Origin: a virus
Lineage: Duplodnaviria; Heunggongvirae; Uroviricota; Caudoviricetes
Direction: 5' to 3' (one strand)
IMG/VR virus record: IMGVR_UViG_2648501802_000002
Length of the DNA: 64,000 bases
In this document: positions 1 through 64,000 of the stretch, piece after piece
How the letters are laid out: the number at the start of each line of letters is the position of its first letter
Position numbering within the stretch: the stretch's first letter is position 1
Position numbers and translations under genes: made by a program
Notes under the pieces: generated by a model
What the model was told of the DNA's origin: nothing
The model's input: the letters and a program-made list of their open reading frames with translations, nothing else
Database searches by the model: none

Positions 1-12114: not shown

Positions 12115-12638
12115 CGGTCAATGGGGCCATCGACTGGCTTAACCGCGCTTCTTATTTTTTCACCCTTGATCCATCCCCAGACAATATGCGGCGCGTTGGT
12201 CGTGGCCGCCGTCGCCGTGGTGTTTGTTATTGCATGGCACTACCCGATGTTAAAGAACGTGAAGTCAGAGATGGCGTTCTGTGCTTCCGTCGTGTGGCTG
12301 AACGCGGCATGGAGCCAAAAAATACGAATTCTCCCGAGTGGTGGGCGTGGCGCTGGTCCGCACATTTCGGCCTTTGCGAAGATGAGAATGAAATTGCCAG
12401 CGGCAATAGTGCATATGGTGCTCTGAACCTGGCTTTCCATATCGGATTCAAACATGTAGCTCTGGTGGGCGTTGACGCTACGCAAGAACCACGCGTTCAC
12501 TCCGGCGGCACGCCAAAAAATCTAAGTCACCTGCCTTTGTTATTCCAGTCTGCGCGTGAACAGATTGACGTTGTTTCATGCGGGAAAATGGGAGGTATTC
12601 CGCAGATGACTCTTAAAGAATGGCTGAAGAATACATGA
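12012..12638 (+). CDS. MptE-like (DUF115) protein, paralogue 2
   Basis: [11 protein letters not shown]...IIAVNGA motif, paralogous to the upstream gene. Confidence 0.4.
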
Positions 12639-13312
12639 TGGCACCCACAATTTATCACCGTATCGACGGTACCAAATACAGGAATGTCTGGGTTGTTGGT
12701 GATCTGCATGGTTGCTACACCAGACTGATGTCCGAACTCCATCGTGTGGATTTTGACCCGGCGCAGGATTTACTGATATCGGTCGGCGACCTTATCGATC
12801 GCGGTACTGAAAATGTCGAATGTCTGGAACTATTGCAGATGCCCTGGTTCAGGGCAGTGATGGGGAACCATGAGCGGTTGATGCTCGATGCGTTAAGTCC
12901 TGATGGCAACGTGAATAACTGGCTAATGAATGGCGGACAATGGTTCTTCATGCTGGACACTGATCAGGAAATATTAGCCTGGGCGCTGGTGGAGCTGGTA
13001 AAGCGTCTGCCCTATATCATTGAGTTGAACACCGGGCAAGAAACTATCGTTATAGCCCATGCCGACTATCCGGATAATGAATACCAATTCGGTAAGGAGG
13101 TGCCGCTTTTCAACGTTGTCTGGGCGCGCGAGCGTATCAGTGATTCGATGGATGATATTGGTGGCGAAATTTCGGGCGCAGATCGTTTTATCTTTGGTCA
13201 CACTCCGGTGAAAAACCCGAAGACATTCTGGAATCAGCAGTATATCGACACTGGTGCCGTATTTTGCGGAAACCTGACATTGATGAAAGTGAAAGGTGAT
13301 GGTGCAGCATGA
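12620..13312 (+). CDS. Ser/Thr protein phosphatase (lambda-phosphatase family)
   Basis: GDLHG, GDLIDRG and GNHE metallophosphatase motifs; corresponds to the P1 ppp position. Confidence 0.65.
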
Positions 13313-14011
13313 AGATTGCTTTAGTTTTTCGCTCTGGTGGTGACTATAACGCTTCCGATGTGCAGTGGCTGGTTAATCAACTGCCAAAAGGCTATGAAAT
13401 TATTTGCCTGACAGACCTGAAGCGTTTACATGTACCTGGCGTCAAAGTTGTCCCATTGATCAACCAGTGGCAAAAGTGCCGTGGCTGGTGGGCGAAAATA
13501 GAGTTGTTCCGACCGGATATAACCGATGATCTGTTCTATCTGGATTTGGACACGGTTATTGCCGGTGATATACGCCCAATCCTAGAGCATCCACCAACCA
13601 GCTTCACCATGCTTAGGGATTTTTACCATCCACAATATCGTGGCAGCGGTGCCCTGTGGATACCAAATAGTGTTAAAGCGCATATCTGGAGTTCATTCTG
13701 GCAAGATCCGGAAGGTTGGATTTCTCGTTGTGTCACTACTGAGTGCTGGGGGTGACCAGGGGTTCTTACGAAAGGTTATGGGCGATGATACACCAGCATT
13801 TCAGGATCTGTATCCAGGATGGTTTGTAAGTTACAAGGCCGATGTTGTGGAACCTGGTTCAAAATATGCGAGCGCGCGTTACTCCAGGGGGAATGGGGCA
13901 TTACCAAAGGACTGCCGAATAATCTTTTTCCACGGCAAACCGCGACCTCGCGAAGTGTCAGAGGATTGGCTTCCCCTTATCAGCTCGTTTTTTGAGCGAG
14001 AATCAGAATAA
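13309..14011 (+). pseudogene. glycosyltransferase-like gene split by a +1 frameshift at a G5 tract
   Basis: ORFs 13309..13755 and 13640..14011 overlap in different frames; G-run 13748-13752; removing one G by hand joins ...ECWG to DQGFLRKVMGDD; LDLDTVIAGD is DxD-like. Confidence 0.5.
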
Positions 14012-14032
14012 TATTGCTCTAATAATTCCATA

Positions 14033-14098
14033 TTTTTAAAACGTGATGTACACTCATCAAGTTTTTTATTAGAGCAATCTACAGGGTGCACTATGTGG
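14033..14098. promoter_or_regulatory. pair of C1-operator-like sites in inverted orientation
   Basis: 14033-14049 ATTGCTCTAATAATTCC and 14082-14098 TTTTTTATTAGAGCAAT, each with a perfect 13/14-nt core. Confidence 0.55.
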
Positions 14099-14311
14099 CC
14101 ATTCCGACGGAAATATCACTACTGGCTGATCGCCTTTGTTACGCCGACCGGCAGTATCAGGCATGTCATCACCAGGTATCGCAACAAGAGACTCACCTTA
14201 GCCAGAATTTTACAGGCTGCCATAGGTGAGGGATTGGATACAAATTGCGTAGTCCTTCCTCCTTCATACTTAGGAAAAATGACCGAAGCACAAGCTAATA
14301 CGGAACTTTGA
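14093..14311 (+). CDS. hypothetical small protein
   Basis: 72-aa ORF just after the operator pair; start uncertain. Confidence 0.25.
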   Translation: MWPFRRKYHYWLIAFVTPTGSIRHVITRYRNKRLTLARILQAAIGEGLDTNCVVLPPSYLGKMTEAQANTEL

Positions 14312-14312
14312 A

Positions 14313-15665
14313 ATGAGCACTTCAGCACAAAACCAATCAATCGAAAATGTATCTATCCCTGATGTCCTGAATGCCGGTATCCCGGCCATTATCCAGAACA
14401 TCCGGGCCGCGCAACGCCGCGTTAGTTGTGATGACCTCACAGCACGTTTTTTTGATAATGCGGTTCAGTCAGCGGAGATGCTTCACGCACAGCTTATTGA
14501 TGTTTATAACGCAGAAGCTGATAGCCATAACTCCCTGGTAGATGCAGCTGAAAATATGCAGTTGGATCTCGGTCTGAAGGGTAAAGAAATTGAAGAGCTT
14601 CAGCTGCAAATTGAACATTTGAAACGCCAGCAACAGGACGCGATCGACGATGCGACGCATGACGCCAACCAGCGTGCTGATAATGCCGAACGTATAAGCA
14701 TTGAGCTGGAAACAAAACTCAATGAAATGACCGCGATGGTTGAACTGCGGAACTCACAGATTTCAACGCTAAAATCTCAATATAAAGAGATCATGAAACT
14801 TGATCCTTTTAACCTTGAGAAACGCTATAACAAAGCTAAAAGCGAGCGACAAGAACTGCGTAAGCAGGTCGCCGACCTTAACCAACAGCTCAAAAAAACT
14901 ATTAAAGATGCAAGCGAAGCGCGCGTGGCATTTGCTAATAAAAAAGCAGAGGTTACCGCGCTGGTTAATGAGAATGCCAAATTTGCGACGCTCAAGAAGG
15001 AAATGTATGGCATTACTGAGCGCCGTTTCCCTGCAAGCAAACTTCATCCGACGTTAGGGCAAATCTCCTTCTTCCCGCGCCTCCTGGCTTATGGGATCTC
15101 ATCGCCTAAAGAGTTCAATAACGAGCGTCCTTATATCGTTTCTAAGCTGGACTTTGCTTATCAGTTCTGCTGCGACATGGGCTATGCCATTGATATCCGA
15201 ATCAACGAATGGTTGATGCCAAACTTCCAGCCGTTGGCAATTTTCCGCGAGTTCCAGCCGGAAGGTTGGGTAGAGTTCTTCCATGAATTGATCTGTAAAG
15301 AGATGGAAAGCCGCCGCCCGGAATTGGTCCGTCGAGTTGAGTGGGCGCAAGAGGTTATGTTGGCAGATGCAGAGCTGCCGTTCGAACCGGAATTCATTGA
15401 TGATCTGGCAACTAAAGGGTTGCATACCCTGTTTGATGTGGTTACCCGCCGTCATGAGCAGTTGGTTGTCGAATTGGGTTTAGAGGAAACAGCGGCAAGA
15501 AGACTTCTCGATGTTTGCTATGCACGTAGCGATGCATGGGAAAAAGAGAACGGCGGCACTATTTTACGTTCGCTGATAGTTACAGTGTCACTTTTAATGC
15601 TGGTGGAGTGCGCCCACCAGCATTTTTTTCGTCCAATGAGGAGGGCATTTGAGTATTTTCAATAA
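14313..15665 (+). CDS. coiled-coil hypothetical protein
   Basis: 450-aa ORF with a long Q/E/K-rich heptad-like stretch. Confidence 0.35.
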   Translation: MSTSAQNQSIENVSIPDVLNAGIPAIIQNIRAAQRRVSCDDLTARFFDNAVQSAEMLHAQLIDVYNAEADSHNSLVDAAENMQLDLGLKGKEIEELQLQIEHLKRQQQDAIDDATHDANQRADNAERISIELETKLNEMTAMVELRNSQISTLKSQYKEIMKLDPFNLEKRYNKAKSERQELRKQVADLNQQLKKTIKDASEARVAFANKKAEVTALVNENAKFATLKKEMYGITERRFPASKLHPTLGQISFFPRLLAYGISSPKEFNNERPYIVSKLDFAYQFCCDMGYAIDIRINEWLMPNFQPLAIFREFQPEGWVEFFHELICKEMESRRPELVRRVEWAQEVMLADAELPFEPEFIDDLATKGLHTLFDVVTRRHEQLVVELGLEETAARRLLDVCYARSDAWEKENGGTILRSLIVTVSLLMLVECAHQHFFRPMRRAFEYFQ

Positions 15666-16155
15666 ACACGCACACCAGGAACGTCCGTATATCGTCATAG
15701 TCGATATTGATGGAACAATATCAGAGGCAACTGAAGACAGACTGCATTTGCTTCCGCCACCAGGTAAAGGTGCATTAACAAAGGACTGGAACGAGTTTAA
15801 TCTCGCCTGTGACACTGATACTCCCATAACTCCAGTTATTGATATTGTGCGCCAGTTATTTAACGTTTACACGGTCTGGTTTGTAACCGGGCGCTGTGAG
15901 ATCGCAAGGGATAAAACACGAGCCTGGCTGCGGAAGTACGTAACAAACGGGGCTGAGCCTTTGCTATCTATGCGTCCTGCCACCGATGACAGAAGTGACG
16001 GCCCAGCAAAGATTGATCTCCTTAAGAAAATTGGTCTAAGTAAAATCGCGTTCGCGCTGGAAGATAAGATTGAAGTGGCGCGTGTTTTCAGGAGGCACGG
16101 CGTGCTTACGTTAATGGTCAGGGAGTATGAAAATGCGCTTCTTCATCAGCAATAA
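15649..16155 (+). CDS. HAD-like phosphatase (Pap position)
   Basis: 168-aa ORF with N-terminal IVIVDIDGTI (HAD motif I). Confidence 0.45.
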   Translation: MSIFNKHAHQERPYIVIVDIDGTISEATEDRLHLLPPPGKGALTKDWNEFNLACDTDTPITPVIDIVRQLFNVYTVWFVTGRCEIARDKTRAWLRKYVTNGAEPLLSMRPATDDRSDGPAKIDLLKKIGLSKIAFALEDKIEVARVFRRHGVLTLMVREYENALLHQQ

Positions 16156-16171
16156 TTACTCTAATAAATCT
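16155..16171 (+). promoter_or_regulatory. C1-operator-like site (15/17) overlapping a candidate -35
   Basis: ATTACTCTAATAAATCT followed by TTGATT. Confidence 0.45.
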
Positions 16172-16253
16172 TGATTTTTAAAACAGAGAAAGTGAAAATA
16201 AAAACTTGCCGCAAGGCGCGGCATGTATCCAATCAATCACAGGAGCTGAAAAT

Positions 16254-16340
16254 ATGAACACGGCATTCAAAATCATTATGGCCGCGATCTATTTCTGGCT
16301 GTTCTCTATCACTTTTGGCGGCATCGTCGCGCATGGGTAA
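16254..16340 (+). CDS. 28-aa hydrophobic peptide
   Basis: Hand translation MNTAFKIIMAAIYFWLFSITFGGIVAHG; AGGAG RBS 8 nt upstream of ATG. Confidence 0.4.
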   Translation: MNTAFKIIMAAIYFWLFSITFGGIVAHG

Positions 16341-16375
16341 GGGGAGTATATTAGCCATTTGGAACCCCACGGTCT

Positions 16376-16403
16376 CTTGCGGGTTTAATTAAGAACCCGC
16401 AAG
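16376..16403. repeat. perfect 10-bp hairpin between the small peptide ORF and the hsdR 3' end
   Basis: CTTGCGGGTT-TAATTAAG-AACCCGCAAG; A-run follows on the + strand, so not a canonical terminator. Confidence 0.5.
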
Positions 16404-16419
16404 AAAAACACGAATTGGG

Positions 16420-19400
16420 CTATATTTTTCCGCCTACGCCTTTAAACTTCTCAATAAACGAGACGATTTTCTGGAAAACTGCCTGTTTTTTCGTTTTATA
16501 TTGCGGATTTAACGGACTAAGTTTTGGTAATGTTTCGTTTAATTCTGTGCCATTTTCGGTGGCGTATTCGCGTTTTAAAGACGTGCGAATATAGCGTTTT
16601 GCTGCATCTTCATTGAGATTTTCTTCTTTTATCAATGCTTCTGCTTCACGTTGCTGTTCGCGTTGAGCAAACGTAAAGAATGCGTCAATGATGCTGGCTT
16701 TGTCCGGTAAATCATCCAGGTTCGTTTGCTGAATAAAATCGACCACCAGGCCCTCTTTAGCACGGTTCCCTAGGCTTGAACGAATTAAGCGTTTGACCTC
16801 TTCGATCATTTCGCCCTTGCCTTTATTTTGTCTGTTGTGTTCGAAAATAAGTCCAAGGATATAATCCAGGTTTATTTCCTGAGACTTCAGCAAATCGACC
16901 TCAAAAACTACGTCATCCCAGTCAGTGGTTGATTTCTCTTTTTTCTCAGCTTCTTTCTCACGGCGCTGCCAGTCGCGAATATCGTTATAGGCAGAACGAT
17001 AATCCTGAATCTTGCGATCAGCAGGGAGACGAATTGTTTGCAATTCAGCGAACTTTTCATCATCCACATAATGTTCTGCTTTGAATTTTTCTACCGCAAC
17101 AGGATCGCTAAGATCGATTTGTTGCAGGGCTTTTAGCGTGGCAAATTCATCATAGTTTTGCAGGATGTTCTCGGCACGCAGGTATTCGCCAAACAGTTTA
17201 ACGAAGTCTTTCTTCTCTTTTTCACTTTCAATACTGGTAGGGTCAGGGAACCGTTGTTCCAGTTCTGAAACTACTGTCATGAAGCCGCGTTTAGCTTCAC
17301 CTGTAGCAGCATCAGTAAAGCCTTCCATATACTCTGTATAACTCTTTTCTAACACCACATTTTTGGTGTTTTTGTCACCAAACAGCGTTATGGCATCAAT
17401 AGTTGAGCGTTCCAGATCCCGGAAAGTGACGATATTACCGAAGGTTTTAGTTGCATCATAAATACGGTTGGTGCGGGAAAATGCCTGCATCAGGCCGTGA
17501 AAACGCAAGTTTTTATCGACGAATAGCGTGTTCAATGTTGGAGCATCGAAGCCGGTTAAAAACATCCCCACGACAATTAGCAGATCGATATCCTGATTTT
17601 TAACCCGCTGGGCTAAATCACGATAGTAGTTCTGAAAACCGTTACTGTCGGTGCTAAAGTTAGTTTTAAAATGGCTGTTATATTCACGAATTGCAGCGTC
17701 CAGAAACTCTTTAGCACTGCTGTCCATTGCGCTGGTATCAAAAGTTTCATCGGAAATTTCACCAATGGCATTTTGTTCTTCATTGGCGGCAAAGGAGAAG
17801 ATTGTCGCAATACGCAGCGGTTTATAGGTAGCCGATTTATTAGCGGCTTCTTCTTGTAACCGTTTAAACGTCGCATAATAGGCTTTCGCGGCATCCACGC
17901 TGCTCACTGCCAACATAGCATTAAAACCTTTTGAGCCAGGGAAGGTACGGTGAGTTTTCTGGCGGAAATTATTCAGAATATATTGCGTGATTTCCTGAAT
18001 ACGCATAGGATGAAGAAACGCCTGCTGATTTTCAGCCGCACTTAGTTTTTTCTCGTCAGTTTCTGTCTCTAAAGACTTAAACTGTGGCCGCACATCGTTG
18101 TAGTCCACCTTGAATTTGAGCACTTTTTCGTCACGAATCGCATCGGTAATTACATACGAATGCAATTCACGACCAAATACGCTGGCGGTTGTTTCTGAGC
18201 CTAAGGCGTTTTCCGGGAAAATAGGGGTGCCGGTAAAACCAAACTGATAATAGCGTTTGAATTTCTTCTTCAGGTTTTTCTGCGCTTCTCCAAACTGGCT
18301 GCGGTGGCATTCATCAAATATGAACACTACTTGCTGATTATATACAGGCAGGTCGCTTTCTGCTTTCATCAGGTTATTGAGTTTCTGAATAGTAGTGACG
18401 ATAATTTTGTTATCGTCCTTATCCAGATTTCGTTTAAGGCCTGCGGTATTTTCCGAGCCGTTGACGCTGTCTGGCGAAAAACGCTGATATTCCTTCATGG
18501 TCTGGTAATCGAGGTCTTTTCTGTCGACCACAAAGAAGACTTTATCAATAAAGTCCAGCTCTGTTGCCAGACGCGCGGCTTTAAAGCTGGTAAGGGTTTT
18601 ACCAGAACCGGTAGTGTGCCAGATAAAGCCACCGCTTTCGGGGTTAGACCAGTTTTTCGCTTTATAGGAGCTGTTGATTTTCCATAAGATTCGTTCGGTG
18701 GCGGCAATCTGGTACGGTCGCATCACCAGTAGCGTCTGACTACTGTCAAAAACGCTGTAGTTCACCAGAACATTCAGCAGAGTATGTTTCTGGAAAAAGG
18801 TAGCGGTAAAGTCTTTGAGGTCTTTAATCAGCGTGTTGTCTGATTTCGCCCAGTTCATGGTGAAGTCAAAACTGTTTTTATCGCGCTTTGTCGTGTTGGC
18901 AAAATAACGGGTATCGGTGCCGTTAGAAATGACAAACAGTTGCAGATACTTAAACAGGGAATTTTCGCTGTTAAAACTCTCTTTACTGTAACGATGTATC
19001 TGGTTGAAAGCCTCACGAATCGCCACCCCGCGTTTTTTTAGTTCGATTTGCACCAGCGGTAAACCATTAACCAGGATCGTGACGTCATAACGGTTAGCAT
19101 GAGAACCCGTCTGTTCAAACTGCTGGATAATCTGCACCTTATTGCGCATGAGATTCTTTTTATCTATCAAATAGATGTTCTCAAGACGCTCGTCATCAAA
19201 AATAAAGTCGCAAATATAGTCGATATGGATTTTACGGGTCTTATCCAGAATGCCATCACTCGGGTTGTCCAGATACTGCTCCGTGAAACGCCGCCATTCG
19301 CTGTCATTAAACACCACACCATTGAGGTTCTGAAGCTGTTCCCGAACGTTGGCCAGCATCGCCGACTGTGATTTTACGGGTATAAATTCATAGCCCTGAT

Positions 19401-19536
19401 TTCGCAGGTCCTGAATCAGTTCCCGTTCCAGGTCCGATTCACTCTGATAGCTGTCGCCTGTTTGCTCAGCTTTGATGTACTTATCAAGAACGATAAAGTT
19501 ATTGGATTCAGCAATGGTGTGTGTCTGATGAGTCAT
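16420..19536 (-). CDS. hsdR: Type I restriction enzyme R subunit
   Basis: 1038-aa ORF with helicase motifs [12 protein letters not shown] and FDECHRSQ; downstream of hsdM-hsdS. Confidence 0.9.
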
Positions 19537-19658
19537 AGCGCATCCTTTGTGCCGTCTGGCAAGGGCCGGAAGGGGGTTAAGGGTGACTTCCAGCGTGTAA
19601 AAAAATAGCCTATATACTGACCGGGTGTTAAGGTGGCCCGGTCGGTAGCAATGGTCAA

Positions 19659-20870
19659 TTAATTACTGACAGTTTCAGGTTTCGGGAAACTGAACAGTAA
19701 ATCACGGTAGTACTCGTATTGTTTCTGGCGCAACTCGATTTCACGCGGGAGACCTTCGGTGATGGAGTTGGTCAGGGTGTCGAACTTATCGAGGATAAAG
19801 GCAATTTTTTGTTGCTCATCAATCGATGGTAAAGGAATAGATAAACCATCAATGTTATTTGCTTTAAGATAACCTTGCCCTGAATTGTTTTTTACTGACT
19901 TAAAGTAAAATTTCATTCTTGGTGAGTCGAAGAAATGCAGAAAATATCTAGGGTGAAGTAATTCCTCATTCAACCTGATTAGGTACATGTTTTGACCGTA
20001 AAAATCAGGATCGAGACATTTTACTCGAGCAATCTCACCAATAGTACCAATCATGCTTATAAGAAAGTCACCTTTCAAGATCGGTCTATTTTTGGAGATG
20101 CTCAAAAAATCGTCCCGGGAAATATGCTTAACTCTTTCAAAATCGATGTTCCCACCACTAATATTCTTTGAAGTGACATATGGAATTTCACCATTATCAT
20201 CAAACTTCGGAGTTGCGGGCATAATCCAAAATTTATCTACTAGCACCTCCTCCAAAGTCTTCCACTCAACCTCACCCTCTTTAAAACTCAACAACTGGTC
20301 GCGATAATAGTTGTACTGTTTTTTACGCATGTTAAGCTCAGCGGTAAGCTCAGCGGTAAGTGCAGTAAATTTATCCAGAATCCGAACGATTTCAGACTGG
20401 ATGGCAAGGGATTTTTCCGGATTATCCGGGCAGGGGATTGGGATTTTTTTTTGAGAATAATTACTAATCCATTGGCGTTTATGGTCTCCCTCTGCGAATT
20501 CACTTGGTAATGTATTGAGCCAATAGTAAACATATTTCAGTAAGGTTTTATTATTATCACATGATGTAACCATTTTCATGGCCGATGATTTTGCCTTAAA
20601 GTCAAAATCCACCCATTTATTAGCGGTGGTGAAATCATCAAAAATTATTACAGGTGCCTTTGATGCCTGGTAAATACCATGAGTCTCATTTGTGTATCCA
20701 AGAATAAATGTTTTTCCGGCAGTAAGAACCGGTATGGTATATGTGTCGTGATAATCTTTTGCTTTTACCAAATACTTTGTTGGCTGTTCATATTTGGTTA
20801 TTTCCCCCAATGGCAACCACTCAACTTCAACCCCATCCAGCAATTTTTCCAGATAACTCAACTCGCTCAT
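19659..20870 (-). CDS. hsdS: Type I restriction-modification S subunit, EcoR124-like central region
   Basis: 403-aa ORF; central ...[23 protein letters not shown]; 4-nt overlap with hsdM. Confidence 0.85.
20335..20358 (-). repeat. 12-bp tandem repeat (2 copies) encoding TAEL-TAEL in hsdS
   Basis: AGCTCAGCGGTA twice on the + strand, then a degenerate third unit. Confidence 0.85.
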
Positions 20871-22429
20871 TTCTGCACCTCGCAGCCTTCAATTTCAGCC
20901 ACAATCGCATCAATATCTTTACGCAACTGGTCGATTTTGCTGACCGTGGTTTTCAGCTCAGCATTTAGCTCAGCAATATCGATAGTTTCGCGGTTATCTT
21001 TCACTTCTACATAGCTGCTCACTGACAGGTTATAGTCATTCGCGACAACGGCCTCAAACGCGACAGATTTTGCCAGATGGGCAACATCTTCCTTGCTGGA
21101 AAATACCTGCATAATTTTTTCGATATGGGCATCGGTCAGGATGTTGTTGTTAGTCTCTTTTTTGAACAGTTCGCTGGCGTCAATAAACTGAACTTTGGTA
21201 TCCGTTTTATGTTTAGACAGCACCAGAATATTTACGGCAATGGTGGTGCCAAAGAACAGGTTCGGTGCCAGTGAAATCACGGTTTCGACATAGTTATTGT
21301 CAACCAGATACTGACGGATTTTCTGCTCCGCTCCGCCACGGTAAAAAATGCCCGGGAAGCAGACAATCGCAGCACGACCTTTGGCAGAAAGATAGTTCAG
21401 CGCATGTAATACAAACGCAAAGTCAGCTTTGGATTTGGGGGCCAGAACGCCAGCCGGGGCAAAACGTTCATCGTTAATCAGCGTCGGGTCATCGCTGCCA
21501 ATCCATTTCACCGAATACGGCGGGTTAGAAACGATGGCATCAAACGGTTTTTCATCTCTGAAGTGCGGCTCAGTCAGTGTATTACCCAGCTTGATATCAA
21601 ACTTGTCGTAGTTGATGTTGTGCAAAAACATGTTCATACGCGCCAGGTTATAGGTCGTATGGTTGATCTCCTGACCAAAAAAGCCTTCTTCGATGATATG
21701 GTCATCAAACTGTTTTTTAGCCTGCAACAACAGCGAACCGGAACCTGCTGCCGGGTCGTAGATTTTGTTAACGTGGGTCTGGCCGTGCATTGCCAGTTGT
21801 GCAATCAGCTTAGAGACGTGCTGCGGTGTAAAGAACTCGCCGCCGGACTTACCGGCATTCGCCGCATAGTTAGAAATCAGGAACTCATAGGCATCACCGA
21901 ACAGGTCAATCTGATGTTCGTTGAAGTCACCAAGGTTTAACCCTTCAACCCCTTTCAGAACCGCAGCCAGGCGGGCATTTTTATCCTTAACGGTGTTACC
22001 CAGGCGGTTACTGGTGGTATCGAAATCAGCAAACAAACCTTTGATGTCAGCTTCTGAAGGATAACCGTAAGCAGAACTTTCGATAGCAACGAAGATGCTG
22101 TTTAAATCTGCATTCAGTCTGTCATTGGTATTTGCTTTCGCCGCTACGTTGCAGAAAAGCTGACTTGGGTAGATGAAGTAGCCTTTGGTTTTGATGGCAT
22201 CGTCTTTAATGTCATCAGTAATTACGCTGTCATCCAGTTTCGCATAACAGATACTGCCATCACCGGCTTCAATATAGCTGGAAAAATTTTCGCTGATAAA
22301 ACGGTAGAAAAGTGCGCCCAGAACGTATTGCTTAAAATCCCATCCATCGACCGAACCCCTGACATCGTTAGCAATTTGCCAGATTTGACGATGAAGCTCT
22401 GCACGTTGTTGAATACTTGTCATTTTCAT
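20867..22429 (-). CDS. hsdM: Type I restriction-modification M subunit (N6-adenine methyltransferase)
   Basis: 520-aa ORF with NPPY motif in [14 protein letters not shown]. Confidence 0.9.
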
Positions 22430-22574
22430 CCACTTATTTCAGGCTTATGTAATTGGATGTGATTCTACAACAACTTGGTGGCTTTAACAGTTCGGACATT
22501 AGGCTATGAATGACCTGCCTAGAGTTTTGTTAAGCCGCAAAGTGCTGGCGCTTTATGCCTGTGAAGTTTATAAT

Positions 22575-22597
22575 TGTGTACACATAACGAGTACACG
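22575..22597 (+). promoter_or_regulatory. phd-doc promoter/operator palindromes
   Basis: TGTGTACACA perfect palindrome at 22575-22584 and GAGTACACG half-site just upstream of phd. Confidence 0.55.
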
Positions 22598-22605
22598 AGG
22601 TGTTT

Positions 22606-22827
22606 ATGCAATCCATTAACTTCCGTACCGCGCGCGGCAACCTTTCTGAAGTGCTCAACAATGTTGAGGCCGGGGAAGAGGTTGAAATCACCCGCAGAGG
22701 CCGTGAGCCAGCAGTAATTGTCAGCAAGGCTACTTTCGAAGCCTACAAAAAAGCGGCGCTGGATGCTGAATTTGCATCCCTGTTTGACACCCTGGACTCC
22801 ACCAACAAGGAACTGGTTAACCGATAA
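22606..22827 (+). CDS. phd: antitoxin Phd
   Basis: 73-aa product [20 protein letters not shown]... recognised as P1 Phd; the track ORF starts at an upstream GTG (22600). Confidence 0.9.
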
Positions 22828-23207
22828 TGAGGCATATATCACCGGAAGAACTTATTGCGCTTCATGATGCGAATATAAGCCGCTACGGCGGCCTGCCTGG
22901 CATGTCAGATCCGGGCAGGGCAGAGGCCATTATCGGGAGAGTTCAGGCCAGAGTTGCCTACGAAGAGATCACCGACCTTTTCGAAGTCTCCGCCACCTAC
23001 CTGGTGGCTACAGCGAGAGGGCATATATTCAATGATGCCAATAAGCGTACCGCGCTAAACAGTGCGCTGCTATTTCTACGCCGTAACGGGGTGCAGGTAT
23101 TTGATTCACCTGAACTGGCAGACCTTACCGTAGGCGCTGCGACTGGCGAGATATCTGTATCTTCTGTCGCCGACTCGTTACGTAGATTGTATGGTTCTGC
23201 GGAGTAG
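22827..23207 (+). CDS. doc: toxin Doc (Fic-fold kinase)
   Basis: 126-aa product [22 protein letters not shown]... recognised as P1 Doc; ATGA overlap with phd. Confidence 0.9.
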
Positions 23208-23211
23208 ATTA

Positions 23212-23391
23212 ATGGCACGCAAATACGACAAATTGTCCCGTGAAGCGTTAAAGATGCTTCTTGATGGCGTGAGTCGCCGCAAGGTAAAGCAATACCTGGT
23301 TGGTAAGCAAATTGGAGTCAGGACCGCTATTGCTGTGTTATGCCGTCAGGAAATGGTTGTGCTTAAACAGAGAATGCCGGGCAGCAGATAA
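23212..23391 (+). CDS. small protein downstream of doc (PdcA position)
   Basis: Internal ATG 5 nt after the doc stop; MARKYDKLSREALKMLLDG... Confidence 0.35.
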   Translation: MARKYDKLSREALKMLLDGVSRRKVKQYLVGKQIGVRTAIAVLCRQEMVVLKQRMPGSR

Positions 23392-23418
23392 AGCCCAATC
23401 AGTGATTAAAGGTGTGAT

Positions 23419-24462
23419 GTGAAAGCCATAATTACTCCCTTTGTACAGAAAGAGCTTGGCCTCGCCACGTTCAAAGTGGATCAGGAGGTCAGAAAGCTGG
23501 TGGAGGCTGGCCGTAAATTTATTATGGAGCCGGTGCCGCGTGAGTTAATCGAGCACATGGAAGACGGCCTCGTTGTTACTGAGCAAACCATGGCAACAAA
23601 TGAGGCGTTGCAGCCGTTTTTTAACAGCGATGAACTGTTTCGCCGTATTGGTGGAATTGACGCGCTGGTTGCGTGGTTGCGTAGGAAAGAGGGTCAATGC
23701 CAGGCCGCAGATCGTAGTTGGTGTGACAACCATATTGTCCACGCTGAACGAGACAATAGCGCGGTGTTGTTGTGCTGGCATCACGATAACCATTACCGGA
23801 TGCGTGGTTTTAATGAGCTGAAAGAAACGCTGCACAATAATCGCGTTAACTGGATACTGGATGTCGCCCGTCAGGAAATGGGCCTTTCAAATAGCCATGA
23901 TTTAAGTATTCAGGAGCTGTGCTGGTGGGCTTTCATGCGCAACATGATGCACCTGATGCCGGAAGAAGTCTGCCGCATATCAATAAATAAGATGAAGGCT
24001 ACTCCGCAGGATAGTGGACCTCTGAAAGAGGCGGATATTCGCCCGTATGACGATCGCGCTACAGCATATGTTCAGATGATGGAAGAACGCGCCGCGCCGA
24101 TGCGTGCAAAAGTATGCCCTGTGGATGTTGACTCCGACCCTAGCATGGCGCATTTCAAAATACCAAAACTTCAATCGCTAAAATTGCCTGAGTACATGGA
24201 TTTTGTGGCTTCCCGTCCATGCTGTGGCTGTGGAGCTGCGGGAGCTGGCGCTCACATTACGCCTTATATCGTTCGTCATAGTCGATTATGCGCGCATGAC
24301 ATTTATGCTATTCCTCTGTGCCAGTCATGCCAGCGTGATATTGAGCGTGACCGCGATAATTGGGAGAAGACGCACGGTAGGCTGGCGATGCATCAACGAT
24401 TGTTCTTTGATTACGCGCTTGGAGTCGGCGCTATCACAAGTCATTCGTCGAGCGTTAGATAA
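23419..24462 (+). CDS. hypothetical Cys/His-rich protein (PdcB position)
   Basis: 347-aa ORF with several CxxC/H clusters. Confidence 0.35.
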
Positions 24463-24463
24463 A

Positions 24464-24480
24464 ATTGCTCTAATGCATTG
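24464..24480 (+). promoter_or_regulatory. C1-operator-like site (14/17) upstream of lpa
   Basis: ATTGCTCTAATGCATTG. Confidence 0.45.
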
Positions 24481-24550
24481 CTATTTCTTTAATCGATGGT
24501 ATTATATTCGACGTTGATTAGTTGACATGGGCTAATCAGTAGGTGACAGG

Positions 24551-25003
24551 ATGTTACTTAACTGGCAGGGACGCCACTTCATGGAAATAAATCACTCACG
24601 AATAACATCGTACGAGATTGCGGATTACATGATCCGCACTAAATCTCTTCTATCAGCGAAAGAACTCGCAGCAATTCTTGAAAAGGAATACCCGCATCTG
24701 GATGTCGATAAGCGCGATGTTTATCTGCGCTTAAAGGCTATCGCTGTGTCTAAGTATTCGTCTGTTTTGATTGATGACAGTACACGCCCACGTAGATTTC
24801 AGATCCACTCTCTGAATCCTGAATTCTTTCGCCGCAGCCGCGCTCCGCGCCGGTTTGATGAAAAACTCCAGAACGAACTCTATATGACGCAGGACGAAAA
24901 GGAACGCCGGGAGCACCAGCCTTGGGTAATGGCGCGTCAACTTTTCAATAAGGTGGCCCGTCAGCACCGTCATTACGGTAATGCCACATCCGCACGTATC
25001 TGA
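24551..25003 (+). CDS. lpa: late promoter activator-like protein
   Basis: 150-aa ORF immediately upstream of pacA with an operator-like site in front, as for P1 lpa. Confidence 0.5.
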   Translation: MLLNWQGRHFMEINHSRITSYEIADYMIRTKSLLSAKELAAILEKEYPHLDVDKRDVYLRLKAIAVSKYSSVLIDDSTRPRRFQIHSLNPEFFRRSRAPRRFDEKLQNELYMTQDEKERREHQPWVMARQLFNKVARQHRHYGNATSARI

Positions 25004-25088
25004 TTGATTGCTTGCCCGTTCCGGGCCTTTTGACATGTGACTTTCGTTACCCTCGCGTCAAAAAGAGTTTTTACGAAAGGAAGCATAA

Positions 25089-26282
25089 GTGACCTGGGAC
25101 GATCACAAGAAGAATTTTGCTCGCCTGGCGCGAGATGGTGGTTACACCATCGCACAGTATGCCGCCGAGTTTAATCTTAACCCTAATACCGCACGTCGTT
25201 ATCTCCGTGCCTTCAAAGAAGACACCAGGACTGCGGACAGCCGCAAGCCAAATAAGCCAGTCAGGAAGCCACTAAAAGGCATGATCATTGATCACTCTAA
25301 TGATCAACATGCAGGTGATCATATTGCGGCTGAAATAGCGGAAAAACAGAGAGTTAATGCCGTTGTCAGTGCCGCAGTCGAGAATGCGAAGCGCCAAAAT
25401 AAGCGCATAAATGATCGTTCAGATGATCATGACGTGATCACCCGCGCCCACCGGACCTTACGTGATCGCCTGGAACGCGACACCCTGGATGATGATGGTG
25501 AACGCTTTGAATTCGAAGCTGGCGATTACCTGATAGATAACGTTGAAGCGCGGAAGGCCGCGCGCGCTATGTTGCGTCGGTCCGGGGCCGATGTTCTGGA
25601 AACCACTCTTCTTGAAAAGTCTCTTTCTCATCTCCTTATGCTGGAGAACGCCAGGGATACGTGTATTCGTCTGGTGCAGGAAATGCGCGATCAGCAAAAA
25701 GACGATGATGAAGGGACTCCGCCTGAATATCGTATCGCGAGCATGCTAAACAGCTGTTCCGCGCAGATAAGCAGCCTGATCAACACCATTTACAGCATCC
25801 GGAATAACTATCGAAAAGAAAGCCGGGAGGCGGAAAAGCACGCTTTATCTATGGGGCAAGCTGGCATTGTTAAGCTGGCATACGAACGAAAGCGTGAAAA
25901 TAACTGGTCAGTGCTGGAAGCAGCTGAATTCATCGAGGCGCATGGCGGAAAAGTGCCGCCCCTGATGCTGGAGCAAATCAAAGCCGATCTGCGTGCTCCT
26001 AAGACCAATACCGATGATGAGGAAAGGCAAACAGCCGTCGGTGGCCCTTCTCTTGAAGATCTGGACAAAGTTGCGCGAGAACGGGCTGCCAACCGCCGCG
26101 CCGATGCCGCATTGTGGATTGAGCAGCGTAGGGAAGAAATCGCCGATATCGTTGATACAGGCGGTTATGGAGATGTTGATACTGAAGGTGTATCAAACGA
26201 CCCATGGCTGGAACAAGACCTGGACGAAGACGAGGAGGAAGACGAAGAAGTTACCCGCAAGCTATACGGGGATGATGATTAA
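25089..26282 (+). CDS. pacA: terminase small/pac-recognition subunit PacA
   Basis: 397-aa ORF containing the pac hexamer clusters; followed by pacB with overlapping stop/start. Confidence 0.75.
25282..25440 (+). other. pac site (packaging initiation): 4 + 3 TGATCA/G hexamers
   Basis: TGATCA at 25282, 25289, 25301, 25316; TGATCG/TGATCA at 25412, 25424, 25435; each holds a GATC. Confidence 0.8.
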
Positions 26283-27766
26283 TGGCCAGAAGTTGCGTAA
26301 CGGATCCACGTTGGCGCGAGCTGGTGGCGCTATATCGTTATGACTGGATTGCTGCCGCTGATGTTTTGTTCGGCAAAACACCTACCTGGCAGCAGGATCT
26401 GATTATTGAGTCTGTGCAGGAACAGGGTAGCAAGACATCTGTTTCGTCTGGTCACGGTACCGGGAAATCAGACATGACTTCTATCATGATCATGTTGTTC
26501 ATAATCATGTATCCCGGTGCCCGCGCCATTATCGTTGCGAACAAAATTCAGCAGGTAATGACCGGTATATTCAAGTACATCAAGATAAACTGGGCTACTG
26601 CCACCAGCCGTTTTCCATGGCTTGCTGATTATTTTGTTCTGACAGAAACCGCTTTCTATGAGGTTACTGGTAAAGGTGTATGGACTGTAGTACCGAAGGG
26701 CTTTCGTCTGGGAAGTGAAGAAGCTCTCGCCGGTGAACACGCAGATCATCTTCTGTATATTATCGATGAAGCCTCCGGTGTCAGTGATAGAGCTTTCGGT
26801 ATCATCACTGGTGCTCTTACCGGACAGGATAACCGCATCTTATTACTGTCACAGCCTACACGCCCAAGCGGCTATTTCTACGATACTCACCATAAACTGG
26901 CCAAGCGTCCTGGTAACCCTGATGGCGTTTATACGGCGATCACGCTTAACAGTGAGGAATCACCGCTGGTAACGCCAGCATTTATCAAAATGAAGCTGGC
27001 GGAGTACGGCGGGCGTGATAACCCTATGTACATGATTAAGGTACGCGGACTATTCCCTAAATCACAGGATGGCTTCCTTCTTGGACGTGATGAGGTTGAA
27101 CGTGCGACGCGGCGGAAAGTCAAGATTGCCAAAGGATGGGGCTGGCTTGCATGTGTGGACGTTGCTGGTGGTACAGGACGGGATAAGTCCGTTATCAATA
27201 TCATGATGGTGTCCGGCCAGCGAAATAAACGCCGTGTAATCAACTATCGAATGCTGGAATACACAGACGTTACAGAAACGCAGCTTGCCGCCAAAATTTT
27301 CGCAGAATGTAATCCTGAGCGATTCCCAAATATCACCATAGCGATAGACGGCGATGGGCTGGGTAAAGCAACGGCGGATCTGATGTACGAGTATTATGGT
27401 ATTACCGTACAGCGCATACGCTGGGGTAAAAAGATGCATAGCCGTGAAGATAAGAGCCTGTACTTTGATAAACGTGCTTATGCCAACGTTCAAGCCGCAG
27501 AGGCCGTAAAATCTGGTCGTATGAGACTGGATAAGGGTAATGAAACTATTGAGGAAGCGTCGAAAATCCCTGTAGGGATTAACTCCGCAGGTCAATGGAA
27601 GGTGATGAGTAAGGAGGATATGAAGAAAAAACTCAACCTGCACTCACCAGACCATTGGGATACATATTGTTTCGCTATGCTGGCGGATTATGTTCCCCAG
27701 GACGAAGTGCTTAGCGTCGAAGACGAAGCGCAGGTTGATGAAGCTCTGGCATGGCTTAATGAATGA
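26282..27766 (+). CDS. pacB: terminase large subunit PacB
   Basis: 494-aa ORF with Walker-A-like GHGTGKS. Confidence 0.75.
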
Positions 27767-27769
27767 ATA

Positions 27770-27786
27770 CTTGCTCTAATAAATTG
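27770..27786 (+). promoter_or_regulatory. C1-operator-like site (15/17)
   Basis: CTTGCTCTAATAAATTG, 4 nt after the pacB stop. Confidence 0.55.
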
Positions 27787-27917
27787 TGTTTTTTAACTGC
27801 CGATGTTACATTGAGCCTGACCTCTTGCGCCTTGAGGCATTTTCGGTTTATGCTTATCAGGCACCTCAGTAAAACGGGTGCCGGGATTGAGACCCCGGAT
27901 AATGCAAAAGGCGACAC

Positions 27918-27940
27918 AGACGCCAAAAGCGTCTTTTTTT
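27918..27940 (+). terminator. intrinsic terminator
   Basis: Stem AGACGC/GCGTCT, loop CAAAA, followed by T6. Confidence 0.55.
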
Positions 27941-28125
27941 GTGTCATGCCATCGCACAGCCATACGTAGCGTTTAGCTCAGAGATCAATGGTAGTGCTGG
28001 CTGGGCTGCCGAAAGGCAGGCCGGTTCCCTTTTGCGCCGGTAGTCTCAACCCAGTCAGTGCTACCGCCATTGAGATTGAGACCTCACGCGGTAGCTCCTT
28101 AAATTAGCAAAAGGAGGCTGCCATT

Positions 28126-28347
28126 GTGGCTACTATCCCTACCCCAGCTCATCCTGAATTTATCTGGCGCTTTTACTCCTGCCAAAAACGTCACTATCAC
28201 TTCGTTATTGCACCGACAGAAGATGAGGCACGTTCTCAGCTTCCGGATGCTCCCTGTATTTTCTCTGCCCGCTTTTCTACCGATTCGCGCAATTCTCTCA
28301 GTTACTGGTGCCTCCCTGTTAACGCTTCTGCTCAGGAGGGACTATGA
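28126..28347 (+). CDS. small protein upstream of and overlapping the antirepressor start (Icd-like position)
   Basis: 73-aa ORF with GTG start and AAAGGAGG RBS. Confidence 0.35.
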   Translation: MATIPTPAHPEFIWRFYSCQKRHYHFVIAPTEDEARSQLPDAPCIFSARFSTDSRNSLSYWCLPVNASAQEGL

Positions 28348-29446
28348 GAACGTCATTAGTCACCCGTGAAGAGATGATCGAGGCAATTGAACAGCACACT
28401 GCCTGTATCAGTACCAGGGATATACCGGGCGTTATTGCCAACTACTTCATGATCACCAAACAACTTTACCGGAGAAAGGACAAATACGCGGTTCACCGCA
28501 TTCTGCTAACCGATATCCGTGAATACCTGCTCGAACAGGGTCATCTGAATTACGCAACCGTCGCAGCCGAAGCACGCAAGGAGGCACACAGAATGAAAGC
28601 AACTAACGTTAAATCAGAAAAAATTTATGCACCTTCAGTTCAGGAATCGGAACTGGTGGTTGTTCAGAATCAGCCGGATGAAATTCCCGTTCTGGAATGG
28701 CAGGGAGTACGTGTCGTGACAACCGAAACTCTTGCTAGAGGGTATGGTGTCGATGAAGCCAATATTCGCAACAATTTGTCTCGCAACCTTGACCGCTTTG
28801 AAGAAGGTAAGCATTACTTTCTTCTAACTGGTTTAAAATTAAGAGAATTTAAGAACAGAGTAACCGGAAGTTACTCTGTTGGTAAGAACGCCAGAAGCCT
28901 TACACTCTGGACAGAGCGCGGCGCTGCACGCATGTCTAAGATCGTGGACACAAATGAAGCATGGGCATTCTTTGAAAAACTGGAAGACAGCTACTTCCGG
29001 CAAAAAGAACAGCAACCGGTTGCAATCCCCCAGACGCTTCCAGAAGCTCTGCGCCTGGCTGCCGAACTGGCTGAACAAAAGAACAGAAAGCCCACCAGCT
29101 AAATCAGCAGCTGGTGGCCGCCGCTCCTAAAGTCGATTTTGCCGACCGGGTATCAGTAGCTAAAGGGATCCTGATTGGGAATTTTGCAAAGGTTGTTGGA
29201 CTTAAGCAAAACGCGCTGTTTGCCTGGTTACGGGAGAACGGCATCCTGATAGCGTCCGGTGGACGTAAAAATGTGCCGTTCCAGCAGTACATCAATGCGG
29301 GGTATTTCACGGTGAAAGAAGTGGTGCTGGATGATGAAGATGGCTACCAGATACGGTTGACGCCTCAATTAACGGGTAAAGGCCAGCAGTGGTTGACGCG
29401 TAAACTGCTCGATGCTGGCTTGTTAAAACCGGTGGCGGCTGAATAA
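28344..29446 (+). pseudogene. antirepressor (N-terminal domain + KilA-C-like domain) split by a frameshift
   Basis: ORFs 28344..29102 and 29114..29446 in different frames; one extra A in the A4 run at 29077-29080 fuses them by hand into about 367 aa. Confidence 0.5.
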
Positions 29447-29478
29447 TGGAAGAATGCCCGGTTGATGCCGGGCATAAT

Positions 29479-30330
29479 TTATTGCGCGCTTTCGGGGTTG
29501 TCGTTTACTGGCTGCCCCTTCTTGGTTTTACGGCTGCGCGTAACTGATGCGGCTGACTTAACCTTTTTCTCTTCGCGAGTGATGGCAATTTGTTTTTTTA
29601 CATTTTCAATATCTGCCAGGCGATATATTTTTGCTTGCGGCCAGCGGTCGCAGATGATCGGTTCTATAGAGTCATAAAGGCTAAATTTTGCTTTCTCGAA
29701 TTCACCGTTGATGATGATTCCATCACGGAGAGTTTCATCGCAGATAAACACGCCACACAGCGGTACATGGTAACTAACTGATTTACCATCATTGTAGTTA
29801 GGGCTACTGGAGATGTAGTGGACGCGCAGCATTGTTTCGCTAAAGCCGTGTACACGCATACGGAATTTTTCATCCTCCGGGTACTGCCTCATTAGCTCTT
29901 TTGTTGCTTCCAGGTTCTCTATGTATTTCGCACTGTGCTCATTGATCCCCGCGCTTTTTTGGATGCGAATGTCCTTATCAATCAGATGAATAATGCGGCC
30001 AGCGGTCATGTTGACGCTGTTCACAGCTTCTGTCTGATAAGTTGTAACCTTGCGCACACCGCGAAGGATGTTAGGCACTGGATATAAAATAGTCTTTGGG
30101 ATATTGAGGTCTGGGTACTGTTCCAGTTCCCGCGCCATTAAAGTCCATTTATCAATTTCAGCCTGAATGCTGTCAGTTTCTTTGAACGGTAGAACGACAA
30201 CCGGGCGTACAGGACGACCGTCGCTGGCTGTATCAACGTGTTGGGCGCGTGCAACAGCTTTTTTTAGAAAGAGATCCCTGAAGCTGACGAACTCCTGGTA
30301 CAGTTGTTCGCCGTAGACATAATTTATCAT
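29479..30330 (-). CDS. c1: C1 repressor of lysogeny
   Basis: 283-aa ORF, size and N-terminus as remembered for P1 C1; coi directly upstream; operator-like sites flank the operon. Confidence 0.75.
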   Translation of the reverse strand: MINYVYGEQLYQEFVSFRDLFLKKAVARAQHVDTASDGRPVRPVVVLPFKETDSIQAEIDKWTLMARELEQYPDLNIPKTILYPVPNILRGVRKVTTYQTEAVNSVNMTAGRIIHLIDKDIRIQKSAGINEHSAKYIENLEATKELMRQYPEDEKFRMRVHGFSETMLRVHYISSSPNYNDGKSVSYHVPLCGVFICDETLRDGIIINGEFEKAKFSLYDSIEPIICDRWPQAKIYRLADIENVKKQIAITREEKKVKSAASVTRSRKTKKGQPVNDNPESAQ

Positions 30331-30423
30331 TGATCCTCCTCCAGAATTGACATGGTCAATAACGCCCGGCTGAGAAAACCGGTCATTACTGACCTATATT
30401 ATAGAGGGATCAAACAAAAATAA

Positions 30424-30440
30424 TAGATTTATTAGTGCAT
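30424..30440 (-). promoter_or_regulatory. C1-operator-like site (14/17) between coi and c1
   Basis: AGATTTATTAGTGCATT. Confidence 0.4.
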
Positions 30441-30650
30441 TTATTGTGAGTCCAACTGGTTAGTTGCCATGAGATATTCGATTGTGTCAGTGAGGTCATC
30501 CAGGTCGTCTTGGGTGATGCGGTACTCCTGATTGGATATCTTTGAGTAGTGTTCAGCAATGGCGCGGGCAGCGTCGGTTTCGGCAGGGTCTACAGATAAA
30601 GCGTTAGAGCAATGTCTAACGTCGTCGATGGTTGGTTGAATGAAAGCCAT
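30441..30650 (-). CDS. coi: C1 inactivator Coi
   Basis: 69-aa ORF immediately upstream of c1 on the same strand. Confidence 0.65.
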   Translation of the reverse strand: MAFIQPTIDDVRHCSNALSVDPAETDAARAIAEHYSKISNQEYRITQDDLDDLTDTIEYLMATNQLDSQ

Positions 30651-30888
30651 AATTATGCCTCACTGTATTGACAACACAGAGCCTGAAGCTCTGACCTACT
30701 GTTTCACCCATGATCCATGCTGGGGTAATCTAACAACATTGCGCTGTGTGTAAGATGAGCAATGCATAGCTGTAATGCCGTTGTATAAGGTTTCCCTGTT
30801 TGCTCATTTCCTTCTGAGCCGCTCTACAACGCTGAAGACACATTAAATAGTGAATCCAAAGTCGTATTACGAAACGGCGGCAAAACTA

Positions 30889-30905
30889 TAATTTATTAGA
30901 GCAAT
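30889..30905 (-). promoter_or_regulatory. C1 operator (16/17) upstream of coi-c1
   Basis: TAATTTATTAGAGCAAT. Confidence 0.6.
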
Positions 30906-30959
30906 TGTCAAACAACTATGAAAAACAATCCAGTTTTTGTTTGATATTTATGGTGACAT

Positions 30960-31271
30960 ATGAGAAAGGATTTCAACATCGACGGAAAATATGTAGTGCT
31001 GTCTGTAAGCACTAATATTCAGTCGCCAGCCGTCATTGTCACTGTAAAGCTGAGCGATAGAATGCCTGATATTGACTCAATATCCGTTGCGTTCCCTGTC
31101 AAAAGTATGCGTGGTGCTGAACATTTCGTGATGAATGCCACCGAGGAAGAAGCACGGCGCGGTTTTGCTAAAGTAGTGTCTGACTTTGGCGAACTCTTGG
31201 ATAAGGTTAACAATGTCCTTTCAATCAGTTCAGCAAGGTCCAAAGCGTTAACAGCTTCCATGATGAAATAA
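30960..31271 (+). CDS. hypothetical protein
   Basis: 103-aa ORF. Confidence 0.3.
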   Translation: MRKDFNIDGKYVVLSVSTNIQSPAVIVTVKLSDRMPDIDSISVAFPVKSMRGAEHFVMNATEEEARRGFAKVVSDFGELLDKVNNVLSISSARSKALTASMMK

Positions 31272-31398
31272 AAAAAGCCTGGCAAGGAACCAGGCTGCAC
31301 AAAAGAGCGGGTTTGTGTTCCGCATCCAATCAATCAGAAAGGAGTATAGCACATAGATACTAAAGTGAAAAAATGTGACTGAAGATAAACAATATAAC

Positions 31399-31415
31399 AT
31401 TGCTCTAATTGATTG
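31399..31415 (+). promoter_or_regulatory. C1-operator-like site (14/17)
   Basis: ATTGCTCTAATTGATTG. Confidence 0.4.
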
Positions 31416-31619
31416 TTATAATTGAGCCGTGGCGTTAGTCAACTACGAAGACGTGGCCATTACCTACTTAACCAGTTCCGCCAGGGCAGCAGAGTAGGTT
31501 TCATCTCGGATGTACCATGCCTGCATGTTTTCCAGAGAAGCCCGCGAGGTTCCCGGACAGGACTCTGCCATTGCGATAGATTAAATGCAATAACCTAAAA
31601 GCGATAACGTGGTGGAAAA

Positions 31620-32259
31620 ATGTTCATCAGAGCTTATTTAAGGGCATCAACGGAAGATCAGTTTGCCGATCGGGCAAAAGAGATGCTGGGGCAGTTTGTT
31701 CAGGAGCGGGGACATAAAATAGCCAGTTACTACCGGGAGAACATAAGCGGTACAAAACTCGACCGCCGGAACTGGGACGCTTACTGATGGACAGCCACCG
31801 CAATGATATTTTACTGGTCGAGCAAATTGACCGCCTGACCCGTCTGAGTAACAGTGACTGGATTACGCTGAAAAAGCAGATAGAACAACACGAACTGCGG
31901 ATTGTCGCCTGGATGTATCCACCTCATGGCAGGCGCTGTCAGATAAAGACCCTTCGCAGGCTGACCCAATCACCCGCGCCGTGATAACCGCCATCAATAA
32001 CATGCTTATCGACCTGATGGCCGCGATGTCGCATAAGGACTGGCTGAGCCGTCGCCAACGGCAACAACAGGGAATTGAACGGGCTCATACGCTGGGTAAA
32101 TACCGGGGATAACAGGCCGATCAGGAACGGCATCAGAAAGTCCTGTACTACTGGCAGGTCAAGAAACTAAGTATCCATGAAACGGCAGATGCGACAGGGT
32201 ACAGTCCTTCACAGATATGCCGCATTCAAGCCCTTTATAGAGAGCCTGAATCGGAATAA
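31620..32259 (+). pseudogene. serine recombinase (resolvase/invertase family), decayed
   Basis: Starts MFIRAYLRASTEDQ (catalytic Ser motif); two single-base losses in C-runs (about 31762 and 31908) and an in-frame TAA before the C-terminal HTH. Confidence 0.6.
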
Positions 32260-32365
32260 AAAGTAGCCCAGGCGTTAATGGATTACCTTTCCAGGCTAAG
32301 CTCATTGCTCCTGTCAGATACGCAGCCCTGCCTGTAATAATACAGACTGGGCAATGTGTTGCCAC

Positions 32366-32767
32366 TCAGGCTGACAACTGTCGGAGGATATCCGCTGTAT
32401 TATAATGAGCCCGTTTTTCTATATATTTCCCGTCTTTCAGAGTGATCATAAACATCAGAGAAAAGCGCACTTTCCTGCCGCTGGCAGGATGCCCAAGGAA
32501 TTCACGGGTCTGCACGCCTTCAAAGATAAGATAGCAGGCGACTTTATCGTCTCTGGCAAAGATTTCGTGGATACGCATTGTAAATCCCGGAAAAGCATCC
32601 ATATGGCCTTTTTCCTGTACGATAAACTGCTCACTGTTCAGCGGTGTATCCACCTGAGAATAGAATTTAAAATCCGGATGGCAGAGGTTTTTCACCTCAT
32701 CATATTTATTTTCTTCAATCAGACGATAAAACTTTTTAACCGTTTTGATATTTTCTTAAACAGACAT
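32366..32767 (-). pseudogene. SnoaL-like / NTF2-fold protein with premature stop at codon 4
   Basis: GAGGTG RBS then ATG TCT GTT TAA (stop at 32756-32758), frame stays open into the annotated ORF from GTG at 32695. Confidence 0.5.
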
Positions 32768-32775
32768 ATTGCACC

Positions 32776-33765
32776 TCATTTTTCAGTTTCTTTACCTGCC
32801 GGAATATTGCCTTCCGGCGTTCCGTTAAATGTTTTTCGCCATTCACTGGGACTGACTCCCATCCGCTGCCGGAATATCTGCCGGAAAGTAATGGTGGACT
32901 GAAAGCCTGCCAGTTCGGCAACCCGCTCCACTGCAATATCTGTACTTTCCAGCAGTTCCTGACTCCGCCGGAGACGCTCTGTGGTGATCCACTCCCAGAC
33001 CGTCATTCCTGTGGCCGAATGAAAATGGCGTGTAAGCGTTCTTCGGCTCATGGAGGCTAAATGGGCCAGAGTGTCAATATCATGTGGTAATCCCAGATTT
33101 GCGGACAGGTATTCCAGCAGCTGGTTTATGCGGTTATCGGACGTACTTTTGGGAATAAGCAGTTGCCGGTACTGTGCCTGTCCGCCTTCCCGGTAAGGAG
33201 GAGCAACCATCCGGCGGGCTATTTGATTAGCCGTATATCTGCCCAGGCGTTGCCGGATCACATGGAGACAACAGTCCAGTGCTGCGGCTGTACCGGCTGA
33301 GGTGATAATCCGCTCGTCCTCAACATAAAGCACGTTCACGTCCAGATGAACCGCCGGGAAAAGCATCTGGAAATCCCGTTCAGCCTCCCAGTGCGTGGCC
33401 GCCCGTTTACCATCCAGCAGACCGGTGTAAGCCAGAACAAAACTCCCCAGGCACAGGCCCACCACCTGAGCTCCATTTTTCCAGGCTGCAACCAGGGCAC
33501 TGAGCAGAGTTTCAGAAGGCCTTTCATGGATGTGTTTCCAGAAAGGAATAATAACGATATCGGCCTCTGCCAGTGCATCAAGCCCGTATTCTGCCCTCAT
33601 CGCCGTACCTTCAGCAGACCAGATAAGCCCGGGCTCTTCCGCACATACCCGGCGGCTGAAGAGGGCCTTCCCTTCCAGTATCTCCCCGAACAGGATTAAT
33701 GGAACGGAGACATGAAATGTACTGAACCCTTCGGTGATCACTATAGCGACAGTGATGGTGGACAT
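32776..33765 (-). CDS. GlxA-like transcriptional regulator (DJ-1/PfpI domain + AraC HTH)
   Basis: 329-aa ORF; N-terminal DJ-1-like region and C-terminal AraC-type HTH. Confidence 0.6.
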   Translation of the reverse strand: MSTITVAIVITEGFSTFHVSVPLILFGEILEGKALFSRRVCAEEPGLIWSAEGTAMRAEYGLDALAEADIVIIPFWKHIHERPSETLLSALVAAWKNGAQVVGLCLGSFVLAYTGLLDGKRAATHWEAERDFQMLFPAVHLDVNVLYVEDERIITSAGTAAALDCCLHVIRQRLGRYTANQIARRMVAPPYREGGQAQYRQLLIPKSTSDNRINQLLEYLSANLGLPHDIDTLAHLASMSRRTLTRHFHSATGMTVWEWITTERLRRSQELLESTDIAVERVAELAGFQSTITFRQIFRQRMGVSPSEWRKTFNGTPEGNIPAGKETEK

Positions 33766-33780
33766 GCCATGGCCTCCGGG

Positions 33781-34557
33781 TTAAATCGTAACTGATTCAC
33801 CATCAGCAGGAGCGACAACTGACGCCTGGATCTGGTTATCGCGGGCATATTCCAGCAGTTCCTGACGGGTCAGCAGACAGTGGTTTACGGCCTCCATGTG
33901 CGTTGCCACAATCAGTGCCTCTGGTACGATACGATGGGCTTTCAGGACATCTTCCCTGCCGAAAATAATGGGGCCGAATCCGAGAACATGCGCCCAGCCC
34001 GTATTCATAATAACGACGCCAGGATTGAACCGACGTAAATTATCCTCTACAGCCTTGATCCAGATGGTATCCCCAACCAGATAGAGCGTTTTTTCGGACG
34101 GATGCTGGAAGACCACCCCACAGGCATCCCCAAGAATTGCTGCGAGTTGCGGGTTAGCATAGGCTTCGTCCGAACCATGCTGACAAACGGTTTTAATAAG
34201 TGAAATTTCGCCAAATGTGCTTTTGTCAGACAGAATAACAAGGTTGCTGAAGCCCTGGGAACGCAGGATCTTTTCATCATGTTCATTCTGAACATAAATC
34301 AGTTTATCTTTCGGGATGTGCGCAACAGCCGCTTCATCCCAGTGGTCAGGGTGTGTGTGGGTGACAATAATGGCATCCACATCCAGCAGTACATCAAGGT
34401 CAAAAGGCAGCTCAGTCATCGGGATGCGGATATCTGACCGGGCCGTTCCTTCGAATCCCGGATAGGCTTCTTTTTTCGCAAGCATCGGATCGACAAGAAA
34501 TTTTTTACCAGCGTAAGAAATGAGTTGTGTGGCGTTACGTACCTGGATGATCTTCAT
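33781..34557 (-). CDS. MBL-fold metallo-hydrolase
   Basis: 258-aa ORF with THTHPDHWD (HxHxDH metal-binding motif). Confidence 0.6.
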   Translation of the reverse strand: MKIIQVRNATQLISYAGKKFLVDPMLAKKEAYPGFEGTARSDIRIPMTELPFDLDVLLDVDAIIVTHTHPDHWDEAAVAHIPKDKLIYVQNEHDEKILRSQGFSNLVILSDKSTFGEISLIKTVCQHGSDEAYANPQLAAILGDACGVVFQHPSEKTLYLVGDTIWIKAVEDNLRRFNPGVVIMNTGWAHVLGFGPIIFGREDVLKAHRIVPEALIVATHMEAVNHCLLTRQELLEYARDNQIQASVVAPADGESVTI

Positions 34558-34772
34558 TTTAGCAAGTCCTGTATTGGTTAATAACCATCAGAGCCATATC
34601 ATGATGGCCTAATGTGATAATTATGATTAAATCAGGCCTGCCTGCCACTGAAATAATGCCATATTTGGATGATATCAGGCCATTCTTCTGGCTCTCAGGT
34701 TTCAGGAATATGTCTGCTGAAAGCGGGTACAGATCTGACGCATTGAAGGGAAGTATCGTCCTTTAAGGCTTA

Positions 34773-35162
34773 TTGATGTCAGCCAGTACAAAAAATCATC
34801 TTAACGTACAATATCTTCCGTTTCCCAAACGGAGCCCACCAACGACGGAGGAACGGCGCATCGCCAATGCTCTTGGCGCTCTCCCCTGCATTGCCTGCTA
34901 TATGCCTGGAGTAATATCTAATGAGGTGTCTCTGAACCATATCGCCGGTCGTACCGCGCCGGGTTGTCACAAAAAGCAATTGCCACTTTGTAGATGGCAC
35001 CACCAGCATGCAGCACCGGCTGAAGTAAGAGAAAAATACCCCTGGCTGGTCCCTGTTCATGCCGATGGTGTGGTTGGAGGCAAGAAAGAATTCACCTTGC
35101 TGAACAAGTCAGAGATGGAGTTGCTGGCTGACGCCTATGAAATGGCAAACGTCATGCACTAA
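34773..35162 (+). CDS. HNH-motif protein (Ref-like position)
   Basis: 129-aa ORF with CIAC...NHIAG...CRWHH Cys/His pattern; precedes a Mat-position gene. Confidence 0.35.
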   Translation: MMSASTKNHLNVQYLPFPKRSPPTTEERRIANALGALPCIACYMPGVISNEVSLNHIAGRTAPGCHKKQLPLCRWHHQHAAPAEVREKYPWLVPVHADGVVGGKKEFTLLNKSEMELLADAYEMANVMH

Positions 35163-35240
35163 TAAATATATTATTTTTAATCTTAAATGATTGACAACTG
35201 ACAAGTGACTTGAGTCAGAATCATCACACGCCCGGTACGG

Positions 35241-35996
35241 ATGGATCCCTTTTCAAATATTCCATGGACGGCACAGTCTGAGTACCGGGCGCTACCTTCT
35301 GTTGTATTGCTAAGCCGCCGCTGGTGGCTTTTCTTTTTTATAGGGGGCGATATGGATAAGAAAATATGCGTTGTTTCGATGAGCGTCGGTAAACCGGCGT
35401 CAATGACTGCTGCATGGATCAACAACGAGCTGATAATGGCTGAGCGGACCAGCTACCCTGAACGCCGCCGCGATATGGAACTCCAGCTGCTGCGCGAATT
35501 GCGAGAAAAAGAGGAAAAGGGTTTTATCGTGCTGGTGGAAGAGGAAAACAGCTTTATTACCGGTCGAGTTGGCCAGCGTGTAAGGTTGCGCGATCCCTTC
35601 ATGAACGGCAGGCCGGTACTAATTGAAGCAATGCAGATTTACAAGGAGCTGGAACGCCAGAAAGCGATCAAGTTACCGCGCAAGGAATCCGGCAAATACA
35701 TCCTCCACCAAAGCATCTTCGATTCCGAACACGATAAAAAAGGCGATGAGTTTTTCAACATCAACTGGAGCGAAATAACGACAGAGCATGTTCTGACGTT
35801 GTTATGCTGCTTCGCAACAGAATACAACAACGTGGTAAGCGCAGACTACATCAGGACAATGACAGACACCGTTACTAAACAAGACAACGAATATTCACCA
35901 TATGAGCCATTTGTAAATATGATAAAAGCATTTTATCGGATGGAGCTCGCTAAAGTTCCTCAAGGTAAATTAACAGGTAAGGATAACATCTTTTAA
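35241..35996 (+). CDS. hypothetical protein (Mat-like position)
   Basis: 251-aa ORF, probable start at internal MDKKICVV. Confidence 0.3.
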   Translation: MDPFSNIPWTAQSEYRALPSVVLLSRRWWLFFFIGGDMDKKICVVSMSVGKPASMTAAWINNELIMAERTSYPERRRDMELQLLRELREKEEKGFIVLVEEENSFITGRVGQRVRLRDPFMNGRPVLIEAMQIYKELERQKAIKLPRKESGKYILHQSIFDSEHDKKGDEFFNINWSEITTEHVLTLLCCFATEYNNVVSADYIRTMTDTVTKQDNEYSPYEPFVNMIKAFYRMELAKVPQGKLTGKDNIF

Positions 35997-36049
35997 GCAC
36001 AGTAATGAGGTGCTTAGATGTTAATATCAATATCCTAACTCTCTGCATC

Positions 36050-36739
36050 TCATAAATCTGATAGCCACTTACTATCTATGGACTCAATCTCCGTCAGCGG
36101 AATTGATGGGAAAAAATATCCCTGAGCGCCCCATAGCCCTATTCCTTTTGATAACTTATGACAATCAATGTTTTCGACGCCTTCAGCGATGATATTCGGA
36201 CATAACTTTTTTAAATTGCTAATAATGACATCAAAATGAGGCTTAATCATATGCTCTTGAAAAAATGACTTATCAAGTTTTATTGCATGGTATTTATTTT
36301 TAATTAATGCTTTCATGGTGGCGTTACCACTTCCAAAATCATCAAGCCAAACATAGTCTGTCAAAGTCAGGAGAAAGGGTATAACGTAATCCTCATCGCT
36401 TAAATCAGGGTAGTTTTCTGATATCTCAAGAACTATAAATTTATTGTTTTTAATTAACTCTTGAGTTTGTTTATTACTGTATATATATATACATGTATCA
36501 TAATCTACATTAATAGAACATAGTATATTATGGCGTTCAAAAAAACACTTGTATTTCATTATTGTGTTAAGTTGTGATTTAAGTAAATTAATCTTCATCT
36601 TATTGGTAAACATACCCAATACTCTTTGAGTAGGAAGAGCGACACCATCTTTGGAGCGAAATCTGCTTAACACTTCTACTGCAATCAACTTGTTCGTGCT
36701 CGTAGAAATGATTGGTTCTGCAATGTAGATAACTTCCAT
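36050..36739 (-). CDS. EAL-domain protein (c-di-GMP phosphodiesterase-like)
   Basis: 229-aa ORF with EVLSRF, DDFGSG, KLDKSF and AQGYFF motifs; AT-rich. Confidence 0.6.
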   Translation of the reverse strand: MEVIYIAEPIISTSTNKLIAVEVLSRFRSKDGVALPTQRVLGMFTNKMKINLLKSQLNTIMKYKCFFERHNILCSINVDYDTCIYIYSNKQTQELIKNNKFIVLEISENYPDLSDEDYVIPFLLTLTDYVWLDDFGSGNATMKALIKNKYHAIKLDKSFFQEHMIKPHFDVIISNLKKLCPNIIAEGVENIDCHKLSKGIGLWGAQGYFFPSIPLTEIESIDSKWLSDL

Positions 36740-36975
36740 ATCCCCACCCTCAAGTTTTAAATTGCTTGATTTTGCTCAGATAACGAGCCCCCTATATTTA
36801 CAAGAGTTACACTCTACTTTTGTAGATTAAATGTCAATTTATTTGTTTGTGATAATATTGAAAAATATCAATTAAAACAATCAAAAAATGTGACATAAAT
36901 CAATAATTTTATTTTTACACAACTTCTTGATTTCTGAGCCTAGCTATCTCTATTCTTATTCAAAGCCTCTTTAGA

Positions 36976-37710
36976 ATGGTGGTGGCCATGTCAGCAGTTT
37001 GTTACTTCATACTCATAAAGAAACCTATAAGCTTTCAATTTCTTAAGGATTTCTTAATATTAAATTATGGTGATGTGTTGTTGCTTAAGCATTCTGAGCA
37101 TGAATGCTTAAAAATCTATTCAGACAAATATATAGAATTCGAACTCAATGATAATACCGTAAGAAACTATTTATCATGCAACAACAACCATGGAAACCAA
37201 TCGCTGGATAAGTGTCCGCATTTGCTAAAAAAGTCTTTTGCCTATCCTGATTTATTAATCAGGATGATCGATAATATAAGCGATCAAAATCATATCCATT
37301 CTGATTTTAGGGAGGCAGTAACTTTTTCATTACTCTCAATTTTTAATGATGTTGATAACTTTAGAGCATTTCTTACGTCTGGTATGCCCACTTTCTCAGG
37401 GAAAGTGCGCAGCATATTTCTTTCAGATGTATCTAAACACTGGAAACTAAGAGACCTAACCGATTATCTCTACATGAGTGAAAGCTTAATAAAGAAAAAA
37501 CTATTATTGGAAAACACCTCCTTCAGTAAGTTATTACTTGATACACGGATGGCTTTTGCTATTAAATTACTAAAGCAAAATCATCCAGTCAAACAAGTAT
37601 CAGAAAGCTGTGGCTTTAGTAGTACATCGTACTTTGTGTGCCTGTTCAGGCAATATTATAATTGCACGCCACGTGAATATGCAAAACATCAATTATTATC
37701 TGGAAAATAA
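36976..37710 (+). CDS. AraC-family transcriptional regulator
   Basis: 244-aa ORF with C-terminal AraC HTH; AT-rich, divergent from the EAL gene. Confidence 0.6.
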   Translation: MVVAMSAVCYFILIKKPISFQFLKDFLILNYGDVLLLKHSEHECLKIYSDKYIEFELNDNTVRNYLSCNNNHGNQSLDKCPHLLKKSFAYPDLLIRMIDNISDQNHIHSDFREAVTFSLLSIFNDVDNFRAFLTSGMPTFSGKVRSIFLSDVSKHWKLRDLTDYLYMSESLIKKKLLLENTSFSKLLLDTRMAFAIKLLKQNHPVKQVSESCGFSSTSYFVCLFRQYYNCTPREYAKHQLLSGK

Positions 37711-37748
37711 GATGCATTTATCTCCCAGATAATATTGTAATATTAAAC

Positions 37749-37997
37749 TCAGTCAGCATTTAGTAGCAGAGCATTATCTATGATGATCTGCTCCCATTCT
37801 TCGAATGCCCGGTCACGGACGCCCTGGGGAACACTGTTTGTTTTGAAATCAACGACTGTCCGCCATTTCCCGTCCGGACGGTACATGCGCAGAGCTTTAC
37901 TTCCCCCTTCCCTACGCACCTCAACGTTATGCTTGTCAGCAAACTCTTGTAATGCTCGTAGCGTCCCATGCTTTACTGTGTAGTATCGCTTTTTCAA
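37749..37997 (-). CDS. small protein, last gene of the DarB-like operon (Lxc-like position)
   Basis: 82-aa ORF, 4-nt overlap with the upstream gene. Confidence 0.3.
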   Translation of the reverse strand: MKKRYYTVKHGTLRALQEFADKHNVEVRREGGSKALRMYRPDGKWRTVVDFKTNSVPQGVRDRAFEEWEQIIIDNALLLNAD

Positions 37998-38434
37998 GTT
38001 TTCTCTCCAGCCTGTGCCAAGGCTTCAACTTCCAAATCGTAAGACTCAAACTCATAGTCCTGGTCGTCAACTTCTTCAGGCACTGGCAGTAAATGCCAGG
38101 CTGAGTATATCTGACCATTATCAAAACGCTCCTGGCTGTAGAGCGTCGCAGCTATGAGCGTCAGCGCCGGGCGGTCATAACGGTAAATTTTGCGAACGTC
38201 ACGGTCAACGAGACGACCGAAATTACCATAACCGCGCTCCAGTAATAATTTTTTAATTTCCGGCCAGTATGGGCCATAGCTGCGGTACAGGCGGGGATTT
38301 TTCAGTAATCGCCCGCGTAGCCCTGACAGGAAGAAATCAACGTATTCGTCTTCTGTCTTTCCTAACAACGCTGTACGGAGTACCGCCTCAAGATATGTTT
38401 TATTCGGTTTTATTGTATCAGATAGTGTGGCCAT
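37994..38434 (-). CDS. hypothetical protein downstream of DarB-like gene (Ulx-like position)
   Basis: 146-aa ORF. Confidence 0.3.
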   Translation of the reverse strand: MATLSDTIKPNKTYLEAVLRTALLGKTEDEYVDFFLSGLRGRLLKNPRLYRSYGPYWPEIKKLLLERGYGNFGRLVDRDVRKIYRYDRPALTLIAATLYSQERFDNGQIYSAWHLLPVPEEVDDQDYEFESYDLEVEALAQAGEKT

Positions 38435-38467
38435 ATTATGCGACGCCCGGCGAACCGGGCGCTCCTG

Positions 38468-41400
38468 TTATGCGTATTGTTGGATGACGGCCAGAACGTC
38501 CGCCACGTTGTGTTTTGTCTCGATAATCCACCAGTTACCCGGGAAATCGCTGTTCTTCGCCTTCGCTGGCAGCCAGCGAGCGCCGAATTTCGCCTTGATT
38601 GCGTCTTTCGCACGGAAAAGAACGCCTTTCATGCCTGAGGCTTCCTGAAGCCCAAATACCTCGCCAGCGGCGAATTTTGGTGCGTACATCATCTTCAGGT
38701 CGGCGGTGGATACGCGATAATTCAGACCTAGAGACTGAGCTATGCTGGTGGCATCACCCTGTATTGATGATAACTCTTCTTGTTTCTCGTTTCTGGCGGC
38801 AATCTCTTCCTCCGTGATGTTGCCAAGGGCCAGGTTTATCCGATCAGCGTCGGCCTGTTTCTCTTCATCGGTGCGCCCGGCAAGAACCGTGTTAATTCTC
38901 TGCAATATCTCCACATGATTCTTGCGCATGCTGAGCAATTCCGGCGTAACCTCGTTAAGATCCACCAGCCCAAGGATGGCAAGGTCGGAAAACATTGATA
39001 CCAGGTTGTAGGTCATGCGATAGCTGAGTTGACCATAGGCTGATGGCAACTTCACCGCATCCATTTGATAGGCATCCATAAATTTAGAGCCGTCGTTTAC
39101 GACATCCGCTATTGCAGGTGTGATTTTCCCTGTGGTGGCGGCCTCCCTGATTGCTGTTACCCACGATTGAGTCAGCGCGGCGACTGCATGATTCAGATTG
39201 GCTTCCCGTTCTGCTGCGATGCGCGCGCTTGCTGCGTCCATTGCCTGCTTGATCTCGGCTTTATTGCTGTAAATGCCAATGGTGCCAAACTGTGCTGTGG
39301 TGATCTCATAATCTGACGCCCGGAACTCATTGGTACCGAAAATGGCATTGGTGACTTCAAGTTCAGAATCCCCGTTACGAGTAGCCCCCTGGCTTGTTTT
39401 TTCCGGCATTCTGGCGATCGCATCCGCTATTTTCTCCTGAATTGCTTCAGGGGATAGCGTATCTCCGTATGACGCGATTACATCGCCATAATTGGAGCCA
39501 AACAATTCAACCAGGAATGTTTCTGCCGAACGGATCTGGCGGTTATTCCCTTCCGACATCATACCAAGCACCCATTTTGCAATTGACGACTTCAGCGCGA
39601 CGTCACGGCGATCCGGGTAAACCGCATGCTTCAGTGGGTCCGTATAGGTACCAACAAAATCAATGCTATAGCCTGACTCTGTAGTCTGAACGCCGTATGA
39701 GTCAGTGATTTTGATCATGCCGCGCTGCTGGAAACGGTAGAAATCGTCACAGGAAATGATGTCGTTAATCCCGGCGATGGAGACGCCGCCACTGATTTTC
39801 TGCATAACAGCATCTTCATCGGGAGTTACATCAACCTGTTTATCCAGCGTCTTCACATCCCAGTTACCCGATTTGGTACCTTTGAAGGTAAAGATAATCT
39901 CCACGTCTGCGCGCAGGCTGTCGAAGTCCAGCGACTTAATGCGAACGATATCACCGGCACAATCGTAGTATTGGCCTACACGCCATGAGCGATCGCCGAT
40001 AATAAGGAACTCACTCGCATGGTTAACCAGGTCAGGATCAACATCCAGAATGCCTTTATTTATTGCATCCTCCACCAGCGGGCGCAGGCGTTTGATATCC
40101 GTCGCGGCCTTCTGAGTACGGTTCAATAATTTCTCATAGCGGGAGATGGCTTGAGAGATATTAGCCTTGCGCTGAATGGCGCTTTTCAACGACGCGCGAT
40201 ACTGTGCTAACAACGTACGGTCTGTGTGATGGACGCTACCCCAGCGGGCTTTCCAGTCTGCGTTATCAGCTGCTTTGGCCATTACCGCCTGTTTGAATTT
40301 GGCGACGTCGGCGGTGGTCTTTTCAAGTTCCGCTTTGCTTCGCTCTAATTCAGCGGTAAGCACCTCCACATCCTCACCAGCTGCGTGCTGCGCCTTGATG
40401 TAGTTCTGAAGGTCGATAGTAGCCTGTTCTTTCTGGCGAGCGCGTTGCGCGGCTTTCGCCTTATCCATTTGAACCTGCATCATTGCCAGACGTTCGCCAT
40501 CATCCTTAGCGGTATACATCTGCATTTCGATCATATCGTTGGCGTCGGCGTTCTCCATTTCTGACTTATCTGAACGGAGGATATCGGAGATCCAACCTGC
40601 TTTACGCTTCAGCGTCTTCAGTCGGTATTCATCGAAAGAACCCTTGCCGCAGTAGTAGTGAACGCGAACGCTTGCACGGTTGGAACCAACTCGGGCACCG
40701 CGACCGTTACGCTGTGCGATACTGGCTGGTGTCCATGGCAACGTCAGATGATGGATGTCAGTCGTTCCTCGATGCAGGTTGATACCCACCTCTGCCTTTT
40801 TGTTGCAGATGATGATCGGAGTCCGGCCCTCCTGGAAGTCGGCTGCAATCTTTTCCAGACCGCCCAACGACATTTCATTTTGCTGCGCGATATAGGCGTC
40901 ATACAGAGCTATTTGCTCGTTGTATTTCGCTATCTGTGCATCTGTTGGTTCATCCGGTAACTCTTTCGGCGGTTTAACCGCTTTCAGTTTCTTACCGGTT
41001 TTACCTGCCTCGGCAACCGTCTGAGCATTCAGGATCCCCACCTTTGAAGGTTCAAGGTTAAGAGCATTGCAGATAATGCGCTTGAGCTTCTGGTGTTGCG
41101 TTTTTTTCATCGGTGAAGATGATTTGCTTACCTTCTGGGAAAAACTCCTTCAGCGTGGCAATCAGCTTCGCGTATTTGGGCGTAACGGGGTGAGTTACGG
41201 TCTGTTCGTCAATGCCAAACTTGGCCAGGCGCTTATTCACTTCCTGCTCAAATGCTTCCGGTACCTGCAACTGAATAAACTCGCCCTTATCTATCAGGGA
41301 GTATTGCGATTGCTGCGTGATTGAATCATCACTGTCGTCGTCTTCGCTGGTGGCTTGTTTGGGCAAACTGTCCGCCAGCTGCTGCACCGCATCGGCGTAC

Positions 41401-43287
41401 TCCGGCAGGAAACGATAGGTGATCCGGCGATAGTACAGGTCCATGTCAGTACATACGCGGTCCATATCCCTGATTATTGAGAAGATCGGACGGGCTTTCT
41501 CGTGCTCAATCACGCCGTCTTCATTGACCGAGGTCATTACGCCATTGTTGGCTTTGGCCGCCGCTTCCGCCTGCTGACGCAATTCTTCATACGCCGCCAG
41601 TTGTTCTTCAGTAAGTGGTGCATCCTGCTGGTGTTCGTCCAGCTCCGGGATCTCCACGGTATCCTTAACGTCTTCCGCCGTTTTAAGCGTTACCCAGCGA
41701 TGGAATATACCGCGCAGCGCATCAACCCGACAATTTCGCTATAGGACCGCGACCAGGATTACCAAAGCGGTCAATCTCTGCCTGCAAACGGGATACCAGA
41801 GAAAGGCGCTGCTGTTCGATTTGTTCAGCACTATGCCCGGCGGCCTTCATATCCTGATATTCAATTAACATCCGGCCAATCATCGCCCCGCGATACAAGC
41901 GTTCACGGTATTTTTCAGGCTGGCTGTTAATCCAGTCCACCAGCTGCACCATATCGTCGCTGATTGATGTGGTGTACTTATCGCGGACATTTGCCATCTG
42001 GGTAAATGTCATGCCGAGACGGCCTTCTGTTGTAGTCAGGTTACGCTGAAGAGCCTCCCAGCTATCCGCGCCATAACTGGCAGCATCGATCTTAAGTTCC
42101 TTCCCGGCATCAGCTTCAATCCAGCGACCACCAGCATATTTTTGCCATACGCCATTAATCAGGCGCATTTCCCCTTCACCAACAACGTCTGCGGTCGGTG
42201 ACGGTTCAGCCATATCGAGCAAAGACCAGTCGATACGGCTTTCGAAACGATGAATCAGCTTCGCTTTAAGAGCCTGGTTATCAATCTGACCGTCGGCACG
42301 AACCTCAATACGCCCCTGGAAGCCCTTTTCCTGGGTGCCATGAACAAACCGGCGGCCATCCTTTTCAAACCACTTGCCAGAAATAAACGTTGGCCAAAGC
42401 ACATTTGCCGATTCAAGAGTGCTTTCATCCACCAGGGGGATTTTCTCAGCCATCTCTGCCGGATGTTTGCGCATCAGCACCACATCAACGACTGTACTGG
42501 TCCCGTTTGCGTCAAAAGTACCGGTAGGCAAGCGGTGAGCGCCAAGAAATTCAGCTTTACGGGATAAGCGCAGGCGTAACCGCTTCATGTTTGAACCTGA
42601 AACAATGGACGGCGGCACAATCACGCACATGAATCCGCCTGGCTTTATCTTGTCCAGCATGCGGAGCATGAAGTAAGAACCCATGTCCGTTTCTTCTGCG
42701 TAAGGCTTATCGATGTTGCGTGTGTTATCACGACCGCCGAACGGAACGTTACCCACAACATGGTCGAATGAATCGTTAGGCGTGCTTATAGCCAGCTGTT
42801 CGAACGGGGAAATCTGTACGCTGTCTTCCGGGTGTAACAACTGGTTTATACGACCGGAAACACTGCTGATCTCAGTCGCGGTCATCACCGTACCAACCGG
42901 TTTTGTCTCATTAAAAACGCCGGTTCCCGCCGATGGTTCCAGAGTGTTACCTACGTCCGCGCCGTAGAGCTTCATGATCTCCCAGACACCTTCAGCGATC
43001 GGCTTTGGTGTGTAATATTCGGAGACGGACCCGCCAATGCCGCCTTCACCGGTGTACCCAGCCAGGATCTGGCGCTGTTCATCTGTCAGTGTCGCGCCGT
43101 CCACCAGCGAATTAAGCAAATCTATCGCCTTCTGATTCGCCTCCCGGCGCAGTCGGTCATAGCTTTTGCCTTCCACCTTTTCCACGCCGTATTTAATCGG
43201 CGCTCGGTGAGATGTTATTGCCCTAATGTATTTCAATATTTCGCTGACACTTGAACAGCAAAACACCCCCATAAATAGCTTGTTCAT
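38468..43287 (-). pseudogene. DarB-like N6-adenine methyltransferase + helicase-C fusion gene, in three ORFs
   Basis: ORF 41722..43287 has methyltransferase motifs (EPSAGTGVF, GNVPFG); ORFs 41058..41657 and 38468..41110 carry helicase C-domain motifs (KQIIFTDE; AQRNGRGAR); junctions at an A7 tract (41101-41107) and a 1-nt shift near 41722-41738. Confidence 0.55.
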
Positions 43288-43353
43288 TGGTAATCCTTAA
43301 CAAGTGACTAGTGTTAAATTCCGTTCAAACACGATGCGAATTATTCTAATTAA

Positions 43354-45084
<1,731 letters not shown>

Positions 45085-46359
45085 ACGGCAAACATTCCCA
45101 ATTCACAGAGTCCGACCTAAACCACATGAAGCGGCTTAGGAATTACAGACTCTCCAAGGGCTAACACTGCCAGCCCGGCAGCTTTTATATTACGGGCCGC
45201 GTTAATATCACGATCATGCTCTGCGCCACATTCCGGGCAGTGCCATTTACGAATATTAAGAGGCATTTTTTGCATGGTGAAGCCGCAACTGCTGCAACGT
45301 TTGGAAGAAGGGAAATACTGGTCGATAGCGACAATGCTACGTCCACCCCATTCTCCTTTGTACTGGAGTTGGCGTACAAGTTCGCTCCAGCCTGCGTCAG
45401 CTATTGCTTTAGACAGCTTCGGGTTACGGATCATGTTTTTCACTTTAAGGGATTCGACGCAAACAACTTGGTTTTCGTTAATCAGTTTGCGGGACAACTT
45501 ATGCAGGTTATCCATCCGACAATCGACTATTCTCGCGTGGAGGCGGGCAACCTTTAAACGTGCTTTGGCGCGGTTCTTTGAGCCTTTTTGTTTCTTGCTC
45601 AATCTGCGCTGTAACACTGCTAATCGCTTCGCGTATTTAGCGTTGTGTCGAGGATTGCCAGTTTTAAAACCGGTATCGGTGACGAACAAATCTTTTAAAC
45701 CAATATCAATGCCGACCGTGGAAACGGTGATCGGCAGTGATACAGGCTCAAACTCGCAGAGACAGGATACAAAATATCGTCCGGCAGCATCCCTGGTGAT
45801 AGTGACAGTGGATGGAGCAGACGGCAACGGACGGCTCCAGCGAACATCTAACGGCTCTTTGCTCTTTGCCATGTACAGCTTGCCGTCACGGTATTTAAAT
45901 GCGCTGGCAGTTAGTTCTGCGGCCTGTTTATGCCGCTTGCTCTTAAAAACTGGGTATGCAGCACGCCCGGCGAAAAAGTTAGCAAAAGCCGTTTGTTGGT
46001 GGCGCAGAGACTGCTGGAGGGGGACGCAGGAAACGTCATTCAGCCAAGCGAATTCTGGTTCTTTTTTCAGTGCCGTTAATTTGGCGCTGGCTTGTGCATA
46101 GCCGACCCTCTCATGGCGTGCGTAGTACGCATCGGTGCGCCAGCGAAGGAGGCTGTTATAGACAAAACGCACACACCCAAAAGTCCGGGCTAATAGCTCG
46201 GTTTGTTCGGGAGTTGGATAGAATCGATATTTATAGGCACGCTTCATGTTCTATATAATACATTGAAACTAATGAGTATATAAATGAATACACGGACGAA
46301 AATGTTATCAAAGCCAATATACCAACAGACATTAGGTAAGGTAGCTGGAGGGCAATATA
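45085..46359 (-). mobile_element. tnpB-only IS200/IS605-type element between portal and protease genes (ends not defined)
   Basis: TnpB ORF fills the intergenic space; no tnpA ORF adjacent. Confidence 0.5.
45117..46247 (-). CDS. tnpB: IS200/IS605-family TnpB (RNA-guided endonuclease)
   Basis: 376-aa ORF starting MKRAYKYRFYPTPEQ, with C-terminal zinc finger CSSCG...CPECG. Confidence 0.85.
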   Translation of the reverse strand: MKRAYKYRFYPTPEQTELLARTFGCVRFVYNSLLRWRTDAYYARHERVGYAQASAKLTALKKEPEFAWLNDVSCVPLQQSLRHQQTAFANFFAGRAAYPVFKSKRHKQAAELTASAFKYRDGKLYMAKSKEPLDVRWSRPLPSAPSTVTITRDAAGRYFVSCLCEFEPVSLPITVSTVGIDIGLKDLFVTDTGFKTGNPRHNAKYAKRLAVLQRRLSKKQKGSKNRAKARLKVARLHARIVDCRMDNLHKLSRKLINENQVVCVESLKVKNMIRNPKLSKAIADAGWSELVRQLQYKGEWGGRSIVAIDQYFPSSKRCSSCGFTMQKMPLNIRKWHCPECGAEHDRDINAARNIKAAGLAVLALGESVIPKPLHVV

Positions 46360-47379
46360 ATGACTGATGTTTTGAAAACGGTCACTGACCGCTTTTGTCT
46401 CTATAGCAATGCTCGAAAAGGTCGCCAGAACGGGCGACAGTATGTATTAAGCGCGGTTAAGACCATGCTTGAAAGCAAGGAAACTCAGGAAGGTTTACGC
46501 CTTGGAGAGCTTTTCGGCTATTACGGTCACGGTCGCCGACAGCTGACCGGCAAACTGGAAGTACCAGAAACCAGCGTAATCATGGTGGAAGGTCGCCCGG
46601 TCGTAATCGACAATGTTCCAGCGTGCCGCACAGTGGCTATATCCGTTGACGACAACGGCATCGTTACCCATACACAGGAAATTCTTAACACAGAGCCGGG
46701 TAAAATTGTCGCCGCGATGATCGAAAGCCGAGCTGGTGGCTGGAGCTGGGCCACTGGCGGGCGTGAGTCCGGGAAAATCGCTGTAACCACCAGCTTCCAT
46801 GGTGTGGATTATGTGACAACGCCGAACTATATCAGTCTGGATCATCCTGCCAGCGCCGGAATGTTTGAAAGCGCGGATTCTAAATCTTTACTGGCAGAGT
46901 CCCTGGCGGCGCATGGGTACTCCGACGAGTCAGTGCAGGCCGTTATATCCCATTACGGCAAAATGGCTGAACTGGAAATGATGGTGGAGGCGACAGAGCG
47001 TACGGCAGAACTGGAAACTGCACTACTCGAAAGCCAGGGCCGCCACCTCGAAGCAATGGCCAAGATCGCAGATGCTGAAGCGCGAATCGCTTTGCTGGAG
47101 GAAACAGCGGGTATCCGCGACGATGTGCTGGCAGCAATGCAAGACGAACTGGATAACCTCCCGATCTTCGTCTCCGCCGCCCAAAAAGACGCATTCCGCC
47201 TCAAAGAACCTGGTGATGCAAAAATCGTTGCCACACTTTTCGAATCTCTGATCAAAGTTGGCGCACGCAACTTGCCTGTCACCAAGAAAATTAAGGAGGT
47301 TCCGCAAGCGGCTAACGTCCAGGCACCGCGTGAGACAAGCATCATCACGTTTAATAATTCAATCAATCCGTTTAAATAA
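46360..47379 (+). CDS. head processing protease (Pro-like)
   Basis: 339-aa ORF after the portal gene; coiled-coil C-terminus. Confidence 0.5.
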   Translation: MTDVLKTVTDRFCLYSNARKGRQNGRQYVLSAVKTMLESKETQEGLRLGELFGYYGHGRRQLTGKLEVPETSVIMVEGRPVVIDNVPACRTVAISVDDNGIVTHTQEILNTEPGKIVAAMIESRAGGWSWATGGRESGKIAVTTSFHGVDYVTTPNYISLDHPASAGMFESADSKSLLAESLAAHGYSDESVQAVISHYGKMAELEMMVEATERTAELETALLESQGRHLEAMAKIADAEARIALLEETAGIRDDVLAAMQDELDNLPIFVSAAQKDAFRLKEPGDAKIVATLFESLIKVGARNLPVTKKIKEVPQAANVQAPRETSIITFNNSINPFK

Positions 47380-47392
47380 CCACCAAAAATAA

Positions 47393-47418
47393 CCCCGGCA
47401 GCTGCCGGGGTTCTCGTT
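47393..47418 (+). terminator. intrinsic terminator
   Basis: Perfect palindrome CCCCGGCAGCTGCCGGGG followed by TTCTCGTT. Confidence 0.6.
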
Positions 47419-47423
47419 AACTA

Positions 47424-47678
47424 TTATCGCCTTCGTGCCATATATTTGCGCACCGCGCGGCGTGGACAATCTGAAGCGGTTTCTTTCTGCTGCATCAATC
47501 TCGCAGCCATGCTCAAAAATGTCAGGCACAGCCGAAGCCCGGCATACAATAGCGGTTCCAGTGGCCACGTCTCATTGAGCACATATACCGCCATGAAAAT
47601 CGAGTCAAAAACTATCGCCGCCAGCGATAACTTCATTGTCGAAAGTCGGCGGAGCTGCCGGAGTTTATTCATTGACAA
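47424..47678 (-). CDS. small hydrophobic protein downstream of endolysin
   Basis: 84-aa ORF overlapping the lyz 3' end. Confidence 0.25.
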   Translation of the reverse strand: MSMNKLRQLRRLSTMKLSLAAIVFDSIFMAVYVLNETWPLEPLLYAGLRLCLTFLSMAARLMQQKETASDCPRRAVRKYMARRR

Positions 47679-48222
47679 GCCCCGTCAGGCAAAGCTGGCG
47701 TTCTTTTTCACGGCGAATCTTTAAACCTCGCAGGGGCACGCCGTTACTGTTCACGAAATCAGGGAGATGGTTACACATATTCACCCATTCCCCTTTCTGC
47801 GCCCACTTGTGGATGGACGTTTCTACTCGCATGCCTCGCGCTTTGCTGTAGTAGGTCCGTAAGCTATTGCATCCCATATTGAATGCCGCGCTTGTCATTG
47901 CACTGAAGGCATTATCGGGCATGTCTTTGCCCCGGAAGTGCTGATTAATACAGCGTTCAGCGATCAGGATATTCTTTTCCCAATCAGCGGCGATTTGCTG
48001 GTCGGTTTTTCGCACACCCGGCGTTACCCCGTGTGTATTACCGATCCCGTCAGTCCATACCCCCGCCGGGCACATGTATGGATCACGTCGGCAACCTTCA
48101 GCGTTACCAATCTGCTCAAGCCCCGCCTGGTTGGTTCGCACATTGCCATTACCCATCACGATGGTAATCATCACCGCGATAGCGCAAATTGCACCGCCTC
48201 CTGCGGCTGTTTTTCCCTTCAT
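47665..48222 (-). CDS. lyz: SAR endolysin (T4-lysozyme family)
   Basis: Product from internal start MKGKTAAGGGAICAIAVMITIV (signal-anchor-release segment); 185 aa. Confidence 0.75.
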   Translation of the reverse strand: MKGKTAAGGGAICAIAVMITIVMGNGNVRTNQAGLEQIGNAEGCRRDPYMCPAGVWTDGIGNTHGVTPGVRKTDQQIAADWEKNILIAERCINQHFRGKDMPDNAFSAMTSAAFNMGCNSLRTYYSKARGMRVETSIHKWAQKGEWVNMCNHLPDFVNSNGVPLRGLKIRREKERQLCLTGLVNE

Positions 48223-48355
48223 AAAGACCTCATAAGCGAATTTTTTACGCTCCAGGACAAACACCCATTCACAGCCAATACCGACTGACTCGATCCCTTT
48301 AGAAGGCACAGGATAATGCAAATCACTTGTTAGCTACGTTTCAAAGATATACATT

Positions 48356-48372
48356 ATTGCTCTAATTAATTT
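48356..48372 (+). promoter_or_regulatory. C1 operator (16/17) upstream of ssb
   Basis: ATTGCTCTAATTAATTT. Confidence 0.6.
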
Positions 48373-48391
48373 ATTTTATTAGGTAAGATAA

Positions 48392-48880
48392 GTGGCACAA
48401 CGCGGTGTAAACAAAGTCATCCTGATTGGTACCCTGGGGCAAGACCCGGAGATCAGGTATATACCAAATGGCGGAGCGGTCGGAAGACTCAGCATCGCAA
48501 CGAATGAATCATGGCGCGACAAGCAAACTGGCCAACAGAAAGAGCAAACAGAATGGCATAAAGTCGTTTTGTTCGGAAAACTTGCTGAAATTGCGAGTGA
48601 ATATTTACGAAAAGGTTCTCAGGTCTACATCGAAGGGAAACTTAAAACCCGTAAGTGGACAGATGACGCCGGTGTAGAACGTTACACGACGGAAATTATC
48701 GTCAGCCAGGGCGGCACCATGCAAATGATCGGCGCTCGCCGTGACGATTCACAGTCCTCAAATGGCTGGAGGCAATCAAACCAACCTCAAAACCACCAGC
48801 AATACAGCGGTGGCGGTAAACCTCAGAGCAACGCCAATAACGAACCTCCAATGGACTTTGACGACGATATTCCGTTTTGA
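48392..48880 (+). CDS. ssb: single-stranded DNA-binding protein
   Basis: 162-aa ORF with OB-fold N-terminus, Gly/Gln-rich linker and acidic tail DFDDDIPF. Confidence 0.85.
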
Positions 48881-49077
48881 ATGTGTAAAAAACGACTGAA
48901 AGAAAAGCGGTGGTCCAAACGCCAACAAAAGCACGAACTCGCTAAAAAACGCCAAAGTTGGCAATGGCACGCGCTTTTCACGAAAAGAACACCCCGAGAT
49001 ATTGCTTTCGCTGGTGGGAAAACATTCCTGACCCACCTGAAGGCGCAATACATCAGGTTTTAAGCAGAGGAAAGACT

Positions 49078-49755
49078 ATGAATAACATGACAACGAAAGA
49101 GCTTTTGACGGCACTTCCAAAATACAAAAGCCATAAAACAGTTCGTGCCTCAAAAATCAAAGATATCGAAATTATCGCCCTAATGGATGTGGTCCTTCTT
49201 TGCAACATCGAAGTCGTTGAGCCAGAAGGGGTAAAAGTCCATGTTGATAAAATGTTTTTGCAAAAACACCGACCAGAAATTGGCGGATATCTGGTCGCTT
49301 ACGAGGACGGATCTCTGTCCTATTCACCAGAAAAAACATTTGAAGAAGGCTTTAGTCGGACTAACGACTTCTTCGAAAATGGGGTATCGCTCAGCATTGA
49401 AGGTCACAACGGGGTGACATTCATTACAGCCAAGGACGTAACTATTTCTGCTGGCGGTATCGCTACTCTACAAGAAGAAATCGACCTTGAAGCAGCCGAC
49501 TTTTCTGACGCGCTGATGTGGCTGAAGGATGGCAAGAAAGTTGCTCGACGCGGGTGGAACGGCGAAAACCAATTCTGCTGGCTGGTTCCTGAAGGACAGT
49601 ACCCGGCACGAATGGAAGCCATTAAGGGATATTTCCCCGGCGACCTCGTTCCGTATGGTGCTTATTTCGCCTTAAAAAATGCACAAGGTGTAGTTGTTCC
49701 GTGGGTTCCTTCTGTAGGCGACTTACTGGCATGTGACTGGTTTGTAGTGGAGTGA
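49078..49755 (+). CDS. hypothetical protein (DUF2829-like C-terminus)
   Basis: ATG at 49078 has AGAGGA RBS (track ORF starts 48958); MWLKDGKKVARRGWNG motif. Confidence 0.35.
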   Translation: MNNMTTKELLTALPKYKSHKTVRASKIKDIEIIALMDVVLLCNIEVVEPEGVKVHVDKMFLQKHRPEIGGYLVAYEDGSLSYSPEKTFEEGFSRTNDFFENGVSLSIEGHNGVTFITAKDVTISAGGIATLQEEIDLEAADFSDALMWLKDGKKVARRGWNGENQFCWLVPEGQYPARMEAIKGYFPGDLVPYGAYFALKNAQGVVVPWVPSVGDLLACDWFVVE

Positions 49756-49761
49756 TTTAAC

Positions 49762-50550
49762 GTGGAAAATACTAAAGCAATTCAATACCGCCTGCGTAAT
49801 GGCCAGAGTGTCGAAGTGACCATCAATAATGATGGTGTACCTGGCGAAAAGGTTTCTATCTCTGATCTGGCTATCGAAAAAACCATCATGTGCCACCTTG
49901 GCTTTACTGAAGAAGTGAGCAAAAAGCATGGTGTAGCTATCTGGCGAACAATGGATACTGGCATGCGCAGATTCATTACCGCTCGTACCCCAGGTATGAC
50001 CATGATGGACCTCATGCAGATTGCGCCGCTGTTTGAGTGTGAACCTTTGGATGTATTCAGCAATCCAGCTATCTGCCAGCAGTTATATGGTGAGATGAAA
50101 CTCGCGGTTACCCCCATTGTGCTGCATGAAGGATCGCTTGCTGGCGTATGGAAAGTAGAGCGAATTTCAAGCTATATGCCCTTCCACATCCATGTCAACG
50201 GCGTAATCGCAGGTGAAAATCAACCTGTTTCAGTTACAAAGTCAGACCTCAAGCGCGCAATTCTTGAAGCAAGTTGTCGAGTTATCGGCCTGGGCAAACA
50301 GTCTTATGTTTTCTTCCCGGCTGGCCCTGAAGGCCCGGCAGAAATTCTGATTATGGATGCCGATCTGCTCTGGCAAATACAGTTTCTGATTGGCAAAAGC
50401 ATCATCCGCGCTGAAGAACTCGATCAGTACATTACCTGCACGATGACGGATGAAGTCAAAAGTGTGGCTATAGCCAATGCCCGGAACCTATGTCGTGCTG
50501 CATTAACAGAACTGCAAGAAAACACCACGGAAGAAGTGGAAAGCGATTAA
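49762..50550 (+). CDS. hypothetical protein
   Basis: 262-aa ORF. Confidence 0.3.
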   Translation: MENTKAIQYRLRNGQSVEVTINNDGVPGEKVSISDLAIEKTIMCHLGFTEEVSKKHGVAIWRTMDTGMRRFITARTPGMTMMDLMQIAPLFECEPLDVFSNPAICQQLYGEMKLAVTPIVLHEGSLAGVWKVERISSYMPFHIHVNGVIAGENQPVSVTKSDLKRAILEASCRVIGLGKQSYVFFPAGPEGPAEILIMDADLLWQIQFLIGKSIIRAEELDQYITCTMTDEVKSVAIANARNLCRAALTELQENTTEEVESD

Positions 50551-50552
50551 AA

Positions 50553-50580
50553 AAATCCCGCCGATTGGCGGGATTTCTTC
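50553..50580. terminator. bidirectional intrinsic terminator
   Basis: Stem ATCCCGCC/GGCGGGAT with A7 upstream and T-rich downstream; between convergent genes. Confidence 0.6.
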
Positions 50581-50887
50581 AATATACGATCTGGTCTACA
50601 TGATCACCAAAATCATCGTCGTCGTCCTCATCGCCACCATCTACTGCTGGCCAATCAACAAACCAGCCAGCGTAAAGATGCAGCGTTCGGAGAACATCAC
50701 TTGCGGGAGCATCAAGGGTGTTAACGAATCCCATATAGCTATTGGGATTTGCTCCAGCTATGGCTTCAGCGATCATGTCCTCGGTAATGTCACCGGAGAT
50801 AATGCTTAAACGCCCGGAAACTTCTTCATTATCATCAAATTCGATAATGGCATCTCCGCCTAATGGCGCTGCGATTTTAATCTGCAT
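50579..50887 (-). CDS. hypothetical acidic protein
   Basis: 102-aa ORF, last gene of the dar operon direction. Confidence 0.3.
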   Translation of the reverse strand: MQIKIAAPLGGDAIIEFDDNEEVSGRLSIISGDITEDMIAEAIAGANPNSYMGFVNTLDAPASDVLRTLHLYAGWFVDWPAVDGGDEDDDDDFGDHVDQIVY

Positions 50888-53864
50888 TATTTAGCTCCTT
50901 TGCCACACCTAATAACAGTTCCAGCAATCCGTCACCATTCATCAGTGATGCGGCAGCGGCCTCTTTGTCATGATACAACTGAAGAGCCATAGAGAACACT
51001 TCCGTTGCTGACGTTTTGGAAATTGTCGGAGATTTGTGTCGAAATTTACCAGAATTACTCACTGAGACAGGCGGGTATACCTTCGCCATATAAATATCAC
51101 TCAATCGAGATCTGAAGCACCATTCAGGCTTGCCACGCCCACCGATATTAACGAAAGATGGCTTATCCCCTTCAACATTGGCCTTCAGGAATGACCTGGC
51201 TTTCTCTAACAAACCCGGGTTACTGTACTCAAGATGATGACCCAGCTCGTGCCACAGTGCATTTGCATTTTCATCGTGCAAATCGACAGCAACAACACCA
51301 TTAAGATTTGCATACGCCCTACCCTTGTGGTGAATTACCCTTGATAAGGTTGATATTTTCCCGCCGGTCAGGCGATAAATATCAGCAAGTTCCTTGCGCA
51401 GGTCTATTCCACCATTCTGTCCAGCGCGGGCTTCTTCCACTTCTTCCGTGATAAAAGAGTCGGCCCACTCAAGAGCTTTTTCTTCTGATACGGATGAGTT
51501 GGTGATCGCACTGTTCATGGCAGATAACACTTTCTCGTAGACCGAATCCATACTTCGCTGATTCATTTGCCAGCGTTTCTGCGGGATATATGAAAATCGA
51601 TTGAGTAGCTGGTCAAGCTGCTCAAGTTCTTCTTCACTGACATGCTTTTTAGCCTCACCAATAATGCTGGGGAGAATAATGCCGTTAGGATTAAACGCTC
51701 GCGAAAGGAAGAGTTTCAGCGCCCCCATGCCCTCCGATGCTTCAATATCACCAATAACACGGTTAACAATGGCCGCATTCTTCGGATTAACGTCCTCCAA
51801 CGCCCTAGCTACGATTTGCAGGGACGATACGACCTCACGCTGCATATCCGTCCTGATCTCATCAATTAACTCTGGCGTTATGCCGTGCTCTTTAAGGATA
51901 TCCCGGCCTTCCGCCGTTACCCCATCGATATCACCGACATGTTTATTAACACGACTTTGCAATGCCTTAAATGCCTTCAGAATTCCACGGGCATCATCCG
52001 CTTTACTAACGGCCTTCCTGAATGCTGGCAAGAAGTCTGAGTTAACCTCATTTTGTTGATCGGCCCACTGAATGGAGGCTTCCTTCATCTCGTCCAGAGT
52101 CAGATCACCCAACGCGGTATGGTCTGTGAATATGAGCGATAACCTCTGAACCATTTCTGCCAATGGTGATACTGATTGCGCCGCGCTAAGGAATGCTTTC
52201 ACCCTGGTTGGGCGAATGGAAAACCAGTCAATAGCTGGTGGCATATCTCCGTTTTGTATCGCCTGCGCTATCTCATCAAAGCCGTCGCGCCCAAGGGAGG
52301 ATGCGTGATTTAACAATCCGCGAAGTAACGAATTGCTGATACCGAATAATCGGCACCATTTATTCACGTCGGCAACAGGCATTCGAACAAAATGCGCAAG
52401 CACTTGTACAAGCTGTTCATCCTGGGGATCTCTACGGGAAAGCAGCCTTATCAGATGAATAATGTCTTTGATGCCGGATGACCGATGTAATAGCAAGCTG
52501 GTATATGGAGCAACACCGTTGTAACTACCGCCGGAAACGGACTCGAAAAGACCGCCTGATATCCCTTGCATGCCTTCGTTTTCCAGTTCCTGAGACACCT
52601 GGCGAAGGATATCCTGTAACGACACATCACCACCGCCAAACATATCCCCCAGCGCCTGGCCCTGGTGCTGTAACTCATCATTGATACGTTGAGCCATCAA
52701 TTTAAAGGCGGTGGCCATACGCTTCGCGCTACGGTTATTCGCGACGATGAACAACGCGAGAGCTTTCACTTCCGGGGCTGTTTCGCTGAACATATCCCCC
52801 TGAGCAATGACATCGGTAATATGCTGGCCTGACTCCTTCGATTGCCTTACCAGGTCTACCGCATCTTTCAATGCCGCCAGCGCCTTTTTATCGAGGCTAT
52901 CCGCTGTCTCAATGCCATCAACAATAGTTGTCACAGCCTGCTTGTGCGCTTCTCCTGATAAAGCCTGCATCTGGACAAAATCATTGGCTGCCGCATTAAG
53001 CGCCGTCAGAACATTACGCATATCCGGATCAGGTTCTTCTGCAACCATCCTTACCAGGCGCGCATCCTTATATGCCTTGGCAAAGATCGCGTTTTGTATA
53101 CGGTCTACAAGTTGCCGCGTTGGTCGCCCATCTTCCGTTACAAGGCCAGCAGCCTGTGTGGCACCAACTTGCGTCATGAATCCGCGAATAAACGCGTCAT
53201 TACTGCGGCTAAGCAGATCTCCACTTTCTGACGGGTTAAACAACGCCATCATCGCCGGTGTTATGCTGTCGGCATCAACAAAAGCCTTTTCACTGGCTGC
53301 CATTTCCTGGAGATCAGAAATATTTGAGTCCTTGGCAAACTGAACACGGTCAGCCTTCGTTAACCGGCGGCGCACCAGTACCGGAGCCGTCATTGATTCA
53401 ACCTTTTCAGGCCGTATGCCGAATTCGGTCGCATGTTCAATCAGGTACTCCCGATACCGATCCGCATTACCGTCCTGATAGGCTTTAATGATCCCCATGG
53501 TCCGCCCATTACCTGACTCAACGGCATTGTCCTCACCAATTATTGGCGCGCCATGGCTGGATAAACCGGAATCGGTAAGCTGGGCAGGACGCAAATCCTT
53601 GGATATCTGGTTGACCTGAAGAAGGCTGGATGCGCGGGTCCGGTCGCGCGGCTGAAGTTCCTGGGGATAGTCTGGATTAATTTTCCCATCCAGAGTATTG
53701 GATACCAAAAGAACTGAGGCATCGACGATATCAAACGCTGTTTTTACCTCGTCTCCCTTCGCTGTCACCACATACGAAACCCGCCCGTAATCGGGCAGGT
53801 TTTTTAGCAGCTCGATCAGCGTTTCTATGCTGGTGGCCATCACCACCTGATCGCTTAAGCTCAT
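50877..53864 (-). CDS. DdrB-like capsid internal protein
   Basis: 995-aa ORF downstream of the ddrA/darA positions in a lydA-lydB-hdf-darA-ddrA-ddrB order. Confidence 0.5.
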   Translation of the reverse strand: MSLSDQVVMATSIETLIELLKNLPDYGRVSYVVTAKGDEVKTAFDIVDASVLLVSNTLDGKINPDYPQELQPRDRTRASSLLQVNQISKDLRPAQLTDSGLSSHGAPIIGEDNAVESGNGRTMGIIKAYQDGNADRYREYLIEHATEFGIRPEKVESMTAPVLVRRRLTKADRVQFAKDSNISDLQEMAASEKAFVDADSITPAMMALFNPSESGDLLSRSNDAFIRGFMTQVGATQAAGLVTEDGRPTRQLVDRIQNAIFAKAYKDARLVRMVAEEPDPDMRNVLTALNAAANDFVQMQALSGEAHKQAVTTIVDGIETADSLDKKALAALKDAVDLVRQSKESGQHITDVIAQGDMFSETAPEVKALALFIVANNRSAKRMATAFKLMAQRINDELQHQGQALGDMFGGGDVSLQDILRQVSQELENEGMQGISGGLFESVSGGSYNGVAPYTSLLLHRSSGIKDIIHLIRLLSRRDPQDEQLVQVLAHFVRMPVADVNKWCRLFGISNSLLRGLLNHASSLGRDGFDEIAQAIQNGDMPPAIDWFSIRPTRVKAFLSAAQSVSPLAEMVQRLSLIFTDHTALGDLTLDEMKEASIQWADQQNEVNSDFLPAFRKAVSKADDARGILKAFKALQSRVNKHVGDIDGVTAEGRDILKEHGITPELIDEIRTDMQREVVSSLQIVARALEDVNPKNAAIVNRVIGDIEASEGMGALKLFLSRAFNPNGIILPSIIGEAKKHVSEEELEQLDQLLNRFSYIPQKRWQMNQRSMDSVYEKVLSAMNSAITNSSVSEEKALEWADSFITEEVEEARAGQNGGIDLRKELADIYRLTGGKISTLSRVIHHKGRAYANLNGVVAVDLHDENANALWHELGHHLEYSNPGLLEKARSFLKANVEGDKPSFVNIGGRGKPEWCFRSRLSDIYMAKVYPPVSVSNSGKFRHKSPTISKTSATEVFSMALQLYHDKEAAAASLMNGDGLLELLLGVAKELNNAD

Positions 53865-53876
53865 CCCTGTTACGCC

Positions 53877-54242
53877 TTATGCTGCCTCTTTAATGTTGGC
53901 GGCTATCCATGCCGCCGTGTGCTGTTTAACCTGGTCCAGATCGATGTATGTGCCAACATATTGACTCAAGTCCTGCAACGTACCGATAAATGCATCGGTG
54001 CTCTGATCGACGAATTTATCAGCCAGGAAATCAGCAACCAGTTTTGGCACACCATCATGTACCGAAGGTTGTTTTTCCTCGCCACTACCGCCGCCGGACG
54101 CGCCGTACCCCATCTGTTGCATGATCTGGTCAATTTCATCGCTGATATCCAGCAACTCCATGCCACTCGCGGTAGCCGCTTTGGACATCAGAGCATCCAA
54201 CTTATCGCTGAGATCCATTAACTCAATAGCTGATAGTGTCAT
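53877..54242 (-). CDS. DdrA-like protein
   Basis: 121-aa ORF between the DarA and DdrB positions. Confidence 0.45.
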   Translation of the reverse strand: MTLSAIELMDLSDKLDALMSKAATASGMELLDISDEIDQIMQQMGYGASGGGSGEEKQPSVHDGVPKLVADFLADKFVDQSTDAFIGTLQDLSQYVGTYIDLDQVKQHTAAWIAANIKEAA

Positions 54243-56158
54243 GCCGCTACCCCCGCTTTCTGGATTGCTACCAGCAGATCAGCCAGGTGGCGAGCTGCGC
54301 CGTTAACCAGCTCTTCGTTTTCCTCAAAACGTCCGGCAGCCTGAAGGGCTGCAATCGCTTCCCGGACATTGCCCCGGGCGTTACGGATCTCCGCCATGTC
54401 AGTGCTTTGTATATCCATCACGTTATTGAGATATTCAATGGCTTTATTAGCCTCTGCATCTGCTTCGCTAACCGTTTCATCAGGCTGTGCCGGGGCCGGT
54501 TCTGGCTGAGTAATCTCACCGACTTCGGCCTGCAATGCATTGATCATGCTCTGCACCATTTTCTCGGTGCCAGCGCCCCCAGGAAACGCAATATTGGGGA
54601 AAGTTTTTTGAAACTGAGTTTTCAGCATTACGCGGAACTCGTCTGGTGAGCTGGTGGCCAGCTCCAGAGCTTTTTGTGCATATTTGCCAAACGGACCATT
54701 AGTAAGTGTCTTCGCCAGGAAGTCGAAAGAATCCTCGCGAGGCAATAACTTCAGGTCGTACTCACTCATTTGCTGATCAGAAAGCGGGGTATCGTAAGTA
54801 GCAATGCCGTAGCGTGCATATTCATAATACGGGTCACCTTCATCAGGGCGCGGCAGAATTGCTTTGTTACCTTCAGGTATTGCGCCAGGGGCCGCCGGAC
54901 GCATTTGCAGGGCATATCGATATGCACCTACAGAGACTTCTGGTTCAGGCGAAGAGCTACCGGTATCCTCCGCTGGTTCAGGCTCGACGTTTTCCGGTTT
55001 ATGTTCTTCTGGTTGGACCAGGTATTCCGATACATTACCCGCTTTATAGGCTTTAAACAGCTTGCCGATCGCATCTGCCATGTCCACACCCTGTATGGAT
55101 TTAGCCTTGATCATGTATACGCTGCCATCCGGATCGGTTAACTGGATATACCCTTCGCCGCCCCCAATGAATTGCTTCATTGATGCACCATTACTGAGCG
55201 TCACTTCCCCGTCCATATGCATACGATTTTTGATACTGGCAAGGCGATCCGTCAGCGCGCGAGAGTGCCCACCAGTCATCCCCGCTGGAGCAATGGTATC
55301 GCGCCCACCAGTGCGATTGAGCTGATCAATCTCCGTCTGCAAACGCTCATTCTCTTCATAAAGAGAATCCGCTTCCGATGCAACAGCGTTAATTTTCTGC
55401 TCCAGATCTGCCTTCTGCCCTTCTACCGCTGCCACCTGATCCGCGAGGTCGCTCATGGCATCCTCTTTCTGGTCACTGTCAGCCTGTAGTTGGGTTATTT
55501 CATCAACAAGGGCTTTTTTCTTCTTCTGCGCACGCTGGAATTTTGCCGAGTTTTTCTCTGCAAGGTTGGCAAGTTTCATGGTGACCTGCGCCAGCGTCAT
55601 ATCACGTCCACTCATCGGAGCAACGGTGTGAGTAACGTCTTTTTTATTCAGTAAGAACTGGAAAGCAACCAGCGTATCGCTATTGGTGATCCGGTTTTCC
55701 GCTGTCGGGCTATGAAACAGAATGCTGATAGTCTGACCATCACTGAGCGGAATAATGGCTGGCAGGACTGGCAGCCCGTTAACGTTACGTGCCCGGCCAA
55801 TTTCAGCGCCGCCGATCGCGCGCGCGCCGCTCTGGGCCACATCCCCCGTTTTATCACTCCCCGCAGAGATTCCGGTACCATTCAGCTTCTGGTTCAATGC
55901 CCGGACAAATGCCTGCATGGTCCGGTGTAACTGCAAACGAGTAGAACTAATCGCCTCCAATAAATCCGTAGCACACCAGTGGATCGGCGTGTCATAGAAG
56001 AACGTTGCCTCGATTTCCTCCAGGGTGTTGGATTCCGTCATCAGATAGCGGTCCTGACCAGCCATTAATGCGCGATATTCATCATCAGTCACCGGCGGGG
56101 GAAGCACGTCAAGCCCCGGCTTAATCGTCACCCCTTTATTGATATTGAACTGTTCCAT
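54239..56158 (-). CDS. DarA-like antirestriction capsid protein
   Basis: 639-aa ORF in the conserved operon position. Confidence 0.5.
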   Translation of the reverse strand: MEQFNINKGVTIKPGLDVLPPPVTDDEYRALMAGQDRYLMTESNTLEEIEATFFYDTPIHWCATDLLEAISSTRLQLHRTMQAFVRALNQKLNGTGISAGSDKTGDVAQSGARAIGGAEIGRARNVNGLPVLPAIIPLSDGQTISILFHSPTAENRITNSDTLVAFQFLLNKKDVTHTVAPMSGRDMTLAQVTMKLANLAEKNSAKFQRAQKKKKALVDEITQLQADSDQKEDAMSDLADQVAAVEGQKADLEQKINAVASEADSLYEENERLQTEIDQLNRTGGRDTIAPAGMTGGHSRALTDRLASIKNRMHMDGEVTLSNGASMKQFIGGGEGYIQLTDPDGSVYMIKAKSIQGVDMADAIGKLFKAYKAGNVSEYLVQPEEHKPENVEPEPAEDTGSSSPEPEVSVGAYRYALQMRPAAPGAIPEGNKAILPRPDEGDPYYEYARYGIATYDTPLSDQQMSEYDLKLLPREDSFDFLAKTLTNGPFGKYAQKALELATSSPDEFRVMLKTQFQKTFPNIAFPGGAGTEKMVQSMINALQAEVGEITQPEPAPAQPDETVSEADAEANKAIEYLNNVMDIQSTDMAEIRNARGNVREAIAALQAAGRFEENEELVNGAARHLADLLVAIQKAGVAA

Positions 56159-56159
56159 G

Positions 56160-56771
56160 TTAATTTCCTGCTTTCAGTTGCTTAAGACGGCGTTTGAGTT
56201 CGCCATTCCGTGCCTTTTCGTTATTGAGTCGGCCCGTCTCCTTATCCAACTTCGCCCGCAAATCTGTGATCTGCTGTTGATTGAAAGACACCGAATTCTG
56301 CGCGGACTTATAAGCGGCAACCACCTGAGCATTCCGCTGTTTTGCTTCTTGCAGGCGCTGAAAGTTGGATTTAACTGCCGGTTTCTTGTCTACCGGATTG
56401 GCAACACGCTTCGCTTTGGCGATCAGTGATTTCTGGAATTTCGCAGAGTTTTTGCGGGCCGCTTGCCCCATGACGGTACCAAGCGTCTTGATATCTGGCG
56501 ACTGTGCGTTAGGAATAGATTTTCCATTCAGTTTCACAGCCGATATATCACCAGTATCGTTTACCTGTATGGCAAGAATTTGTCCGTCGTTAAGAACCAG
56601 TTTTGCGGTTTTAACTTTAACGCCATCTTTCGTTGTTGCGCGGTTGCTGGAGTCAACCTCAATTACCGTAACACCGGTTTTATTGATCGCCGCGATAAGG
56701 GATTTCAGCCCCTTTTCATTAACCTGGTCAAAATCGACCGTTGCATACTTATTTTTCGTCATCTGACACAT
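56160..56771 (-). CDS. Hdf-like protein
   Basis: 203-aa ORF immediately upstream of the DarA-like gene. Confidence 0.45.
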   Translation of the reverse strand: MCQMTKNKYATVDFDQVNEKGLKSLIAAINKTGVTVIEVDSSNRATTKDGVKVKTAKLVLNDGQILAIQVNDTGDISAVKLNGKSIPNAQSPDIKTLGTVMGQAARKNSAKFQKSLIAKAKRVANPVDKKPAVKSNFQRLQEAKQRNAQVVAAYKSAQNSVSFNQQQITDLRAKLDKETGRLNNEKARNGELKRRLKQLKAGN

Positions 56772-57192
56772 CCTGTGCGAGATTTATTACGTAACTTCTG
56801 CGGATTTGCTGAGTAACAGGGAAAATCCGATACAACGGGTTAATGAACGAGTCGCCATGCGTAACCATGACGTTGAAATGCCACAGTCGCTCTCCTTTAC
56901 CCATATATTCAGTGGGTATGTACAACCATTCACTGTTTTCGCCCTGTTCAGCCGACGTCAGACAACGTTGTTCGCCTTCAATCACTGTCGTCGGCTTCTG
57001 AACATCGCGGATCCAATATCTGACCGTTGCGCCGCGCAAAAACGGGAATTTAGACCGGTATTTGAACGGCACCCGAATGAAACCCGGTTTAATTTCCACA
57101 TCACCAAGTTCTAAATGCGTGATGTCCTTGCGTTTTAGCAAATAGCGATCGGCTAAGGCTAACGCAAGAACGCATACACCCCAGCCAATCAT
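56749..57192 (-). CDS. LydB-like antiholin
   Basis: 147-aa ORF downstream of the holin gene with overlap. Confidence 0.45.
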   Translation of the reverse strand: MIGWGVCVLALALADRYLLKRKDITHLELGDVEIKPGFIRVPFKYRSKFPFLRGATVRYWIRDVQKPTTVIEGEQRCLTSAEQGENSEWLYIPTEYMGKGERLWHFNVMVTHGDSFINPLYRIFPVTQQIRRSYVINLAQDVSDDEK

Positions 57193-57518
57193 TTCCCACC
57201 TCCCTTTTTCACCAAACTTGTAAGAACATTCAGAATGCTATCGATATTCACTCGTTTCATCCCTGAAATCACCTCATGACCGTTATTGCTGGCTATCGTT
57301 ACCATTAAGTACGTAATTGATAACTCCCAGCCTTCGTGTTGCCCCAATAGGTACGCCACCGCGCCAGCTGTCACTGCAACAAAGATCTCCGTAACCAATC
57401 CCAACAAGTTGCCAGACTGGCGACCATCTCGGACATCCATCAGGAACGTGCCTATCCCACCAATTACTGAAAGCAGGAGCGCAATAGCAACTGGAGCTAA
57501 TTCCTGTGTGTCAAGCAC
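57189..57518 (-). CDS. holin (LydA-like)
   Basis: 109-aa ORF with hydrophobic segments; first gene of the leftward lysis/dar operon. Confidence 0.55.
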   Translation of the reverse strand: MLDTQELAPVAIALLLSVIGGIGTFLMDVRDGRQSGNLLGLVTEIFVAVTAGAVAYLLGQHEGWELSITYLMVTIASNNGHEVISGMKRVNIDSILNVLTSLVKKGGGK

Positions 57519-57586
57519 AAGTTCCCTCCTACGTTGTCAGGAGGTAATGGTATGCAAAGTAACTTCTCAACCGGTCATGTTACTTG

Positions 57587-57620
57587 ACATCCTCCACGTC
57601 CTTTAGAGCGTGGAGGATGT
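57587..57620. other. perfect 12-bp stem-loop immediately 5' of the intron-like sequence
   Basis: ACATCCTCCACG (57587-57598), 10-nt loop, CGTGGAGGATGT (57609-57620). Confidence 0.8.
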
Positions 57621-58455
57621 GTGCGCCCAGCATGGGCGCGATCTTGGAGGTGAAAGCCCTCCCGCGAGCTGACCACAGCGAGCGAAAGGAAGTGCAACTG
57701 CGTGAGGGCGGCTAGGCGTGGGGAGGAAGCACGGAATGAACCCGTGAGCCGATGAACAAGAATCGGATATGAGGCGCGATGGAGCAAGGCGAGCAGGCAC
57801 ATCACTGCGAAGCTTTCGTGACAAAGTCGCGTAGATCCGACGGTTGTGCGGGGAAGGATCGCGTTCTTACCTGGGGAGTTCTCGCCTCATGCCTGAAAGG
57901 GCAACGTCGTAAGACGGAGCGAGAAGTCAGCAGAGGCCGTAGTAGTCAGGACTCCGACGAAGGGCCGAACGAGAAGGAAAGCCAAAAGATATGACTCTTG
58001 ACAGGACATTGCGTCAGAAGCCGGGGAAGCCCGGTACGGACCCGCATGCCGGGTGGTGTGGCAGGGGCGCAGCCTTGTGCTCCCCCCTATGCCGATCAAG
58101 CAGAACATTGTGCTGGGCCTCTGACGCATCTCCTTGATGGTCTTGGCATCGTGCTTAAGTGGATTGGTGTCGTCTCTGATAGGCTCATGGAGGCAGAATG
58201 AAACTCAAAAATCCGGGACAGCACGCAAAACAGGCTGCACAAAAAGCGCAGGTTGCGTAGGAGTGGAATCCCGCTCCCAAAAAATGGTGCAGAAGTTGCG
58301 GCAGTGGTCATCCGACGCACTGGAAAATAACAAACCCGCCGTGACCAGAATCGGAGGCCTGAGGGAGTGACCGTAAAACCGGATAACCCAGGCAGCAAAT
58401 ACCCGCTGGATGAGGCATGGTTCCGGCAGATAATACCGAAAACCGCCAGACACAC
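57621..58455 (+). ncRNA. group II intron 5' segment, ORF-less or 3'-truncated
   Basis: Begins GTGCGCCCAG (GUGYG 5' consensus); GC-rich with no long ORF; ends at an abrupt drop to AT-rich sequence; no domain V identified. Confidence 0.55.
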
Positions 58456-58516
58456 TGGATAATCAGTAGAAATAACCCATTAAAATCATTATAATAATTG
58501 GGCACATTATTATATT

Positions 58517-59080
58517 ATGCTGAATAATAGAGACATGAATATTAATGAACTTAAAGACTGTATTCACTATGAAGTAATCGGTAGCGAGCGTCCTTTCTCC
58601 TGGCGAAAGGCAATTGTTCGCGCAATAAAACATAGAAGAGTTCGTTATTTATTTTGGTGGCGCATAGCCAAATACCTTTTTGATAAAGGCGGATACTGTC
58701 GGAAGATTGCGGGGAAAATGGAACGTTTCATTCTTGATAAATATAGTGTAACAGTCCCTTTAACTGTAAATATAGGGAAAGGCTTTGATATTTCTTATCT
58801 CAACGGTGTTGTTATCGGTCACAAAGTAACCATTGGTGAAAATTGTTCAATAAAACCAGGGGTAACTATTGGGCTACGTGGTGATTTTAATGATATGGAT
58901 ATTGTTATAGGACATAATGTGACCATTGGTTGTAATGCCACCATTCTTGGTGGCAAAGTGCGTATAGGAAACAATGTCACAATAGGTGCTCATGCATTGG
59001 TATTGCATGATATTCCTGATGATTCAACATTCATCACTAAATTTCAGTCTGAAGTTATCTGCTCGTCCTCTTGCACATAA
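58517..59080 (+). CDS. hexapeptide-repeat (left-handed beta-helix) acetyltransferase
   Basis: 187-aa ORF with repeats [14 protein letters not shown] / [15 protein letters not shown] / [15 protein letters not shown]; AT-rich; 3' end overlaps the convergent U gene. Confidence 0.65.
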
Positions 59081-59661
59081 CCCTGATTCATCAGCTCTGG
59101 CCATACGATATCCGGAGCTGTACTGGTGTCAATTCGACTCACTAATACTCTGTATTTTCTCCAGGAATCCAGTTGTGAATTTTCCTCGGTTGTTGCTATT
59201 TCAAGATTAACTGCATCCTGCAGAATTGCGATGTTATCTGTTGCCTCCTGAATCAACCTTGCCTTTTTCTCTTCCGCTTCCCGTATCCGAAACAGTTTTT
59301 CTGCTTCCTCATCCTTCACCCAGGATACGCCGTCCCACTTCTGATACTCCCCTGCTGGCGACAACCAGGTGACATTCTCTGGTAACGGTCCGAGTTCAGA
59401 AATAAACAACGCGTCCCCCGATGCCACGTCATAGACCGTTTTACCACGATGGTCTTCAACAATAATCCATGATTCATTTTCACTGTTAAAAACTGCCACA
59501 AAGCCAGCAGGAATTTCCGGTGGGGCGATATCTGTAGAATTAGCTGGTAGCCCTGTATGAGGTGGAATATATGCGTCACCTTCACCAATAAACTCATTAG
59601 TTCCGGCGAGCAGGTTATAAATTTTTACAGTACGTGATTGTTCACTCATTCTGAATGCCAT
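59044..59661 (-). CDS. tail fibre assembly protein (U/Tfa-like)
   Basis: 205-aa ORF directly downstream of the receptor-binding fibre gene with ATGA overlap. Confidence 0.6.
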
Positions 59662-60552
59662 TATGCAAGCCTCACAATATAATTAAATGCGATGTTTTTA
59701 ACGGTGTTTTCCGAGTTACCAGCAGCGTTAACGGTGATGGTGTGTCCATGTGAACCAATCGCAACAGAGTGCGTATGAGCGCCAATATCAACTGTATGTG
59801 CATGCGCCCCTGCACTTGCAGCGGTGCCTGATACTGAGTGGGTGTGTGCACCAGAAGAAGGCACAGTTCCATTCCCCACCACAGTGCCGCTTGATGAGCC
59901 ATCAAGCCAGTCGAAATTCATACCGCCACCATCTGGTCTCCTTAATGGAACGGTATGAGTATGTGCGCCAGCACTATTTGCAGTACCAGATACATTGTGG
60001 GTATGTGCACCTGTGTTATTCGTTGATTTAGTACCGTAATCAAACGAAGATGTGGTTTTCGTACCCAAATCCGTATTGGATGCGCTGGCGCTGTGGGTGT
60101 GCGATTTAATGCCATCCTGTTCCAGAGACAATACGTCCCGACCACTGGCGGGTTTGCCCTTGATTGTCCAGCCACGCATATCCGGGATCACGCCTGACGG
60201 ATAAGCGGCTGCAAGTTTCGGGTATGCAGATTTGTCAAAAGTCTGTCCCTGCATCAGGGCGTAACCAGACGGCACAGTATCTGATGGCCACGGATGCGGA
60301 ACACCAACAGGAAGGACCTCAATATCCCCGGAACCATCAAACGAAACGTTATTAATTTTACGGGCTGTTTTCAGCTTTGTAGCCGTTGAGGCATTGCCGG
60401 ACAGCTCACCAGAAATGCCACCAACAACTGTTAGATCACCAGTTATTGTGCCGCCTGAACTTTCCAGTTTTTTAGCAACATCACTCTTAATAGAGTCGAT
60501 TTCTTTTTTTCAGATTAGTTATATCTGCTGGTATCGTTGTCACTGTTGCCAT
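59661..60552 (-). pseudogene. receptor-binding tail fibre gene with frameshift at an A7 tract
   Basis: AAGGA RBS + ATG at 60552 gives [16 protein letters not shown] then stop; removing one A from the run at 60504-60510 by hand gives a continuous frame of about 297 aa into ORF 59661..60275 (GAHTH repeats). Confidence 0.55.
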
Positions 60553-60725
60553 ATTAATTCCTTACGCCCATTCCCGCAGCGGTTGTTCTAATTGAACTTC
60601 AAAACCATCAAACATTTGTTGTTTCAAACTGTTGTTTAAAATACGAACATTAACGAAGAAGCCATCATTTTTAATCACTGTTGGTTCTTCGTTCTCGCCG
60701 TTTGGTATTTCGGTATATGTAACAC

Positions 60726-62153
60726 CTACAACATCAAGAAGAATGTTGTTTTGCAGCTCTTCATTATCGTGGTGCCGAGTTCTCTTAAACCAAGGTATTG
60801 GATAACAGCAAGGACGCTTGTTTTGGACAGAATATCGCGACCGACTGACGTTAAGTCAGTCTGAGAAACAGTGTCTGTACCGGTAAAGTACGGCAGTTTA
60901 TTTGCGCCTGTAGCAAGACCAGCAAGCGCGGTTAAAGTTGCATCCAGAGGCTGTTTGCCTGCCAGCGCATTTGTCATTGTTGTCGCAAAGTTCGGGTCAT
61001 TACCAAGTGCTGCGGCAAGCTCATTCAGGGTATCAAGAGCTTCTGGTGATGAACCAACCAATGCGGATATGGCAGCTCTTACATAAGCAGTCGTAGCAAT
61101 CTGCGTATTATTTGTGCCCTGCGCAGCCGTAGGCGCAGTAGGGACTCCCGTTAATGCAGGGCTTGCCAAAGGCGCTTTGAGGGCTAGGGCATTGTTGATA
61201 GTTGTGCTGAAATTCGGGTCGTTATTGATCGCAGCAGCTATTTCTTTAAGCGTATCCAGTGTGCCAGGTGCACCGTTGATAAGTGCCGTTATAGCTGACT
61301 TAACAAAGGCTGTATTTGCGATCTGCGTGCTATTTGTACCTTGCGCTGCCGTCGGCGCGGTTGGCGTTCCTGTCAGACTCGGGCTTTCTATTGGCGCTTT
61401 GGTATCAGCAAGACCTTTTACAGACTTAACGGCTTTAGGGGTAGCCGCCATTGTTTCGCTGTCGCTGTTAGTTTCGCTACTGAGCTGAACTAATCCCTTT
61501 TGCGTTGTGCTTGCATCCTGTGCCGTATACTTGCTTTTCGCCAGATCGTAGGCTTTTTTAGCTGCCAGCGAACTTGCAGCAACATCACTTCTGCTACTGG
61601 TTACAGAGTCTGAAATATCAATGCCGATCGTGCGGTTAATACGCTCGGATGTATCAATCATCTCCTGGGTAATGGCTGATACGCCAGCAGGGATATTCAC
61701 CGTACAAACAAGCAGCTCTCCATCTCCTAACTGATATGAATCGGTATAGGTTCTGGCAACAAATTCAGCCGCATGAATATGTGACGCGGTATTAACCTGA
61801 TAGGTATCCTCTCCAAGGAGGTATCTTCCCTTCAGCACAATTGCATATTTCTTGCCTTCACTAAGTGCAAGAGAAATATCCTTACGGTGCCGAATAGTTA
61901 CCTGGTAGAATTCACCAATATCCACTGACGCAGCGCCAGCAGTTTTATCACCATCCACTGAGGTGATTAACAGGTTCATACCACCGCCAGGCTTCGGCAG
62001 GAAACCGGCATAAAACCCAGGATCAACAATTCCCCTGAATTTTCGGTTTAGCGCGGCTGACAGATATGGTTCGTGGTATTGCACATCAGCCACCAGAGCC
62101 AGTGACTCGGGCGATGGGTAAGTAACTGATGTAACAACTGTAACGTCATTCAT
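60726..62153 (-). CDS. tail fibre protein, constant N-terminal part
   Basis: Start at MNDVTVV (62153, AAGGA RBS); Ala/Thr-rich repeats; ends 16 codons after the cix-like site with ...VIQYLGLRELG. Confidence 0.55.
   Translation of the reverse strand: MNDVTVVTSVTYPSPESLALVADVQYHEPYLSAALNRKFRGIVDPGFYAGFLPKPGGGMNLLITSVDGDKTAGAASVDIGEFYQVTIRHRKDISLALSEGKKYAIVLKGRYLLGEDTYQVNTASHIHAAEFVARTYTDSYQLGDGELLVCTVNIPAGVSAITQEMIDTSERINRTIGIDISDSVTSSRSDVAASSLAAKKAYDLAKSKYTAQDASTTQKGLVQLSSETNSDSETMAATPKAVKSVKGLADTKAPIESPSLTGTPTAPTAAQGTNSTQIANTAFVKSAITALINGAPGTLDTLKEIAAAINNDPNFSTTINNALALKAPLASPALTGVPTAPTAAQGTNNTQIATTAYVRAAISALVGSSPEALDTLNELAAALGNDPNFATTMTNALAGKQPLDATLTALAGLATGANKLPYFTGTDTVSQTDLTSVGRDILSKTSVLAVIQYLGLRELGTTIMKSCKTTFFLML
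60780..60805 (-). other. cix/hix/gix-like recombination site
   Basis: TTCTCTTAAACCAAGGTATTGGATAA: 12-bp inverted half-sites around an AA core, close to hixL TTCTTGAAAACCAAGGTTTTTGATAA. Confidence 0.6.
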
Positions 62154-62164
62154 CAAGCATATCC

Positions 62165-62599
62165 TTATGCTATAGTCGTGTTGATGGCCATAACTGCGGT
62201 ATATGTTTTTCCCACATACAGCGAGTCTTCCTGAACACAAATAATTGCGATGGGCTTATTCTCGTTATCCAGAACAACCAGAGTGTTGAATGGATAGTTT
62301 TTCCCTTCCTGCAACTGGCTTTGATCAAGGTCCATTCGGACAGTAATTATCCCGCCAGAGTAGGTTGGGACGAGGTTGATGGTGCAAAATTGACTGGTCA
62401 GTTCTGCCAACTCGAAAGTCTTTGGCAGTTCTCCAATGTCATAAGTACCATCTTCATTTTTGGTAACCAGCGAACTGGTGCCGAAAACGGCCTTGCTGAT
62501 TAAAAATCGAGAGCCTTTGTTAATGGACGATTCAGCGCGTCGCTGATAGTAATAATCCAACAACTGACTCTTATAGAGATTTGTTGAGACGTCAGACAT
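62165..62599 (-). CDS. tail fibre/baseplate-associated protein (R position)
   Basis: 144-aa ORF immediately upstream of the tail fibre gene. Confidence 0.4.
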   Translation of the reverse strand: MSDVSTNLYKSQLLDYYYQRRAESSINKGSRFLISKAVFGTSSLVTKNEDGTYDIGELPKTFELAELTSQFCTINLVPTYSGGIITVRMDLDQSQLQEGKNYPFNTLVVLDNENKPIAIICVQEDSLYVGKTYTAVMAINTTIA

Positions 62600-62677
62600 G
62601 ATTTTCCCTAATCAATGTTGTGAAGCCTCATTGTAAGAGAAGTAACTTGTCACCCCGCCCTGCGGACGGGGTAATTG

Positions 62678-63517
62678 TCAGGCATCGCTATCCAGCAGCA
62701 AATCATCTGCGCGGGAGCGATCAAACGTAGGCGTTGCTTTCACAATAGTGCCGCCCGGCGTTGCAGTGATCGGGGCACTAATCGACGTAACTCCGGCAAG
62801 CGAAGTTGTATCCGAAGTTTCAAACCAGCAGTACGCTTTTTCGGTATCAGAAATCTCGTTCAAAGTGATCATGTCGGCCTGTTCATTTACAACAACCGAC
62901 AAATAGAGCGTAAGCCCATCAAACACTATATGCAGTGGCAGTAGAGGCTTTACGAACTGATTAAACTTTCTGAGAATTTCTTCTGTAATTGCGGACTGAT
63001 CTATCGTGCCAGTAATACCCATTGTCCTGGCCAGGTCGTTTATGGGAATACTGATCATCCCTCTGGAAGTCAGAAACATCTCGCCGAATGTGCCGCCAGT
63101 AGTCTCCAGTGTGCTTTCTGGTATTAGAACTGTGCCATAGGGATGACGCTCAAGGTCCACCGGTGCATATATCGGATCCCATAAAACAGAAATACCGTTA
63201 AATTCGCGGTAAATTGTCTGGTTTATAGGACGTTCAGTTCCCTTAAAGTGGATCTCATCAAGCCGCTGTTGTAACAACATCGGAACGGAAGATGAGTTCG
63301 AGGTTCTGATAGTAAAGAACTGGCCAAGTTCATTTGTCCTGGTCTCCAGATCCTCCTTGCTCATGGAGAAAATAGACTTCCGGTTGGTAATTCGCTCCAA
63401 CCATGGGTCAACAAAGGTGTCCATCATTGACTGAACCAAATCAGCCAATGATTTATAGAGCAATGACTTTTGCTTAGCTGATGTAAGCCGGTTATTAAAC
63501 CAGGAACGCTGCATCAC
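62678..63517 (-). CDS. baseplate protein (gene 16 position)
   Basis: 279-aa ORF in the same block. Confidence 0.35.
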   Translation of the reverse strand: MMQRSWFNNRLTSAKQKSLLYKSLADLVQSMMDTFVDPWLERITNRKSIFSMSKEDLETRTNELGQFFTIRTSNSSSVPMLLQQRLDEIHFKGTERPINQTIYREFNGISVLWDPIYAPVDLERHPYGTVLIPESTLETTGGTFGEMFLTSRGMISIPINDLARTMGITGTIDQSAITEEILRKFNQFVKPLLPLHIVFDGLTLYLSVVVNEQADMITLNEISDTEKAYCWFETSDTTSLAGVTSISAPITATPGGTIVKATPTFDRSRADDLLLDSDA

Positions 63518-64000
63518 TCCTCCTCATACGAAATATTAAAGGTGGAGCTTTCTGTATCCAGATAAACGAAATCGTAAAAGCCGTTGGACTCATTCCACTC
63601 GACAAATTCCAGATAAAAGTCGCGGAAATAACCCAGCGTTTCGATAAACGCCCAAACGTCTTTTTTCTTAATCAGGATGTACTTTCCGACGCGGTTCGGA
63701 TCAAAGAAAGTTGAGTCGCGCCCAAATTTTGTTTCCAGTGCCGACTTCAGCTCATCGGTCACATTCTCAATGGTCAGGCTTGCCGATATCCGTCCGGTGA
63801 TGGTTATCTTAAATGGTAGTTTTCTGACCTCTTTATAAGAGAATTTCTTGTTCAGTTCATTCGGTACCTTCTTAAAGGCAGTCAGGATCATTTCTTCAAG
63901 CTCTGACTGGCTTTTATTTGGATGCCATCCTGAAATAAATATCTTATTGATATTCTGAACATTATAAGCACCATCTAATTTCTCTTGCTGGCCTTCGCCC
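63514..64000 (-). CDS. baseplate-like protein, 5' end outside window
   Basis: Reading frame of ORF 63514..63891 stays open upstream to the window edge. Confidence 0.35.
   Translation of the reverse strand, partial: GEGQQEKLDGAYNVQNINKIFISGWHPNKSQSELEEMILTAFKKVPNELNKKFSYKEVRKLPFKITITGRISASLTIENVTDELKSALETKFGRDSTFFDPNRVGKYILIKKKDVWAFIETLGYFRDFYLEFVEWNESNGFYDFVYLDTESSTFNISYEEE

Follow-up and report, generated by a model that had tools for sequence, protein, structure and literature searches.

Private one-base run-length changes in a P1-like phage-plasmid are probably consensus errors of a long-read-only assembly

Why are several unrelated genes of one phage-plasmid interrupted at short mononucleotide runs? 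The question is raised by a 64,000-nucleotide stretch of DNA (the window; IMG/VR virus record IMGVR_UViG_2648501802_000002), which is a P1-like (IncY) phage-plasmid whose gene order and 97-99% identity match P1-like plasmids. An earlier note, made from the letters alone, had described four genes broken by changes in such runs, taken these genes to be accessory, counted a recombinase pseudogene as part of the same pattern, and offered assembly error or slipped-strand mutation as the cause. The runs lie where that note placed them: G5 at 13748-13752, A4 at 29077-29080, and T7 (A7 on the coding strand) at both 41101-41107 and 60504-60510. Run-length changes indeed break the genes at 13748, 41101 and 60504, but not the gene at 29077, which is broken by a 10-bp deletion. 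Two further +1 changes are missing from that first list: one affects the gene of a tail protein (6382-6387), the other the 3' end of pmgS (15562-15565).

Each of the five changes is a single-base difference within a mononucleotide run (at 6387, 13752, 15565, 41101 and 60510), each is +1, and each splits or alters a gene. At 6382-6387 (minus strand; C6 on the coding strand), the window has G6 where 80/80 relatives have G5, and the gene of a 338-aa tail protein (phrog_1390) is split into ORFs 6312-7205 and 6188-6478. The G5 at 13748-13752 (plus strand) is G4 in 73/73 relatives, and L340-L342 and L344, which are close relatives, are without the extra G as well; because of it, a 233-aa protein (phrog_1962, named 'glycosyltransferase') stops at residue 148, and ORFs 13309-13755 and 13640-14011 are left. 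At the end of pmgS (15562-15565, plus strand), T4 stands in place of the T3 of 70/70 relatives, which swaps the last residues and gives a product of 450 aa (ORF 14313-15665) instead of one of 420 aa. Inside darB, T7 at 41101-41107 (minus strand) is T6 in 90/90 relatives, the top E. coli RefSeq matches listed are all one base shorter, and the gene is split into ORFs 38468-41110 and 41058-41657. The second T7, at 60504-60510 (minus strand), is T6 in 10/10 relatives with an identical U protein and in L006. It interrupts, at codon 16-17, the gene of a short tail fibre of 296 aa, which has its ATG at 60552 and leaves a downstream fragment at 59661-60275. Cin-mediated inversion at this tail-fibre site was considered and rejected, as the lineage is without intact cin and has a fixed R-S-92aa-296aa-U module. 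With a tail protein, a PmgS-like head morphogenesis protein and a tail fibre in the set, the affected genes are not simply accessory ones.

The shorter run is found in every relative compared, and the +1 changes are missing also from the closest relatives, which carry the same HsdS or Ban alleles. None of the five was found in independent assemblies of related elements. As to Ban, its look-up returned a single mosaic relative (L344), with the same ban but diverged elsewhere. When one base is taken out at four of the runs, the resulting proteins match alleles on other contigs with 100% identity. Three of them, among which are the 338-aa tail protein and the 233-aa protein, have such matches on at least 1000 contigs each, and the 296-aa tail fibre has them on 5. 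The frameshifted products of 297, 252, 521 and 450 aa have no exact match in the gene-position index, an absence that pseudogenes without product in NCBI records likely account for. The 148-aa truncated product is a pure wild-type prefix, and its exact look-up led only to genes that are truncated where their contigs end.

Such run-length changes are rare among the relatives of this plasmid. Across 314 relatives' loci (3.74 Mb aligned), 30 rare indels were counted in runs of at least 4, and 287 of the 314 loci had no such indel. The expectation is ~0.4 per 47 kb, and the window has 4 in its scorable 47 kb and one more outside. The clustering of frameshifts at runs that the earlier note had pointed out thus exceeds the background. 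The private changes of the window also include 131 substitutions beside the 4 indels; many of these substitutions are clustered and look recombinational.

Two other lesions turned out to be of a different kind. The junction at 29077-29081 (plus strand) adjoins the A4 run and lies in a KilAC/Ant antirepressor gene, which is split into ORFs 28344-29102 and 29114-29446. The difference at 29081 is not a single base within a run: among 51 IMG/VR relatives aligned at this place, nearly all have 10 extra bases (GCAGCTTCTG). The same deletion is matched without gaps in the isogenic sibling assembly CP007394.1 (L343, L345) and in an independent contig (L340, GCA_020977525.1), and since two other assemblies share it, the deletion is real. 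Judged from these shared junctions, the deletion has been passed on in a lineage of plasmids and did not arise by a homopolymer slip. The second lesion is a serine recombinase (resolvase-type) pseudogene of the cargo island (31620-32225, plus strand), which was followed through its ORF fragments and three-frame translations. It has frameshifts at ~31765 and ~31930 and an in-frame TAA at ~32110, and the first frameshift is a lost C, with CGCCGG where CGCCCGG is expected. The pseudogene shows no indel differences from an E. fergusonii plasmid (L338) and a FDAARGOS E. coli plasmid (L339). Because the recombinase is broken identically in two independent plasmids, its lesions are real, inherited, and a phenomenon separate from the +1 sites, and it drops out of the homopolymer pattern. 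Both of these real lesions are ordinary for mobile elements.

The source of the window provides a further line of evidence. The frameshift-extended 450-aa PmgS is AHM48203.1, which is carried by a single record only, the 4,998,910-bp E. coli ST2747 record. Other window proteins have paired accessions of the AHM43xxx and AHM48xxx series, and some also have AHM52xxx accessions (5.05-5.09-Mb contigs); the lineage-specific DarA and a 405-aa tail protein have no match in the gene-position index, although the cluster collection contains both. One study reported three genomes of ST2747 (5,054,424, 4,998,910 and 5,090,326 bp), a parent and two in vitro-selected derivatives that came from three stepwise platings on nitrofurantoin (PMC3983296). 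They were sequenced on PacBio RS II with C2 chemistry at ~28x and assembled with HGAP, and ~14 scaffolds were put in order to give a gapless chromosome; the description mentions no polishing with short reads (PMC3983296). Through AHM48203.1 and the 4,998,910-bp contig, the window is therefore linked to an error-prone technology without accurate-read polishing. The 4,998,910-bp record was built from one PacBio RS II SMRT cell and its scaffolds were then concatenated, and this ordering and concatenation of ~14 scaffolds explains a plasmid inside a chromosome record.

The isogenic sibling CP007394.1 was compared with the window over ~25 kb, away from alignment ends. There are no substitutions between the two and six run-length differences (7224, 8942, 15565, 27794, 35042 and 47410), so indels stand far above substitutions between these replicate assemblies. 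At 15565, the window has T4 and CP007394.1 has T3, with no substitutions around, and the relatives side with CP007394.1; the +1 change of the window is not reproduced in the isogenic assembly. At the other five differences, all or nearly all relatives side with the window. CP007394.1 is without the segments holding 6387, 13752, 41101 and 60510, and the direct comparison covers 15565 only. On the 5-Mb contig of another isogenic sibling (sibling A), a search for the 296-aa tail fibre in its repaired form found no copy. The direction of the changes deserves a separate remark. The sibling's five private changes are all -1, whereas the window's five are all +1, an opposition that speaks against error as the cause.

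Homopolymer error is the best reading of these data, because the changes are private, the sibling differs by runs and not by substitutions, and repair restores known alleles. It is highly probable, on the comparison of assemblies, that the five +1 changes (6387, 13752, 15565, 41101 and 60510) are consensus errors of a long-read-only assembly rather than mutations of the DNA. The case is direct for 15565, and we infer that the other four sites would share its cause. A PacBio consensus at ~28x would occasionally miscall the length of a mononucleotide run, and a miscall inside a gene would read as a frameshift. Between the two origins proposed earlier, error is thus favored at the true homopolymer sites, where the changes are private and +1, the assembly is unpolished, PacBio-only and ~28x, and 15565 is not reproduced; the proposal does not hold for 29077.

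The rival that survives best is that the frameshifts are real slipped-strand mutations, and that a defective P1-like plasmid is decaying under relaxed selection in its tail, head, anti-restriction and immunity genes. The ant 10-bp deletion, confirmed in other assemblies, and several kb-scale deletions on the plasmid are lesions beyond homopolymer miscalls and make real decay not implausible; the private indel-to-substitution ratio, ~4:131, is also near the neutral mutation ratio. Three such kb-scale deletions were located. Offsets against L003 and L004 place a candidate 1952-bp internal deletion of darB at 41711-41725 (~41724, minus strand), which shifts the frame, leaves an upstream fragment at 41722-43287 and involves no homopolymer event. 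Its junction 31-mer has no exact match in ~340 fetched loci, IMG/VR and GTDB representatives, and the junction is spanned by 0/578 E. coli records. Between c1/coi and c8, cra and cre (~1.6 kb) are missing; offsets against L004, L338 and L339 give a candidate deletion junction at 30937-30938 (plus strand), whose 31-mer has no match in all fetched loci. In the tail-fibre gene S, a 1587-bp deletion with its junction at 60771-60772 (minus strand; 10/10 relatives are longer by 1587-1611 bases) joins S, at about its codon 461, with the middle part of a 92-aa gene, so that S is truncated (ORF 60726-62153). The record of isogenic sibling A (5,054,509 bp), however, encodes a full 966-aa S (WP_077769110.1) and an intact 92-aa protein (AHM43534.1); as the S deletion is missing there, even kb-scale lesions may stem from the assembly. 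Furthermore, decay fits poorly with a sibling that is six run lengths and no substitutions apart and does not carry the +1 at 15565, with genes that, once repaired, match widespread intact alleles at 100% identity, and with five changes that are all +1. We therefore regard real decay as the source of these frameshifts as unlikely.

The drug used in the selection suggests another source of mutation. Nitrofurans are mutagenic, and nitrofurantoin is a DNA-damaging nitrofuran. The frameshifts and deletions could then be real mutations induced during selection of the derivative strain, since the ST2747 trio is a parent with two derivatives from three platings (PMC3983296) and neither sibling agrees with the record that contains the window. 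But at a rate of five frameshifts per 64 kb, the whole genome would have gained several hundred in three platings, base substitutions relative to the sibling are absent over ~25 kb, and the sibling's own five private -1 changes resemble consensus error. Nitrofurantoin mutagenesis as the general cause is very improbable. There is a slim chance that some private lesions, namely the +1 changes outside the sibling's coverage and the cre, darB and S deletions, are real in the nitrofurantoin-selected derivative; if this were true, a few platings on a DNA-damaging drug would have been enough to disable a phage-plasmid.

That several genes are broken exactly at mononucleotide runs might also recall phase-variable contingency tracts, or sites of programmed frameshifting, by which phage genes are switched on and off, an idea that is hardly tenable against short ancestral runs (T3, G4, G5, T6 and T6), when contingency tracts typically have 7-8 or more units in their functional state, against length variation at these runs in 0 of 70-90 relatives, and against single intact ORFs (338, 233, 420, 2255 and 296 aa) in every relative, which mean that a two-ORF arrangement is not conserved.

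If homopolymer error is the right account, the 4,998,910-bp record would carry about one run-length error per 10 kb, and the five sister records probably carry such errors too. Frameshifted genes, pseudogene counts and readings of an "integrated P1" taken from this record are unreliable, because of the run-length errors and because a plasmid was concatenated into the "chromosome". The main value of the present analysis is such caution. One published study already assigns the c8-mat cargo segment to CP007393.1, the 'chromosome' record of E. coli ST2747 (PMC6906374).

Compared with known systems, the +1 sites resemble errors of long-read-only bacterial assemblies, in which one-base run changes split intact genes, are private, and are not reproduced in an isogenic assembly. 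The sequencing itself, PacBio RS II C2 at ~28x with HGAP and without short reads, is of a kind known to leave residual errors. A difference is that the five changes proposed as errors here are all insertions, whereas those of the sibling record are deletions. Contingency loci likewise have genes broken at mononucleotide runs; here the tracts are short and invariant in relatives, and no on/off arrangement is conserved. Relative to P1, the window is without cre, its darB and S genes have lost internal segments, and a type I restriction-modification system stands in place of EcoP1I; part of these differences may come from the assembly. The closest likeness in organization is to the P1/P7-type phage-plasmids (Punavirus, IncY), for example pJIE250-3, with the same gene order and 97-99% identity; pJIE250-3 also has the same c8-mat cargo block, with regulators and a putative resolvase (PMC6906374).

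The frameshifts clustered at mononucleotide runs in this phage-plasmid very probably stem as an artefact from a PacBio assembly made at low coverage and left unpolished, and the cluster is most likely not a biological feature. The earlier note had described four genes broken at such runs and offered assembly error or slippage as explanations. All four runs are present (13748-13752, 29077-29080, 41101-41107 and 60504-60510) and the clustering of frameshifts does exist in the given sequence, with assembly error the likelier of the two options, but not every listed lesion is a run event. Alignment to close relatives identifies +1 run changes at 13748 (G5 in the window, G4 in relatives), 41101 (T7 versus T6) and 60504 (T7 versus T6), whereas the lesion at 29077-29081 is a 10-bp deletion in the antirepressor gene that the A4 run merely adjoins. 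Two further +1 run changes were absent from that list: a tail protein gene has G6 instead of G5 at 6382-6387, and pmgS has T4 instead of T3 near its end, at 15562-15565.

To what extent are these changes private to the window? A total of 320 P1-like IMG/VR loci, fetched with four anchor proteins, were piled onto it, and private changes were counted in the roughly 47 kb covered by at least 20 relatives. This portion holds 131 private substitutions and four private frameshifting +1 insertions, at 6387, 13752, 15565 and 41101, the extra base being absent from 80/80, 73/73, 70/70 and 90/90 relatives, respectively; the 10-bp deletion is also counted among its changes, and no private -1 change was found there. 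At 60504, a region with few IMG/VR relatives, T6 occurs in all ten contigs encoding an identical U protein. The closest relatives, L340 (a contig of GCA_020977525.1 found via the shared HsdS, 99.2% identical over 21 kb) and L344 (a locus found via the shared Ban), do not carry the extra bases either. Across 3.74 Mb of relatives' sequence there are 30 rare indels in runs of at least four bases; since about 0.4 would thus be expected per 47 kb and 287 of 314 loci have none, the window is a roughly ten-fold outlier. A similar excess is seen in one other P1-like contig, IMGVR_UViG_2617271072_000004 (loci L024 and L310), with eight private run-length changes, mostly insertions, and this contig too probably comes from an error-prone assembly. 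Near the G run at 13748, at least 19 contigs assembled from short reads of unrelated samples (including loci L008-L017) stop 0-3 bases past the run (...GCTGGGGTGA; window 13753-13755), which may result simply from the way the exact-product look-up selects contigs, or may mark a recurrent assembly-graph branch in P1-like plasmids.

The sibling E. coli ST2747 assembly CP007394.1 (5.09 Mb) provides a direct comparison, its two loci (L343 and L345) overlapping about 25 kb of the window. With alignment ends left out, the two sequences differ by no substitution and by six run lengths, at 7224, 8942, 15565, 27794, 35042 and 47410. Six indels and zero substitutions between isogenic strains bear the signature of consensus error and not that of mutation. 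At every differing run except 15565 the sibling is one base short, and all or nearly all relatives share the window's run length; at 15565 the window has T4, and CP007394.1 has T3 like the relatives, so that the +1 is directly seen not to be reproducible. At 6387, 13752, 41101 and 60510 consensus error is only inferred, because the CP007394.1 copy lacks the segments holding these sites. Six co-linear segments of 0.4 to 9.8 kb are missing from that copy (465-7060, 10011-14426, 19797-25017, 29457-32107, 35246-45014 and 50120-50556). The copy, at 2.13-2.17 Mb, adjoins lambdoid tail genes on one side, where only short fragments are called, and the surrounding region looks badly assembled.

At the four sites other than 15565, the changes could represent real decay of a defective plasmid, a reading against which speak the sibling comparison, the fact that the run changes are all insertions, and the otherwise perfect state of the affected genes. 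Removing a single base at 6387, 13752, 15565 and 60510 yields proteins of 338, 233, 420 and 296 aa from otherwise undamaged genes, 100% identical to alleles on at least 1000 other contigs for each of the first three and on five for the last. Mutation induced by nitrofurantoin is very improbable, as the genome would then have to contain hundreds of frameshifts and not one substitution. The short, invariant tracts and the single intact ORFs of the relatives exclude both phase variation and programmed frameshifting.

Assembly error is also what the origin of the record leads one to expect. Exact-sequence look-ups of lineage-specific window proteins return two or three parallel accession series (AHM43xxx, AHM48xxx and AHM52xxx), found on contigs of 5,054,509 and 5,090,442 bp, and the frameshift-extended 450-aa PmgS occurs only as AHM48203.1, on a single 4,998,910-bp contig. 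Xavier et al. (2014) described three E. coli ST2747 genomes of matching sizes, from a stool isolate and two nitrofurantoin-selected derivatives, each sequenced on one PacBio RS II SMRT cell with C2 chemistry (~28x) and assembled using HGAP in SMRT Analysis 2.0, with no mention of short reads (PMC3983296). According to a passage in PMC8812927, homopolymer-length errors usually persist in long-read-only bacterial assemblies; run-length errors are therefore expected here. For each strain, an in-silico map served to arrange about 14 scaffolds into a "gapless chromosome" (PMC3983296), which accounts for a P1-like plasmid inside a chromosome record; its apparent chromosomal location in the 4,998,910-bp record is probably concatenation, not integration. 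A chromosomal location of the cargo segment is also cited in PMC6906374.

Three kilobase-scale gaps have junctions seen only in the window. Relative to all relatives, cra and cre (~1.6 kb) are missing at 30937/30938 and darB has a 1952-bp internal deletion at ~41711-41725, both with clean junctions; a 1587-bp deletion at 60771/60772 truncates tail-fibre gene S and the following 92-aa gene. The 5,054,509-bp sibling has an intact 92-aa gene (AHM43534.1) and a full 966-aa S (WP_077769110.1) carrying the window's own two substitutions, and the S deletion either came about in the derivative strain or results from an assembly dropout. Together with the six segments missing from CP007394.1, such kilobase-scale discrepancies among isogenic records suggest that assembly dropouts may be involved.

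Other lesions are real. The 10-bp antirepressor deletion is an allele circulating in this lineage, since it is present, gap-free, in CP007394.1 and in the unrelated draft assembly GCA_020977525.1. The serine-recombinase pseudogene (31620 to ~32225), interrupted by two frameshifts and an in-frame TAA, has no indels relative to an E. fergusonii plasmid (L338) or an FDA-ARGOS E. coli plasmid (L339); both have the same broken frames, and it is therefore an inherited part of the cargo block, which has been described as including "a putative resolvase" (PMC6906374).

All searched parts of the window are 97-99% identical to P1-like (Punavirus, IncY) phage-plasmids from E. coli and relatives, and RefSeq E. 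coli, PLSDB and INPHARED contain no identical record. About 1 kb present in L004, a related locus, with a DNA polymerase III theta homologue (hot) and an S24 peptidase (humD), is missing at 22520-22535. The cargo block (31463-37745) encodes the resolvase pseudogene, a SnoaL/ester cyclase, an AraC-DJ-1 regulator, an MBL-fold hydrolase, an EAL protein and a second AraC regulator; it is common to 37 PLSDB plasmids at ≥80% coverage and matches the segment described for pJIE250-3. The IS200/IS605-type TnpB gene (45069-46348, minus strand, 376 aa) is shared with the sibling assembly and lacking in most relatives. Gene order is as in P1, from which the window differs in having a type I R-M system in place of EcoP1I, an ash/icd/KilAC-antirepressor module adjoining c1, the cargo block between c8 and mat, and the TnpB element between prt and pro.

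Follow-up and report, generated by a model that had tools for sequence, protein, structure and literature searches.

The pmgT-pmgU-pmgV operon of bacteriophage P1 (AF234172), governed by the operator OpmgT/Op88 and the promoter PpmgT, and the Op(hea) operon of phage P7 are the closest described counterparts of the locus analyzed here, which shares with them an operator, a promoter, a leader and a small open reading frame (ORF). Type IC hsd loci of the EcoR124I/EcoDXXI kind have been described in plasmids. Enterobacteria encode several small inner-membrane regulators, such as KdpF, AcrZ, MgtS, PmrR, MgrB and MgtR, as well as small hydrophobic type I toxins, such as TisB, ShoB, DinQ and the Ibs-type peptides, with tisB and dinQ subject to LexA control. 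In P1-like phage-plasmids, the hypervariable interval from pmgT to humD is designated 'variable region 8' (PMC9603915), and CRISPRi directed at pap and pmgT had no effect on plaquing, indicating that pmgT is non-essential (PMC10695390).

The stretch of DNA analyzed here (the window; 64,000 nucleotides) is a P1-like phage-plasmid. The last gene upstream of the control region is a 168-aa ORF on the plus strand (15649-16155) encoding a HAD-family phosphatase, named pap in the P1 record, whose product is 96-98% identical to the Pap proteins of P1, P7 and SJ46. The segment containing the operator, promoter, leader and small ORF (16100-16344) is 97-98% identical to its P1/P7 counterpart, situated directly after pap, and the interval holding these elements is the conserved left edge of P1 variable region 8. 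In P1 and P7 the C1-repressed pmgT (or hea) operon opens with the small ORF, and pmgT or upf86.8 starts 10 nt past the ORF stop codon. In the window, in contrast, a convergent hsdRSM cassette stands in place of the P1 genes from pmgT through humD, and the promoter would drive the small ORF alone and then face hsdR. Among 155 close relatives, the downstream context is of the pmgT type in 115, of the hsd type in 38 and of another kind in two. A scan of genome contigs with Pap returned only two near-identical loci, and the half of the phage D6 record (MF356679) that was examined contained no pap in such an arrangement and hence provided no comparison.

The original prediction had pointed to a C1-operator-like 17-mer overlapping a plausible -35 element, and comparison with P1 identifies this sequence as a known operator. 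The 17-mer ATTACTCTAATAAATCT (16155-16171, plus strand), which overlaps the pap stop codon by one base, is homologous to a P1 protein_bind feature annotated as 'monovalent C1-controlled operator OpmgT; former Op88', and to the P7 site annotated as Op(hea). It shares 15 of 17 positions with the asymmetric 17-bp C1 operator consensus ATTGCTCTAATAAATTT, and the window contains 13 sites with up to three mismatches to this consensus, as opposed to 0.28 expected by chance. Operator-like sites at 30425 and 30889 flank a candidate c1 gene, a 283-aa ORF (29479-30330, minus strand) that sits where P1 has c1, with pacA/pacB-sized ORFs upstream. The window operator carries a rare G-to-A change, resulting in an A at position 4 (2 of 69 relatives). 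The operator is kept as ATTG[CT]TCTAATAAATAT in four diverged P1-like lineages, represented by the Cronobacter phage JK004, L171, L172/L173 and L174. Judged by the 17-bp operator sequence, the site at 16155-16171 would belong to the P1 C1 immunity regulon.

The last base of the operator is also the first base of the -35 element (TTGATT, 16171-16176) of P1pmgT, a sigma-70 promoter annotated as predicted in P1 (16171-16199, plus strand), in which a 17-nt spacer separates the -35 from the -10 element (GAAAAT, 16194-16199). This promoter scores under the threshold of a generic promoter scan. Its geometry, TTG[AT]TT-17 nt-NANAAT followed 5-8 nt on by a stem-loop, recurs in JK004, L171, L172 and L174 with variable spacer sequence. 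A weaker annotated P1 promoter, P2pmgT, corresponds to window positions 16156-16184 (plus strand) and has its -35 element inside the operator. The P7 record likewise annotates promoters together with the operator. Given the position of P1pmgT, transcription would be expected to start at approximately 16206.

Local folding and covariation delineate a stem-loop (16205-16225, plus strand) at what is predicted to be the transcript 5' end. The P1 stem comprises 8 bp (CATGCCGC/GCGGCATG), whereas that of the window, because of an A-to-T change at 16206, comprises 6 bp (16207-16212 with 16218-16223). The structure folds locally in all six lineages tested. In the four non-P1 lineages, whose stems occupy this place with different sequences, 100% of the cells compared pair, with compensatory double changes in three of the six pairs. 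Wobble variants (16212 C-to-T in 11 relatives; G.T in L172) pair in plus-strand RNA only. The leader that follows, CCAATCAATCACAGGAGC (16229-16246, plus strand), occurs once in the window and contains a Shine-Dalgarno sequence, AGGAG (16241-16245), 8 nt upstream of the ATG at 16254. The motif CAATCA[CT][ACT]GGAGC is kept in all five lineages although the adjoining sequence has diverged. Short leader folds from six lineages predict that the Shine-Dalgarno sequence and start codon are largely unpaired; in longer mRNA folds, unlike these, the unpaired probability of the Shine-Dalgarno sequence is low (0.17-0.32). A long-range 5'-3' fold-back reminiscent of hok was predicted in the window RNA and rejected, as it requires the A-to-T change at 16206 and is not predicted from the P1 and JK004 sequences. 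An Rfam search of the locus returned sub-threshold noise only, with no family match.

The 28-codon ORF that had been predicted behind this ribosome-binding site (16254-16340, plus strand), encoding the single-helix hydrophobic peptide MNTAFKIIMAAIYFWLFSITFGGIVAHG, is a real protein-coding gene on the comparative evidence of its conservation, syntenic orthologues and dN/dS. It is nearly invariant and intact in 154 of 155 close relatives, without indels or premature stops, whereas indels do occur in the leader. In the 154 intact relatives, each of the common polymorphisms (16289, 16325 and 16331) falls at a third codon position and is synonymous. If only the P1 lineage is considered, variants (6 synonymous versus 10 non-synonymous) do not differ significantly from neutral expectation, and the comparison of common and rare variants is weak (Fisher P = 0.16). 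Because this population test is weak, the coding status of the ORF is argued from the distant lineages. All four of these have a syntenic orthologue (48-53 aa), each with the same succession of operator, promoter geometry, stem-loop, leader and ORF. Synonymous sites between lineages are saturated (pS 0.65-0.78), and the start context AATATG and the Shine-Dalgarno sequence nevertheless persist, with lower non-synonymous divergence in this frame only; dN/dS is 0.22-0.43 in the ORF frame, a pattern missing in the other two frames. A few GenBank records name the ORF as a hypothetical or membrane protein, and searches of the literature on pmgT, Op88 and small ORFs of P1 returned no transcript, ribosome-footprint or protein data on it. 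Conservation of the ORF in related elements, the lack of which would have counted against the original prediction, extends well beyond the immediate relatives of P1, as does that of the operator preceding it.

The peptide consists of 28 aa, of which approximately 20 consecutive residues are hydrophobic, and presents no charged or amphipathic face. M1, K6, A11 and W15 are invariant across lineages and hydrophobicity is kept over some 20 residues, whereas C-terminal tails are unconserved or absent, the P1-lineage peptide stopping 2-3 residues past the helix. A word-indexed protein search with a 44-aa extended version of the ORF recovered relatives at 93% identity or more only, Pfam, PHROGs, NCBIfam and PADLOC yielded nothing significant for the peptide, and a profile search against 1.84 billion representative proteins recovered just eight members, all of the P1-like first-cistron kind. 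By sequence and synteny, this ORF, the 53-aa ORF of JK004 and the proteins P0023-P0026 constitute a new family of P1-like first-cistron small membrane proteins, the members of which follow pap or pmgS, are preceded by a C1-type operator, carry M-x4-K-x4-A-x3-W within a hydrophobic helix and evolve under purifying selection. Like the single-helix inner-membrane regulators KdpF, AcrZ, MgtS, PmrR and MgrB, the peptide is shorter than 50 aa, combines a single hydrophobic helix with a short charged N-terminus and is encoded behind a strong Shine-Dalgarno sequence, but it has no sequence relationship to them and is phage-encoded and repressor-controlled.

When the window is aligned with P1 and P7, homology to the P1 backbone ends at 16344, immediately past the ORF stop codon (junction at 16341-16345, following TAAGGGG). 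A perfect 10-bp hairpin had been noted behind what looked like a tightly packed gene. The 10-bp core is present (16376-16403), and the complete structure consists of 11 bp with an 8-nt loop (16375-16404; arms TCTTGCGGGTT and AACCCGCAAGA), 15 nt beyond the hsdR stop codon. The hairpin is predicted to be stable in folds of both strands, but neither strand carries a U tract and the terminator scan did not call it. It is found in 34 of 38 hsd-type copies and is absent from pmgT-type relatives, including P1 and P7. Since it lies beyond the end of backbone homology, the hairpin is part of the hsd cassette, as a 3' structure of hsdR, and not of the peptide gene; its role as terminator of the latter was accordingly rejected, given the lack of a U tract, its carriage by the cassette and its absence from P1 and P7. 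The cassette sequence after the stop codon, GGGGAGTATATTAGCCATTTGGAACCCCAC, also follows an ORF remnant beside hsdR in the IncF plasmid pZH193, where GGGGAGTATATTAGCCATTTGGAACCCCAC was the element compared.

The cassette itself is a convergent type IC restriction-modification system (16420-22429, minus strand) composed of the hsdR (16420-19536), hsdS (19659-20870) and hsdM (20867-22429) ORFs. HsdR is essentially identical to EcoR124I HsdR, with all 1038 residues matched to the EcoR124I/II HsdR structures (2289 bits), and phage phi456 is arranged alike (pap, small ORF, hsdR/S/M, phd/doc). According to the P1 record, P1 positions 84263-84482 match the DNA that lies downstream of hsd in EcoDXXI and R124/3, and this flank is the P1 Op88-small-ORF module, of which IncF plasmids retain only the last 85 bp, cut by IS1. 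That the flank of these hsd loci is a P1 module implies a P1-like element as an earlier carrier of the type IC restriction cassettes now found in IncF plasmids.

We assign a probability of roughly 0.6 to the reading that the gene encodes a small inner-membrane peptide made once C1 repression lifts, a non-essential accessory whose action on a membrane protein or the envelope falls in early lytic growth. C1 occupying 16155-16171 in a lysogen would hold the promoter off. Upon C1 inactivation the mRNA would be made, and its translation product would insert into the membrane, probably with the N-terminus inside, given that Lys6 is invariant. Once there, it would most likely bind a membrane protein or otherwise modify the envelope, a mode of action that is conjectural because the peptide has no homology to any characterized protein. 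In the element studied here, the rest of the pmgT operon has been swapped for an EcoR124-type hsdRSM cassette, which leaves the peptide gene alone. The peptide is off consensus in 14 of 38 hsd-context copies versus 4 of 115 pmgT-context copies, and for this reason its value may depend on the lost downstream genes. The rare base in the operator of the window, its weakened stem-loop and the low Shine-Dalgarno accessibility in the longer mRNA folds also speak against our reading.

The same skew would also be expected if the ORF were a translated leader or coupling device, its translation opening the mRNA, blocking Rho and feeding ribosomes to the next cargo gene, with the peptide itself mattering little and the copy in the window being a relic. 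The ORF borders directly on the variable cargo region, its C-terminal tails are unconserved or absent, and in every lineage its stop codon overlaps or abuts the next start, either as TAA followed by 10 nt with the Shine-Dalgarno sequence over the stop (P1 and P7) or as ATGA (JK004) and TGATG (L174). A mere coupling device, however, should not display a dN/dS of 0.22-0.43 with a frame-specific synonymous excess, nor retain K6, A11, W15 and a hydrophobic stretch of about 20 residues between lineages with saturated synonymous sites, and all 38 hsd-context copies keep an intact ORF with its start codon, Shine-Dalgarno sequence and stop codon. We hence consider this explanation unlikely. An attenuation-type leader peptide, which would call for alternative terminator and antiterminator structures ahead of the regulated gene, was not supported either: no plus-strand terminator was found, and the ORF and the next gene are only 10 nt apart in P1 and P7 and overlap at stop and start in JK004 and L174.

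The original prediction had likened the peptide to small membrane toxins or lysis modulators, which would depolarize or permeabilize the membrane, or adjust the timing of lysis, after loss of C1. Its length and uninterrupted hydrophobic stretch fall within the range of TisB, ShoB, DinQ and Ibs-type toxins, and, as in the LexA-controlled tisB and dinQ, transcription would be held by a repressor. Moreover, the P1-lineage stem-loop just 5' of the Shine-Dalgarno sequence also scores as a minus-strand intrinsic terminator and might mark the end of an antisense RNA. The minus-strand T run, however, is absent in JK004, L171, L172 and L174, and the wobble pairs suit plus-strand RNA only, leading us to reject an antisense-RNA, type I toxin architecture. 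In keeping with this, the search for an antisense or divergent sRNA antitoxin, as the prediction had suggested, detected no minus-strand promoter-like site in 15600-17000, within or after the ORF, and no Rfam family, although consensus scans of this kind are weak evidence. The locus also departs from E. coli type I toxins (TisB, DinQ, ShoB, Ibs, Ldr and Hok) in the properties of its mRNA and peptide: short leader folds of six lineages, unlike the longer ones, leave the ribosome-binding site exposed and did not indicate a translationally inert mRNA, the fold-back is not conserved, and the helix is not of the charged amphipathic type. The neighbors are pap and pmgT or hsdR rather than P1 lysis genes, with no lysis cassette at the locus and no holin match in PHROGs or Pfam, and the P1-lineage peptide, ending so close to its helix, has no holin-type charged C-terminal cytoplasmic tail. 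Together with the lack of matches in NCBIfam and PADLOC and the unaffected plaquing under CRISPRi of the adjoining pap and pmgT (PMC10695390), these observations render a toxin or lysis modulator quite improbable.

A further proposal concerns the hsd layout, in which read-through toward hsdR would be expected because no intrinsic terminator was called on the plus strand from the ORF to 17000 and the hsd hairpin carries no U tract. On induction, transcription from the C1-gated promoter might run antisense into the convergent hsdR and reduce production of the restriction subunit, whether by antisense RNA or by transcriptional collision, while replication of the phage genome outpaces methylation, thus operating as a repressor-gated off-switch for the type IC system. 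We regard this proposal as highly speculative and improbable. Finally, a chance ORF within a conserved 5' untranslated leader, constrained at the RNA or DNA level only, would fit the similar diversity of ORF and untranslated leader among close relatives (pi of 0.017 and 0.019, both below the 0.046 of pap) and the omission of the ORF from the curated P1 and P7 records, but is very hard to reconcile with a frame, start context and Shine-Dalgarno sequence that outlast synonymous saturation, with non-synonymous divergence reduced in this frame only, and with indels that affect the leader and spare the ORF.

None of these results overturns current understanding, and their value lies in annotation and in the generation of hypotheses. 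P1, a standard tool of genetics, ranks among the most thoroughly studied phages, and still its reference annotation omits this peptide gene. As a first cistron that is conserved, under repressor control and placed where the main region of cargo exchange begins, the gene offers a specific candidate for a membrane-directed function in the early phase. P1-like phage-plasmids spread resistance and defense genes, and the combination of promoter, stem-loop, leader and small ORF may serve them as a "landing pad" that expresses cargo inserted behind it.

The genes flanking the 28-codon ORF identify the window as a P1-like phage-plasmid. A Ppp-like phosphatase gene, pmgS and pap lie upstream, and minus-strand hsdR, hsdS and hsdM lie downstream, followed by ORFs sized as lpa, pacA, pacB and c1, in P1 order. 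Positions 16100-16344 are 97-98% identical to phages P1, P7, SJ46 and RCS47, and over the whole 16100-16460 interval 257 plasmid records and the phages phi456 and vB_EcoM-673R5 match at 98-100% identity. In phi456, which has the same layout as the window, phd and doc are annotated directly past the hsd cassette; by that annotation, the hsdM start (22429, minus strand) is divergent from phd, with a gap of about 180 bp (22430-22600).

The regulatory parts at the small ORF are already known. The 17-mer ATTACTCTAATAAATCT (16155-16171, plus strand), originally described as operator-like, is a genuine C1 site, Op88 or OpmgT, annotated as such in P1 and P7: the curated P1 record lists the homologous 17-mer as a protein_bind feature and the P7 record names it Op(hea). 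It shares its first base with the end of the pap stop codon. The -35 element TTGATT (16171-16176, plus strand) pairs across 17 nt with the -10 element GAAAAT (16194-16199, plus strand), hexamers that the P1 record gives as the predicted promoter P1pmgT; the -35 of a second predicted P1 promoter, P2pmgT, falls within the operator. Searching the window with the consensus operator, allowing up to three mismatches, returned 13 sites against 0.28 expected. Among the 13 are a facing pair of operator-like sites upstream of pmgS (14013-14029, plus strand; 14062-14078, minus strand) and a perfect consensus operator at 433-449, which a second site (444-460) partly covers. Position 4 of the window operator is A instead of G, a rare state (2/69 relatives).

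The small ORF itself (16254-16340, plus strand; product MNTAFKIIMAAIYFWLFSITFGGIVAHG) is preceded by the Shine-Dalgarno sequence AGGAG (16241-16245, plus strand), 8 nt ahead of the ATG at 16254. The curated P1 and P7 records do not list it, and some other records machine-annotate it as a hypothetical or membrane protein. In P1 and P7, pmgT or upf86.8 starts 10 nt after the small ORF, with a Shine-Dalgarno sequence that overlaps the small-ORF stop, so the C1-controlled pmgT/hea operon opens with the small ORF as an unannotated first cistron. IMG/VR, metagenomes and reference records supplied 155 copies, anchored on the operator or the untranslated leader. The ORF is intact in 154, with no indel or premature stop, and broken by an insertion in the remaining one. 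In a first sample (n = 69) the common polymorphisms (16289, 16325 and 16331, the last with three alleles) were all synonymous third-position changes, and the set of 154 added two common amino-acid variants, A10T and G23S. Within these 154 P1-lineage copies, 6 synonymous versus 10 non-synonymous variants show no significant departure from neutrality, and among close relatives the ORF has about as much nucleotide diversity as the untranslated leader. On its own, the P1 lineage is thus too shallow to decide coding status.

Deeper comparison was provided by tblastn with Pap, which yielded one phage at 73% Pap identity, Cronobacter phage JK004. Right after pap, JK004 carries the operator ATTGCTCTAATAAATAT, TTGTTT, 17 nt and AATAAT, followed by a GC-rich stem-loop, the motif CCAATCAATCACCGGAGCC and a 53-aa ORF encoding MHLIFKLAITAFYAWMLTVVITSFKPDANMK..., whose stop overlaps the start of the next gene; the JK004 record annotates just a shorter 38-aa internal start. 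Searching with this protein revealed two more 53-aa lineages (L171 and L172/L173, on contigs of 17-94 kb), each with its orthologue directly 3' of a HAD_PNKP (pap) gene. When 1.84 billion representative proteins were searched with a profile, no more than eight members emerged in all, one of them a 48-aa form (MNTAFKLAMAAFYFWIFCIAFNGLVKAAPTL...) that bridges P1-type and JK004-type proteins; on its contig (L174) the control region is the same and stands behind pmgS, without pap. Six proteins align without gaps across the first 28 residues, with M1, K6, A11 and W15 invariant and hydrophobicity kept, and pairwise Nei-Gojobori dN/dS is 0.22-0.43 in the small-ORF frame, the same comparison giving no synonymous excess in the other two frames. 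Together with the gap-free alignment and invariant residues, this frame-specific signal establishes, from comparative evidence, the small ORF as a protein-coding gene under purifying selection. The predicted operator-controlled small-peptide gene is therefore borne out, and its conservation in related elements extends from 154 of 155 close copies to four diverged lineages. The P1-lineage peptide is a version lacking the C-terminal tail; the tails of the 48-53-aa orthologues (JK004, 4587-4748; L171, 1792-1953; L172, 4001-4162; L174, 4001-4147) are hydrophilic, and the 53-aa forms have the motif SYDCDQ in common.

The small ORF might instead be a coupling leader for variable cargo genes. In the 48-53-aa orthologues the stop invariably overlaps the start of the next gene, which encodes 104-105 aa (in L172, a weak MarR_2 match), and non-consensus peptides (A10T, G23S, G28R and others) are in excess where the operon is lost, in 14 of 38 copies facing hsdR versus 4 of 115 followed by pmgT. 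This excess could reflect relaxed constraint after operon loss, or a clade effect. Purifying selection specific to the small-ORF frame, however, makes the coupling reading unlikely.

Across lineages the operator and the -35/17-nt/-10 geometry are kept while the spacer sequence drifts, and a stem-loop always begins 5-8 nt past the -10, at the predicted transcript start. The stem sequences are unrelated (CATGCCGC/GCGGCATG in P1, GGCCGC/GCGGCC in JK004, GGCAGTCAC/GTGACTGCC in L171, AGGCCAC/GTGGCCT in L174), yet every cell pairs in the four non-P1 lineages, with compensatory double changes in three of six pairs, against pairing of just 17-42% in slid controls. The P1-lineage stem-loop also scores as a minus-strand intrinsic terminator. 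Its T run is absent in other lineages, and wobbles formed in plus-strand RNA only (16212 C-to-T in 11 P1-type copies; G.T in L172) also argue for a conserved role on the plus strand, most simply as a stabilising structure at the mRNA 5' end. The leader motif is unique within the window, and an Rfam search returned no family match. The window has T instead of A at 16206 (1/69 relatives), which leaves the 5' stem with 6 of its 8 bp and lets the minimum-free-energy fold switch to long-range pairing.

Quite improbably, the peptide would be a putative type I toxin or lysis modulator, a resemblance originally proposed for its size and hydrophobicity that went unsupported: the suggested antisense search found no antisense promoter at the small ORF, there is no conserved fold-back structure, no lysis genes are neighbours, and short leader folds leave the Shine-Dalgarno sequence and the start codon unpaired in all six sequences (in longer mRNA folds, the unpaired probability of the former falls to 0.17-0.32).

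P1/P7 homology stops at 16344, four bases beyond the small-ORF stop, and the sequence past this junction belongs to a convergent restriction-modification cassette. The cassette stands in place of pmgT through humD, a stretch described as "variable region 8" of P1-like phage-plasmids (PMC9603915); according to CRISPRi, plaque formation does not require pmgT or its neighbours (PMC10695390). HsdR matches the EcoR124I/II HsdR structures across all 1038 residues (2289 bits), identifying the cassette as type IC, and in phi456 it fills the slot from the small ORF to phd/doc. The AGGAG, the 28-codon ORF and the perfect inverted repeat of the original prediction are all present, the last as an 11-bp hairpin (16375-16404) 15 nt beyond the hsdR stop. 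It is not part of the peptide gene, however, since it travels with the cassette: it occurs in 34 of 38 copies followed by hsd and is absent from those followed by pmgT, and the cassette sequence right after the ORF stop also stands behind an ORF remnant beside hsdR in one IncF plasmid. Cassette-borne, lacking a U tract on either strand and not called in a terminator scan, it was ruled out as the peptide-gene terminator; in the hsdR transcript its U run would be on the 5' side, and in the opposite one the 3' side has an A run, so on neither strand does it have the form of a canonical terminator. Past hsdR, a canonical terminator is first reached on the minus strand at a P1-backbone hairpin (16223-16207), and an hsdR 3' UTR extending there would be antisense to the small ORF. 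The window promoter drives the small ORF alone and then faces hsdR. As no plus-strand intrinsic terminator is called between the small ORF and 17000, induced transcription may continue into hsdR in the antisense direction unless halted by Rho; any effect of this on restriction in lytic growth is speculative, and a very long shot.

In some 280 PLSDB plasmids, most of them conjugative IncF, the match is confined to 16261-16345, 85 bp comprising the last part of the small ORF, beside an EcoR124-type hsdR; in pZH193 (NZ_CP014498, 5249-6160) an IS1 end abuts the ORF at codon 3. IncF type IC hsd loci thus carry a fossil of the P1 Op88-small-ORF module, and this remnant explains old notes in the P1 record likening the stretch to sequence "downstream of the EcoDXXI hsd locus" or "downstream of hsdR of R124/3". 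It points to passage of the hsd cassette through a P1-like element.

In the lysogen, C1 bound to the established operator Op88 would keep the window promoter off; upon C1 inactivation, an mRNA beginning with the stem-loop would be made, and the strong ribosome-binding site would direct translation of a peptide inserted as a single helix. Lys6, together with the acidic tails seen in the longer orthologues, points to an N-in, C-out topology. The peptide had no relative in Pfam, PHROGs, NCBIfam or PADLOC; most likely it modulates a membrane protein or the envelope as a small accessory factor. The new result, a modest one, is that the ORF represents a conserved gene family whose 5' stem-loop covaries, to be placed among the small phage membrane peptides.

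Follow-up and report, generated by a model that had tools for sequence, protein, structure and literature searches.

The window (the whole stretch of DNA analysed here, 64,000 nucleotides long) carries on its minus strand a three-gene Type IC restriction-modification (RM) cassette embedded in phage P1-like sequence. The cassette and its immediate surroundings have the following features.

15649-16155, plus strand: pap-like phosphatase gene (Pfam HAD_PNKP), the final P1 gene ahead of the cassette, inside the 98.5% P1 match that ends at 16344
16345-22529, minus strand: Type IC hsd cassette hsdM-hsdS-hsdR, 6.2 kb, between the P1 junctions found by blastn
16420-19536, minus strand: hsdR, 1038 aa, intact; residues 1-1038 align with 1-1038 of the EcoR124 HsdR chain 2w00_A (2289 bits)
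19537-19658, minus strand: hsdS-hsdR intergenic gap, 122 bp, with a promoter-like site at 19631-19602
19659-20870, minus strand: hsdS, 403 aa, intact; Pfam Methylase_S, E=3.8e-30
20867-22429, minus strand: hsdM, 520 aa, intact; residues 1-520 align with 1-520 of the EcoR124 HsdM chain 7bst_D (1147 bits)
22606-22827 (phd) and 22827-23207 (doc), plus strand: P1 addiction module (Pfam PhdYeFM_antitox and Fic/DOC), collinear with P1

The gene layout is that of Type IC systems: hsdM and hsdS form one unit, the stop codon of the former overlapping the start codon of the latter by 4 nt (ATGA at 20870-20867), and hsdR lies downstream and apart, with all three genes on the minus strand. Families of this kind are defined by subunit similarity and by complementation, and the subunits show Type IC similarity as well; HsdR and HsdM align end to end with their EcoR124 counterparts, Pfam domains HSDR_N, SWI2_SNF2/ResIII, T1R_D3-like and EcoR124_C were found in HsdR, and HsdM_N and N6_Mtase in HsdM. 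In the PDB comparison HsdS matched the EcoR124 HsdS chain 7bst_A, also over its full length (E=9e-176). The protein is identical to a public database entry (P0001; AHM43577.1 and others) whose annotation reads only 'restriction endonuclease subunit S'.

The hsdR gene of EcoR124 has a separate promoter. The promoter-like site in the intergenic gap of the window (TTAACA-18-TATTTT, 9/12 consensus matches) would fit the same arrangement here; this is weak, only suggestive evidence, since a promoter consensus scan of the hsd region gave 13 sites, not above the 12.3 expected from shuffles.

The P1-like backbone

The locus is surrounded by a collinear backbone of high identity to P1, as expected of a P1-like element (Punavirus). 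Phage P1 covers 98% of window positions 1-16000 at 98.3% identity, with 99.0% identity of the same stretch to SJ46; blastn against P1 aligned window 14001-16344 with P1 82140-84482 (98.5%) and window 22530-27764 with P1 87970-93204 (93%). As the insert junctions map to window 16344 (P1 84482) and window 22530 (P1 87970), the cassette at 16345-22529 replaces the P1 genes from pmgT to humD, a segment spanning P1 84483-87969 (pmgT, pmgU, pmgV, upfM-O, hot, lxr, humD). The phd-doc module stands directly upstream of hsdM and is divergent from it, and c1, darA, ddrB and tail-fibre genes are found in the remainder of the window. The first-pass annotation, made from the letters of this DNA, had placed hsdS on a mobile P1-like backbone next to phd-doc, and both the blastn match and the gene order agree with it.

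An association of such flanks with Type IC hsd loci is on record. According to the P1 GenBank record, P1 84263-84482 is identical to the downstream flank of the hsd loci of EcoDXXI and R124/3, and P1 87969-88647 to the upstream flank of that of EcoDXXI. It was Tyndall et al. (1997, Mol Microbiol 23:729; in the reference list of PMC12707154) who published the association.

Several other features of the backbone were noted. Between pacB and c1 there is a 1.7-kb segment missing from P1 (27767-29478), with genes for an ORF6N-domain protein (28344-29102) and for a protein with a KilAC/ANT antirepressor domain (29114-29446); together they resemble an antirepressor module, either split or made of two parts, beside the c1 immunity region. 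After c1, an AraC-family regulator with a DJ-1/PfpI domain (32776-33765) does not seem to belong with the classic P1 genes and is possibly cargo. The darB-like anti-restriction gene (38468-43287, minus strand) is seen as three successive ORFs of 880, 199 and 521 aa (helicase part, N6-methylase part), beside which a 573-aa ORF without a Pfam hit runs on the plus strand (43363-45084). The product of P1 darB we take to be 2255 aa long; darB may be fragmented in the window. Both darA (54239-56158) and ddrB (50877-53864) are intact, and one element carries a Type I restriction system together with the Dar anti-Type-I system. A 5.0-Mb chromosome record of E. coli NCTC11129 (L005; NZ_LR134222.1, 4598102-4617313), with a near-identical hsdS allele, also contains this hsd cassette between P1 flanks (pap-like, phd-doc, lpa, pacA), as if a P1-like element had integrated there or the assembly had been mis-joined.

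The repeat tract and the domains of HsdS

HsdS has the layout of Type IC specificity subunits, in which N-terminal, central and distal conserved regions flank two variable target recognition domains (TRDs). Its parts, all on the minus strand, are listed below.

20421-20870, minus strand: N-terminal conserved stretch and TRD1 (HsdS residues 1-150), 148/150 identical to EcoR124 HsdS (P0093)
20259-20420, minus strand: central conserved helix D1 (HsdS residues 151-204), 54/54 identical to EcoR124
20333-20360, minus strand: 12-bp tandem repeat, 2.3 copies, with coding units ACCGCTGAGCTT x2 translated as TAELTAEL
19836-20258, minus strand: TRD2, the C-terminal recognition domain (HsdS residues 205-345), 19% identity to EcoR124 TRD2
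19659-19835, minus strand: distal conserved helix D2 (HsdS residues 346-403 and the stop codon), 52/58 identical to EcoR124

Read directly from the sequence, AGCTCAGCGGTA is present twice, back to back and perfect (20335-20346 and 20347-20358). Tandem Repeats Finder reported an array at 20333-20360 with period 12, 2.3 copies, 100% matches and score 56, and in translation TAELTAEL makes up HsdS residues 172-179, with codons running from 20357 down to 20334. The claim of two perfect tandem copies at 20335-20358, coding for TAELTAEL in the central conserved region, was thus exact to the base. Both perfect 12-bp TAEL units, two in tandem being the minimum for a spacer switch, lie inside the central conserved helix.

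In a scan of the 64-kb window that covered periods of 4-60 and required 16 or more matched bases, the hsdS repeat was the sole perfect tandem repeat; no comparable repeat appeared in 200 first-order Markov simulations of the window. An assembly artefact or a chance duplication is hardly credible as the origin of the tract, given the outcome of the simulations and given that EcoR124 carries the identical repeat at the homologous position, as do hundreds of independent records; we rejected this reading.

The central helix has 13 residues between ILDKF and RKKQY, and the distal helix has 17 between ILDKF and RQKQY. A third TAEL unit would make the two stretches equal, which fits a review remark that three units seem to be the 'optimum' number.

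With TRD1 and both helices EcoR124-like and TRD2 unrelated, HsdS is a mosaic, and we regard it as a natural domain-shuffled allele. TRD1 differs from that of EcoR124 by D106N; TRD2 is identical in the HsdS of plasmid pKTa005_6. In the best 120 database hits the window TRD2 was combined with at least 25 different TRD1s, and in the best 120 database relatives the GAA-type TRD1 was combined with at least 12 different TRD2s. Such pairings are consistent with the known recombination of recognition domains via conserved helices, and the window TRD2 appears, from these comparisons, to be a different module out of a shared enterobacterial Type IC pool. The plasmid hsdS of L010, annotated as 'EcoprrI subunit S', has neither of the two recognition domains of the window. 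The first-pass annotation had called this hsdS EcoR124-type and had proposed aligning its recognition domains with those of EcoR124; the alignment puts the gene inside the EcoR124 family, with the refinement, discussed below, that its target would not be the EcoR124I site.

Among the relatives, three natural 407-aa HsdS proteins (P0020, P0022, P0023) have 2 TAEL units and carry the EcoR124 GAA domain twice, at the N-terminal and at the C-terminal position. In this they resemble, as natural forms, the engineered symmetric enzymes EcoR124I-NT and HsdS(delta50), for which the target is GAA N7 TTC.

One could ask if the locus is an inactive relic, or a methyltransferase-only system, in which the shuffled HsdS or the D106N substitution, for example, has abolished function and the repeat is without consequence. 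Our view of the locus is that of its sequence, and decayed relatives do exist, with hsdS truncated by IS elements (L007, L008) or fragmented (L004); in the window, however, all three ORFs are full length and without frameshifts, HsdR and HsdM match the EcoR124 chains end to end, the allele is conserved at 98-100% identity on >200 contigs from E. coli, Salmonella and Cronobacter, and shuffling of TRDs is known to yield active Type IC enzymes (PMC3874165). We consider a relic very improbable, and infer that the enzyme is active. The locus is, with high probability, a complete and apparently functional Type IC RM system of the EcoR124 family with a spacer-setting TAEL repeat, on a P1-like phage-plasmid.

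Unit number in nature

The rule that connects the repeat with the spacer was taken from reviews. EcoR124I has two TAEL units and recognizes GAA N6 RTCG, EcoR124II has three and recognizes GAA N7 RTCG (PMC3874165, PMC10644984), and the change from one to the other arises through unequal crossing-over at the 12-bp repeat (PMC3874165), just as the first-pass annotation had stated. EcoDXXI (TCA N7 RTTC) and EcoprrI (CCA N7 RTGC) have three units each (PMC3874165); the methyl-adenine interval is 7 for EcoR124I and 8 for EcoR124II, EcoDXXI and EcoprrI (PMC3874165). EcoR124/EcoDXXI hybrids with 2 or 3 units act exactly as the rule predicts (PMC3874165, PMC12707154), and in a 2023 study deletion of one unit turned EcoR124II into EcoR124I, with the expected change in phage restriction (PMC10644984).

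In the mechanism proposed, the two recognition domains of HsdS are spaced by an antiparallel coiled coil formed by the central and the distal conserved helices. By the rules for EcoR124I/II and EcoDXXI, two TAEL units in the central helix would set the methylated adenines 7 nt apart and three units 8 nt apart; if slippage during replication or unequal crossing-over added or removed one unit, the spacer would change by 1 bp and a new specificity would result.

We surveyed unit number with a synthetic 176-nt probe of the central region with three units, run against E. coli complete genomes and PLSDB plasmids. Unit number was read as query span minus record span, and 60 evenly spread rows were sampled per collection.

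E. coli complete genomes: 1362 matching records (1271/5426 genomes); of 60 sampled, 2 units in 31, 3 units in 22, 4 units in 3, 5 units in 1, unclear in 3
PLSDB plasmids: 802 matching records; of 60 sampled, 2 units in 31, 3 units in 27, 4 units in 1, 5 units in 0, unclear in 1

About half of the sampled enterobacterial Type IC hsdS genes thus have two copies and ∼40% have three; forms with 1, 4 and 5 copies also occur. Unit counts were checked by sequence at six loci: three in L006 and L010, four in L008, L014 and L015, and five in L007.

Alleles alike but for unit number were found both among relatives and for the window allele. In the first case, P0024 (2 units, 403 aa) is 403/403 identical to the 3-unit, 407-aa HsdS of pKTa005_6 apart from one TAEL; at the DNA level, two metagenomic contigs encoding P0024 show, across 8851 bp, a single mismatch and a single 12-bp gap relative to pKTa005_6. 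This allele shares its TRD2 with the window, while the TRD1s are 77% identical. In the second case, a 1-unit form of the window allele (P0016, from sequencing run ERR10982859) was found in the same phd-doc/hsdM/hsdS/hsdR setting, and in a 6.6-kb alignment of its locus with the window the 12-bp unit is the only gap. A second allele has a 1-unit form as well (P0057, compared with the 2-unit P0034).

The window allele is represented in databases by ∼16 protein variants, the commonest (P0002) on 158 contigs, with two units each except for the one 1-copy form. By exact look-up, synthetic 3-unit versions of its three commonest variants were absent from a collection of 15 billion proteins; this absence is weak evidence, since the pKTa005_6 HsdS, our positive control, was also absent.

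Two 12-bp units provide only 24-28 bp of homology, so a low event rate is to be expected; and as nearly all database copies of the window allele are two-unit, with the 3-copy form not found, switching must be rare. The tract changes in nature, yet rarely, and it would therefore be an evolutionary diversifier, not a rapid phase-variation switch.

A stricter alternative is that the coiled-coil spacer of this allele simply contains the two TAEL units as a fixed structural element, which sets the spacing and provides no switch on a biologically relevant timescale. While this would agree with the window allele being two-unit in every database copy but one and not found with three, and with a tract as short as 2 units, unlike true phase-variable repeats, it is at odds with near-isogenic plasmids that differ by a single unit, with the 1-copy form of the window allele itself, with an IS-disrupted chromosomal allele that has 4 units in one strain and 5 in another, and with a population in which 2- and 3-unit forms are roughly equal in number. 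Experiments have, moreover, shown EcoR124 and EcoR124/3 to switch from one to the other, according to literature as cited in PMC3874165. A fixed spacer thus seems improbable, and we favour infrequent switching. The first-pass annotation had described the system as poised for the same specificity switching as the EcoR124 pair; P0024/pKTa005_6 and P0016 support this, with the refinement that switching is infrequent, and the count of copies across relatives that it had proposed did reveal variation, mostly 2 or 3 units, with 1, 4 and 5 rarer.

High unit numbers were seen in both intact and disrupted genes. An intact full-length Type IC hsdS with four TAEL units is present in the K. pneumoniae plasmid P_KP31122023_1 (L014 3876-5114; NZ_OY978172.1) and in the E. 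coli P1-like pDAM_1 (L015 3954-5120), the latter in phd-doc surroundings of P1 type, where an IS5 separates hsdM from phd. Two E. coli chromosomes share one hsdS allele with 5 TAEL units in ETEC1717 (L007 663-1544) and 4 in PSJ-12 (L008 663-1517); the gene is cut by an IS element, IS3 or IS5 depending on the strain, and both copies adjoin the same HsdR (WP_021571035.1). The TAEL tract appears to go on expanding or contracting in this pseudogene.

Intact 4-unit genes (P_KP31122023_1, pDAM_1) and 1-unit forms (P0016, P0057) beside 2- and 3-unit populations are the basis for a more tentative idea, that in nature the TAEL tract acts as more than a two-state device; we regard this as possible, though rather doubtful. 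If enzymes with 1 and 4 units were active, with methyl-adenine intervals of 6 and 9, each TRD pair, including the GAA domain and TRD2 of the window, would reach four specificities, not two, and the defence repertoire on phage-plasmids would be larger.

Predicted target and known systems

In EcoR124 HsdS the N-terminal domain reads GAA and the C-terminal domain reads RTCG (Loenen et al. review, Table 2, PMC3874165). As TRD1 of the window is of EcoR124 type, this assignment leads us to infer that the window HsdS keeps the GAA reader and a spacer of EcoR124I length, with a different second reader. With TRD2 unlike that of EcoR124, the target would not be GAA N6 RTCG; judging from the domain comparison, it should consist of GAA, a spacer and a half-site other than RTCG.

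The constant quantity in these enzymes is the interval between the methylated adenines, which is 7 in two-unit and 8 in three-unit enzymes (Table 1, PMC3874165). Since this interval is invariant, 'N6' is particular to the RTCG half-site, and for the two-unit window allele an adenine-to-adenine interval of 7 nt is the safe prediction. From the same table, a bipartite asymmetric Type IC target is predicted, in which both strands carry m6A at a distance of 7 or 8 nt.

Several routes to the second half-site were followed. A protein search with TRD2 only returned just 89 short or fragmentary S proteins with uninformative names, and in the PDB TRD2 had only a distant match, the S subunit 1yf2 of M. 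jannaschii. Literature on GAA-N6 motifs gave only EcoR124I/II, KpnAI and unrelated organisms, with no half-site for TRD2. A chromosomal relative sharing the window TRD2 (L004) is without prrC and has a fragmented hsdS. For annotation this means that hsdS should not carry the label EcoR124I, because of the different second half-site; its methylation motif is partly predictable, as GAA and a 7-nt adenine-to-adenine interval.

Type IC membership, the TAEL spacer rule, domain shuffling and the P1 flanks have all been described before, and the exact protein is already public. What the locus shows is two known routes of diversification of Type IC systems on P1-like phage-plasmids, shuffling of TRDs and change of repeat number. 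Our small survey (∼50:40 for 2 vs 3 units, rare forms with 1, 4 and 5, and a near-isogenic pair) gives a population-level view of a mechanism first described in the 1980s, and leaves the understanding of the TAEL mechanism unchanged.

The window shares with P1, P7, SJ46, RCS47 and pMCR_SCKP-LL83 a backbone with 93-99% identity to P1, in which pap borders the locus at one end and phd-doc-pdcAB-lpa-pacAB-c1 at the other. The genes hsdM-hsdS-hsdR are arranged as in the window in further P1/P7-like elements, among them pMCR_SCKP-LL83 and vB_EcoM-673R5, whereas P1 itself has pmgT to humD in place of the hsd cassette.

Of the restriction systems, EcoR124I/II (EcoR124/3; from plasmid R124, the Type IC prototype) has in common with the window the gene order, HsdR, HsdM, TRD1 (GAA) and both helices; EcoR124I has 2 TAEL units, as the window does, and the EcoR124 repeat unit is the same 12-bp DNA, with accgctgagctt contained in the mutagenesis primers of PMC10644984. 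The two differ in TRD2 (19% identity), in the second half-site (RTCG in EcoR124, and by prediction not in the window) and in location, EcoR124 residing on R124 and the window system on a P1-like phage-plasmid. EcoDXXI and EcoprrI belong to the same Type IC family, with three TAEL units in contrast to two in the window; the P1 GenBank annotation indicates that the EcoDXXI hsd locus, too, is flanked by this P1-derived sequence. In the hybrids EcoRD2, EcoRD3, EcoDR2 and EcoDR3 (Gubler et al. 1992), N- and C-terminal domains taken from different enzymes were combined with either 2 or 3 TAEL units, giving predictable sites (Table 2, PMC3874165). The window allele is a natural counterpart of these engineered EcoRD/EcoDR enzymes.

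Follow-up and report, generated by a model that had tools for sequence, protein, structure and literature searches.

A 64 kb stretch of DNA (hereafter, the window) belongs to a P1-like phage-plasmid in which the end of pacB and the end of c1 lie unusually far from each other in comparison with P1: 1,712 bp separate the two stop codons in the window (27767–29478), as against 24 bp in P1. The questions that this locus raises are what the additional DNA encodes, how it may be controlled, and whether its antirepressor gene is still able to work. The neighboring features in the window are as follows.

25089–26282, plus strand: pacA
26282–27766, plus strand: pacB
29454–29475, no strand assigned: hairpin between the convergent genes ant and c1, likely a two-way terminator
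29479–30330, minus strand: c1
30441–30650, minus strand: coi

The insert between pacB and c1 holds a predicted C1 operator, a leader small RNA (sRNA) of the IsrK family, a C4 antisense RNA, and the genes icd and ant. The original prediction of an Icd/Ant antirepressor module adjoining the c1-coi operon, made from the letters of the window alone, is thus supported. We consider it very probable, from comparison with characterized systems, that the insert represents a second, complete immI-type operon gated by C4, with the ant gene inactivated in this copy by a 10-bp deletion.

The c4-icd-ant region of P1 is located elsewhere in the genome, as had been stated, at 48.1–49.7 kb between sim and kilA. 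The implication that a position between pacB and c1 is unusual did not survive a search of sequenced plasmids. Using the 1.85 kb around the module as query and counting a match when at least 80% of the query length was covered, we found 308 matching plasmids in PLSDB, mostly at 95–99% identity and always between pacB and c1. The phages JL22, RCS47 and vB_EcoM-673R5 also match the query at this same position, and pTZ20_1P carries a pacB-c1 module as well. RCS47, JL22, pTZ20_1P and about 300 P1-like plasmids are 95–99% identical to the window over the 1.85 kb and have an intact ant of 370–371 aa; many P1-like plasmids, RCS47 and JL22 have annotated copies of the module at 98–99% identity. Venturini et al. 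mentioned an insertion between pacB and c1 in print, naming RCS47 (PMC6906374). Because the module occurs there in hundreds of plasmids and has appeared in a publication, its placement is a documented and frequent variant of the P1 backbone. A literature search for the double immI arrangement found no dedicated paper, only passing mentions of the pacB-c1 insertion. In the relatives, the NCBI pipeline places a 370-aa ‘phage antirepressor Ant / KilAC domain protein’ directly after an ‘Icd-like protein’.

The P1 record annotates Oc4/Op51, P51a, P51b, a1, b1, c4, a2, b2, icd, ant1 and ant2. Alignment to the immI region of P1, part of a check that had been suggested, places a counterpart of every one of these P1 elements in the window in identical order, with the C1 operator at the same place. 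The first part of the module is composed of the following elements.

27770–27786, plus strand: C1 operator-like site CTTGCTCTAATAAATTG, directly 3′ of the pacB stop codon, matching the consensus ATTGCTCTAATAAATTT at 15 of 17 positions
27784–27812, plus strand: putative weak promoter (TTGTGT, 17 nt, TACATT) at the P51a/P2c4 position, overlapping the operator and proposed by positional homology to the annotated P1 P2c4
27825–27854, plus strand: putative leader-sRNA promoter (TTGCGC, 18 nt, TATGCT) at the P51b/PisrK position, which would start transcription near 27861
27861–27941, plus strand: IsrK-family leader sRNA (Rfam RF01394) with two 5′ hairpins, single-stranded b1 and an intrinsic terminator
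27887–27893, plus strand: site a1, UUGAGAC, in the loop of the second leader hairpin
27904–27911, plus strand: site b1, GCAAAAGG, single-stranded in the leader

The operator-like site, already noticed in the original prediction, aligns with the annotated Oc4/Op51 of P1. Sites of this kind with at most two mismatches occur eight times in the 64 kb window, compared with about 0.01 expected by chance according to our calculation. We describe 27770–27786 as a predicted C1 operator at the operon promoter that looks like the counterpart of P1 Oc4/Op51. The downstream promoter candidate aligns with the TTGACT, 17 nt, TATATT of lambdoid copies and with P1c4 of P1. A consensus promoter scan called neither of the two candidates, so both are proposed here from positional homology.

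The leader matches the Rfam isrK model at 27861–27939 with 58.2 bits against a gathering score of 50, and also gives a weak, sub-threshold match of 22 bits to c4-a1b1 (RF03163), the family of the P1 immI leader. The terminator that had been proposed is confirmed, with a hairpin at 27918–27934 and a T-run reaching 27940, and icd and ant come after it in the same orientation. In its predicted fold, the leader has two hairpins at the 5′ end, then unpaired sequence and the terminator, and the folding energy of the leader RNA is indistinguishable from that of shuffled sequence (z = −1.6). Support for this RNA comes from its Rfam score and from the covariation described below, not from thermodynamics. 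A point of difference from the immI of P1 and P7 is that the a1/b1 leader here is of the IsrK type and has a clear intrinsic terminator.

The presence of a small terminated RNA bears on a further part of the original prediction, in which the transcript of 27787–27940 would itself be a c4-like repressor that pairs with the ribosome-binding region at 28100–28130. A small RNA with its own terminator does lie just upstream of icd, and to that extent the proposal of a regulatory RNA was correct. The role assigned to it is almost certainly wrong. The leader contains GCAAAAGG and UUGAGAC in the same sense as the ribosome-binding region, and therefore cannot pair with that region; its partner is instead a C4 RNA that scores above the Rfam gathering score and is encoded further downstream. 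The direction of complementarity thus rules out the upstream RNA as C4, and the leader is an IsrK-family target RNA carrying a1 and b1. The C4 RNA and its sites in the icd leader are listed here.

27984–28071, plus strand: C4 antisense RNA (Rfam RF01695, 75 bits against a gathering score of 45)
28028–28035, plus strand: C4 segment b′, CCUUUUGC, in the loop of the second hairpin
28043–28049, plus strand: C4 segment a′, GUCUCAA, in a single-stranded junction
28076–28082, plus strand: target site a2, UUGAGAC, in the icd leader, exact complement of a′
28107–28114, plus strand: target site b2, GCAAAAGG, exact complement of b′, overlapping the icd Shine-Dalgarno sequence AAGGAGG at 28110–28116

The C4 RNA, which begins 45 nt beyond the leader RNA, was overlooked in the original prediction, and it is C4 that is complementary to 28107–28114. 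Exact complements of a′ (7 nt) and b′ (8 nt) are found both upstream and downstream of C4. The two segments have the lengths of those in P1, and the C4 fold and the location of b2 on the icd Shine-Dalgarno sequence are as in the immI regions of P1 and P7.

We assessed these pairings across related loci. A pattern built from the conserved icd start recovered 120 stretches from IMG/VR; with fetched phage loci included, 129 isrK-C4 leaders were available for comparison. All 129 have, at the expected position in C4, an 8-mer that can pair with b2, and 128 of them have a matching b1. A script tallied 26 combinations of a and b in the 129 loci, a figure that includes some combinations, the window's type among them, for which the automatic call placed the a site one base off and detected no a1. 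Covariation was measured on an alignment of 54 distinct sequences. Pairing between a′ and a2 is preserved in 98.7% of cells, with six of the seven pairs changing on both sides, and pairing between b′ and b2 in 100%, with four of eight pairs doing so. The stems of C4 are 99.6–100% paired and include 15 covarying pairs, while a1-a′ and b1-b′ are paired at 99.2% and 99.8%, respectively, with compensatory changes. When the partner was slid by one to three columns as a control, pairing fell to 27–51%, and none of the shuffles matched the observed covariation. This is strong comparative evidence for the prediction that C4 recognizes the icd ribosome-binding site as well as the leader RNA. The isrK-C4 tandem is not restricted to antirepressor operons of this type, as many lambdoid phages, Stx phages among them, have it upstream of a Rha-type regulator, and both RNAs are already annotated in some of these records.

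The same covariation is relevant to an improbable reading of this stretch, that 27984–28107 encodes a small 39-aa ‘Ash family’ protein instead of, or besides, the C4 RNA. The 39-aa open reading frame does match the Pfam family Phage_ASH (PF10554) with 29.1 bits against a cut-off of 26, in a partial alignment covering profile positions 49–87. In addition, relatives have an ‘ash family protein’ called at this place by the NCBI pipeline PGAP, and in Gifsy-1 a small gene downstream of IsrK, orf45, is translated (PMC4825925). However, the two-sided changes at 15 pairs of the almost invariably paired C4 stems form a pattern that fits an RNA, not a protein, and the ATG at 27988 has no Shine-Dalgarno sequence. 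In phiP27 L16, moreover, the ‘Ash’ domain is nothing but an isrK-C4 leader that is translated in one frame with the Rha gene behind it. The 39-aa frame on the covarying C4 RNA is probably spurious.

Downstream of the C4 gene and its target sites lie the two protein-coding parts of the module.

28126–28347, plus strand: icd-like gene of 73 aa with a GTG start, sharing 81% identity with P1 Icd (NF033153, 49.8 bits)
28344–29102, plus strand: 5′ part of ant, 245 native and 7 frameshifted residues, with an ORF6N domain (PF10543, 1.3e-18)
28593, plus strand: Ant2-like in-frame ATG start, with its own Shine-Dalgarno sequence at 28578–28584 and a conserved KEAHRM motif
29080–29081, plus strand: site of a 10-bp deletion, GCAGCTTCTG missing in alignment with three relatives, which frameshifts ant after codon 245
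29081–29446, plus strand: 3′ remnant of ant with a KilAC domain (PF03374, 4.3e-31), with over 90% identity to the C-terminal end of P1 Ant

The icd-like gene corresponds to the 73-aa frame with a strong ribosome-binding site overlapping the next start that had been pointed out beforehand: AAGGAGG precedes its start, and its stop codon overlaps the ant start in an ATGA. Both the ATGA overlap and the level of identity in Icd are shared with the P1/P7 immI comparison, and the gene is annotated as Icd-like in relatives. From the overlap we infer that translation of icd and ant is coupled.

As had also been noted, the antirepressor is in two pieces, one with the ORF6N domain (28344–29102) and the other with the KilAC domain (29114–29446), the latter an open reading frame of 110 aa with a GTG start and no Shine-Dalgarno sequence. 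These pieces are one gene that has been split, as proposed, given that relatives carry a single 370-aa frame; none of them was found to conserve the two parts as separate genes. The intact Ant of the relatives is 57% identical to P1 Ant1 and retains the nested Ant2 start, and the intact nested ant1/ant2 with KilAC that relatives have is lacking in the window, where the nested start is kept but the 10-bp deletion separates the KilAC domain. Like the nested start, the KilAC C-terminus is a point of agreement with P1/P7 immI, and at the DNA level the final third of ant shares 83% identity with P1 ant. In contrast, the middle of the protein consists of the ORF6N domain, which P1 Ant1 lacks, and the middle thirds of the two proteins are unrelated. 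The frameshift in ant is a further difference from P1 and P7.

The cause of the break is different from the one originally suggested, which placed the split at the A4 run at 29077–29080. In the alignment with three relatives, these read GAACAAAA-GCAGCTTCTG-GAACAGAAAG where the window reads GAACAAAA-GAACAGAAAG, and this is the sole difference in length. The gap follows position 29080 cleanly, and the A4 run is the same in the window and in its relatives, which dismisses slippage in that run as the cause. It is true, as had been calculated, that one A added at 29077–29080 yields a 367-aa frame, because ten bases amount to a shift of one frame. Restoring the 10 bp in silico gives a frame of 370 aa as in the relatives, more than 300 of which have an intact gene of that length.

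The possibility that the break stems from an error in sequencing or assembly, or from an A-run prone to slippage, such that the living element makes a full-length antirepressor, was weighed against the distribution of the junction. Besides the effect of a single added A, the rarity of the allele speaks for such an error: the deleted junction occurs in none of the 332 PLSDB plasmids that cover the site and is absent from IMG/VR, GTDB representative genomes and JGI metagenomes, and an exact-sequence lookup of the truncated Ant protein found no record of it. Among 5,426 complete Escherichia coli genomes, however, the identical junction is present in one, ST2747 (NZ_CP007394.1), where PGAP flags ant as a ‘frameshifted’ pseudogene. 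ST2747 is 99.98% identical to the window over 25030–29456 (4.4 kb) and lacks two stretches of it, 29457–32107 and 35246–45014; with two indels of several kilobases between them, the two sequences are separate assemblies of the same lineage. The gap itself is a clean 10 bp in non-repetitive sequence relative to every relative, with no change in homopolymer length. We thus regard an artefact or slippage as very unlikely.

Equally in need of consideration is a functional split, in which Ant1/Ant2 shortened to an ORF6N fragment and a 110-aa KilAC fragment translated on its own would act as two proteins. Both Pfam domains are whole on either side of the break, and the GTG at 29114 sits 12 nt past the stop codon at 29100–29102, making re-initiation conceivable. 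Yet no Shine-Dalgarno sequence precedes 29114, hundreds of relatives keep a single frame while none encodes the parts separately, and the allele occurs only within one lineage, where PGAP calls a pseudogene. Two working proteins are therefore highly improbable in our view, and the ant of the window is most likely a lineage-specific pseudogene that has lost its KilAC domain. The operator, the RNAs and icd look intact in the window. The ant of vB_EcoM-673R5 is also broken, by a 1-bp gap at another site; since its c1 is in pieces too, we do not count it as independent evidence of recurrent inactivation.

How such an operon would work can be proposed by homology to P1 immI and to the IsrK system of Gifsy-1. 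In P1, C4 blocks the ribosome-binding site of icd, ant needs the translation of icd, and Ant1/Ant2 inactivate the C1 repressor (PMC8546580; P1 record annotation). In Gifsy-1 (isrK, orf45/STnc1160, anrP; Hershko-Shalev et al. 2016, PMC4825925), short IsrK targets the read-through mRNA in trans and so turns on a small upstream ORF and the antirepressor coupled to it. The authors of that study likened IsrK to seqA of P4 and the stable downstream RNA STnc1160 to P4 CI. The module resembles Gifsy-1 in having a self-terminated IsrK-family sRNA that would be partly read through into an antirepressor operon, a C4/CI-like RNA (stable in Gifsy-1) just downstream of it, and antirepressor expression tied to translation of a short upstream ORF. 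It differs in that the coupled upstream ORF is an Icd homologue and the promoter carries a predicted P1 C1 operator.

Transcription would start at the promoter overlapped by the C1 operator, and probably also at the second promoter just upstream of 27861. Most transcripts are expected to end at the terminator (27918–27940), giving an IsrK-family sRNA of about 80 nt with a1 and b1, while read-through transcripts would carry C4, then a2 and b2, then icd and ant. The a′ and b′ segments of C4 would pair with a2 and b2, and because b2 covers the icd Shine-Dalgarno sequence, icd would go untranslated. Because the ATGA overlap is predicted to tie ant expression to the translation of icd, as Rho polarity also does in P1, no antirepressor would be made. 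The leader sRNA, with the same a and b sequences, could compete as a C4 target and relieve the repression, upon which Ant1 and Ant2 would bind and inactivate the C1 repressor. The published IsrK model is a switch between alternative mRNA structures, in which titration of C4 is only discussed, for STnc1160 (PMC4825925); the decoy role that we suggest for the leader is therefore a reading of the complementarity. Hfq binding and activation in trans of downstream translation by IsrK have been reported for Gifsy-1 only (PMC4825925). In the relatives, with their intact gene, it is the ORF6N-containing Ant1/Ant2 that would inactivate C1.

The recognition sequences set the module apart from the immI regions already known. 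The window uses UUGAGAC and GCAAAAGG, whereas in P1 a is UUGACAG and b is GUUAGUG(A/C), and elements of the P7 type have GAUUGUG as b. Since the a and b sequences differ from those of both P1 and P7, the switch would be independent of the canonical immI of its relatives. The window ends short of the region where a canonical immI would be expected, and the two can be compared in JL22, which has a canonical P7-type immI (C4, a1b1 leader, icd and ant1) at 43.4–44.9 kb in addition to the pacB-c1 module at 96.2–98.1 kb. The two C4 RNAs have entirely different b sequences and two differences among the seven positions of a, and thus should not cross-react. By comparison, the b sequences of P1 and P7 differ by only two bases, and this two-base difference suffices for heteroimmunity.

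Three b types are found at the pacB-c1 position: GCAAAAGG in the window and JL22, GUCAAAGG in RCS47, and GUCUAAGG in vB_EcoM-673R5, where a differs too. Each type has matching changes in b1, b′ and b2. At least three C4 specificities at this position, all distinct from the P1 and P7 codes that the canonical immI has in the same genomes, may be previously unreported. Phage D6 has an isrK-C4-icd 5′ region that is 96–97% identical to that of the window, with the same a/b specificity. In D6, however, a Rha-type regulator (orf82) follows in place of an ORF6N-KilAC Ant, and the immI-like region is located between orf84-86 (downstream of ref) and pmgF instead of between pacB and c1. From these sequence comparisons, the module appears to be a mosaic in origin, with a D6-like 5′ part, a P1-like ant end and an ORF6N middle.

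A broader proposal, possible in our opinion and at the same time doubtful, is that the pacB-c1 position is a hot spot for an independent second immI switch whose C4/IsrK code is swapped between lineages, with the allele of the window serving as an ‘immunity-only’ cassette. If this were true, P1-like phage-plasmids would gain combinatorial heteroimmunity, and an allele with a dead ant but intact C4, IsrK and icd would still keep the cognate antirepressor of an incoming relative shut off, yet could not trigger induction of its own prophage.

Taken at its more secure level, the locus is a known system at a known position, already annotated in databases, and the copy in the window has decayed. A proper annotation of the region would comprise an isrK-type leader RNA, a C4 RNA, icd and an ant pseudogene, and labeling the C4 gene an ‘ash family protein’ is probably a mistake. 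The copy in the window has little importance beyond correct annotation. Of somewhat wider value is that many P1-like phage-plasmids have two C4-gated antirepressor operons with different codes, which could shape their coexistence or mutual induction; this trait belongs to the whole group and is not special to the window.

The C4 RNA gene is overlaid, at window 27988-28107, by a match to the Pfam family Phage_ASH (PF10554) and by a PGAP call of an ‘ash family protein’. In phage phiP27, we found that the ‘Ash’ domain of L16 is a translation of the isrK-C4 leader that runs in frame into the Rha gene (compare L008:1451-2110). RNA genes may form part of the basis of the Ash protein family.

The P1-like segment of the window, with its 10-bp ant deletion, is also present in the E. 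coli ST2747 ‘chromosome’ record (L004, NZ_CP007394.1 2147966-2156065), where it lacks c1-coi (window 29457-32107) as well as window 35246-45014. This chromosomal placement could reflect either integration or misassembly; the region is also found on chromosomes in further complete genomes. The ant gene of the relative vB_EcoM-673R5, a phage (L010:2122-3260, the locus from that phage), is likewise interrupted, in its case by a 1-bp gap at a site different from the deletion in the window. Since c1 of vB_EcoM-673R5 is annotated in three pieces, the record may simply hold sequencing errors.

Several other features were observed along the phage-plasmid. Three tRNA genes (window 1119-1269 and 2797-2869) are in line with a P1-like genome, and group II intron domains were identified within the element at window 57702-57965 (RF02001, 95.5 bits; RF01998, 46.8 bits). 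Three short ORFs at window 31620-32170 are pieces of one broken serine recombinase, a copy of which in a relative is likewise annotated as ‘frameshifted; internal stop’. The immunity region is adjoined by cargo genes, named here by annotation in relatives:

Window 32366-34500: ester cyclase, GlxA-family regulator and MBL-fold hydrolase

Using the close plasmid pE102651_87 as the reference for the difference at window 30937-30939, we found that cra and cre lie on 1,595 bp of this plasmid that are absent from the window at that junction (compare L131:4451-6045, the sequence compared there). A search of the entire 64 kb of the window detected neither cre homology nor a loxP arm. In a P1-like element without Cre/lox, the system for dimer resolution and cyclisation would be gone.

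Follow-up and report, generated by a model that had tools for sequence, protein, structure and literature searches.

Transposons of the Tn3 family (Tn3/Tn21/Tn1721-type) have 38-bp terminal inverted repeats (IRs) that start with GGG and end with ACGTTAAG, a DDE Tn3-type transposase, a small serine resolvase, a res site between both genes and cargo between tnpR and the right IR. In Tn3/gamma-delta, the crossover subsite of res lies at the tnpA end. The P1 genome (NC_005856) has the gene order immC-lox-cra-cre-c8-ref-mat. P1 Ref consists of an HNH core and a basic 76-residue N-terminal segment, the latter being required for DNA binding and cleavage (PMC4330346). In the sax loci of Pseudomonas syringae and Pectobacterium, SaxC is a transcriptional regulator of the sax genes, and the SaxA family is often found on mobile elements (PMC7036374, PMC12903958). 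SaxA may also have other purposes outside plant pathogens (PMC7036374).

The window, the whole 64,000-nucleotide stretch of DNA analysed here, is a P1-like phage-plasmid, as judged by blastn against P1. Its c1, coi, imcB/A, c8, 3' part of ref and mat are colinear with P1 NC_005856 at 92-97% identity. A blastn comparison further indicated a 3,374-bp insert at 31464-34837 in place of P1 2027-2312, the segment that contains the ref promoters and ref codons 1-78. The first-pass annotation had placed this cargo island at 31620-34557, which was too narrow; the alignment to P1 that it proposed was run and set the boundaries at 31464 and 34837. As for flanking repeats, a single terminal IR was found, at 34800-34837; the left end is where a deletion stops and has none. 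The features are as follows.

30937 to 30940, no strand assigned: deletion junction with TTTG microhomology, 1,606 bp lost (blastn against P1 and L001, both sides aligned)
30960 to 31271, plus strand: c8 (lysogeny establishment), intact, 103-aa ORF, colinear with P1 1518-1829
31272 to 31463, plus strand: P1 c8-ref intergenic stretch up to P1 2026 (blastn, 30937-31463 matching P1 1495-2026)
31464 to 31571, minus strand: internal fragment of tnpA, 35 codons, about residues 623-657 of about 995 (profile and homology)
31572 to 31619, plus strand: the 48 bp of res nearest tnpR (homology to intact transposons begins exactly at 31572)
31620 to 32259, plus strand: tnpR resolvase pseudogene (alignment with intact tnpR, three-frame tblastn, RefSeq flag)
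32366 to 32767, minus strand: SnoaL-like (ester cyclase/ketosteroid-isomerase-like) passenger gene with a nonsense codon at position 4 (Pfam SnoaL, E = 7e-24)
32776 to 33765, minus strand: GlxA/FtrA-like regulator (DJ-1_PfpI plus AraC HTH), intact, 329 aa (Pfam)
33781 to 34557, minus strand: SaxA-family MBL-fold hydrolase, intact, 258 aa, HTHPDH motif (PDB 6BRM match)
34558 to 34799, minus strand: transposon-internal stretch that precedes the saxA-like gene and has two promoter-like sites (promoter scan)
34800 to 34837, minus strand: 38-bp terminal IR, right end, GGGCTCCGTTTGGGAAACGGAAGATATTGTACGTTAAG (IR comparison)
34838 to 35162, plus strand: 3' remnant of ref, about codons 79-186, with the HNH core (blastn to P1 from 2306/2313)

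The right IR agrees at 30 of 38 positions with either IR of the intact Tn3-family elements at two related loci (L008/L009). The 35-codon fragment matched positions 611-644 of 954 in the NCBIfam model transpos_Tn3 (E = 5e-9), lies inside tnpA of L008/L009/L010 and L060, and is called 'Tn3 family transposase' in NZ_CP048027; a deletion ends at each of its edges. Where the transposon is intact, tnpA and tnpR are 167 bp apart, and the part of res towards tnpA, about 120 bp, is deleted here. The tnpR pseudogene region showed 98.8% nucleotide identity to the L060 region with an intact 213-aa TnpR, and one intact homologue matched its sequence in three frames by tblastn. Intact homologues at about 90% nucleotide identity are tnpR genes beside a divergent Tn3-family transposase, with varying cargo downstream; the closest intact Tn3-family relatives have other cargo (frmRAB, cadR/P-type ATPase, PAAR genes). 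In contrast to Tn3/Tn21/Tn1721-type elements, the window copy is down to one IR, 35 tnpA codons, 48 bp of res and an inactivated tnpR. We read the island as a decayed Tn3-family transposon, for which no name was found; the window copy is immobile and decaying. The suggestion that the recombinase is left over from the element that brought in the cargo is borne out, since it is a Tn3-family TnpR beside which a tnpA fragment, a partial res and one IR persist, and since a full-length version with the same cargo exists elsewhere.

This full-length copy (L045/L060, metagenome contig OGOU01000478.1) encodes an intact 213-aa TnpR and a TnpA of about 995 aa and has both IRs; no 5-bp duplication was found at its ends. 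A sibling copy (L018) has an intact tnpR, a full res and an intact snoaL, and 34558-34799 is conserved with it up to 34746. An intermediate copy on another metagenome contig (L050), 99.8% identical, has the same internal deletion as the island and keeps the left IR (IRL). This derivative and an IncK copy (L066) have the same IR at their ends; no target duplication was found around the IncK copy. A 2.9-kb mini-element (L048) between the same IRs has the 5-bp target duplication GGATA, as in Tn3/Tn21/Tn1721-type transposition.

From these copies, we infer that a replicative Tn3-family transposon of about 6.4 kb, with the layout IRL - tnpA - res - tnpR - snoaL-like - glxA-like regulator - saxA-like hydrolase - IRR, entered ref of a P1-like phage-plasmid. 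One deletion, perhaps the earlier of the two, would have taken most of res together with some 620 codons from the start of tnpA; a second one would account for the loss of the IRL and the last third of tnpA on the transposon side, and of the promoters and codons 1-78 of ref. Afterwards, tnpR would have gained two frameshifts and a stop, and the snoaL-like gene a nonsense codon, with hydrolase and regulator staying intact. Separately, the window element lost Oc1e, loxP, cra, cre and Pc8 through a 1,606-bp deletion at a TTTG microhomology. Because the intermediate copy L050 has the same internal deletion at a different flank, the element may already have been tnpA-defective on reaching ref; such an arrival may have needed transposase in trans, or entry by recombination. 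The account as a whole (Tn3-family insertion in ref, decay, sax-like cargo and an independent cre/lox loss) is in our view very probable.

A 'Ref-position gene' had been annotated at 34773-35162. This open frame is no whole gene: it starts inside the transposon end and reads in frame into the ref remnant, which covers positions 1-102 of 103 of Pfam RecA_dep_nuc and is labelled 'Ref family protein, missing N-terminus' in RefSeq. Compared with P1, ref is interrupted; the approximately 78 N-terminal residues and both promoters are swapped for transposon sequence, and the HNH core is kept. The equivalent of P2ref/Oref, a promoter-like site at 31394-31422 in the c8-ref intergenic stretch (promoter scan, P1 annotation), is now directed into the transposon remnant. 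With the left IR lost and no target duplication remaining, transposition into ref is read from one end only; no target-site duplication was available in any P1-like copy examined, as the left end is deleted in every one.

The recombinase had been described as having two single-base losses in C-runs and an in-frame TAA. The TAA (AAA to TAA at 32110-32112) and one C-run loss stand: one C is gone from a CCC run, leaving CC at 31766-31767 and causing a -1 frameshift (frameshift 1). The other loss, also a -1 frameshift (frameshift 2), is that of an A between 31906 and 31907, outside any C-run, so that the positions first given, 31762 and 31908, were a few bases off. In the SnoaL-like gene, the reported ribosome-binding site and ATG (GAGGTG before 32767-32765), the TAA at codon 4 (32758-32756, G to T) and the frame open from the downstream GTG at 32695 (109 aa) were all present. 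RefSeq uses a non-canonical ATC start with a 127-aa product. The domain is recognisable, yet the gene's own ATG gives no complete domain, and only the 109-aa or 127-aa product is possible. Intact alleles, such as those of pRF148-1 and pTET-GZEC065, have GAA at codon 4. A break in homology to pRF148-1 at 32379/32380 was considered as a module boundary and rejected, being an IS3-like insertion. At the same insertion site, p12579_1 (NC_017653.1) and pTET-GZEC065 (NZ_CP048027.1) have the same insert and retain cra and cre. The island of p12579_1 is 100% identical to that of the window, whereas pTET-GZEC065 has frameshift 2 and the tnpR TAA but neither frameshift 1 nor the snoaL stop. We read the decay of the island as stepwise, with pTET-GZEC065 at an earlier stage.

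The reported absence of cre and loxP held for the 64-kb window: no loxP with three or fewer mismatches was found across it, and P1 Cre and Cra gave no tblastn match at E < 0.4 anywhere in it. The 1,606-bp deletion took out P1 94692-94800 plus 1-1497 (P1 feature tables), from 92 bp left of lox to 30 bp past the cre stop codon, and with them Oc1e, P4cre, loxP, the P2coi/LexA site, cra, every cre promoter, cre itself and the predicted c8 promoter (Pc8). Its junction lies about 520 bp upstream of the island; the two junctions are separate, with c8 between them. Since the cre/lox loss has its own microhomology deletion and its own junction, it is unrelated to the island. The island therefore does not sit at the cre site of P1 or stand in for cre, as had been proposed; it is inserted in ref, and c8 separates the two. 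In addition, all four relatives whose cre region was inspected have this island and, alongside it, an intact cra and cre, which argues against a serine recombinase in place of cre. The window element is without a Cre/lox cyclisation or dimer-resolution system within the visible 64 kb, though the unseen remainder of the replicon could carry a cre copy. A search for a dif/cer-like XerCD site gave no match, and a tblastn search for a second serine recombinase returned the tnpR pseudogene only.

These lesions and losses could be explained in other ways. If the frameshifts and stops were sequencing or assembly errors, all genes would be intact, and one lesion does fall in a short C homopolymer. This is very improbable: the island is 100.0% identical, at the full bit score of 6231, in two independently sequenced plasmids (NC_017653.1 and NZ_AP045806.1), and a third (NZ_CP189663.1) is 100.0% identical at 6226 bits, just below the full score and hence with at most a few differences. 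An identical 61-mer spanning the snoaL TAA occurs in 61 of 84 E. coli records. In relatives, RefSeq likewise flags these genes as pseudogenes (the recombinase as 'frameshifted; internal stop'), and the sister lineage has two of the three tnpR lesions and not the third, which is a pattern of inheritance. The snoaL TAA is an inherited G to T allele and no sequencing error. The first-pass annotation named recombinase and SnoaL frames restored on resequencing as a refutation; existing data restore neither, as identical lesions recur across independent assemblies. A different question is whether the cre/lox gap itself arose in assembly or in the laboratory and is no natural variant; in favour of this, the junction is unique: it is absent from all of the ~700 PLSDB records and all 695 complete E. 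coli genomes that match its flanks. Even so, we consider this unlikely. The junction is clean, with a 4-bp microhomology and no scar or lox hybrid site, its ends ignore the gene boundaries that engineered deletions usually respect, and it has no repeats able to collapse an assembly. We read the loss as an independent, illegitimate (TTTG microhomology) deletion private to the window element. It might still be supposed that, once cre was gone, dimer resolution passed to the resolvase and res of the island in place of Cre/lox, given a window without cre and loxP and a resolvase-type gene some 700 bp downstream of where cre would be. The likelihood of this is close to nil: with tnpR a pseudogene carrying two frameshifts and a stop, and with res reduced to the 48 bp nearest tnpR, the recombinase is unable to replace Cre. 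The deleted tnpA end of res would, by analogy with Tn3/gamma-delta, be the side of the crossover subsite. Moreover, the decayed island coexists with cra-cre in the relatives, and the two events are separate.

The cargo was correctly described as a leftward block of three passenger genes; Pfam confirmed the DJ-1/AraC regulator and the MBL hydrolase, and RefSeq names the three 'MBL fold metallo-hydrolase / GlxA family regulator / ester cyclase'. Against SaxA (PDB 6BRM), the hydrolase gave E = 2.3e-92 and 53.5% identity over residues 1-256 versus 1-257. The locus resembles the sax loci in this full-length SaxA homology, in the HxHxDH metal motif (HTHPDH aligned to HTHTDH of SaxA) and in an adjacent AraC-type regulator. 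It differs from them in its host, an E. coli phage-plasmid and not a plant pathogen or insect-gut isolate, and its activity is predicted; it also lacks the efflux genes saxD/F/G and has a SnoaL-like gene not found in published sax descriptions. The regulator scored 312 bits against NCBIfam FtrA, under the 425-bit cutoff, and its likeness to SaxC would lie in its AraC type and its position beside the hydrolase. A DJ-1_PfpI/AraC gene directly follows the SaxA-like gene in eight of eight loci inspected (six distinct contexts), and the pairing, also seen at chromosomal sax-like loci, is kept in Photorhabdus, Yersinia and Pectobacterium as well as in plasmids of E. coli. Homologues of the hydrolase are spread across Enterobacterales, the closest being from Photorhabdus (79%). 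A scan of genome contigs with the regulator protein for a chromosomal donor gave a sole match, from Streptosporangium, at 39% identity. Judged by homology, the protein is probably an isothiocyanate hydrolase and 34558-34799 probably the operon promoter region. Hydrolase and regulator would form an operon running leftward from the right end of the transposon under the control of the DJ-1/AraC regulator, and its product, if expressed, would hydrolyse isothiocyanates (mustard oils, formed when plant glucosinolates break down) in the manner of SaxA, whose reaction yields an amine and carbonyl sulfide. Another function for the cargo, such as an MBL-fold lactonase or hydrolase for another small molecule, antibiotic resistance or an anti-phage role, is possible, though we do not favour it. 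Pfam gives only the generic Lactamase_B_2 and NCBIfam has no specific model, the SnoaL-like partner is foreign to the sax loci of the literature, and the further roles envisaged for the SaxA family (PMC7036374) leave room for it; at 53.5% identity to crystallised SaxA, the substrate could be different. Set against this, SaxA is by far the best solved relative and matches at full length, and PMC7036374, citing earlier work, reports that each of the five enterobacterial clusters of the family has retained the catalytic properties of SaxA. PADLOC gave zero defence-system matches on the cargo and neighbouring genes, and PLSDB gives no predicted resistance gene under the match.

Most of what the locus displays is ordinary mobile-element biology: a region that varies within a common family of E. 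coli phage-plasmids is explained by transposon decay, which corrects the idea of a serine recombinase replacing Cre. The modest novelty lies in the SaxA reading and in a naturally cre-less P1 relative. The cargo gains a testable function, isothiocyanate hydrolysis, and phage-plasmids may bear diet-related detoxification traits besides antibiotic resistance genes; the literature searched for SaxA together with phage-plasmids or p12579_1 gave no account of the island. The private loss of loxP-cra-cre offers a rare natural test of whether Cre/lox is dispensable in a P1-type plasmid prophage. A bolder proposal, which we hold only tentatively and think doubtful, is that P1-like phage-plasmids spread a working isothiocyanate-detoxification operon among poultry, pig and human gut E. 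coli, with a fitness benefit on brassica or rapeseed diets, and that a P1 relative persists naturally without Cre/lox. If true, this would be a diet-linked lysogenic-conversion trait hitherto undescribed for phage-plasmids. A survey of 5,426 complete E. coli genomes gave 69 with 80% or more of the island and 83 with the snoaL-regulator junction, many of them from poultry.

The window is a P1-like phage-plasmid. Identity to P1 was 92-97% across c1, coi, imcB/imcA, c8, the 3' part of ref and mat, and the first 25 kb were ~97-98% identical to P1-type plasmids of E. coli and E. albertii; PLSDB held zero records identical to these 25 kb. The following features lie around the insert.

Features of the window between c1 and the genes beyond mat
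29479-30330, minus strand: c1, colinear with phage P1
30441-30650: coi, colinear with P1
up to 30843: imcB/imcA, colinear with P1
30960-31271: c8, colinear with P1
31464-31571, minus strand: internal tnpA fragment of 35 residues (Tn3 transposase profile positions 611-644 of 954, E 5e-9)
34800-34837, right-end orientation: 38-bp terminal inverted repeat (IR), 30/38 identical to both IRs of two intact Tn3-family elements (L008, L009)
35241-35996: mat, colinear with P1
within 36050-37710, minus strand: EAL-domain-only protein gene
within 36050-37710, plus strand: AraC-type HTH regulator gene

The first-pass annotation had called for an alignment to P1 to define the insertion borders. By blastn, window 30937-31463 matched P1 1495-2026, and the window from 34831 onward matched P1 from 2306 onward; reading of the junction placed the true right border at 34837/34838 (P1 2312/2313). 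Therefore, a 3,374-bp insert (31464-34837) replaces P1 2027-2312, a stretch that holds the promoter P1ref, the ref start and ref codons 1-78. The ORF at the Ref position (34773-35162) starts within the transposon end and continues as ref codons ~79-186. It retains the whole HNH core (Pfam positions 1-102 of 103); the N-terminal basic 76 residues and both ref promoters are missing. These residues are needed for DNA binding and efficient cleavage (PMC4330346), and Ref is most likely inactive here. RefSeq labels the same remnant in an island-bearing plasmid 'Ref family protein, missing N-terminus'.

The insert is what remains of a Tn3-family transposon. Homologues of its recombinase gene (~85-92% nucleotide identity) occur in ~1,200 plasmids; the three inspected had an intact tnpR, a divergent ~3-kb 'Tn3 family transposase' gene beside it and varied downstream cargo. 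The fragment at 31464-31571 corresponds to residues ~623-657 of intact TnpA. The match to intact transposons starts at 31572, just 48 bp ahead of the tnpR ATG, whereas the tnpA-tnpR spacer of intact elements is 167 bp; thus, most of res has been lost. The tnpA fragment, the partial res, the IR and a full-length relative copy bore out the earlier proposal that the recombinase is left from the element that delivered the cargo. The island is of a familiar type, with accessory genes carried by a decayed Tn3-family transposon at a phage-plasmid hotspot, and near-identical sequences are already in RefSeq with generic annotation.

The serine recombinase gene (31620-32259) requires three reading frames relative to an intact homologue. 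Alignment to five intact relatives placed a C lost from CCC (frameshift 1; the window's CC is 31766-31767), an A lost between 31906 and 31907 (frameshift 2) and a change of AAA to TAA at 32110-32112. Two single-base losses in C-runs and an in-frame TAA had been described; the two losses and the TAA stood, but only one loss lies in a C-run. The snoaL-like gene reads as first described, with GAGGTG, an ATG at 32767 and a TAA at 32758-32756, where intact alleles have GAA.

These tnpR and snoaL lesions are inherited and are not sequencing errors. The island was 100.0% identical in NC_017653.1 and NZ_AP045806.1 (full bit score, 6231) and in NZ_CP189663.1 (6226 bits), and RefSeq labels tnpR there 'recombinase family protein, frameshifted; internal stop'. 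With a 61-bp probe that has the snoaL stop at its centre, 61 of 84 E. coli records matched perfectly and 23 showed differences. Plasmid pTET-GZEC065 lacks frameshift 1 and has an intact SnoaL (133 aa), with frameshift 2 and the tnpR TAA in common with the window. Because this plasmid has only some of the lesions, decay was stepwise and the window belongs to a more decayed lineage.

RefSeq renders the stop-bearing snoaL of NC_017653.1 (L007 2924-3307) in two ways, as WP_198290423.1 (127 aa, non-canonical ATC start) and as WP_000792637.1 (109 aa, GTG start), and these start choices hide the nonsense mutation. The end of an IS3-family element (TGATCTTACCCAGC...) breaks the snoaL 3' end in pRF148-1, an IncF/X1 tet(X) plasmid, and tnpA codon 17 in a sibling transposon copy (L018 3660-3798). 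Beside c1, the KilAC-domain antirepressor gene (28344-29446) is broken into ORFs of 252 and 110 aa: in tblastn, the match to the intact 372-aa protein of NZ_CP148408 switches frame near 29030-29081. This is either further decay in the window element or a sequencing error.

The reported lack of cre and loxP was confirmed: no loxP with up to three mismatches was present in the window, and P1 Cre and Cra had no tblastn match across the 64 kb. The island had been placed at the P1 cre position, in place of cre; this did not hold, as c8 sits between that position and the island, and four relatives (L001, pF404-1, p12579_1 and pTET-GZEC065) carry the same island plus intact cra and cre. Instead, a separate 1,606-bp deletion fuses P1 94691 to P1 1498, with TTTG microhomology at 30937-30940, and takes out Oc1e, P4cre, loxP, P2coi/LexA, cra, cre and the predicted c8 promoter (P1 feature tables). 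Since no hybrid lox site was left, the deletion was not made by Cre. Its junction was found in 0 of 703 PLSDB records and 0 of 695 E. coli genomes matching its flanks; the lox-cra-cre deletion is private to the window element. A natural P1 relative without Cre/lox is a modestly new point.

A role of tnpR/res as a Cre/lox substitute was ruled out, tnpR being dead and res truncated, and searches of the window for a dif/cer-like site or a second serine recombinase were negative. Through the deletion, c8 lost its predicted promoter (P1 1394-1425) along with the rightward P4cre promoter, and it is left without any annotated upstream promoter.

A metagenome scan with the 38-bp IR as query gave 45 loci. 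Contig OGOU01000478.1, read as two pieces (L045 and L060) with the stretch between the MBL gene and the snoaL 3' end left out, carries a full-length copy 94-99% identical to the window, in the order IRR, MBL gene, snoaL 3' end, intact 213-aa TnpR, full res, intact ~995-aa TnpA and IRL. Locus L050, an intermediate copy, shares the internal tnpA/res deletion with the window and its island is 99.8% identical, but IRL and the C-terminal 369 codons of its tnpA are still in place. In the sibling copy L018 (90% identical), tnpR and snoaL are intact and res is complete. A 2.9-kb mini-element between these IRs (L048 4471-7349) holds a tnpR fragment and is flanked by a 5-bp duplication, GGATA; such a duplication is a Tn3-family hallmark. 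Further derivatives were located in IncF and IncK plasmids. The same IR also flanks many different Tn3-family elements with other cargo in metagenomes (L021-L065).

We infer a six-step history. A complete transposon would have lost tnpA codons 1-~620 and most of res by internal deletion (the L050 stage); it would then have been present in ref of a P1-like plasmid, with loss of IRL, the 3' third of tnpA and P1 2027-2312. Frameshift 2 and the stop would have arisen next in tnpR, followed by frameshift 1 and the snoaL nonsense codon, and finally by the lox-cra-cre deletion, confined to the window element. The order of internal deletion and arrival in ref is uncertain because the left flank of L050 differs.

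Both the DJ-1_PfpI/AraC regulator (329 aa) and the MBL-fold hydrolase (258 aa) first noted in the cargo are intact. The hydrolase aligned over its full length with the metal-dependent enzyme SaxA (PDB 6BRM; E 2.3e-92, 312 bits, 137/256 residues identical), with the metal motif HTHPDH versus HTHTDH in SaxA; the second-ranked solved relative was 3RPC, an uncharacterised hydrolase. Chromosomal homologues (70-79% identity) occur in Photorhabdus, Erwinia, Yersinia and Pectobacterium. A DJ-1_PfpI/AraC regulator gene directly follows the hydrolase gene in 8/8 inspected loci (6 distinct contexts), and a snoaL-like gene occasionally joins them as the third. In Photorhabdus (L014, L015), the same three-gene module belongs to another decayed Tn3-family element, with parDE downstream, and runs the other way round with respect to tnpR; this suggests separate capture of the module by two transposons.

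SaxA converts isothiocyanates to amines (PMC7036374, PMC12903958), also yielding carbonyl sulfide (PMC7036374). Family members are widespread among Enterobacterales, fall into five clusters that all keep the catalytic properties, and are frequently encoded on mobile elements (PMC7036374); in P. syringae, one of the sax genes, saxC, is a transcriptional regulator (PMC12903958). The gaps among the three cargo genes are 15 and 8 bp, and a promoter scan found two promoter-like sites in the 242-bp region adjoining the IR. The genes may form a leftward operon driven from this region, with isothiocyanate detoxification as its predicted function. PADLOC gave no matches on the cargo, and no predicted resistance gene was listed under the PLSDB match. 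The SaxA/isothiocyanate reading is modestly new; we found no literature linking such cargo to phage-plasmids.

The island is real and well defined. Among 5,426 complete E. coli genomes, 69 contained at least 80% of it, as did 60 PLSDB plasmids, and the snoaL-regulator junction was in 83 E. coli genomes; this corresponds to about one-tenth of the genomes matching the imcA-c8 flank (n=695). Many of the listed sources are chicken, duck, goose or pig isolates, and human isolates are also among them.

Between mat and the next P1 genes, the EAL/AraC-type pair at 36050-37710 is low in GC (27-34%) and had no PADLOC matches. In pF404-1, which aligns across this region, the EAL gene is annotated and the AraC-type gene is absent from the gene table; p12579_1 and pZ1323CEC0018-4 have a SIR2 gene in place of the pair. 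The position looks like a second cargo hotspot.

Follow-up and report, generated by a model that had tools for sequence, protein, structure and literature searches.

A predicted c-di-GMP phosphodiesterase and a divergent AraC-family regulator occupy the restriction-modification slot of a P1-like phage-plasmid

A P1-like phage-plasmid carries in its RD-1 hot-spot two divergent genes, encoding a stand-alone EAL-domain protein and an AraC-family regulator, that probably form a lysogenic-conversion module lowering c-di-GMP. On the basis of its sequence, the EAL protein is apparently a catalytically competent stand-alone c-di-GMP phosphodiesterase, and the sequence of the 64,000-nucleotide stretch of DNA analyzed here (the window) best supports the original suggestion of a phage-borne enzyme of this type that could alter motility and biofilm signaling in lysogens.

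Results

Position and composition of the cassette

Alignment with P1 (NC_005856) by blastn matched window positions 34831-35861 to P1 2306-3336 on the left and positions 37753-41725 to P1 9754-13725 on the right, and therefore the intervening 1.89-kb segment (35862-37752) replaces P1 3337-9753, which contains the 3' end of mat, res, mod, and IS5. The cassette sits between mat and lxc, and the swapped block also takes in the final ∼135 nt of mat. The features of the region are as follows.

34773-35162: ref
35241-35996, plus strand: mat (left flank), first part 96% identical to P1, last ∼45 codons in the swapped block
35862-37752, no strand: AT-rich cassette without P1 homology, delimited by blastn, junction alignments, and GC content
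36050-36739, minus strand: stand-alone EAL-domain protein, predicted active c-di-GMP phosphodiesterase, 229 aa
36988-37710, plus strand: AraC/XylS-family regulator, YdeO-like paralog, 240 aa (mechanical ORF from 36976)
37749-37997, minus strand: lxc (right flank), with P1 homology restarting at 37753
37994-38434, minus strand: ulx, with darB next

It had been predicted that the pair takes the place of the Type III restriction-modification genes of P1, that it lies between mat and the DarB operon, and that its GC content is far below that of the surroundings. The replacement of res, mod, and IS5 and the gene order (mat, the pair, lxc, ulx, darB) agree with the first two statements; as for the third, the segment has a GC content of 0.327 compared with a window mean of 0.479 (SD of 0.033 for windows of the same size) and is the lowest of 1243 sliding windows. 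The two ORFs (36050-36739, minus strand, and 36976-37710, plus strand) are indeed divergent, are both intact, and are separated by 236 to 248 bp. The slot matches that of RD-1, described as a hot-spot of P1-like plasmids at P1 3,469-9,749 (Venturini et al. 2019, PMC6906374). A search around the cassette for transposon or IS ends, terminal repeats, and target duplications yielded only short repeats at chance level, which makes cassette exchange via recombination in the mat and lxc flanks the likelier route. An Rfam scan of 35500-38200 matched no RNA family, and both proteins were placed by PHROGs in families of unknown function.

Active site and fold of the EAL protein

The Pfam EAL model (PF00563) matched residues 4-210 with 65.6 bits against a cutoff of 31.3 (E = 5.5e-18). 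Scoring of the catalytic, metal-binding, and substrate-binding residues found all 11 present (E22, R26, N77, E105, E108, D133, D134, K154, E186, E189, and Q206), within the motifs EVL-x-R, E105-x-x-E108, D133-D134-F-G-S-G (loop 6), E186-G-V-E189, and Q206-G, in agreement with the catalytic-looking motifs first noticed. These residues align one-to-one with those of the active enzymes YahA/PdeL and PdeH and are invariant or nearly so across 21 family members. Loop 6 is intact, reading D134-F-G-S-G-N-A-T, compared with DDFGTGYAT in YahA and DDFGTGMAN in PdeH. The AF2 model (pLDDT 93.3, pTM 0.90) is an EAL (beta/alpha)-barrel that Foldseek matched to YdiV, STM1697, YahA, RocR, and others at TM 0.78-0.88, which answers the concern that the protein might adopt a different fold. 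The gene has been under purifying selection, with dN/dS values of 0.10-0.16.

The protein has its fold and its full set of catalytic, metal-binding, and loop-6 residues in common with PdeH (YhjH) and the EAL domain of YahA/PdeL, and it belongs with PdeH to the stand-alone single-domain size class. The identity to K-12 PdeH is only 26%, and the score of 95.4 bits with the NCBIfam PdeH equivalog model (NF008617) is below the cutoff of 190; an assignment as a PdeH ortholog was therefore ruled out. Unlike the genes for PdeH and PdeL, that of the window is AT-rich, resides on plasmids and phages, and comes with an AraC regulator of its own, in place of which PdeL has a fused LuxR-type helix-turn-helix.

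The AraC-family regulator

The predicted AraC-family membership was confirmed by Pfam, with HTH_18 at 50.3 bits (cutoff 33.6) and HTH_AraC at 37.1 bits (cutoff 26.6) covering the C-terminal double helix-turn-helix. Translation most likely starts at the ATG at 36988 (240 aa) rather than at 36976: the former codon is kept in all variants, has GGTGGTGG upstream, and aligns with Met1 of YdeO, whereas the latter is not kept among variants. BLASTP gave 35% identity to K-12 YdeO over residues 1-233 and 40% identity to the C-terminal half of AppY. The recognition segments of both helix-turn-helix motifs are almost identical to those of YdeO (SESLIKKKL compared with SESLLKKKL in the first; STSYF in the second). 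The score with the YdeO equivalog model of NCBIfam (NF007407) is 152 bits against a cutoff of 348, so we rejected an assignment as a YdeO ortholog and regard the protein as a paralog.

Sequence matches in the PDB were CsvR, Rns, GadX, and ToxT, and Foldseek with the AF2 model (pLDDT 87.7) retrieved Rns, CsvR, ToxT, and the DNA-binding domain of GadX, on which the corresponding domain of the regulator superposes at 1.3 Å. The regulator has a two-domain architecture in common with Rns, CsvR, and ToxT. Regulators of the Rns/ToxT type have a fatty-acid pocket, whose carboxylate-binding residues in Rns are H20 and R75. H20 lies beyond the aligned region of the regulator; R75, one of the pocket residues that were changed by mutation in PDB entries 8vrq and 8vst, aligns with Glu when the sequence alignment is read by hand. 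The gene has a dN/dS of 0.07-0.11. Like YdeO, AppY, GadX, Rns, CsvR, ToxT, and the YdeO-like regulators of prophages, it is AT-rich and horizontally acquired; the AraC genes of lambdoid phages show ∼30% identity to it.

Signals in the spacer and at the right boundary

In 35900-37850, a generic search for sigma-70 promoters gave 9 sites compared with 10.3 expected, and because this is at chance level, promoter signals were sought by cross-variant footprinting instead. The following elements were delineated.

36740-36987, no strand: divergent control region, GC 0.30
36889-36904, plus strand: TGTGA-N6-TCAAT block in a conserved A/T-rich footprint
36927-36956, plus strand: putative sigma-70 promoter of the regulator gene (TTGATT, 18-nt spacer, TATTCT)
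37694-37734, minus strand: hairpin with a 17-bp stem, directly 3' of lxc and overlapping the stop codon of the regulator gene

The ∼150 bp of the spacer nearest the regulator are kept across variants, whereas the EAL-side part is not. Both hexamers of the putative promoter are invariant while the sequence between them diverges. The TGTGA-N6-TCAAT block is largely kept in five variants of the pair whose proteins are 68-81% identical, with an invariant TGTGA half and a variable N6, and it could be an activator site, either CRP-like or autoregulatory. As minus-strand RNA, the hairpin has a folding energy of -20.5 kcal/mol (z -4.9; none of 200 shuffles as good), compared with -12 kcal/mol (z -2.9) for the plus strand. 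It is probably the terminator of the lxc-ulx-darB transcript and would insulate the cassette. A candidate terminator 3' of mat (hairpin at 35990-36050) was dropped as no better than shuffled sequences (z about -0.9).

Genomic contexts, prevalence, and decay

The divergent pair also occurs on IncFII plasmids beside ParE/RelB (two loci) and ∼1.8 kb from a chaperone-usher fimbrial operon (three loci), settings in which the EAL and AraC proteins are 67-69% and 68-81% identical, respectively, to those of the window. More distant EAL relatives (46-49% identity) are located 3' of Pap-like fimbrial genes at one locus and, at three loci on contigs of virulence plasmids, adjoin a gene for a SPATE autotransporter; an AraC relative with 59% identity is next to K88-type fimbrial genes. 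In contrast to the fimbrial-operon EAL relatives (46-69% identity), the protein of the P1-like element has no fimbrial genes linked to it. The gene for SfaY/PdeY, a distant relative with only ∼25% identity, is reported to form the end of the sfa operon; SfaY/PdeY and the fimbria-linked EAL proteins are, like the window protein, small, stand-alone, and mobile-element-borne. SfaY was functional when overexpressed in Vibrio cholerae (PMC5635171).

Among 5426 complete Escherichia coli genomes, the pair is present in 139, lxc-ulx in 697, and EcoPI res in 88, making the pair commoner than the latter; nearly all of its places (139 of 143) are on plasmids, and at least 80% of the pair DNA is covered in 120 of the 139 genomes. 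Of the complete E. coli genomes, ∼13% contain a P1-like phage-plasmid; roughly one-fifth of the P1-like elements of E. coli carry the pair, which is also found on 127 PLSDB plasmids. One of its carriers is pJIE250-3 (89.5% nucleotide identity), for which the pair has been given as "2 orfs including putative transcriptional regulator" (PMC6906374); that study of RD-1 neither identified the EAL protein nor analyzed its function. A literature search returned no paper on this protein and none joining P1-like elements with an EAL protein. Decayed copies were also seen: a frameshift disrupts the EAL gene of phage Ro157c2YLVW, some plasmids and a P1vir stock have an AraC gene with a frameshift or an in-frame deletion, and IS insertions interrupt the spacer of some copies.

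Discussion

Proposed role of the pair

In E. coli, low c-di-GMP favors flagellar motility and disfavors curli, cellulose, and other c-di-GMP-dependent exopolysaccharides. Expression of the EAL protein from the plasmid prophage would lower cellular c-di-GMP, and lysogens would show increased motility and decreased curli and cellulose. The YdeO-like regulator most likely activates both the EAL gene and its own gene from the shared AT-rich region, which is probably silenced by H-NS; YdeO-, AppY-, or Rns-type promoters of the host or of plasmids may be further targets of the regulator in trans. It is the conserved divergent synteny that suggests that the AraC protein controls the EAL gene, whose proximal promoter region is not conserved. 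The existence of decayed copies also speaks against the proposed role. The pair probably began as a module regulating chaperone-usher fimbrial operons on plasmids and would have reached P1-like elements when cassettes were exchanged between the conserved flanks in mat and lxc. Because it was probably borrowed from fimbrial plasmids, the cassette is a real yet fairly ordinary cargo module.

Alternative explanations

In both sequence and structure, the solved relatives nearest to the EAL protein are STM1697 and YdiV (RflP, STM1344), two proteins that do not bind c-di-GMP and do not cleave it (PMC5622320), and the opposite motility outcome is thus a live rival: the protein might act mainly by protein contact as an anti-FlhD4C2 factor that represses flagellar genes, either instead of c-di-GMP hydrolysis or besides it in a trigger-enzyme mode. 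We regard this as unlikely. No other PDB entry matches nearly as well in sequence (phmmer, 1.5e-29 for STM1697 and 6e-22 for YdiV; family profile, 2e-50 and 5e-42, respectively, compared with 1e-20 for YahA), the two are also the best structural matches (TM 0.82-0.88) and share the ∼230-aa stand-alone format with the window protein, and a 90%-identical homolog is already labeled "ydiV, putative anti-FlhC2FlhD4 factor" in a GenBank record. Their active sites, however, are degenerate: R26, E105, D133, F135, and E186 of the window protein are replaced in them by H, L/Q, G, L, and G, respectively. In the window protein and its whole clade all five are kept under purifying selection, which is hard to explain without catalysis. 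STM1697 contacts FlhD through 11 residues (V115, L116, L136, V147, F160, K167, L172, L173, K175, H176, and Y180; PMC5622320). When mapped by hand on a pairwise alignment, two of these are identical in the window protein (F160 and K167, here F159 and K166) four are conservatively replaced (L136, V147, L172, and L173, here F135, I146, V171, and I172), and five differ, including the polar K175 and H176 (here S174 and N175); the shared F159 is part of the generic KxDKSF motif of EAL domains. A neighbor-joining tree of stand-alone enterobacterial EAL proteins joins the window clade and YdiV/STM1697 as sisters with 38% bootstrap support, a link that is not robust, and we therefore make no claim of common descent.

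Its location in the EcoPI restriction-modification slot of P1, beside the ulx-darB anti-restriction operon, raises the question of whether the pair mainly serves the phage-plasmid, by superinfection exclusion or by hydrolysis of cyclic-dinucleotide immune signals, and so functionally replaces restriction-modification. In the exclusion version, draining c-di-GMP would block phages that need c-di-GMP-dependent receptors, such as N4-like phages; for seven c-di-GMP phosphodiesterases of E. coli, raised dosage of any one makes cells resistant to N4 (PMC7553319), and a stand-alone EAL enzyme deposited as a versatile "cyclic di nucleotide phosphodiesterase" (PDB 6ifq) is a profile match at 2.5e-11. 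Such a role nevertheless appears improbable. Among the PADLOC models, the EAL protein has only a chance-level match (E 0.009) and the AraC protein has none, RD-1 of other P1-like elements holds non-defense cargo (PMC6906374), and the occurrence of the same pair on non-phage IncF plasmids and beside fimbrial operons points to regulation of adhesion and motility. We give equally little credence to a combined scheme in which the phosphodiesterase in RD-1 is a signaling-based restriction-modification substitute for the phage-plasmid and might also touch FlhD4C2 directly. It is more doubtful still, indeed very improbable, that the pair is an orphan left over from a fimbrial regulatory module, has no functional relevance, and is carried along in a hot-spot of recombination, as the absence of fimbrial genes from the P1-like context and the sporadic frameshifts, deletions, and IS insertions could suggest. 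Against this stand dN/dS values of about 0.1 for both genes in three diverged lineages, the conservation of the pairing and of the regulator promoter footprint, and the prevalence and coverage of the pair among P1-like elements and E. coli genomes given above.

Significance

If the enzyme is active as the c-di-GMP-lowering reading holds, the switch between motility and biofilm would be rewired on lysogeny by these P1-like elements. Acid-resistance or fimbrial regulons might be influenced as well, through the YdeO-like regulator, in many strains of E. coli, E. albertii, E. fergusonii, and Salmonella from clinical and animal sources. The EAL protein also offers a useful evolutionary reference, being closely related to the degenerate anti-FlhD4C2 factors yet catalytically intact. 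The pair, which is widespread on plasmids and has links with fimbrial operons, had already been noted, unnamed, in the literature on P1-like plasmids (PMC6906374). Of practical relevance is that at least one P1vir laboratory stock has the cassette where res-mod would be.

An AT-rich EAL-AraC pair in the mat-lxc hot-spot

The original prediction placed a divergent pair of unusually low GC content, encoding an EAL-domain protein with catalytic motifs and an AraC-family regulator, in the slot where P1 carries its Type III restriction-modification genes. All of these elements were recovered; the finding is real and its reading was essentially right. The segment and its two reading frames, as called, are as follows.

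35862-37752, segment without P1 homology, GC 0.327
36050-36739, minus strand, EAL ORF, 229 aa, Pfam EAL
36976-37710, plus strand, AraC-type ORF, HTH_18 and HTH_AraC both over cutoff

The GC content is 0.28-0.36 over 36000-37800 compared with ∼0.50 on either side, and the 35862-37752 segment is the lowest among 1243 sliding windows of equal size (mean 0.479, SD 0.033). The flanking genes are of P1 type (Ref, PF16786; Mat; Lxc; Ulx; DarB). When compared with P1 (NC_005856) by blastn, 34831-35861 matched P1 2306-3336 (96%) and 37753-41725 matched P1 9754-13725 (98%), and P1 3337-9753, containing the mat end, res, mod, and IS5, had no counterpart in the window. The junction alignments show that the foreign block takes in the final ∼135 nt of mat and that P1 homology restarts a few bases within the 3′ end of lxc; no terminal repeats were found at the cassette ends. 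A hairpin with a 17-bp stem (37694-37734) lies directly 3′ of lxc and extends across the stop codon of the AraC gene. Folding of the minus-strand transcript (-20.5 kcal/mol, z -4.9) is far stronger than that of its plus-strand counterpart (-12 kcal/mol), and the hairpin probably blocks read-through from the lxc operon antisense to the cassette.

This slot was defined as RD-1 by Venturini et al. 2019 (PMC6906374), who described the pJIE250-3 content as '2 orfs including putative transcriptional regulator'; that content is the same EAL-AraC pair (database match H18). No functional study of the pair proteins was found in the literature, and the database labels read 'EAL domain-containing protein' and 'helix-turn-helix domain-containing protein', with the EAL homologue named ydiV in one record. 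The pair is not a new type of system: it consists of two well-known kinds of protein, generically annotated in hundreds of records and located in a published hot-spot. What is added here is a full audit of the catalytic site, the conserved pairing, a probable fimbrial-plasmid origin, and prevalence figures.

Active site and fold of the EAL protein

The 229-aa protein matches Pfam EAL with 65.6 bits (E 5.5e-18; cutoff 31.3). We aligned it with 20 relatives taken from a 5.8-billion-protein search; Glu22, Asn77, Glu105, Glu108, Asp133, and Lys154 were invariant, and Asp134, Phe135, Glu186, Gly187, Glu189, Gln206, and Gly207 were nearly so. In the family profile, each motif lines up with its counterpart in the active phosphodiesterase YahA/PdeL (EVL-x-R, N, ELTE/EISE, DDFG, K-x-D-K, EGVE, and QGY). 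Residue scoring against K-12 PdeH, K-12 YdiV, and STM1697 revealed the full catalytic set: all PdeH site residues are present, along with Arg26 and Asp156, which PdeH lacks, whereas positions 26, 105, 133, 135, and 186 are H, L/Q, G, L, and G in YdiV and STM1697. The AlphaFold2 model (pLDDT 93.3, pTM 0.90) was matched first by YdiV (TM 0.88, 1.9 Å) and STM1697 using Foldseek, followed by active phosphodiesterases including YahA, RocR, TBD1265, and PdeA (TM 0.73-0.81). The closest solved proteins by sequence are likewise STM1697 (1.5e-29) and YdiV (6e-22), with YahA behind (5e-9). Identity to PdeH is 26%, and the PdeH equivalog model gave 95 bits where its cutoff is 190, so the protein is not a PdeH orthologue. 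In a neighbor-joining tree the EAL proteins of P1-like, IncF, and fimbrial plasmids form one clade with 100% support, and the placement of this clade relative to YdiV/STM1697 has only 38%. We conclude that the protein belongs, with an intact site, to the small, stand-alone EAL proteins of enterobacteria, among which are the degenerate anti-FlhD4C2 factors.

The regulator and the intergenic spacer

On comparison of the variants, the likely start of the regulator is corrected from 36976 to ATG 36988 (240 aa), which is shared by all variants, is preceded by GGTGGTGG, and matches Met1 of YdeO; ATG 36976 is not kept among variants. Over residues 1-233 the regulator is 35% identical to K-12 YdeO with a single one-residue gap, and against AppY the identity is 40% for the C-terminal half; the NCBIfam YdeO model scored 152 bits, under its cutoff of 348. 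Matches among PDB sequences were CsvR, Rns, the GadX DNA-binding domain, and ToxT. Rns, CsvR, and ToxT match the AlphaFold2 model (pLDDT 87.7) from end to end, and the DNA-binding domain of GadX superposes on it at 1.3 Å. The helix-turn-helix segments (SESLIKKKL in the first, STSYF in the second) are almost the same as those of YdeO and AppY, and it is therefore reasonable to infer that the DNA specificities overlap. As read by hand from the PDB sequence alignment, a glutamate stands opposite Rns Arg75, which belongs to the pocket and is mutated in PDB entries 8vrq and 8vst.

Within the spacer, the ∼150 bp nearest the regulator are conserved among pair variants and include the following elements; the part nearest the EAL gene shows no conservation among them.

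36889-36904, A/T-rich block with TGTGA-N6-TCAAT, conserved across variants
36927-36932, TTGATT, invariant in variants
36951-36956, TATTCT, invariant in variants

The 18-nt stretch between TTGATT and TATTCT diverges.

AraC genes ∼30% identical to the regulator are common in lambdoid phages. YdeO-like examples of ∼30-37% identity were noted in mEp332, ev099, the Lambda_ev series, and an Stx2k phage (database matches H83-H100), and the P1-like phage phi456 encodes one elsewhere in its genome; these seem to form a wide class of regulators carried by phages (PHROG 1450, with no function assigned there).

The pair elsewhere and its probable origin

The same divergent pair adjoins ParE/RelB in IncFII plasmids (EAL 67-69%, AraC 81% identity; loci L008, L009), and in large plasmid contigs, with IS66 at its flanks, it is separated by ∼1.8 kb from an operon for chaperone-usher fimbriae (69% and 68%; L021-L023). 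More distant EAL relatives were located 3′ of a Pap-like fimbrial operon adjoining SPATE and hemolysin genes (49%; L011) and next to a SPATE gene (46%; L012-L014), and one copy adjoining a PapB-type operon is interrupted by IS66. A 59%-identical AraC relative adjoins K88-type fimbrial genes. SfaY/PdeY, functional when overexpressed (PMC5635171), is a distant member of the same EAL family. Among 50,697 phage records, close EAL homologues were confined to P1-like elements, and EAL genes were uncommon in lambdoid phages. A fimbrial-plasmid origin is probable; in the simplest history, a regulatory module of activator plus phosphodiesterase entered the mat-lxc hot-spot by recombination, minus the fimbrial genes.

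Distribution and decay

The pair is found in 139 of 5426 complete E. coli genomes (120 with at least 80% of the pair DNA), and 139 of its 143 places are on plasmids. In the same genomes, lxc-ulx, a marker of P1-like elements, occurs in 697 and EcoPI res in 88 (57 plasmid places). In PLSDB, 127 plasmids match over at least 80% of the 1.9-kb region; their hosts are E. coli, E. albertii, E. fergusonii, and Salmonella. The nearest phage record is vB_EcoM-Ro157c2YLVW (97.4% nt), in which the EAL gene (1639-2324) aligned by tblastn as two separate segments and is entered as a truncated CDS of 199 aa; a frameshift is probable in that record, and the gene is intact in the window. OP279344 (bioRxiv 10.1101/2022.09.09.507302) is the P1vir genome of a laboratory stock, with the title 'P1 isolate del res del mod'; its res-mod slot (3525-5150) is occupied by the pair at 88% identity. 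Its regulator has an in-frame 7-aa deletion that removes SLIKKKL of the first helix-turn-helix, and its EAL protein is the same as the window protein throughout the C-terminal half and differs in the N-terminal half, which suggests mosaic recombination. Several P1-like plasmids have IS3, IS5, ISKpn26, or IS1 inside or between the pair genes, or a frameshifted regulator (L015, 6941-8104; L016, 8237-8958; H61-H65), and insertion sequences seem to target the AT-rich spacer.

Predicted function and alternatives

We consider it fairly likely that the pair is an autonomous conversion cassette, in which an active stand-alone phosphodiesterase, under the control of the YdeO-like activator next to it, lowers lysogen c-di-GMP. 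The activator would drive the EAL gene from AT-rich, probably H-NS-silenced DNA, and the predicted enzyme would then reduce c-di-GMP. Because of established E. coli c-di-GMP physiology, motility would be expected to rise and curli and cellulose to fall. The closeness of the EAL protein to STM1697 and YdiV was unexpected and means that the motility effect could run in either direction. Like these nearest solved relatives, it could instead bind FlhD4C2 and repress flagella, which we regard as unlikely; conservation of the active site points to a role for catalysis, and a dual 'trigger enzyme' may combine both activities. Of the 11 STM1697 residues that contact FlhD (PMC5622320), hand mapping onto the pairwise alignment gave 2 identical, 4 conservative, and 5 different positions.

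A benefit to the element itself, by keeping out phages that depend on c-di-GMP or by interfering with immunity based on cyclic dinucleotides, would accord with the history and neighbors of the slot and with the N4 resistance that raised dosage of any one of seven E. coli phosphodiesterases confers (PMC7553319); the pair also resides in non-phage contexts, however, and had no match to PADLOC defense models above chance level. We regard this role as improbable. That the cassette is an inert hitch-hiker is very improbable, being contradicted by its prevalence and by purifying selection (dN/dS across all comparisons: EAL gene, 0.10-0.16; AraC gene, 0.07-0.11).

Other differences from P1

A second non-P1 cargo block (31464-34830) lies between c8 and a 5′-truncated ref (34773-35162; 129 aa with a TTG start, versus 186 aa for P1 Ref) and recurs with 100% identity in many P1-like plasmids of E. 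coli, such as NC_017653.1 (O55:H7 RM12579). It contains the following genes.

within 31464-34830, gene labeled 'ester cyclase' elsewhere
32776-33765, minus strand, DJ-1/PfpI-AraC fusion regulator
33781-34557, minus strand, MBL-fold hydrolase

In addition, darB (38468-43287) is no longer intact; it has a ∼1.9-kb internal deletion relative to P1 (P1 13726-15662 is missing) and is split into ORFs of 521 aa (41722-43287), 199 aa (41058-41657), and 880 aa (38468-41110), compared with 2255 aa for P1 DarB.

Follow-up and report, generated by a model that had tools for sequence, protein, structure and literature searches.

The three minus-strand open reading frames (ORFs) at positions 38468-43287 of the 64,000-nt stretch of DNA analysed here (the window) very probably represent a single darB pseudogene on a P1-like phage-plasmid, as judged from sequence comparison, and would thus be neither a regulated nor a split gene. 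The window is a P1-like phage-plasmid, and the segment itself corresponds to P1 darB, with ~98% nucleotide identity over 1,690 + 3,426 nt. In P1, DarB is a virion-packaged methyltransferase/helicase of ~250 kDa that serves as a "polyvalent" anti-restriction protein against the type I restriction-modification systems EcoB and EcoK. What the comparison shows directly is homology to P1 darB, where the deletion begins and ends, which domain is gone, how the frames relate and how rare the lesions are among relatives; the presence of the deletion in the real DNA, an error at the A7 tract and a lost phenotype are inferred. P1 darB is already well known, and the copy in the window is an ordinary pseudogene.

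A preliminary description of this DNA had recognized a DarB-like methyltransferase/helicase in three co-linear minus-strand ORFs. Comparison with P1 agrees on both counts: the gene order ulx-darB-prt is preserved alongside the 98% nucleotide identity, with ulx downstream and prt divergent upstream, and the ORFs lie in three different frames. Megablast aligned window 37753-41725 with P1 9754-13725, and window 41726-45069 with P1 15675-19018. The match of the window to P1 darB falls in two pieces, which in each of the 18 full-length phage records together span 7,049 nt. The features of the locus are as follows.

37994..38434, minus strand: ulx, 146 aa, intact, within the block 37753-41725.
41110..38468, minus strand: ORF3, 880 aa, DarB residues ~1379-2255, spanning the Helicase_C lobe and the protein's C-terminal region.
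41657..41058, minus strand: ORF2, 199 aa, a mechanical call with a GTG start.
41101..41107, minus strand: A7 tract (T7 on the plus strand), longer by one base than in P1 (A6).
41103..41724, minus strand: DarB remnant, residues ~1172-1378, out of frame with ORF1.
41725..41726, minus strand: deletion junction, blunt, joining P1 15675 to 13725.
43287..41722, minus strand: ORF1, 521 aa, DarB residues 1-521.
43363..45084, plus strand: prt (portal), intact.

Both neighbors of darB are undamaged: the P1 stop-to-stop ORF covering ulx is recovered in the window as a single HSP free of stops, and that of prt is likewise covered by one HSP, within the block 41726-45069 that is gap-free relative to P1. 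The single continuous darB ORF of ~2,255 codons, by comparison, is not kept.

The junction sequences were set against those of P1 and of 42-62 relatives. Missing from the window are 1,949 nt, equivalent to P1 13726..15674, darB nucleotides 1563-3511 and residues 522-1170. Because 1,949 is not divisible by three, the frame is shifted and a TGA is placed at the junction. The preliminary description had overlooked the deletion altogether and had instead interpreted the first break as a 1-nt shift within 41722-41738. Its remark that no helicase N-domain could be seen was nonetheless correct, as Pfam detected the SNF2/ResIII ATPase lobe (Walker A/B) in none of the three ORFs. In P1 DarB, Pfam assigns residues 849-911 to SNF2-rel_dom and 833-904 to ResIII, and both matches belong to the deleted interval; the Walker A/B region is thus missing because the deletion removed this lobe.

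How the deletion arose was considered from the junction itself. No microhomology or repeat explaining it was found there; the best candidate, a 9/10 motif lying 3 nt out of register, would not give the junction observed, and repeat-mediated deletion or assembly collapse was therefore rejected. The junction was absent from 20 phage records (INPHARED). It was absent, too, from 556 PLSDB and 576 RefSeq Escherichia coli records, in which coverage of the junction query always stayed below 80%, and it had no exact match in GTDB representative genomes, IMG/VR or JGI metagenomes. A circulating allele is accordingly unsupported, with no second case in the phage, plasmid, E. coli and contig collections searched.

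P1 DarB 1-521 matches window 43287..41725 at 98.3% identity (tblastn), and ORF1, in which Pfam identified N6_Mtase at 90-291 (E = 1.8e-9) together with Eco57I, bears out the earlier placement of the methyltransferase part in 41722..43287. ORF1 retains the darB start codon, the promoter region and the 30-residue segment for capsid targeting, as well as the N6_Mtase match in its entirety, carries the private N-terminal substitutions S5F and R10C relative to P1 DarB, and ends in ...PIAKLSG*, its TGA being made by the deletion junction. DarB 1171-1378 matches window 41726..41103 at 98.1%, and DarB 1377-2255 matches window 41107..38471 at 98.2% (both tblastn). Of the two parts previously said to bear a helicase C domain, ORF3 indeed contains Helicase_C (residues 80-142), whereas ORF2 had no match in the Pfam search. 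In the frame of ORF2 a stop comes immediately before, and the only start is the internal GTG at 41657, 4 nt upstream of which sits AAGGA. The stop codon of ORF3 is that of P1 darB.

The second break coincides, as had been described, with the T7/A7 run at 41101-41107, which falls exactly at the overlap of ORF2 and ORF3 and breaks the frame between them. This position (window 41101) is the sole gap in a 3,973-nt alignment block with P1. The tract is A6, and the frame continuous, in 66 of 67 IMG/VR relatives; the remaining relative, which also has A7, is a contig that differs from P1 by eight indels within 5 kb, of which six add or remove one base (±1) in a homopolymer run. With A6, as in P1, a continuous 1,062-aa ORF is obtained, reading ...FTDEKTQHQKLKR. 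The preliminary description had proposed that one added A would fuse the two frames; by computation, however, A8 still terminates, only A9 yields the ...DEKKTQHQ fusion, and removal of one A restores the frame, so that the frame requires a change of -1 or +2 instead of +1. Genuine length variation among relatives does occur at two T-runs of the window that are non-coding (T6/T7/T8 and T5/T6).

Four further private frameshifts were found in conserved genes of the window. Gene 6 (baseplate hub) carries G5 to G6 at 6382-6387 (G5 in 91/91 relatives), pmgQ carries G4 to G5 at 13748-13752 (G4 in 9/9), pmgS carries T3 to T4 at 15562-15565 (T3 in 12/12), and a tail-fibre gene carries A6 to A7 at 60504-60510 (six bases in 2/2). 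All five, the darB tract included, are insertions, a bias of weak significance at n = 5 (two-sided p = 0.06). The four additional +1 frameshifts point to consensus over-calling or to a decaying prophage and not to programmed slippage, and they render plausible, for the A7 tract, the assembly homopolymer errors that had been offered as one explanation. The extra A probably, though far from certainly, reflects over-calling of the homopolymer in the consensus; a credible but less likely origin would be a real second mutation by slippage, in a gene that was dead already.

Closely tied to this question is a wider reading, possible but on balance doubtful, in which all five frameshifts are genuine and the element is a decaying P1-like plasmid prophage whose darB, gene 6, pmgQ, pmgS and tail-fibre gene were hit by replication slippage; if so, the prophage would be defective and the A7 a genuine mutation, not an artefact. 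Homopolymer slippage is the commonest natural frameshift mechanism, databases hold defective P1-like plasmids and darB pseudogenes, and darB has an undoubted second lesion in the 1,949-nt deletion. Its private substitutions, moreover, number 6 non-synonymous to 1 synonymous, as against 6:34 for shared polymorphisms (Fisher p = 5e-4), an excess consistent with relaxed constraint on a gene that may be genuinely dead. These seven sites do not, however, set darB significantly apart from other genes, whose private changes run 8:9 (p = 0.17), so that as a test of real against artefactual lesions the ratio is suggestive for darB, with counts too small to separate it from the rest. Against decay of the whole element, gene 6 (no private substitutions), pmgQ and pmgS (one synonymous each) give no sign of relaxed constraint, and nonsense substitutions are absent from every real P1 backbone gene in the window. 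Short runs such as T3 to T4 and G4 to G5 are also poor slippage substrates, every one of the five events is an insertion, and the sites are invariant in 9-91 relatives. The window as a whole thus carries a quality flag, with two of its five private +1 homopolymer frameshifts in virion-essential genes, and other "split gene" findings from the same sequence should for now be viewed with suspicion.

Could the entire split, including the 1,949-nt gap, be an artefact of assembly, the real molecule possessing an intact 6.8-kb darB? The signs of consensus error in the five homopolymer insertions, together with a junction unique among >1,100 relatives, lend this proposal some weight, but it is improbable: the junction is blunt and lacks a repeat able to collapse an assembly, the adjoining blocks are gap-free apart from the A7 position, darB shows the private non-synonymous excess, and a comparable, independent 2-kb darB deletion occurs in NZ_CP013030.1. 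The deletion is thus probably present in real DNA.

Marginally less probable still is the proposal that the pieces are separate genes, with a packaged DarB(1-521) methyltransferase conferring partial anti-restriction and a C-terminal fragment that might re-initiate at GTG 41657. The elements retained by ORF1 would suit such a protein, since they include promoter region, start, targeting segment and methyltransferase match, and the darB locus is mosaic in P1-like plasmids, some of which carry "helicase-related protein" alleles without the P1-type 5' part. To our knowledge, however, activity has never been demonstrated for the isolated DarB methyltransferase domain. The first 30 residues of DarB are sufficient for capsid targeting, and residues 6-10 are implicated in this process (PMC9024508); S5F and R10C fall in or beside the latter. 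Naturally separate genes were rejected, the ORF boundaries being private lesions (a unique deletion junction and a near-unique +1 insertion, when set against intact genes of 98% identity) and not conserved gene boundaries.

Weakest of all is the idea that slippage programmed at the A7, in transcription or translation, or phase variation there, controls production of the helicase C part: the frame does break exactly at a homopolymer, and A-runs can support low-level polymerase slippage, but the tract, being A6 in 66 of 67 relatives, is neither a conserved shift site nor length-polymorphic (which also speaks against a contingency locus), the frame is restored by -1 or +2 bases and not by +1, translation would not reach the tract from upstream (given the out-of-frame deletion, the ORF1 stop at the junction and in-frame stops before ORF2), and the ATPase lobe is missing anyway. 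The earlier suggestion that expression depends on slippage is thus not supported; the upstream deletion also blocks a full-length product.

Under the favored reading of a single darB pseudogene, an illegitimate, blunt deletion would have removed codons 522-1170, taking with them the SNF2/ResIII ATPase lobe and its Walker motifs. The darB promoter and start would then yield at most a 521-residue fragment retaining the capsid-targeting N-terminus and the methyltransferase domain, and the remaining 3.2 kb would be an untranslated remnant, interrupted again by the extra A in the A6 tract. Because the deletion is out of frame and removes the ATPase lobe, even an A6 tract would give no full-length DarB; a full-length, helicase-competent protein would be impossible with either origin of the extra A. 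Without it, the element should no longer be protected in the manner of DarB from type I restriction of the EcoK/EcoB kind.

Among the options raised in the preliminary description, inactivation finds support as regards the entire gene, given that the 1.95-kb out-of-frame deletion took the ATPase lobe. The term is perhaps too strong for the 521-aa fragment, whose methyltransferase activity and packaging could persist. It is very unlikely, yet conceivable, that the deletion is real and has produced a natural minimized DarB of 521 residues, combining targeting signal and methyltransferase and still packaged and injected; this would be a case of methyltransferase separated from helicase function in a wild element. 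For annotation, the locus is best given as one darB pseudogene, neither as three genes nor as a frameshift-regulated gene. If the lesions are real, the window would represent a defective P1-like plasmid prophage no longer shielded by DarB from type I restriction. Experimental work makes use of a viable P1ΔdarB lysogen, indicating that darB is dispensable (PMC9024508).

The closest known system is P1 DarB itself (P1_gp011, YP_006479.1; 2,255 aa), to which all retained segments show ~98% identity at both nucleotide and protein level. Like P1 darB, the window copy lies between ulx and prt, uses the same start and stop codons, and encodes N6_Mtase and Helicase_C; unlike it, the copy lacks residues 522-1170 with the SNF2/ResIII ATPase lobe, is broken twice in frame, and carries private substitutions at two sites of its N-terminal targeting segment. 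Programmed frameshifting or slippage at A-runs (dnaX, the A6G motifs of IS elements) and homopolymer contingency loci share with the window a break at seven A; the window differs from these in that the split is unconserved, the tract length is not polymorphic, the upstream frame is untranslated and the shift required is -1 or +2. A nearer parallel is the darB pseudogene annotated as "frameshifted; incomplete" on plasmid unnamed2 of E. coli 2012C-4227 (NZ_CP013030.1, AKK22_RS33465), which is also the closest relative on the 5' flank (98.6%). There, too, a P1-like plasmid carries a darB disabled by a deletion of ~2 kb, accompanied in that case by small indels. The 2,000-nt deletion in NZ_CP013030.1 lies at P1 10518-12517, in the 3' part of darB; as its end-points differ from those in the window, it represents an independent event.

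Three co-linear open reading frames (ORFs), each in a different frame, make up the darB-like locus at 38468-43287, as the preliminary description had reported:

43287..41722, minus strand, ORF1, 521 aa
41657..41058, minus strand, ORF2, 199 aa, GTG start
41110..38468, minus strand, ORF3, 880 aa

Their proposed identity as a DarB-like methyltransferase/helicase was borne out by a megablast search of 50,697 phage records, in which 38300-43400 gave 18 full-coverage matches (97.7-98.6% identity), among them P1, P7, SJ46, and RCS47. All 18 matches consist of two pieces, spanning 7,049 nt in the subject versus 5,101 nt in the query. In P1 (NC_005856), the counterpart region is ulx-darB-prt, with darB as one uninterrupted gene (6,768 nt, 2,255 codons). 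Since approximately 46 kb of the 64-kb window can be aligned to P1 at 93-98.6%, the window is a mosaic P1-like phage-plasmid; no identical record was found in PLSDB, INPHARED, or RefSeq E. coli.

The break between ORF1 and ORF2 had been read as a 1-nt shift within 41722-41738, but pairwise alignment revealed the junction of a 1,949-nt deletion relative to P1 darB. Window position 41726 aligns with P1 15675, and the adjoining 41725 with P1 13725; P1 13726-15674 (darB nt 1563-3511, residues 522-1170) is absent, and the peptides flanking the junction lie 650 residues apart in DarB. Because 1,949 is not divisible by three, the frame shifts: codon 521 is still Gly (GGT) and is followed by TGA, so ORF1 is exactly DarB 1-521. 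Of the domains that Pfam finds in P1 DarB, N6_Mtase/Eco57I (residues 145-290) and Helicase_C (1455-1517) are kept in the window ORFs, and the SNF2-related/ResIII ATPase lobe (833-911) is gone. The Walker A/B helicase N-domain, correctly noted as missing, lay within the deleted part, which fully explains its absence. The junction is blunt, with no microhomology at the break in P1 or in allele variants of IMG/VR relatives; a nearby 9/10 motif was rejected as the source of the deletion, being offset by 3 nt and failing to produce the observed sequence.

A 551-nt query spanning this junction matched 556 plasmids in PLSDB and 576 E. coli records in RefSeq, every match covering a single flank or falling in two separate places, and none of these records reached the threshold of at least 80% coverage. 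No copy turned up either when GTDB representative genomes, IMG/VR, and JGI metagenomes were scanned for the exact pattern. Judged by these searches, the deletion is private to the window sequence.

The second junction does coincide with a T7 run (sense-strand A7) at 41101-41107, inside the ORF2/ORF3 overlap. Across the 3,973-nt block 37753-41725, the alignment to P1 has a single gap, due to one additional T at window 41101, the sense-strand tract being A6 in P1 versus A7 in the window. By frame arithmetic, A6 gives an uninterrupted 1,062-aa ORF reading ...FTDEKTQHQKLKR, A7 and A8 both terminate, and A9 yields the previously proposed ...DEKKTQHQ fusion; one added A therefore does not join the frames, and the window instead holds one surplus A. 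A degenerate scan of IMG/VR found A6 in 66 of 67 P1-like contigs. The single A7 contig (IMGVR_UViG_2645727715_000008) carries eight indels versus P1 in 5 kb, the same darB A7 included, of which six are ±1 in homopolymer runs; it is thus error-ridden, and exemplifies public contigs that imitate frameshifted genes.

Among all indels listed between the window and P1, four more single-base homopolymer insertions break conserved genes, the others sitting in divergent or non-coding stretches:

6382-6387, minus strand, gene 6, G5 to G6 (G5 in 91/91 IMG/VR relatives)
13748-13752, pmgQ, G4 to G5, gene split (G4 in 9/9 relatives)
15562-15565, pmgS, T3 to T4 (T3 in 12/12 relatives)
60504-60510, minus strand, tail-fiber ORF from ATG 60552, A6 to A7 (six bases in 2/2 relatives)

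Gene 6, the baseplate hub (PMC9024508), is left as 7205..6384 and 6385..6191 on the minus strand, and the final 3 codons of pmgS are swapped for a 33-codon extension overlapping pap. The tail-fiber tract, the second A7 of the window, shifts the frame after 16 codons; with one base fewer, an ORF of 296 aa is regained, and both relatives have an intact ORF (330/340 aa). For 5000-16300, the best matches in PLSDB are 11,298 nt long versus 11,301 nt in the query, and thus lack all three insertions in that region. Two non-coding T-runs differing from P1 are, unlike the coding runs, truly polymorphic among relatives. No real P1 gene of the window carries a nonsense substitution, and large stretches, such as the entire darA operon (50581-57578), are gap-free versus P1.

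Systematic consensus over-calling fits the five frameshifts better than biology, because all are +1 events in homopolymers, two strike genes required for infective virions, and the backbone is otherwise clean. Homopolymer error in the assembly, one of the options offered earlier, is accordingly plausible for the A7 tract; a sequencing-error component in the darB disruption is probable. A prophage that became defective recently, with all five frameshifts genuine, is less likely but plausible, their uniform +1 sign being weakly significant (two-sided sign test, p = 0.06). Slippage-dependent expression, also offered, was rejected along with a programmed site at the A7, the arrangement being unconserved and no translated upstream frame feeding it, as was a contingency locus, the tract length not being polymorphic among relatives. 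Homopolymer frameshifts elsewhere in the window should be treated with caution.

The darB remnant carries seven private substitutions, six of them non-synonymous; S5F and R10C, which alter the N-terminal segment for capsid targeting, are among them. This 6:1 ratio differs from that of shared darB polymorphisms (6 non-synonymous to 34 synonymous; Fisher p = 5e-4) but not significantly from that of private changes in other genes (8:9; p = 0.17); these small numbers are suggestive of relaxed constraint. In the closest 5'-flank relative, NZ_CP013030.1, darB is annotated as "frameshifted; incomplete" and has a different deletion, of 2,000 nt, indicating that darB decay happens independently elsewhere. 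Of the 800 RefSeq E. coli records that match P1 darB at all, 441 contain at least 80% of it, and the experimental use of P1ΔdarB lysogens (PMC9024508) shows the gene to be dispensable for growth. Many P1-like plasmids (RefSeq E. coli H151-H159) match P1 darB only from nt 2800 or 4952 onward, with alleles annotated as "helicase-related protein" or "DEAD/DEAH box helicase"; natural alleles thus seem either to have exchanged the 5' methyltransferase part or to lack it, and the locus is mosaic.

DarB (~250 kDa), targeted to the capsid by its first 30 residues, enters it last among the Dar components and inhibits EcoK and EcoB restriction (PMC9024508). Expression from the intact start would yield DarB(1-521) at most, the sequence downstream of ORF1 being out of frame and devoid of the ATPase lobe; we therefore infer loss of anti-restriction function. 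Low-level re-initiation at GTG 41657, preceded 4 nt upstream by a weak AAGGA, is conceivable, but any product would have neither the targeting signal nor helicase lobe 1. The earlier suggestion of an inactivated gene thus stands as regards the broken gene and the missing lobe, the functional loss being presumed. The remaining Dar genes (hdf, darA, ddrA, ddrB, and ulx) are intact in the window. From its sequence, the locus is an ordinary pseudogene, a disrupted copy of a well-characterized gene, and the practical outcome is its correct annotation.

Several other features of the window also depart from P1. The constant S part of the tail fiber (62240..60726) ends 66 nt beyond the cix crossover, unfused to a variable part, and the invertible segment is merely ~1.7 kb versus 4.2 kb in P1. 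The isaA homolog (49104-49765) has a ~660-nt interruption or extension relative to P1, with adjacent ORFs at 48958..49755 and 49762..50550. A TnpB/OrfB_IS605 (Cas12f-like TNB) gene of 376 aa (45117-46247, minus strand) is inserted between prt and pro, which have no spacer in P1. The window lacks the type III res/mod locus of P1, whose region is occupied by cargo genes at 31463-34831 and 35861-37753, which encode:

DJ-1/PfpI-AraC regulator, 329 aa
metallo-beta-lactamase-fold protein, 258 aa
EAL-domain protein, 229 aa
AraC-type regulator, 244 aa

An intact type I restriction-modification system lies at 16420-22429, between pap and phd/doc:

minus strand, hsdR, 1,038 aa, EcoR124_C family
minus strand, hsdS, 403 aa
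minus strand, hsdM, 520 aa

The window thus carries a type I system and has lost the anti-type-I gene darB, whereas P1 has pmgT-upfO and other genes at the position of that system.
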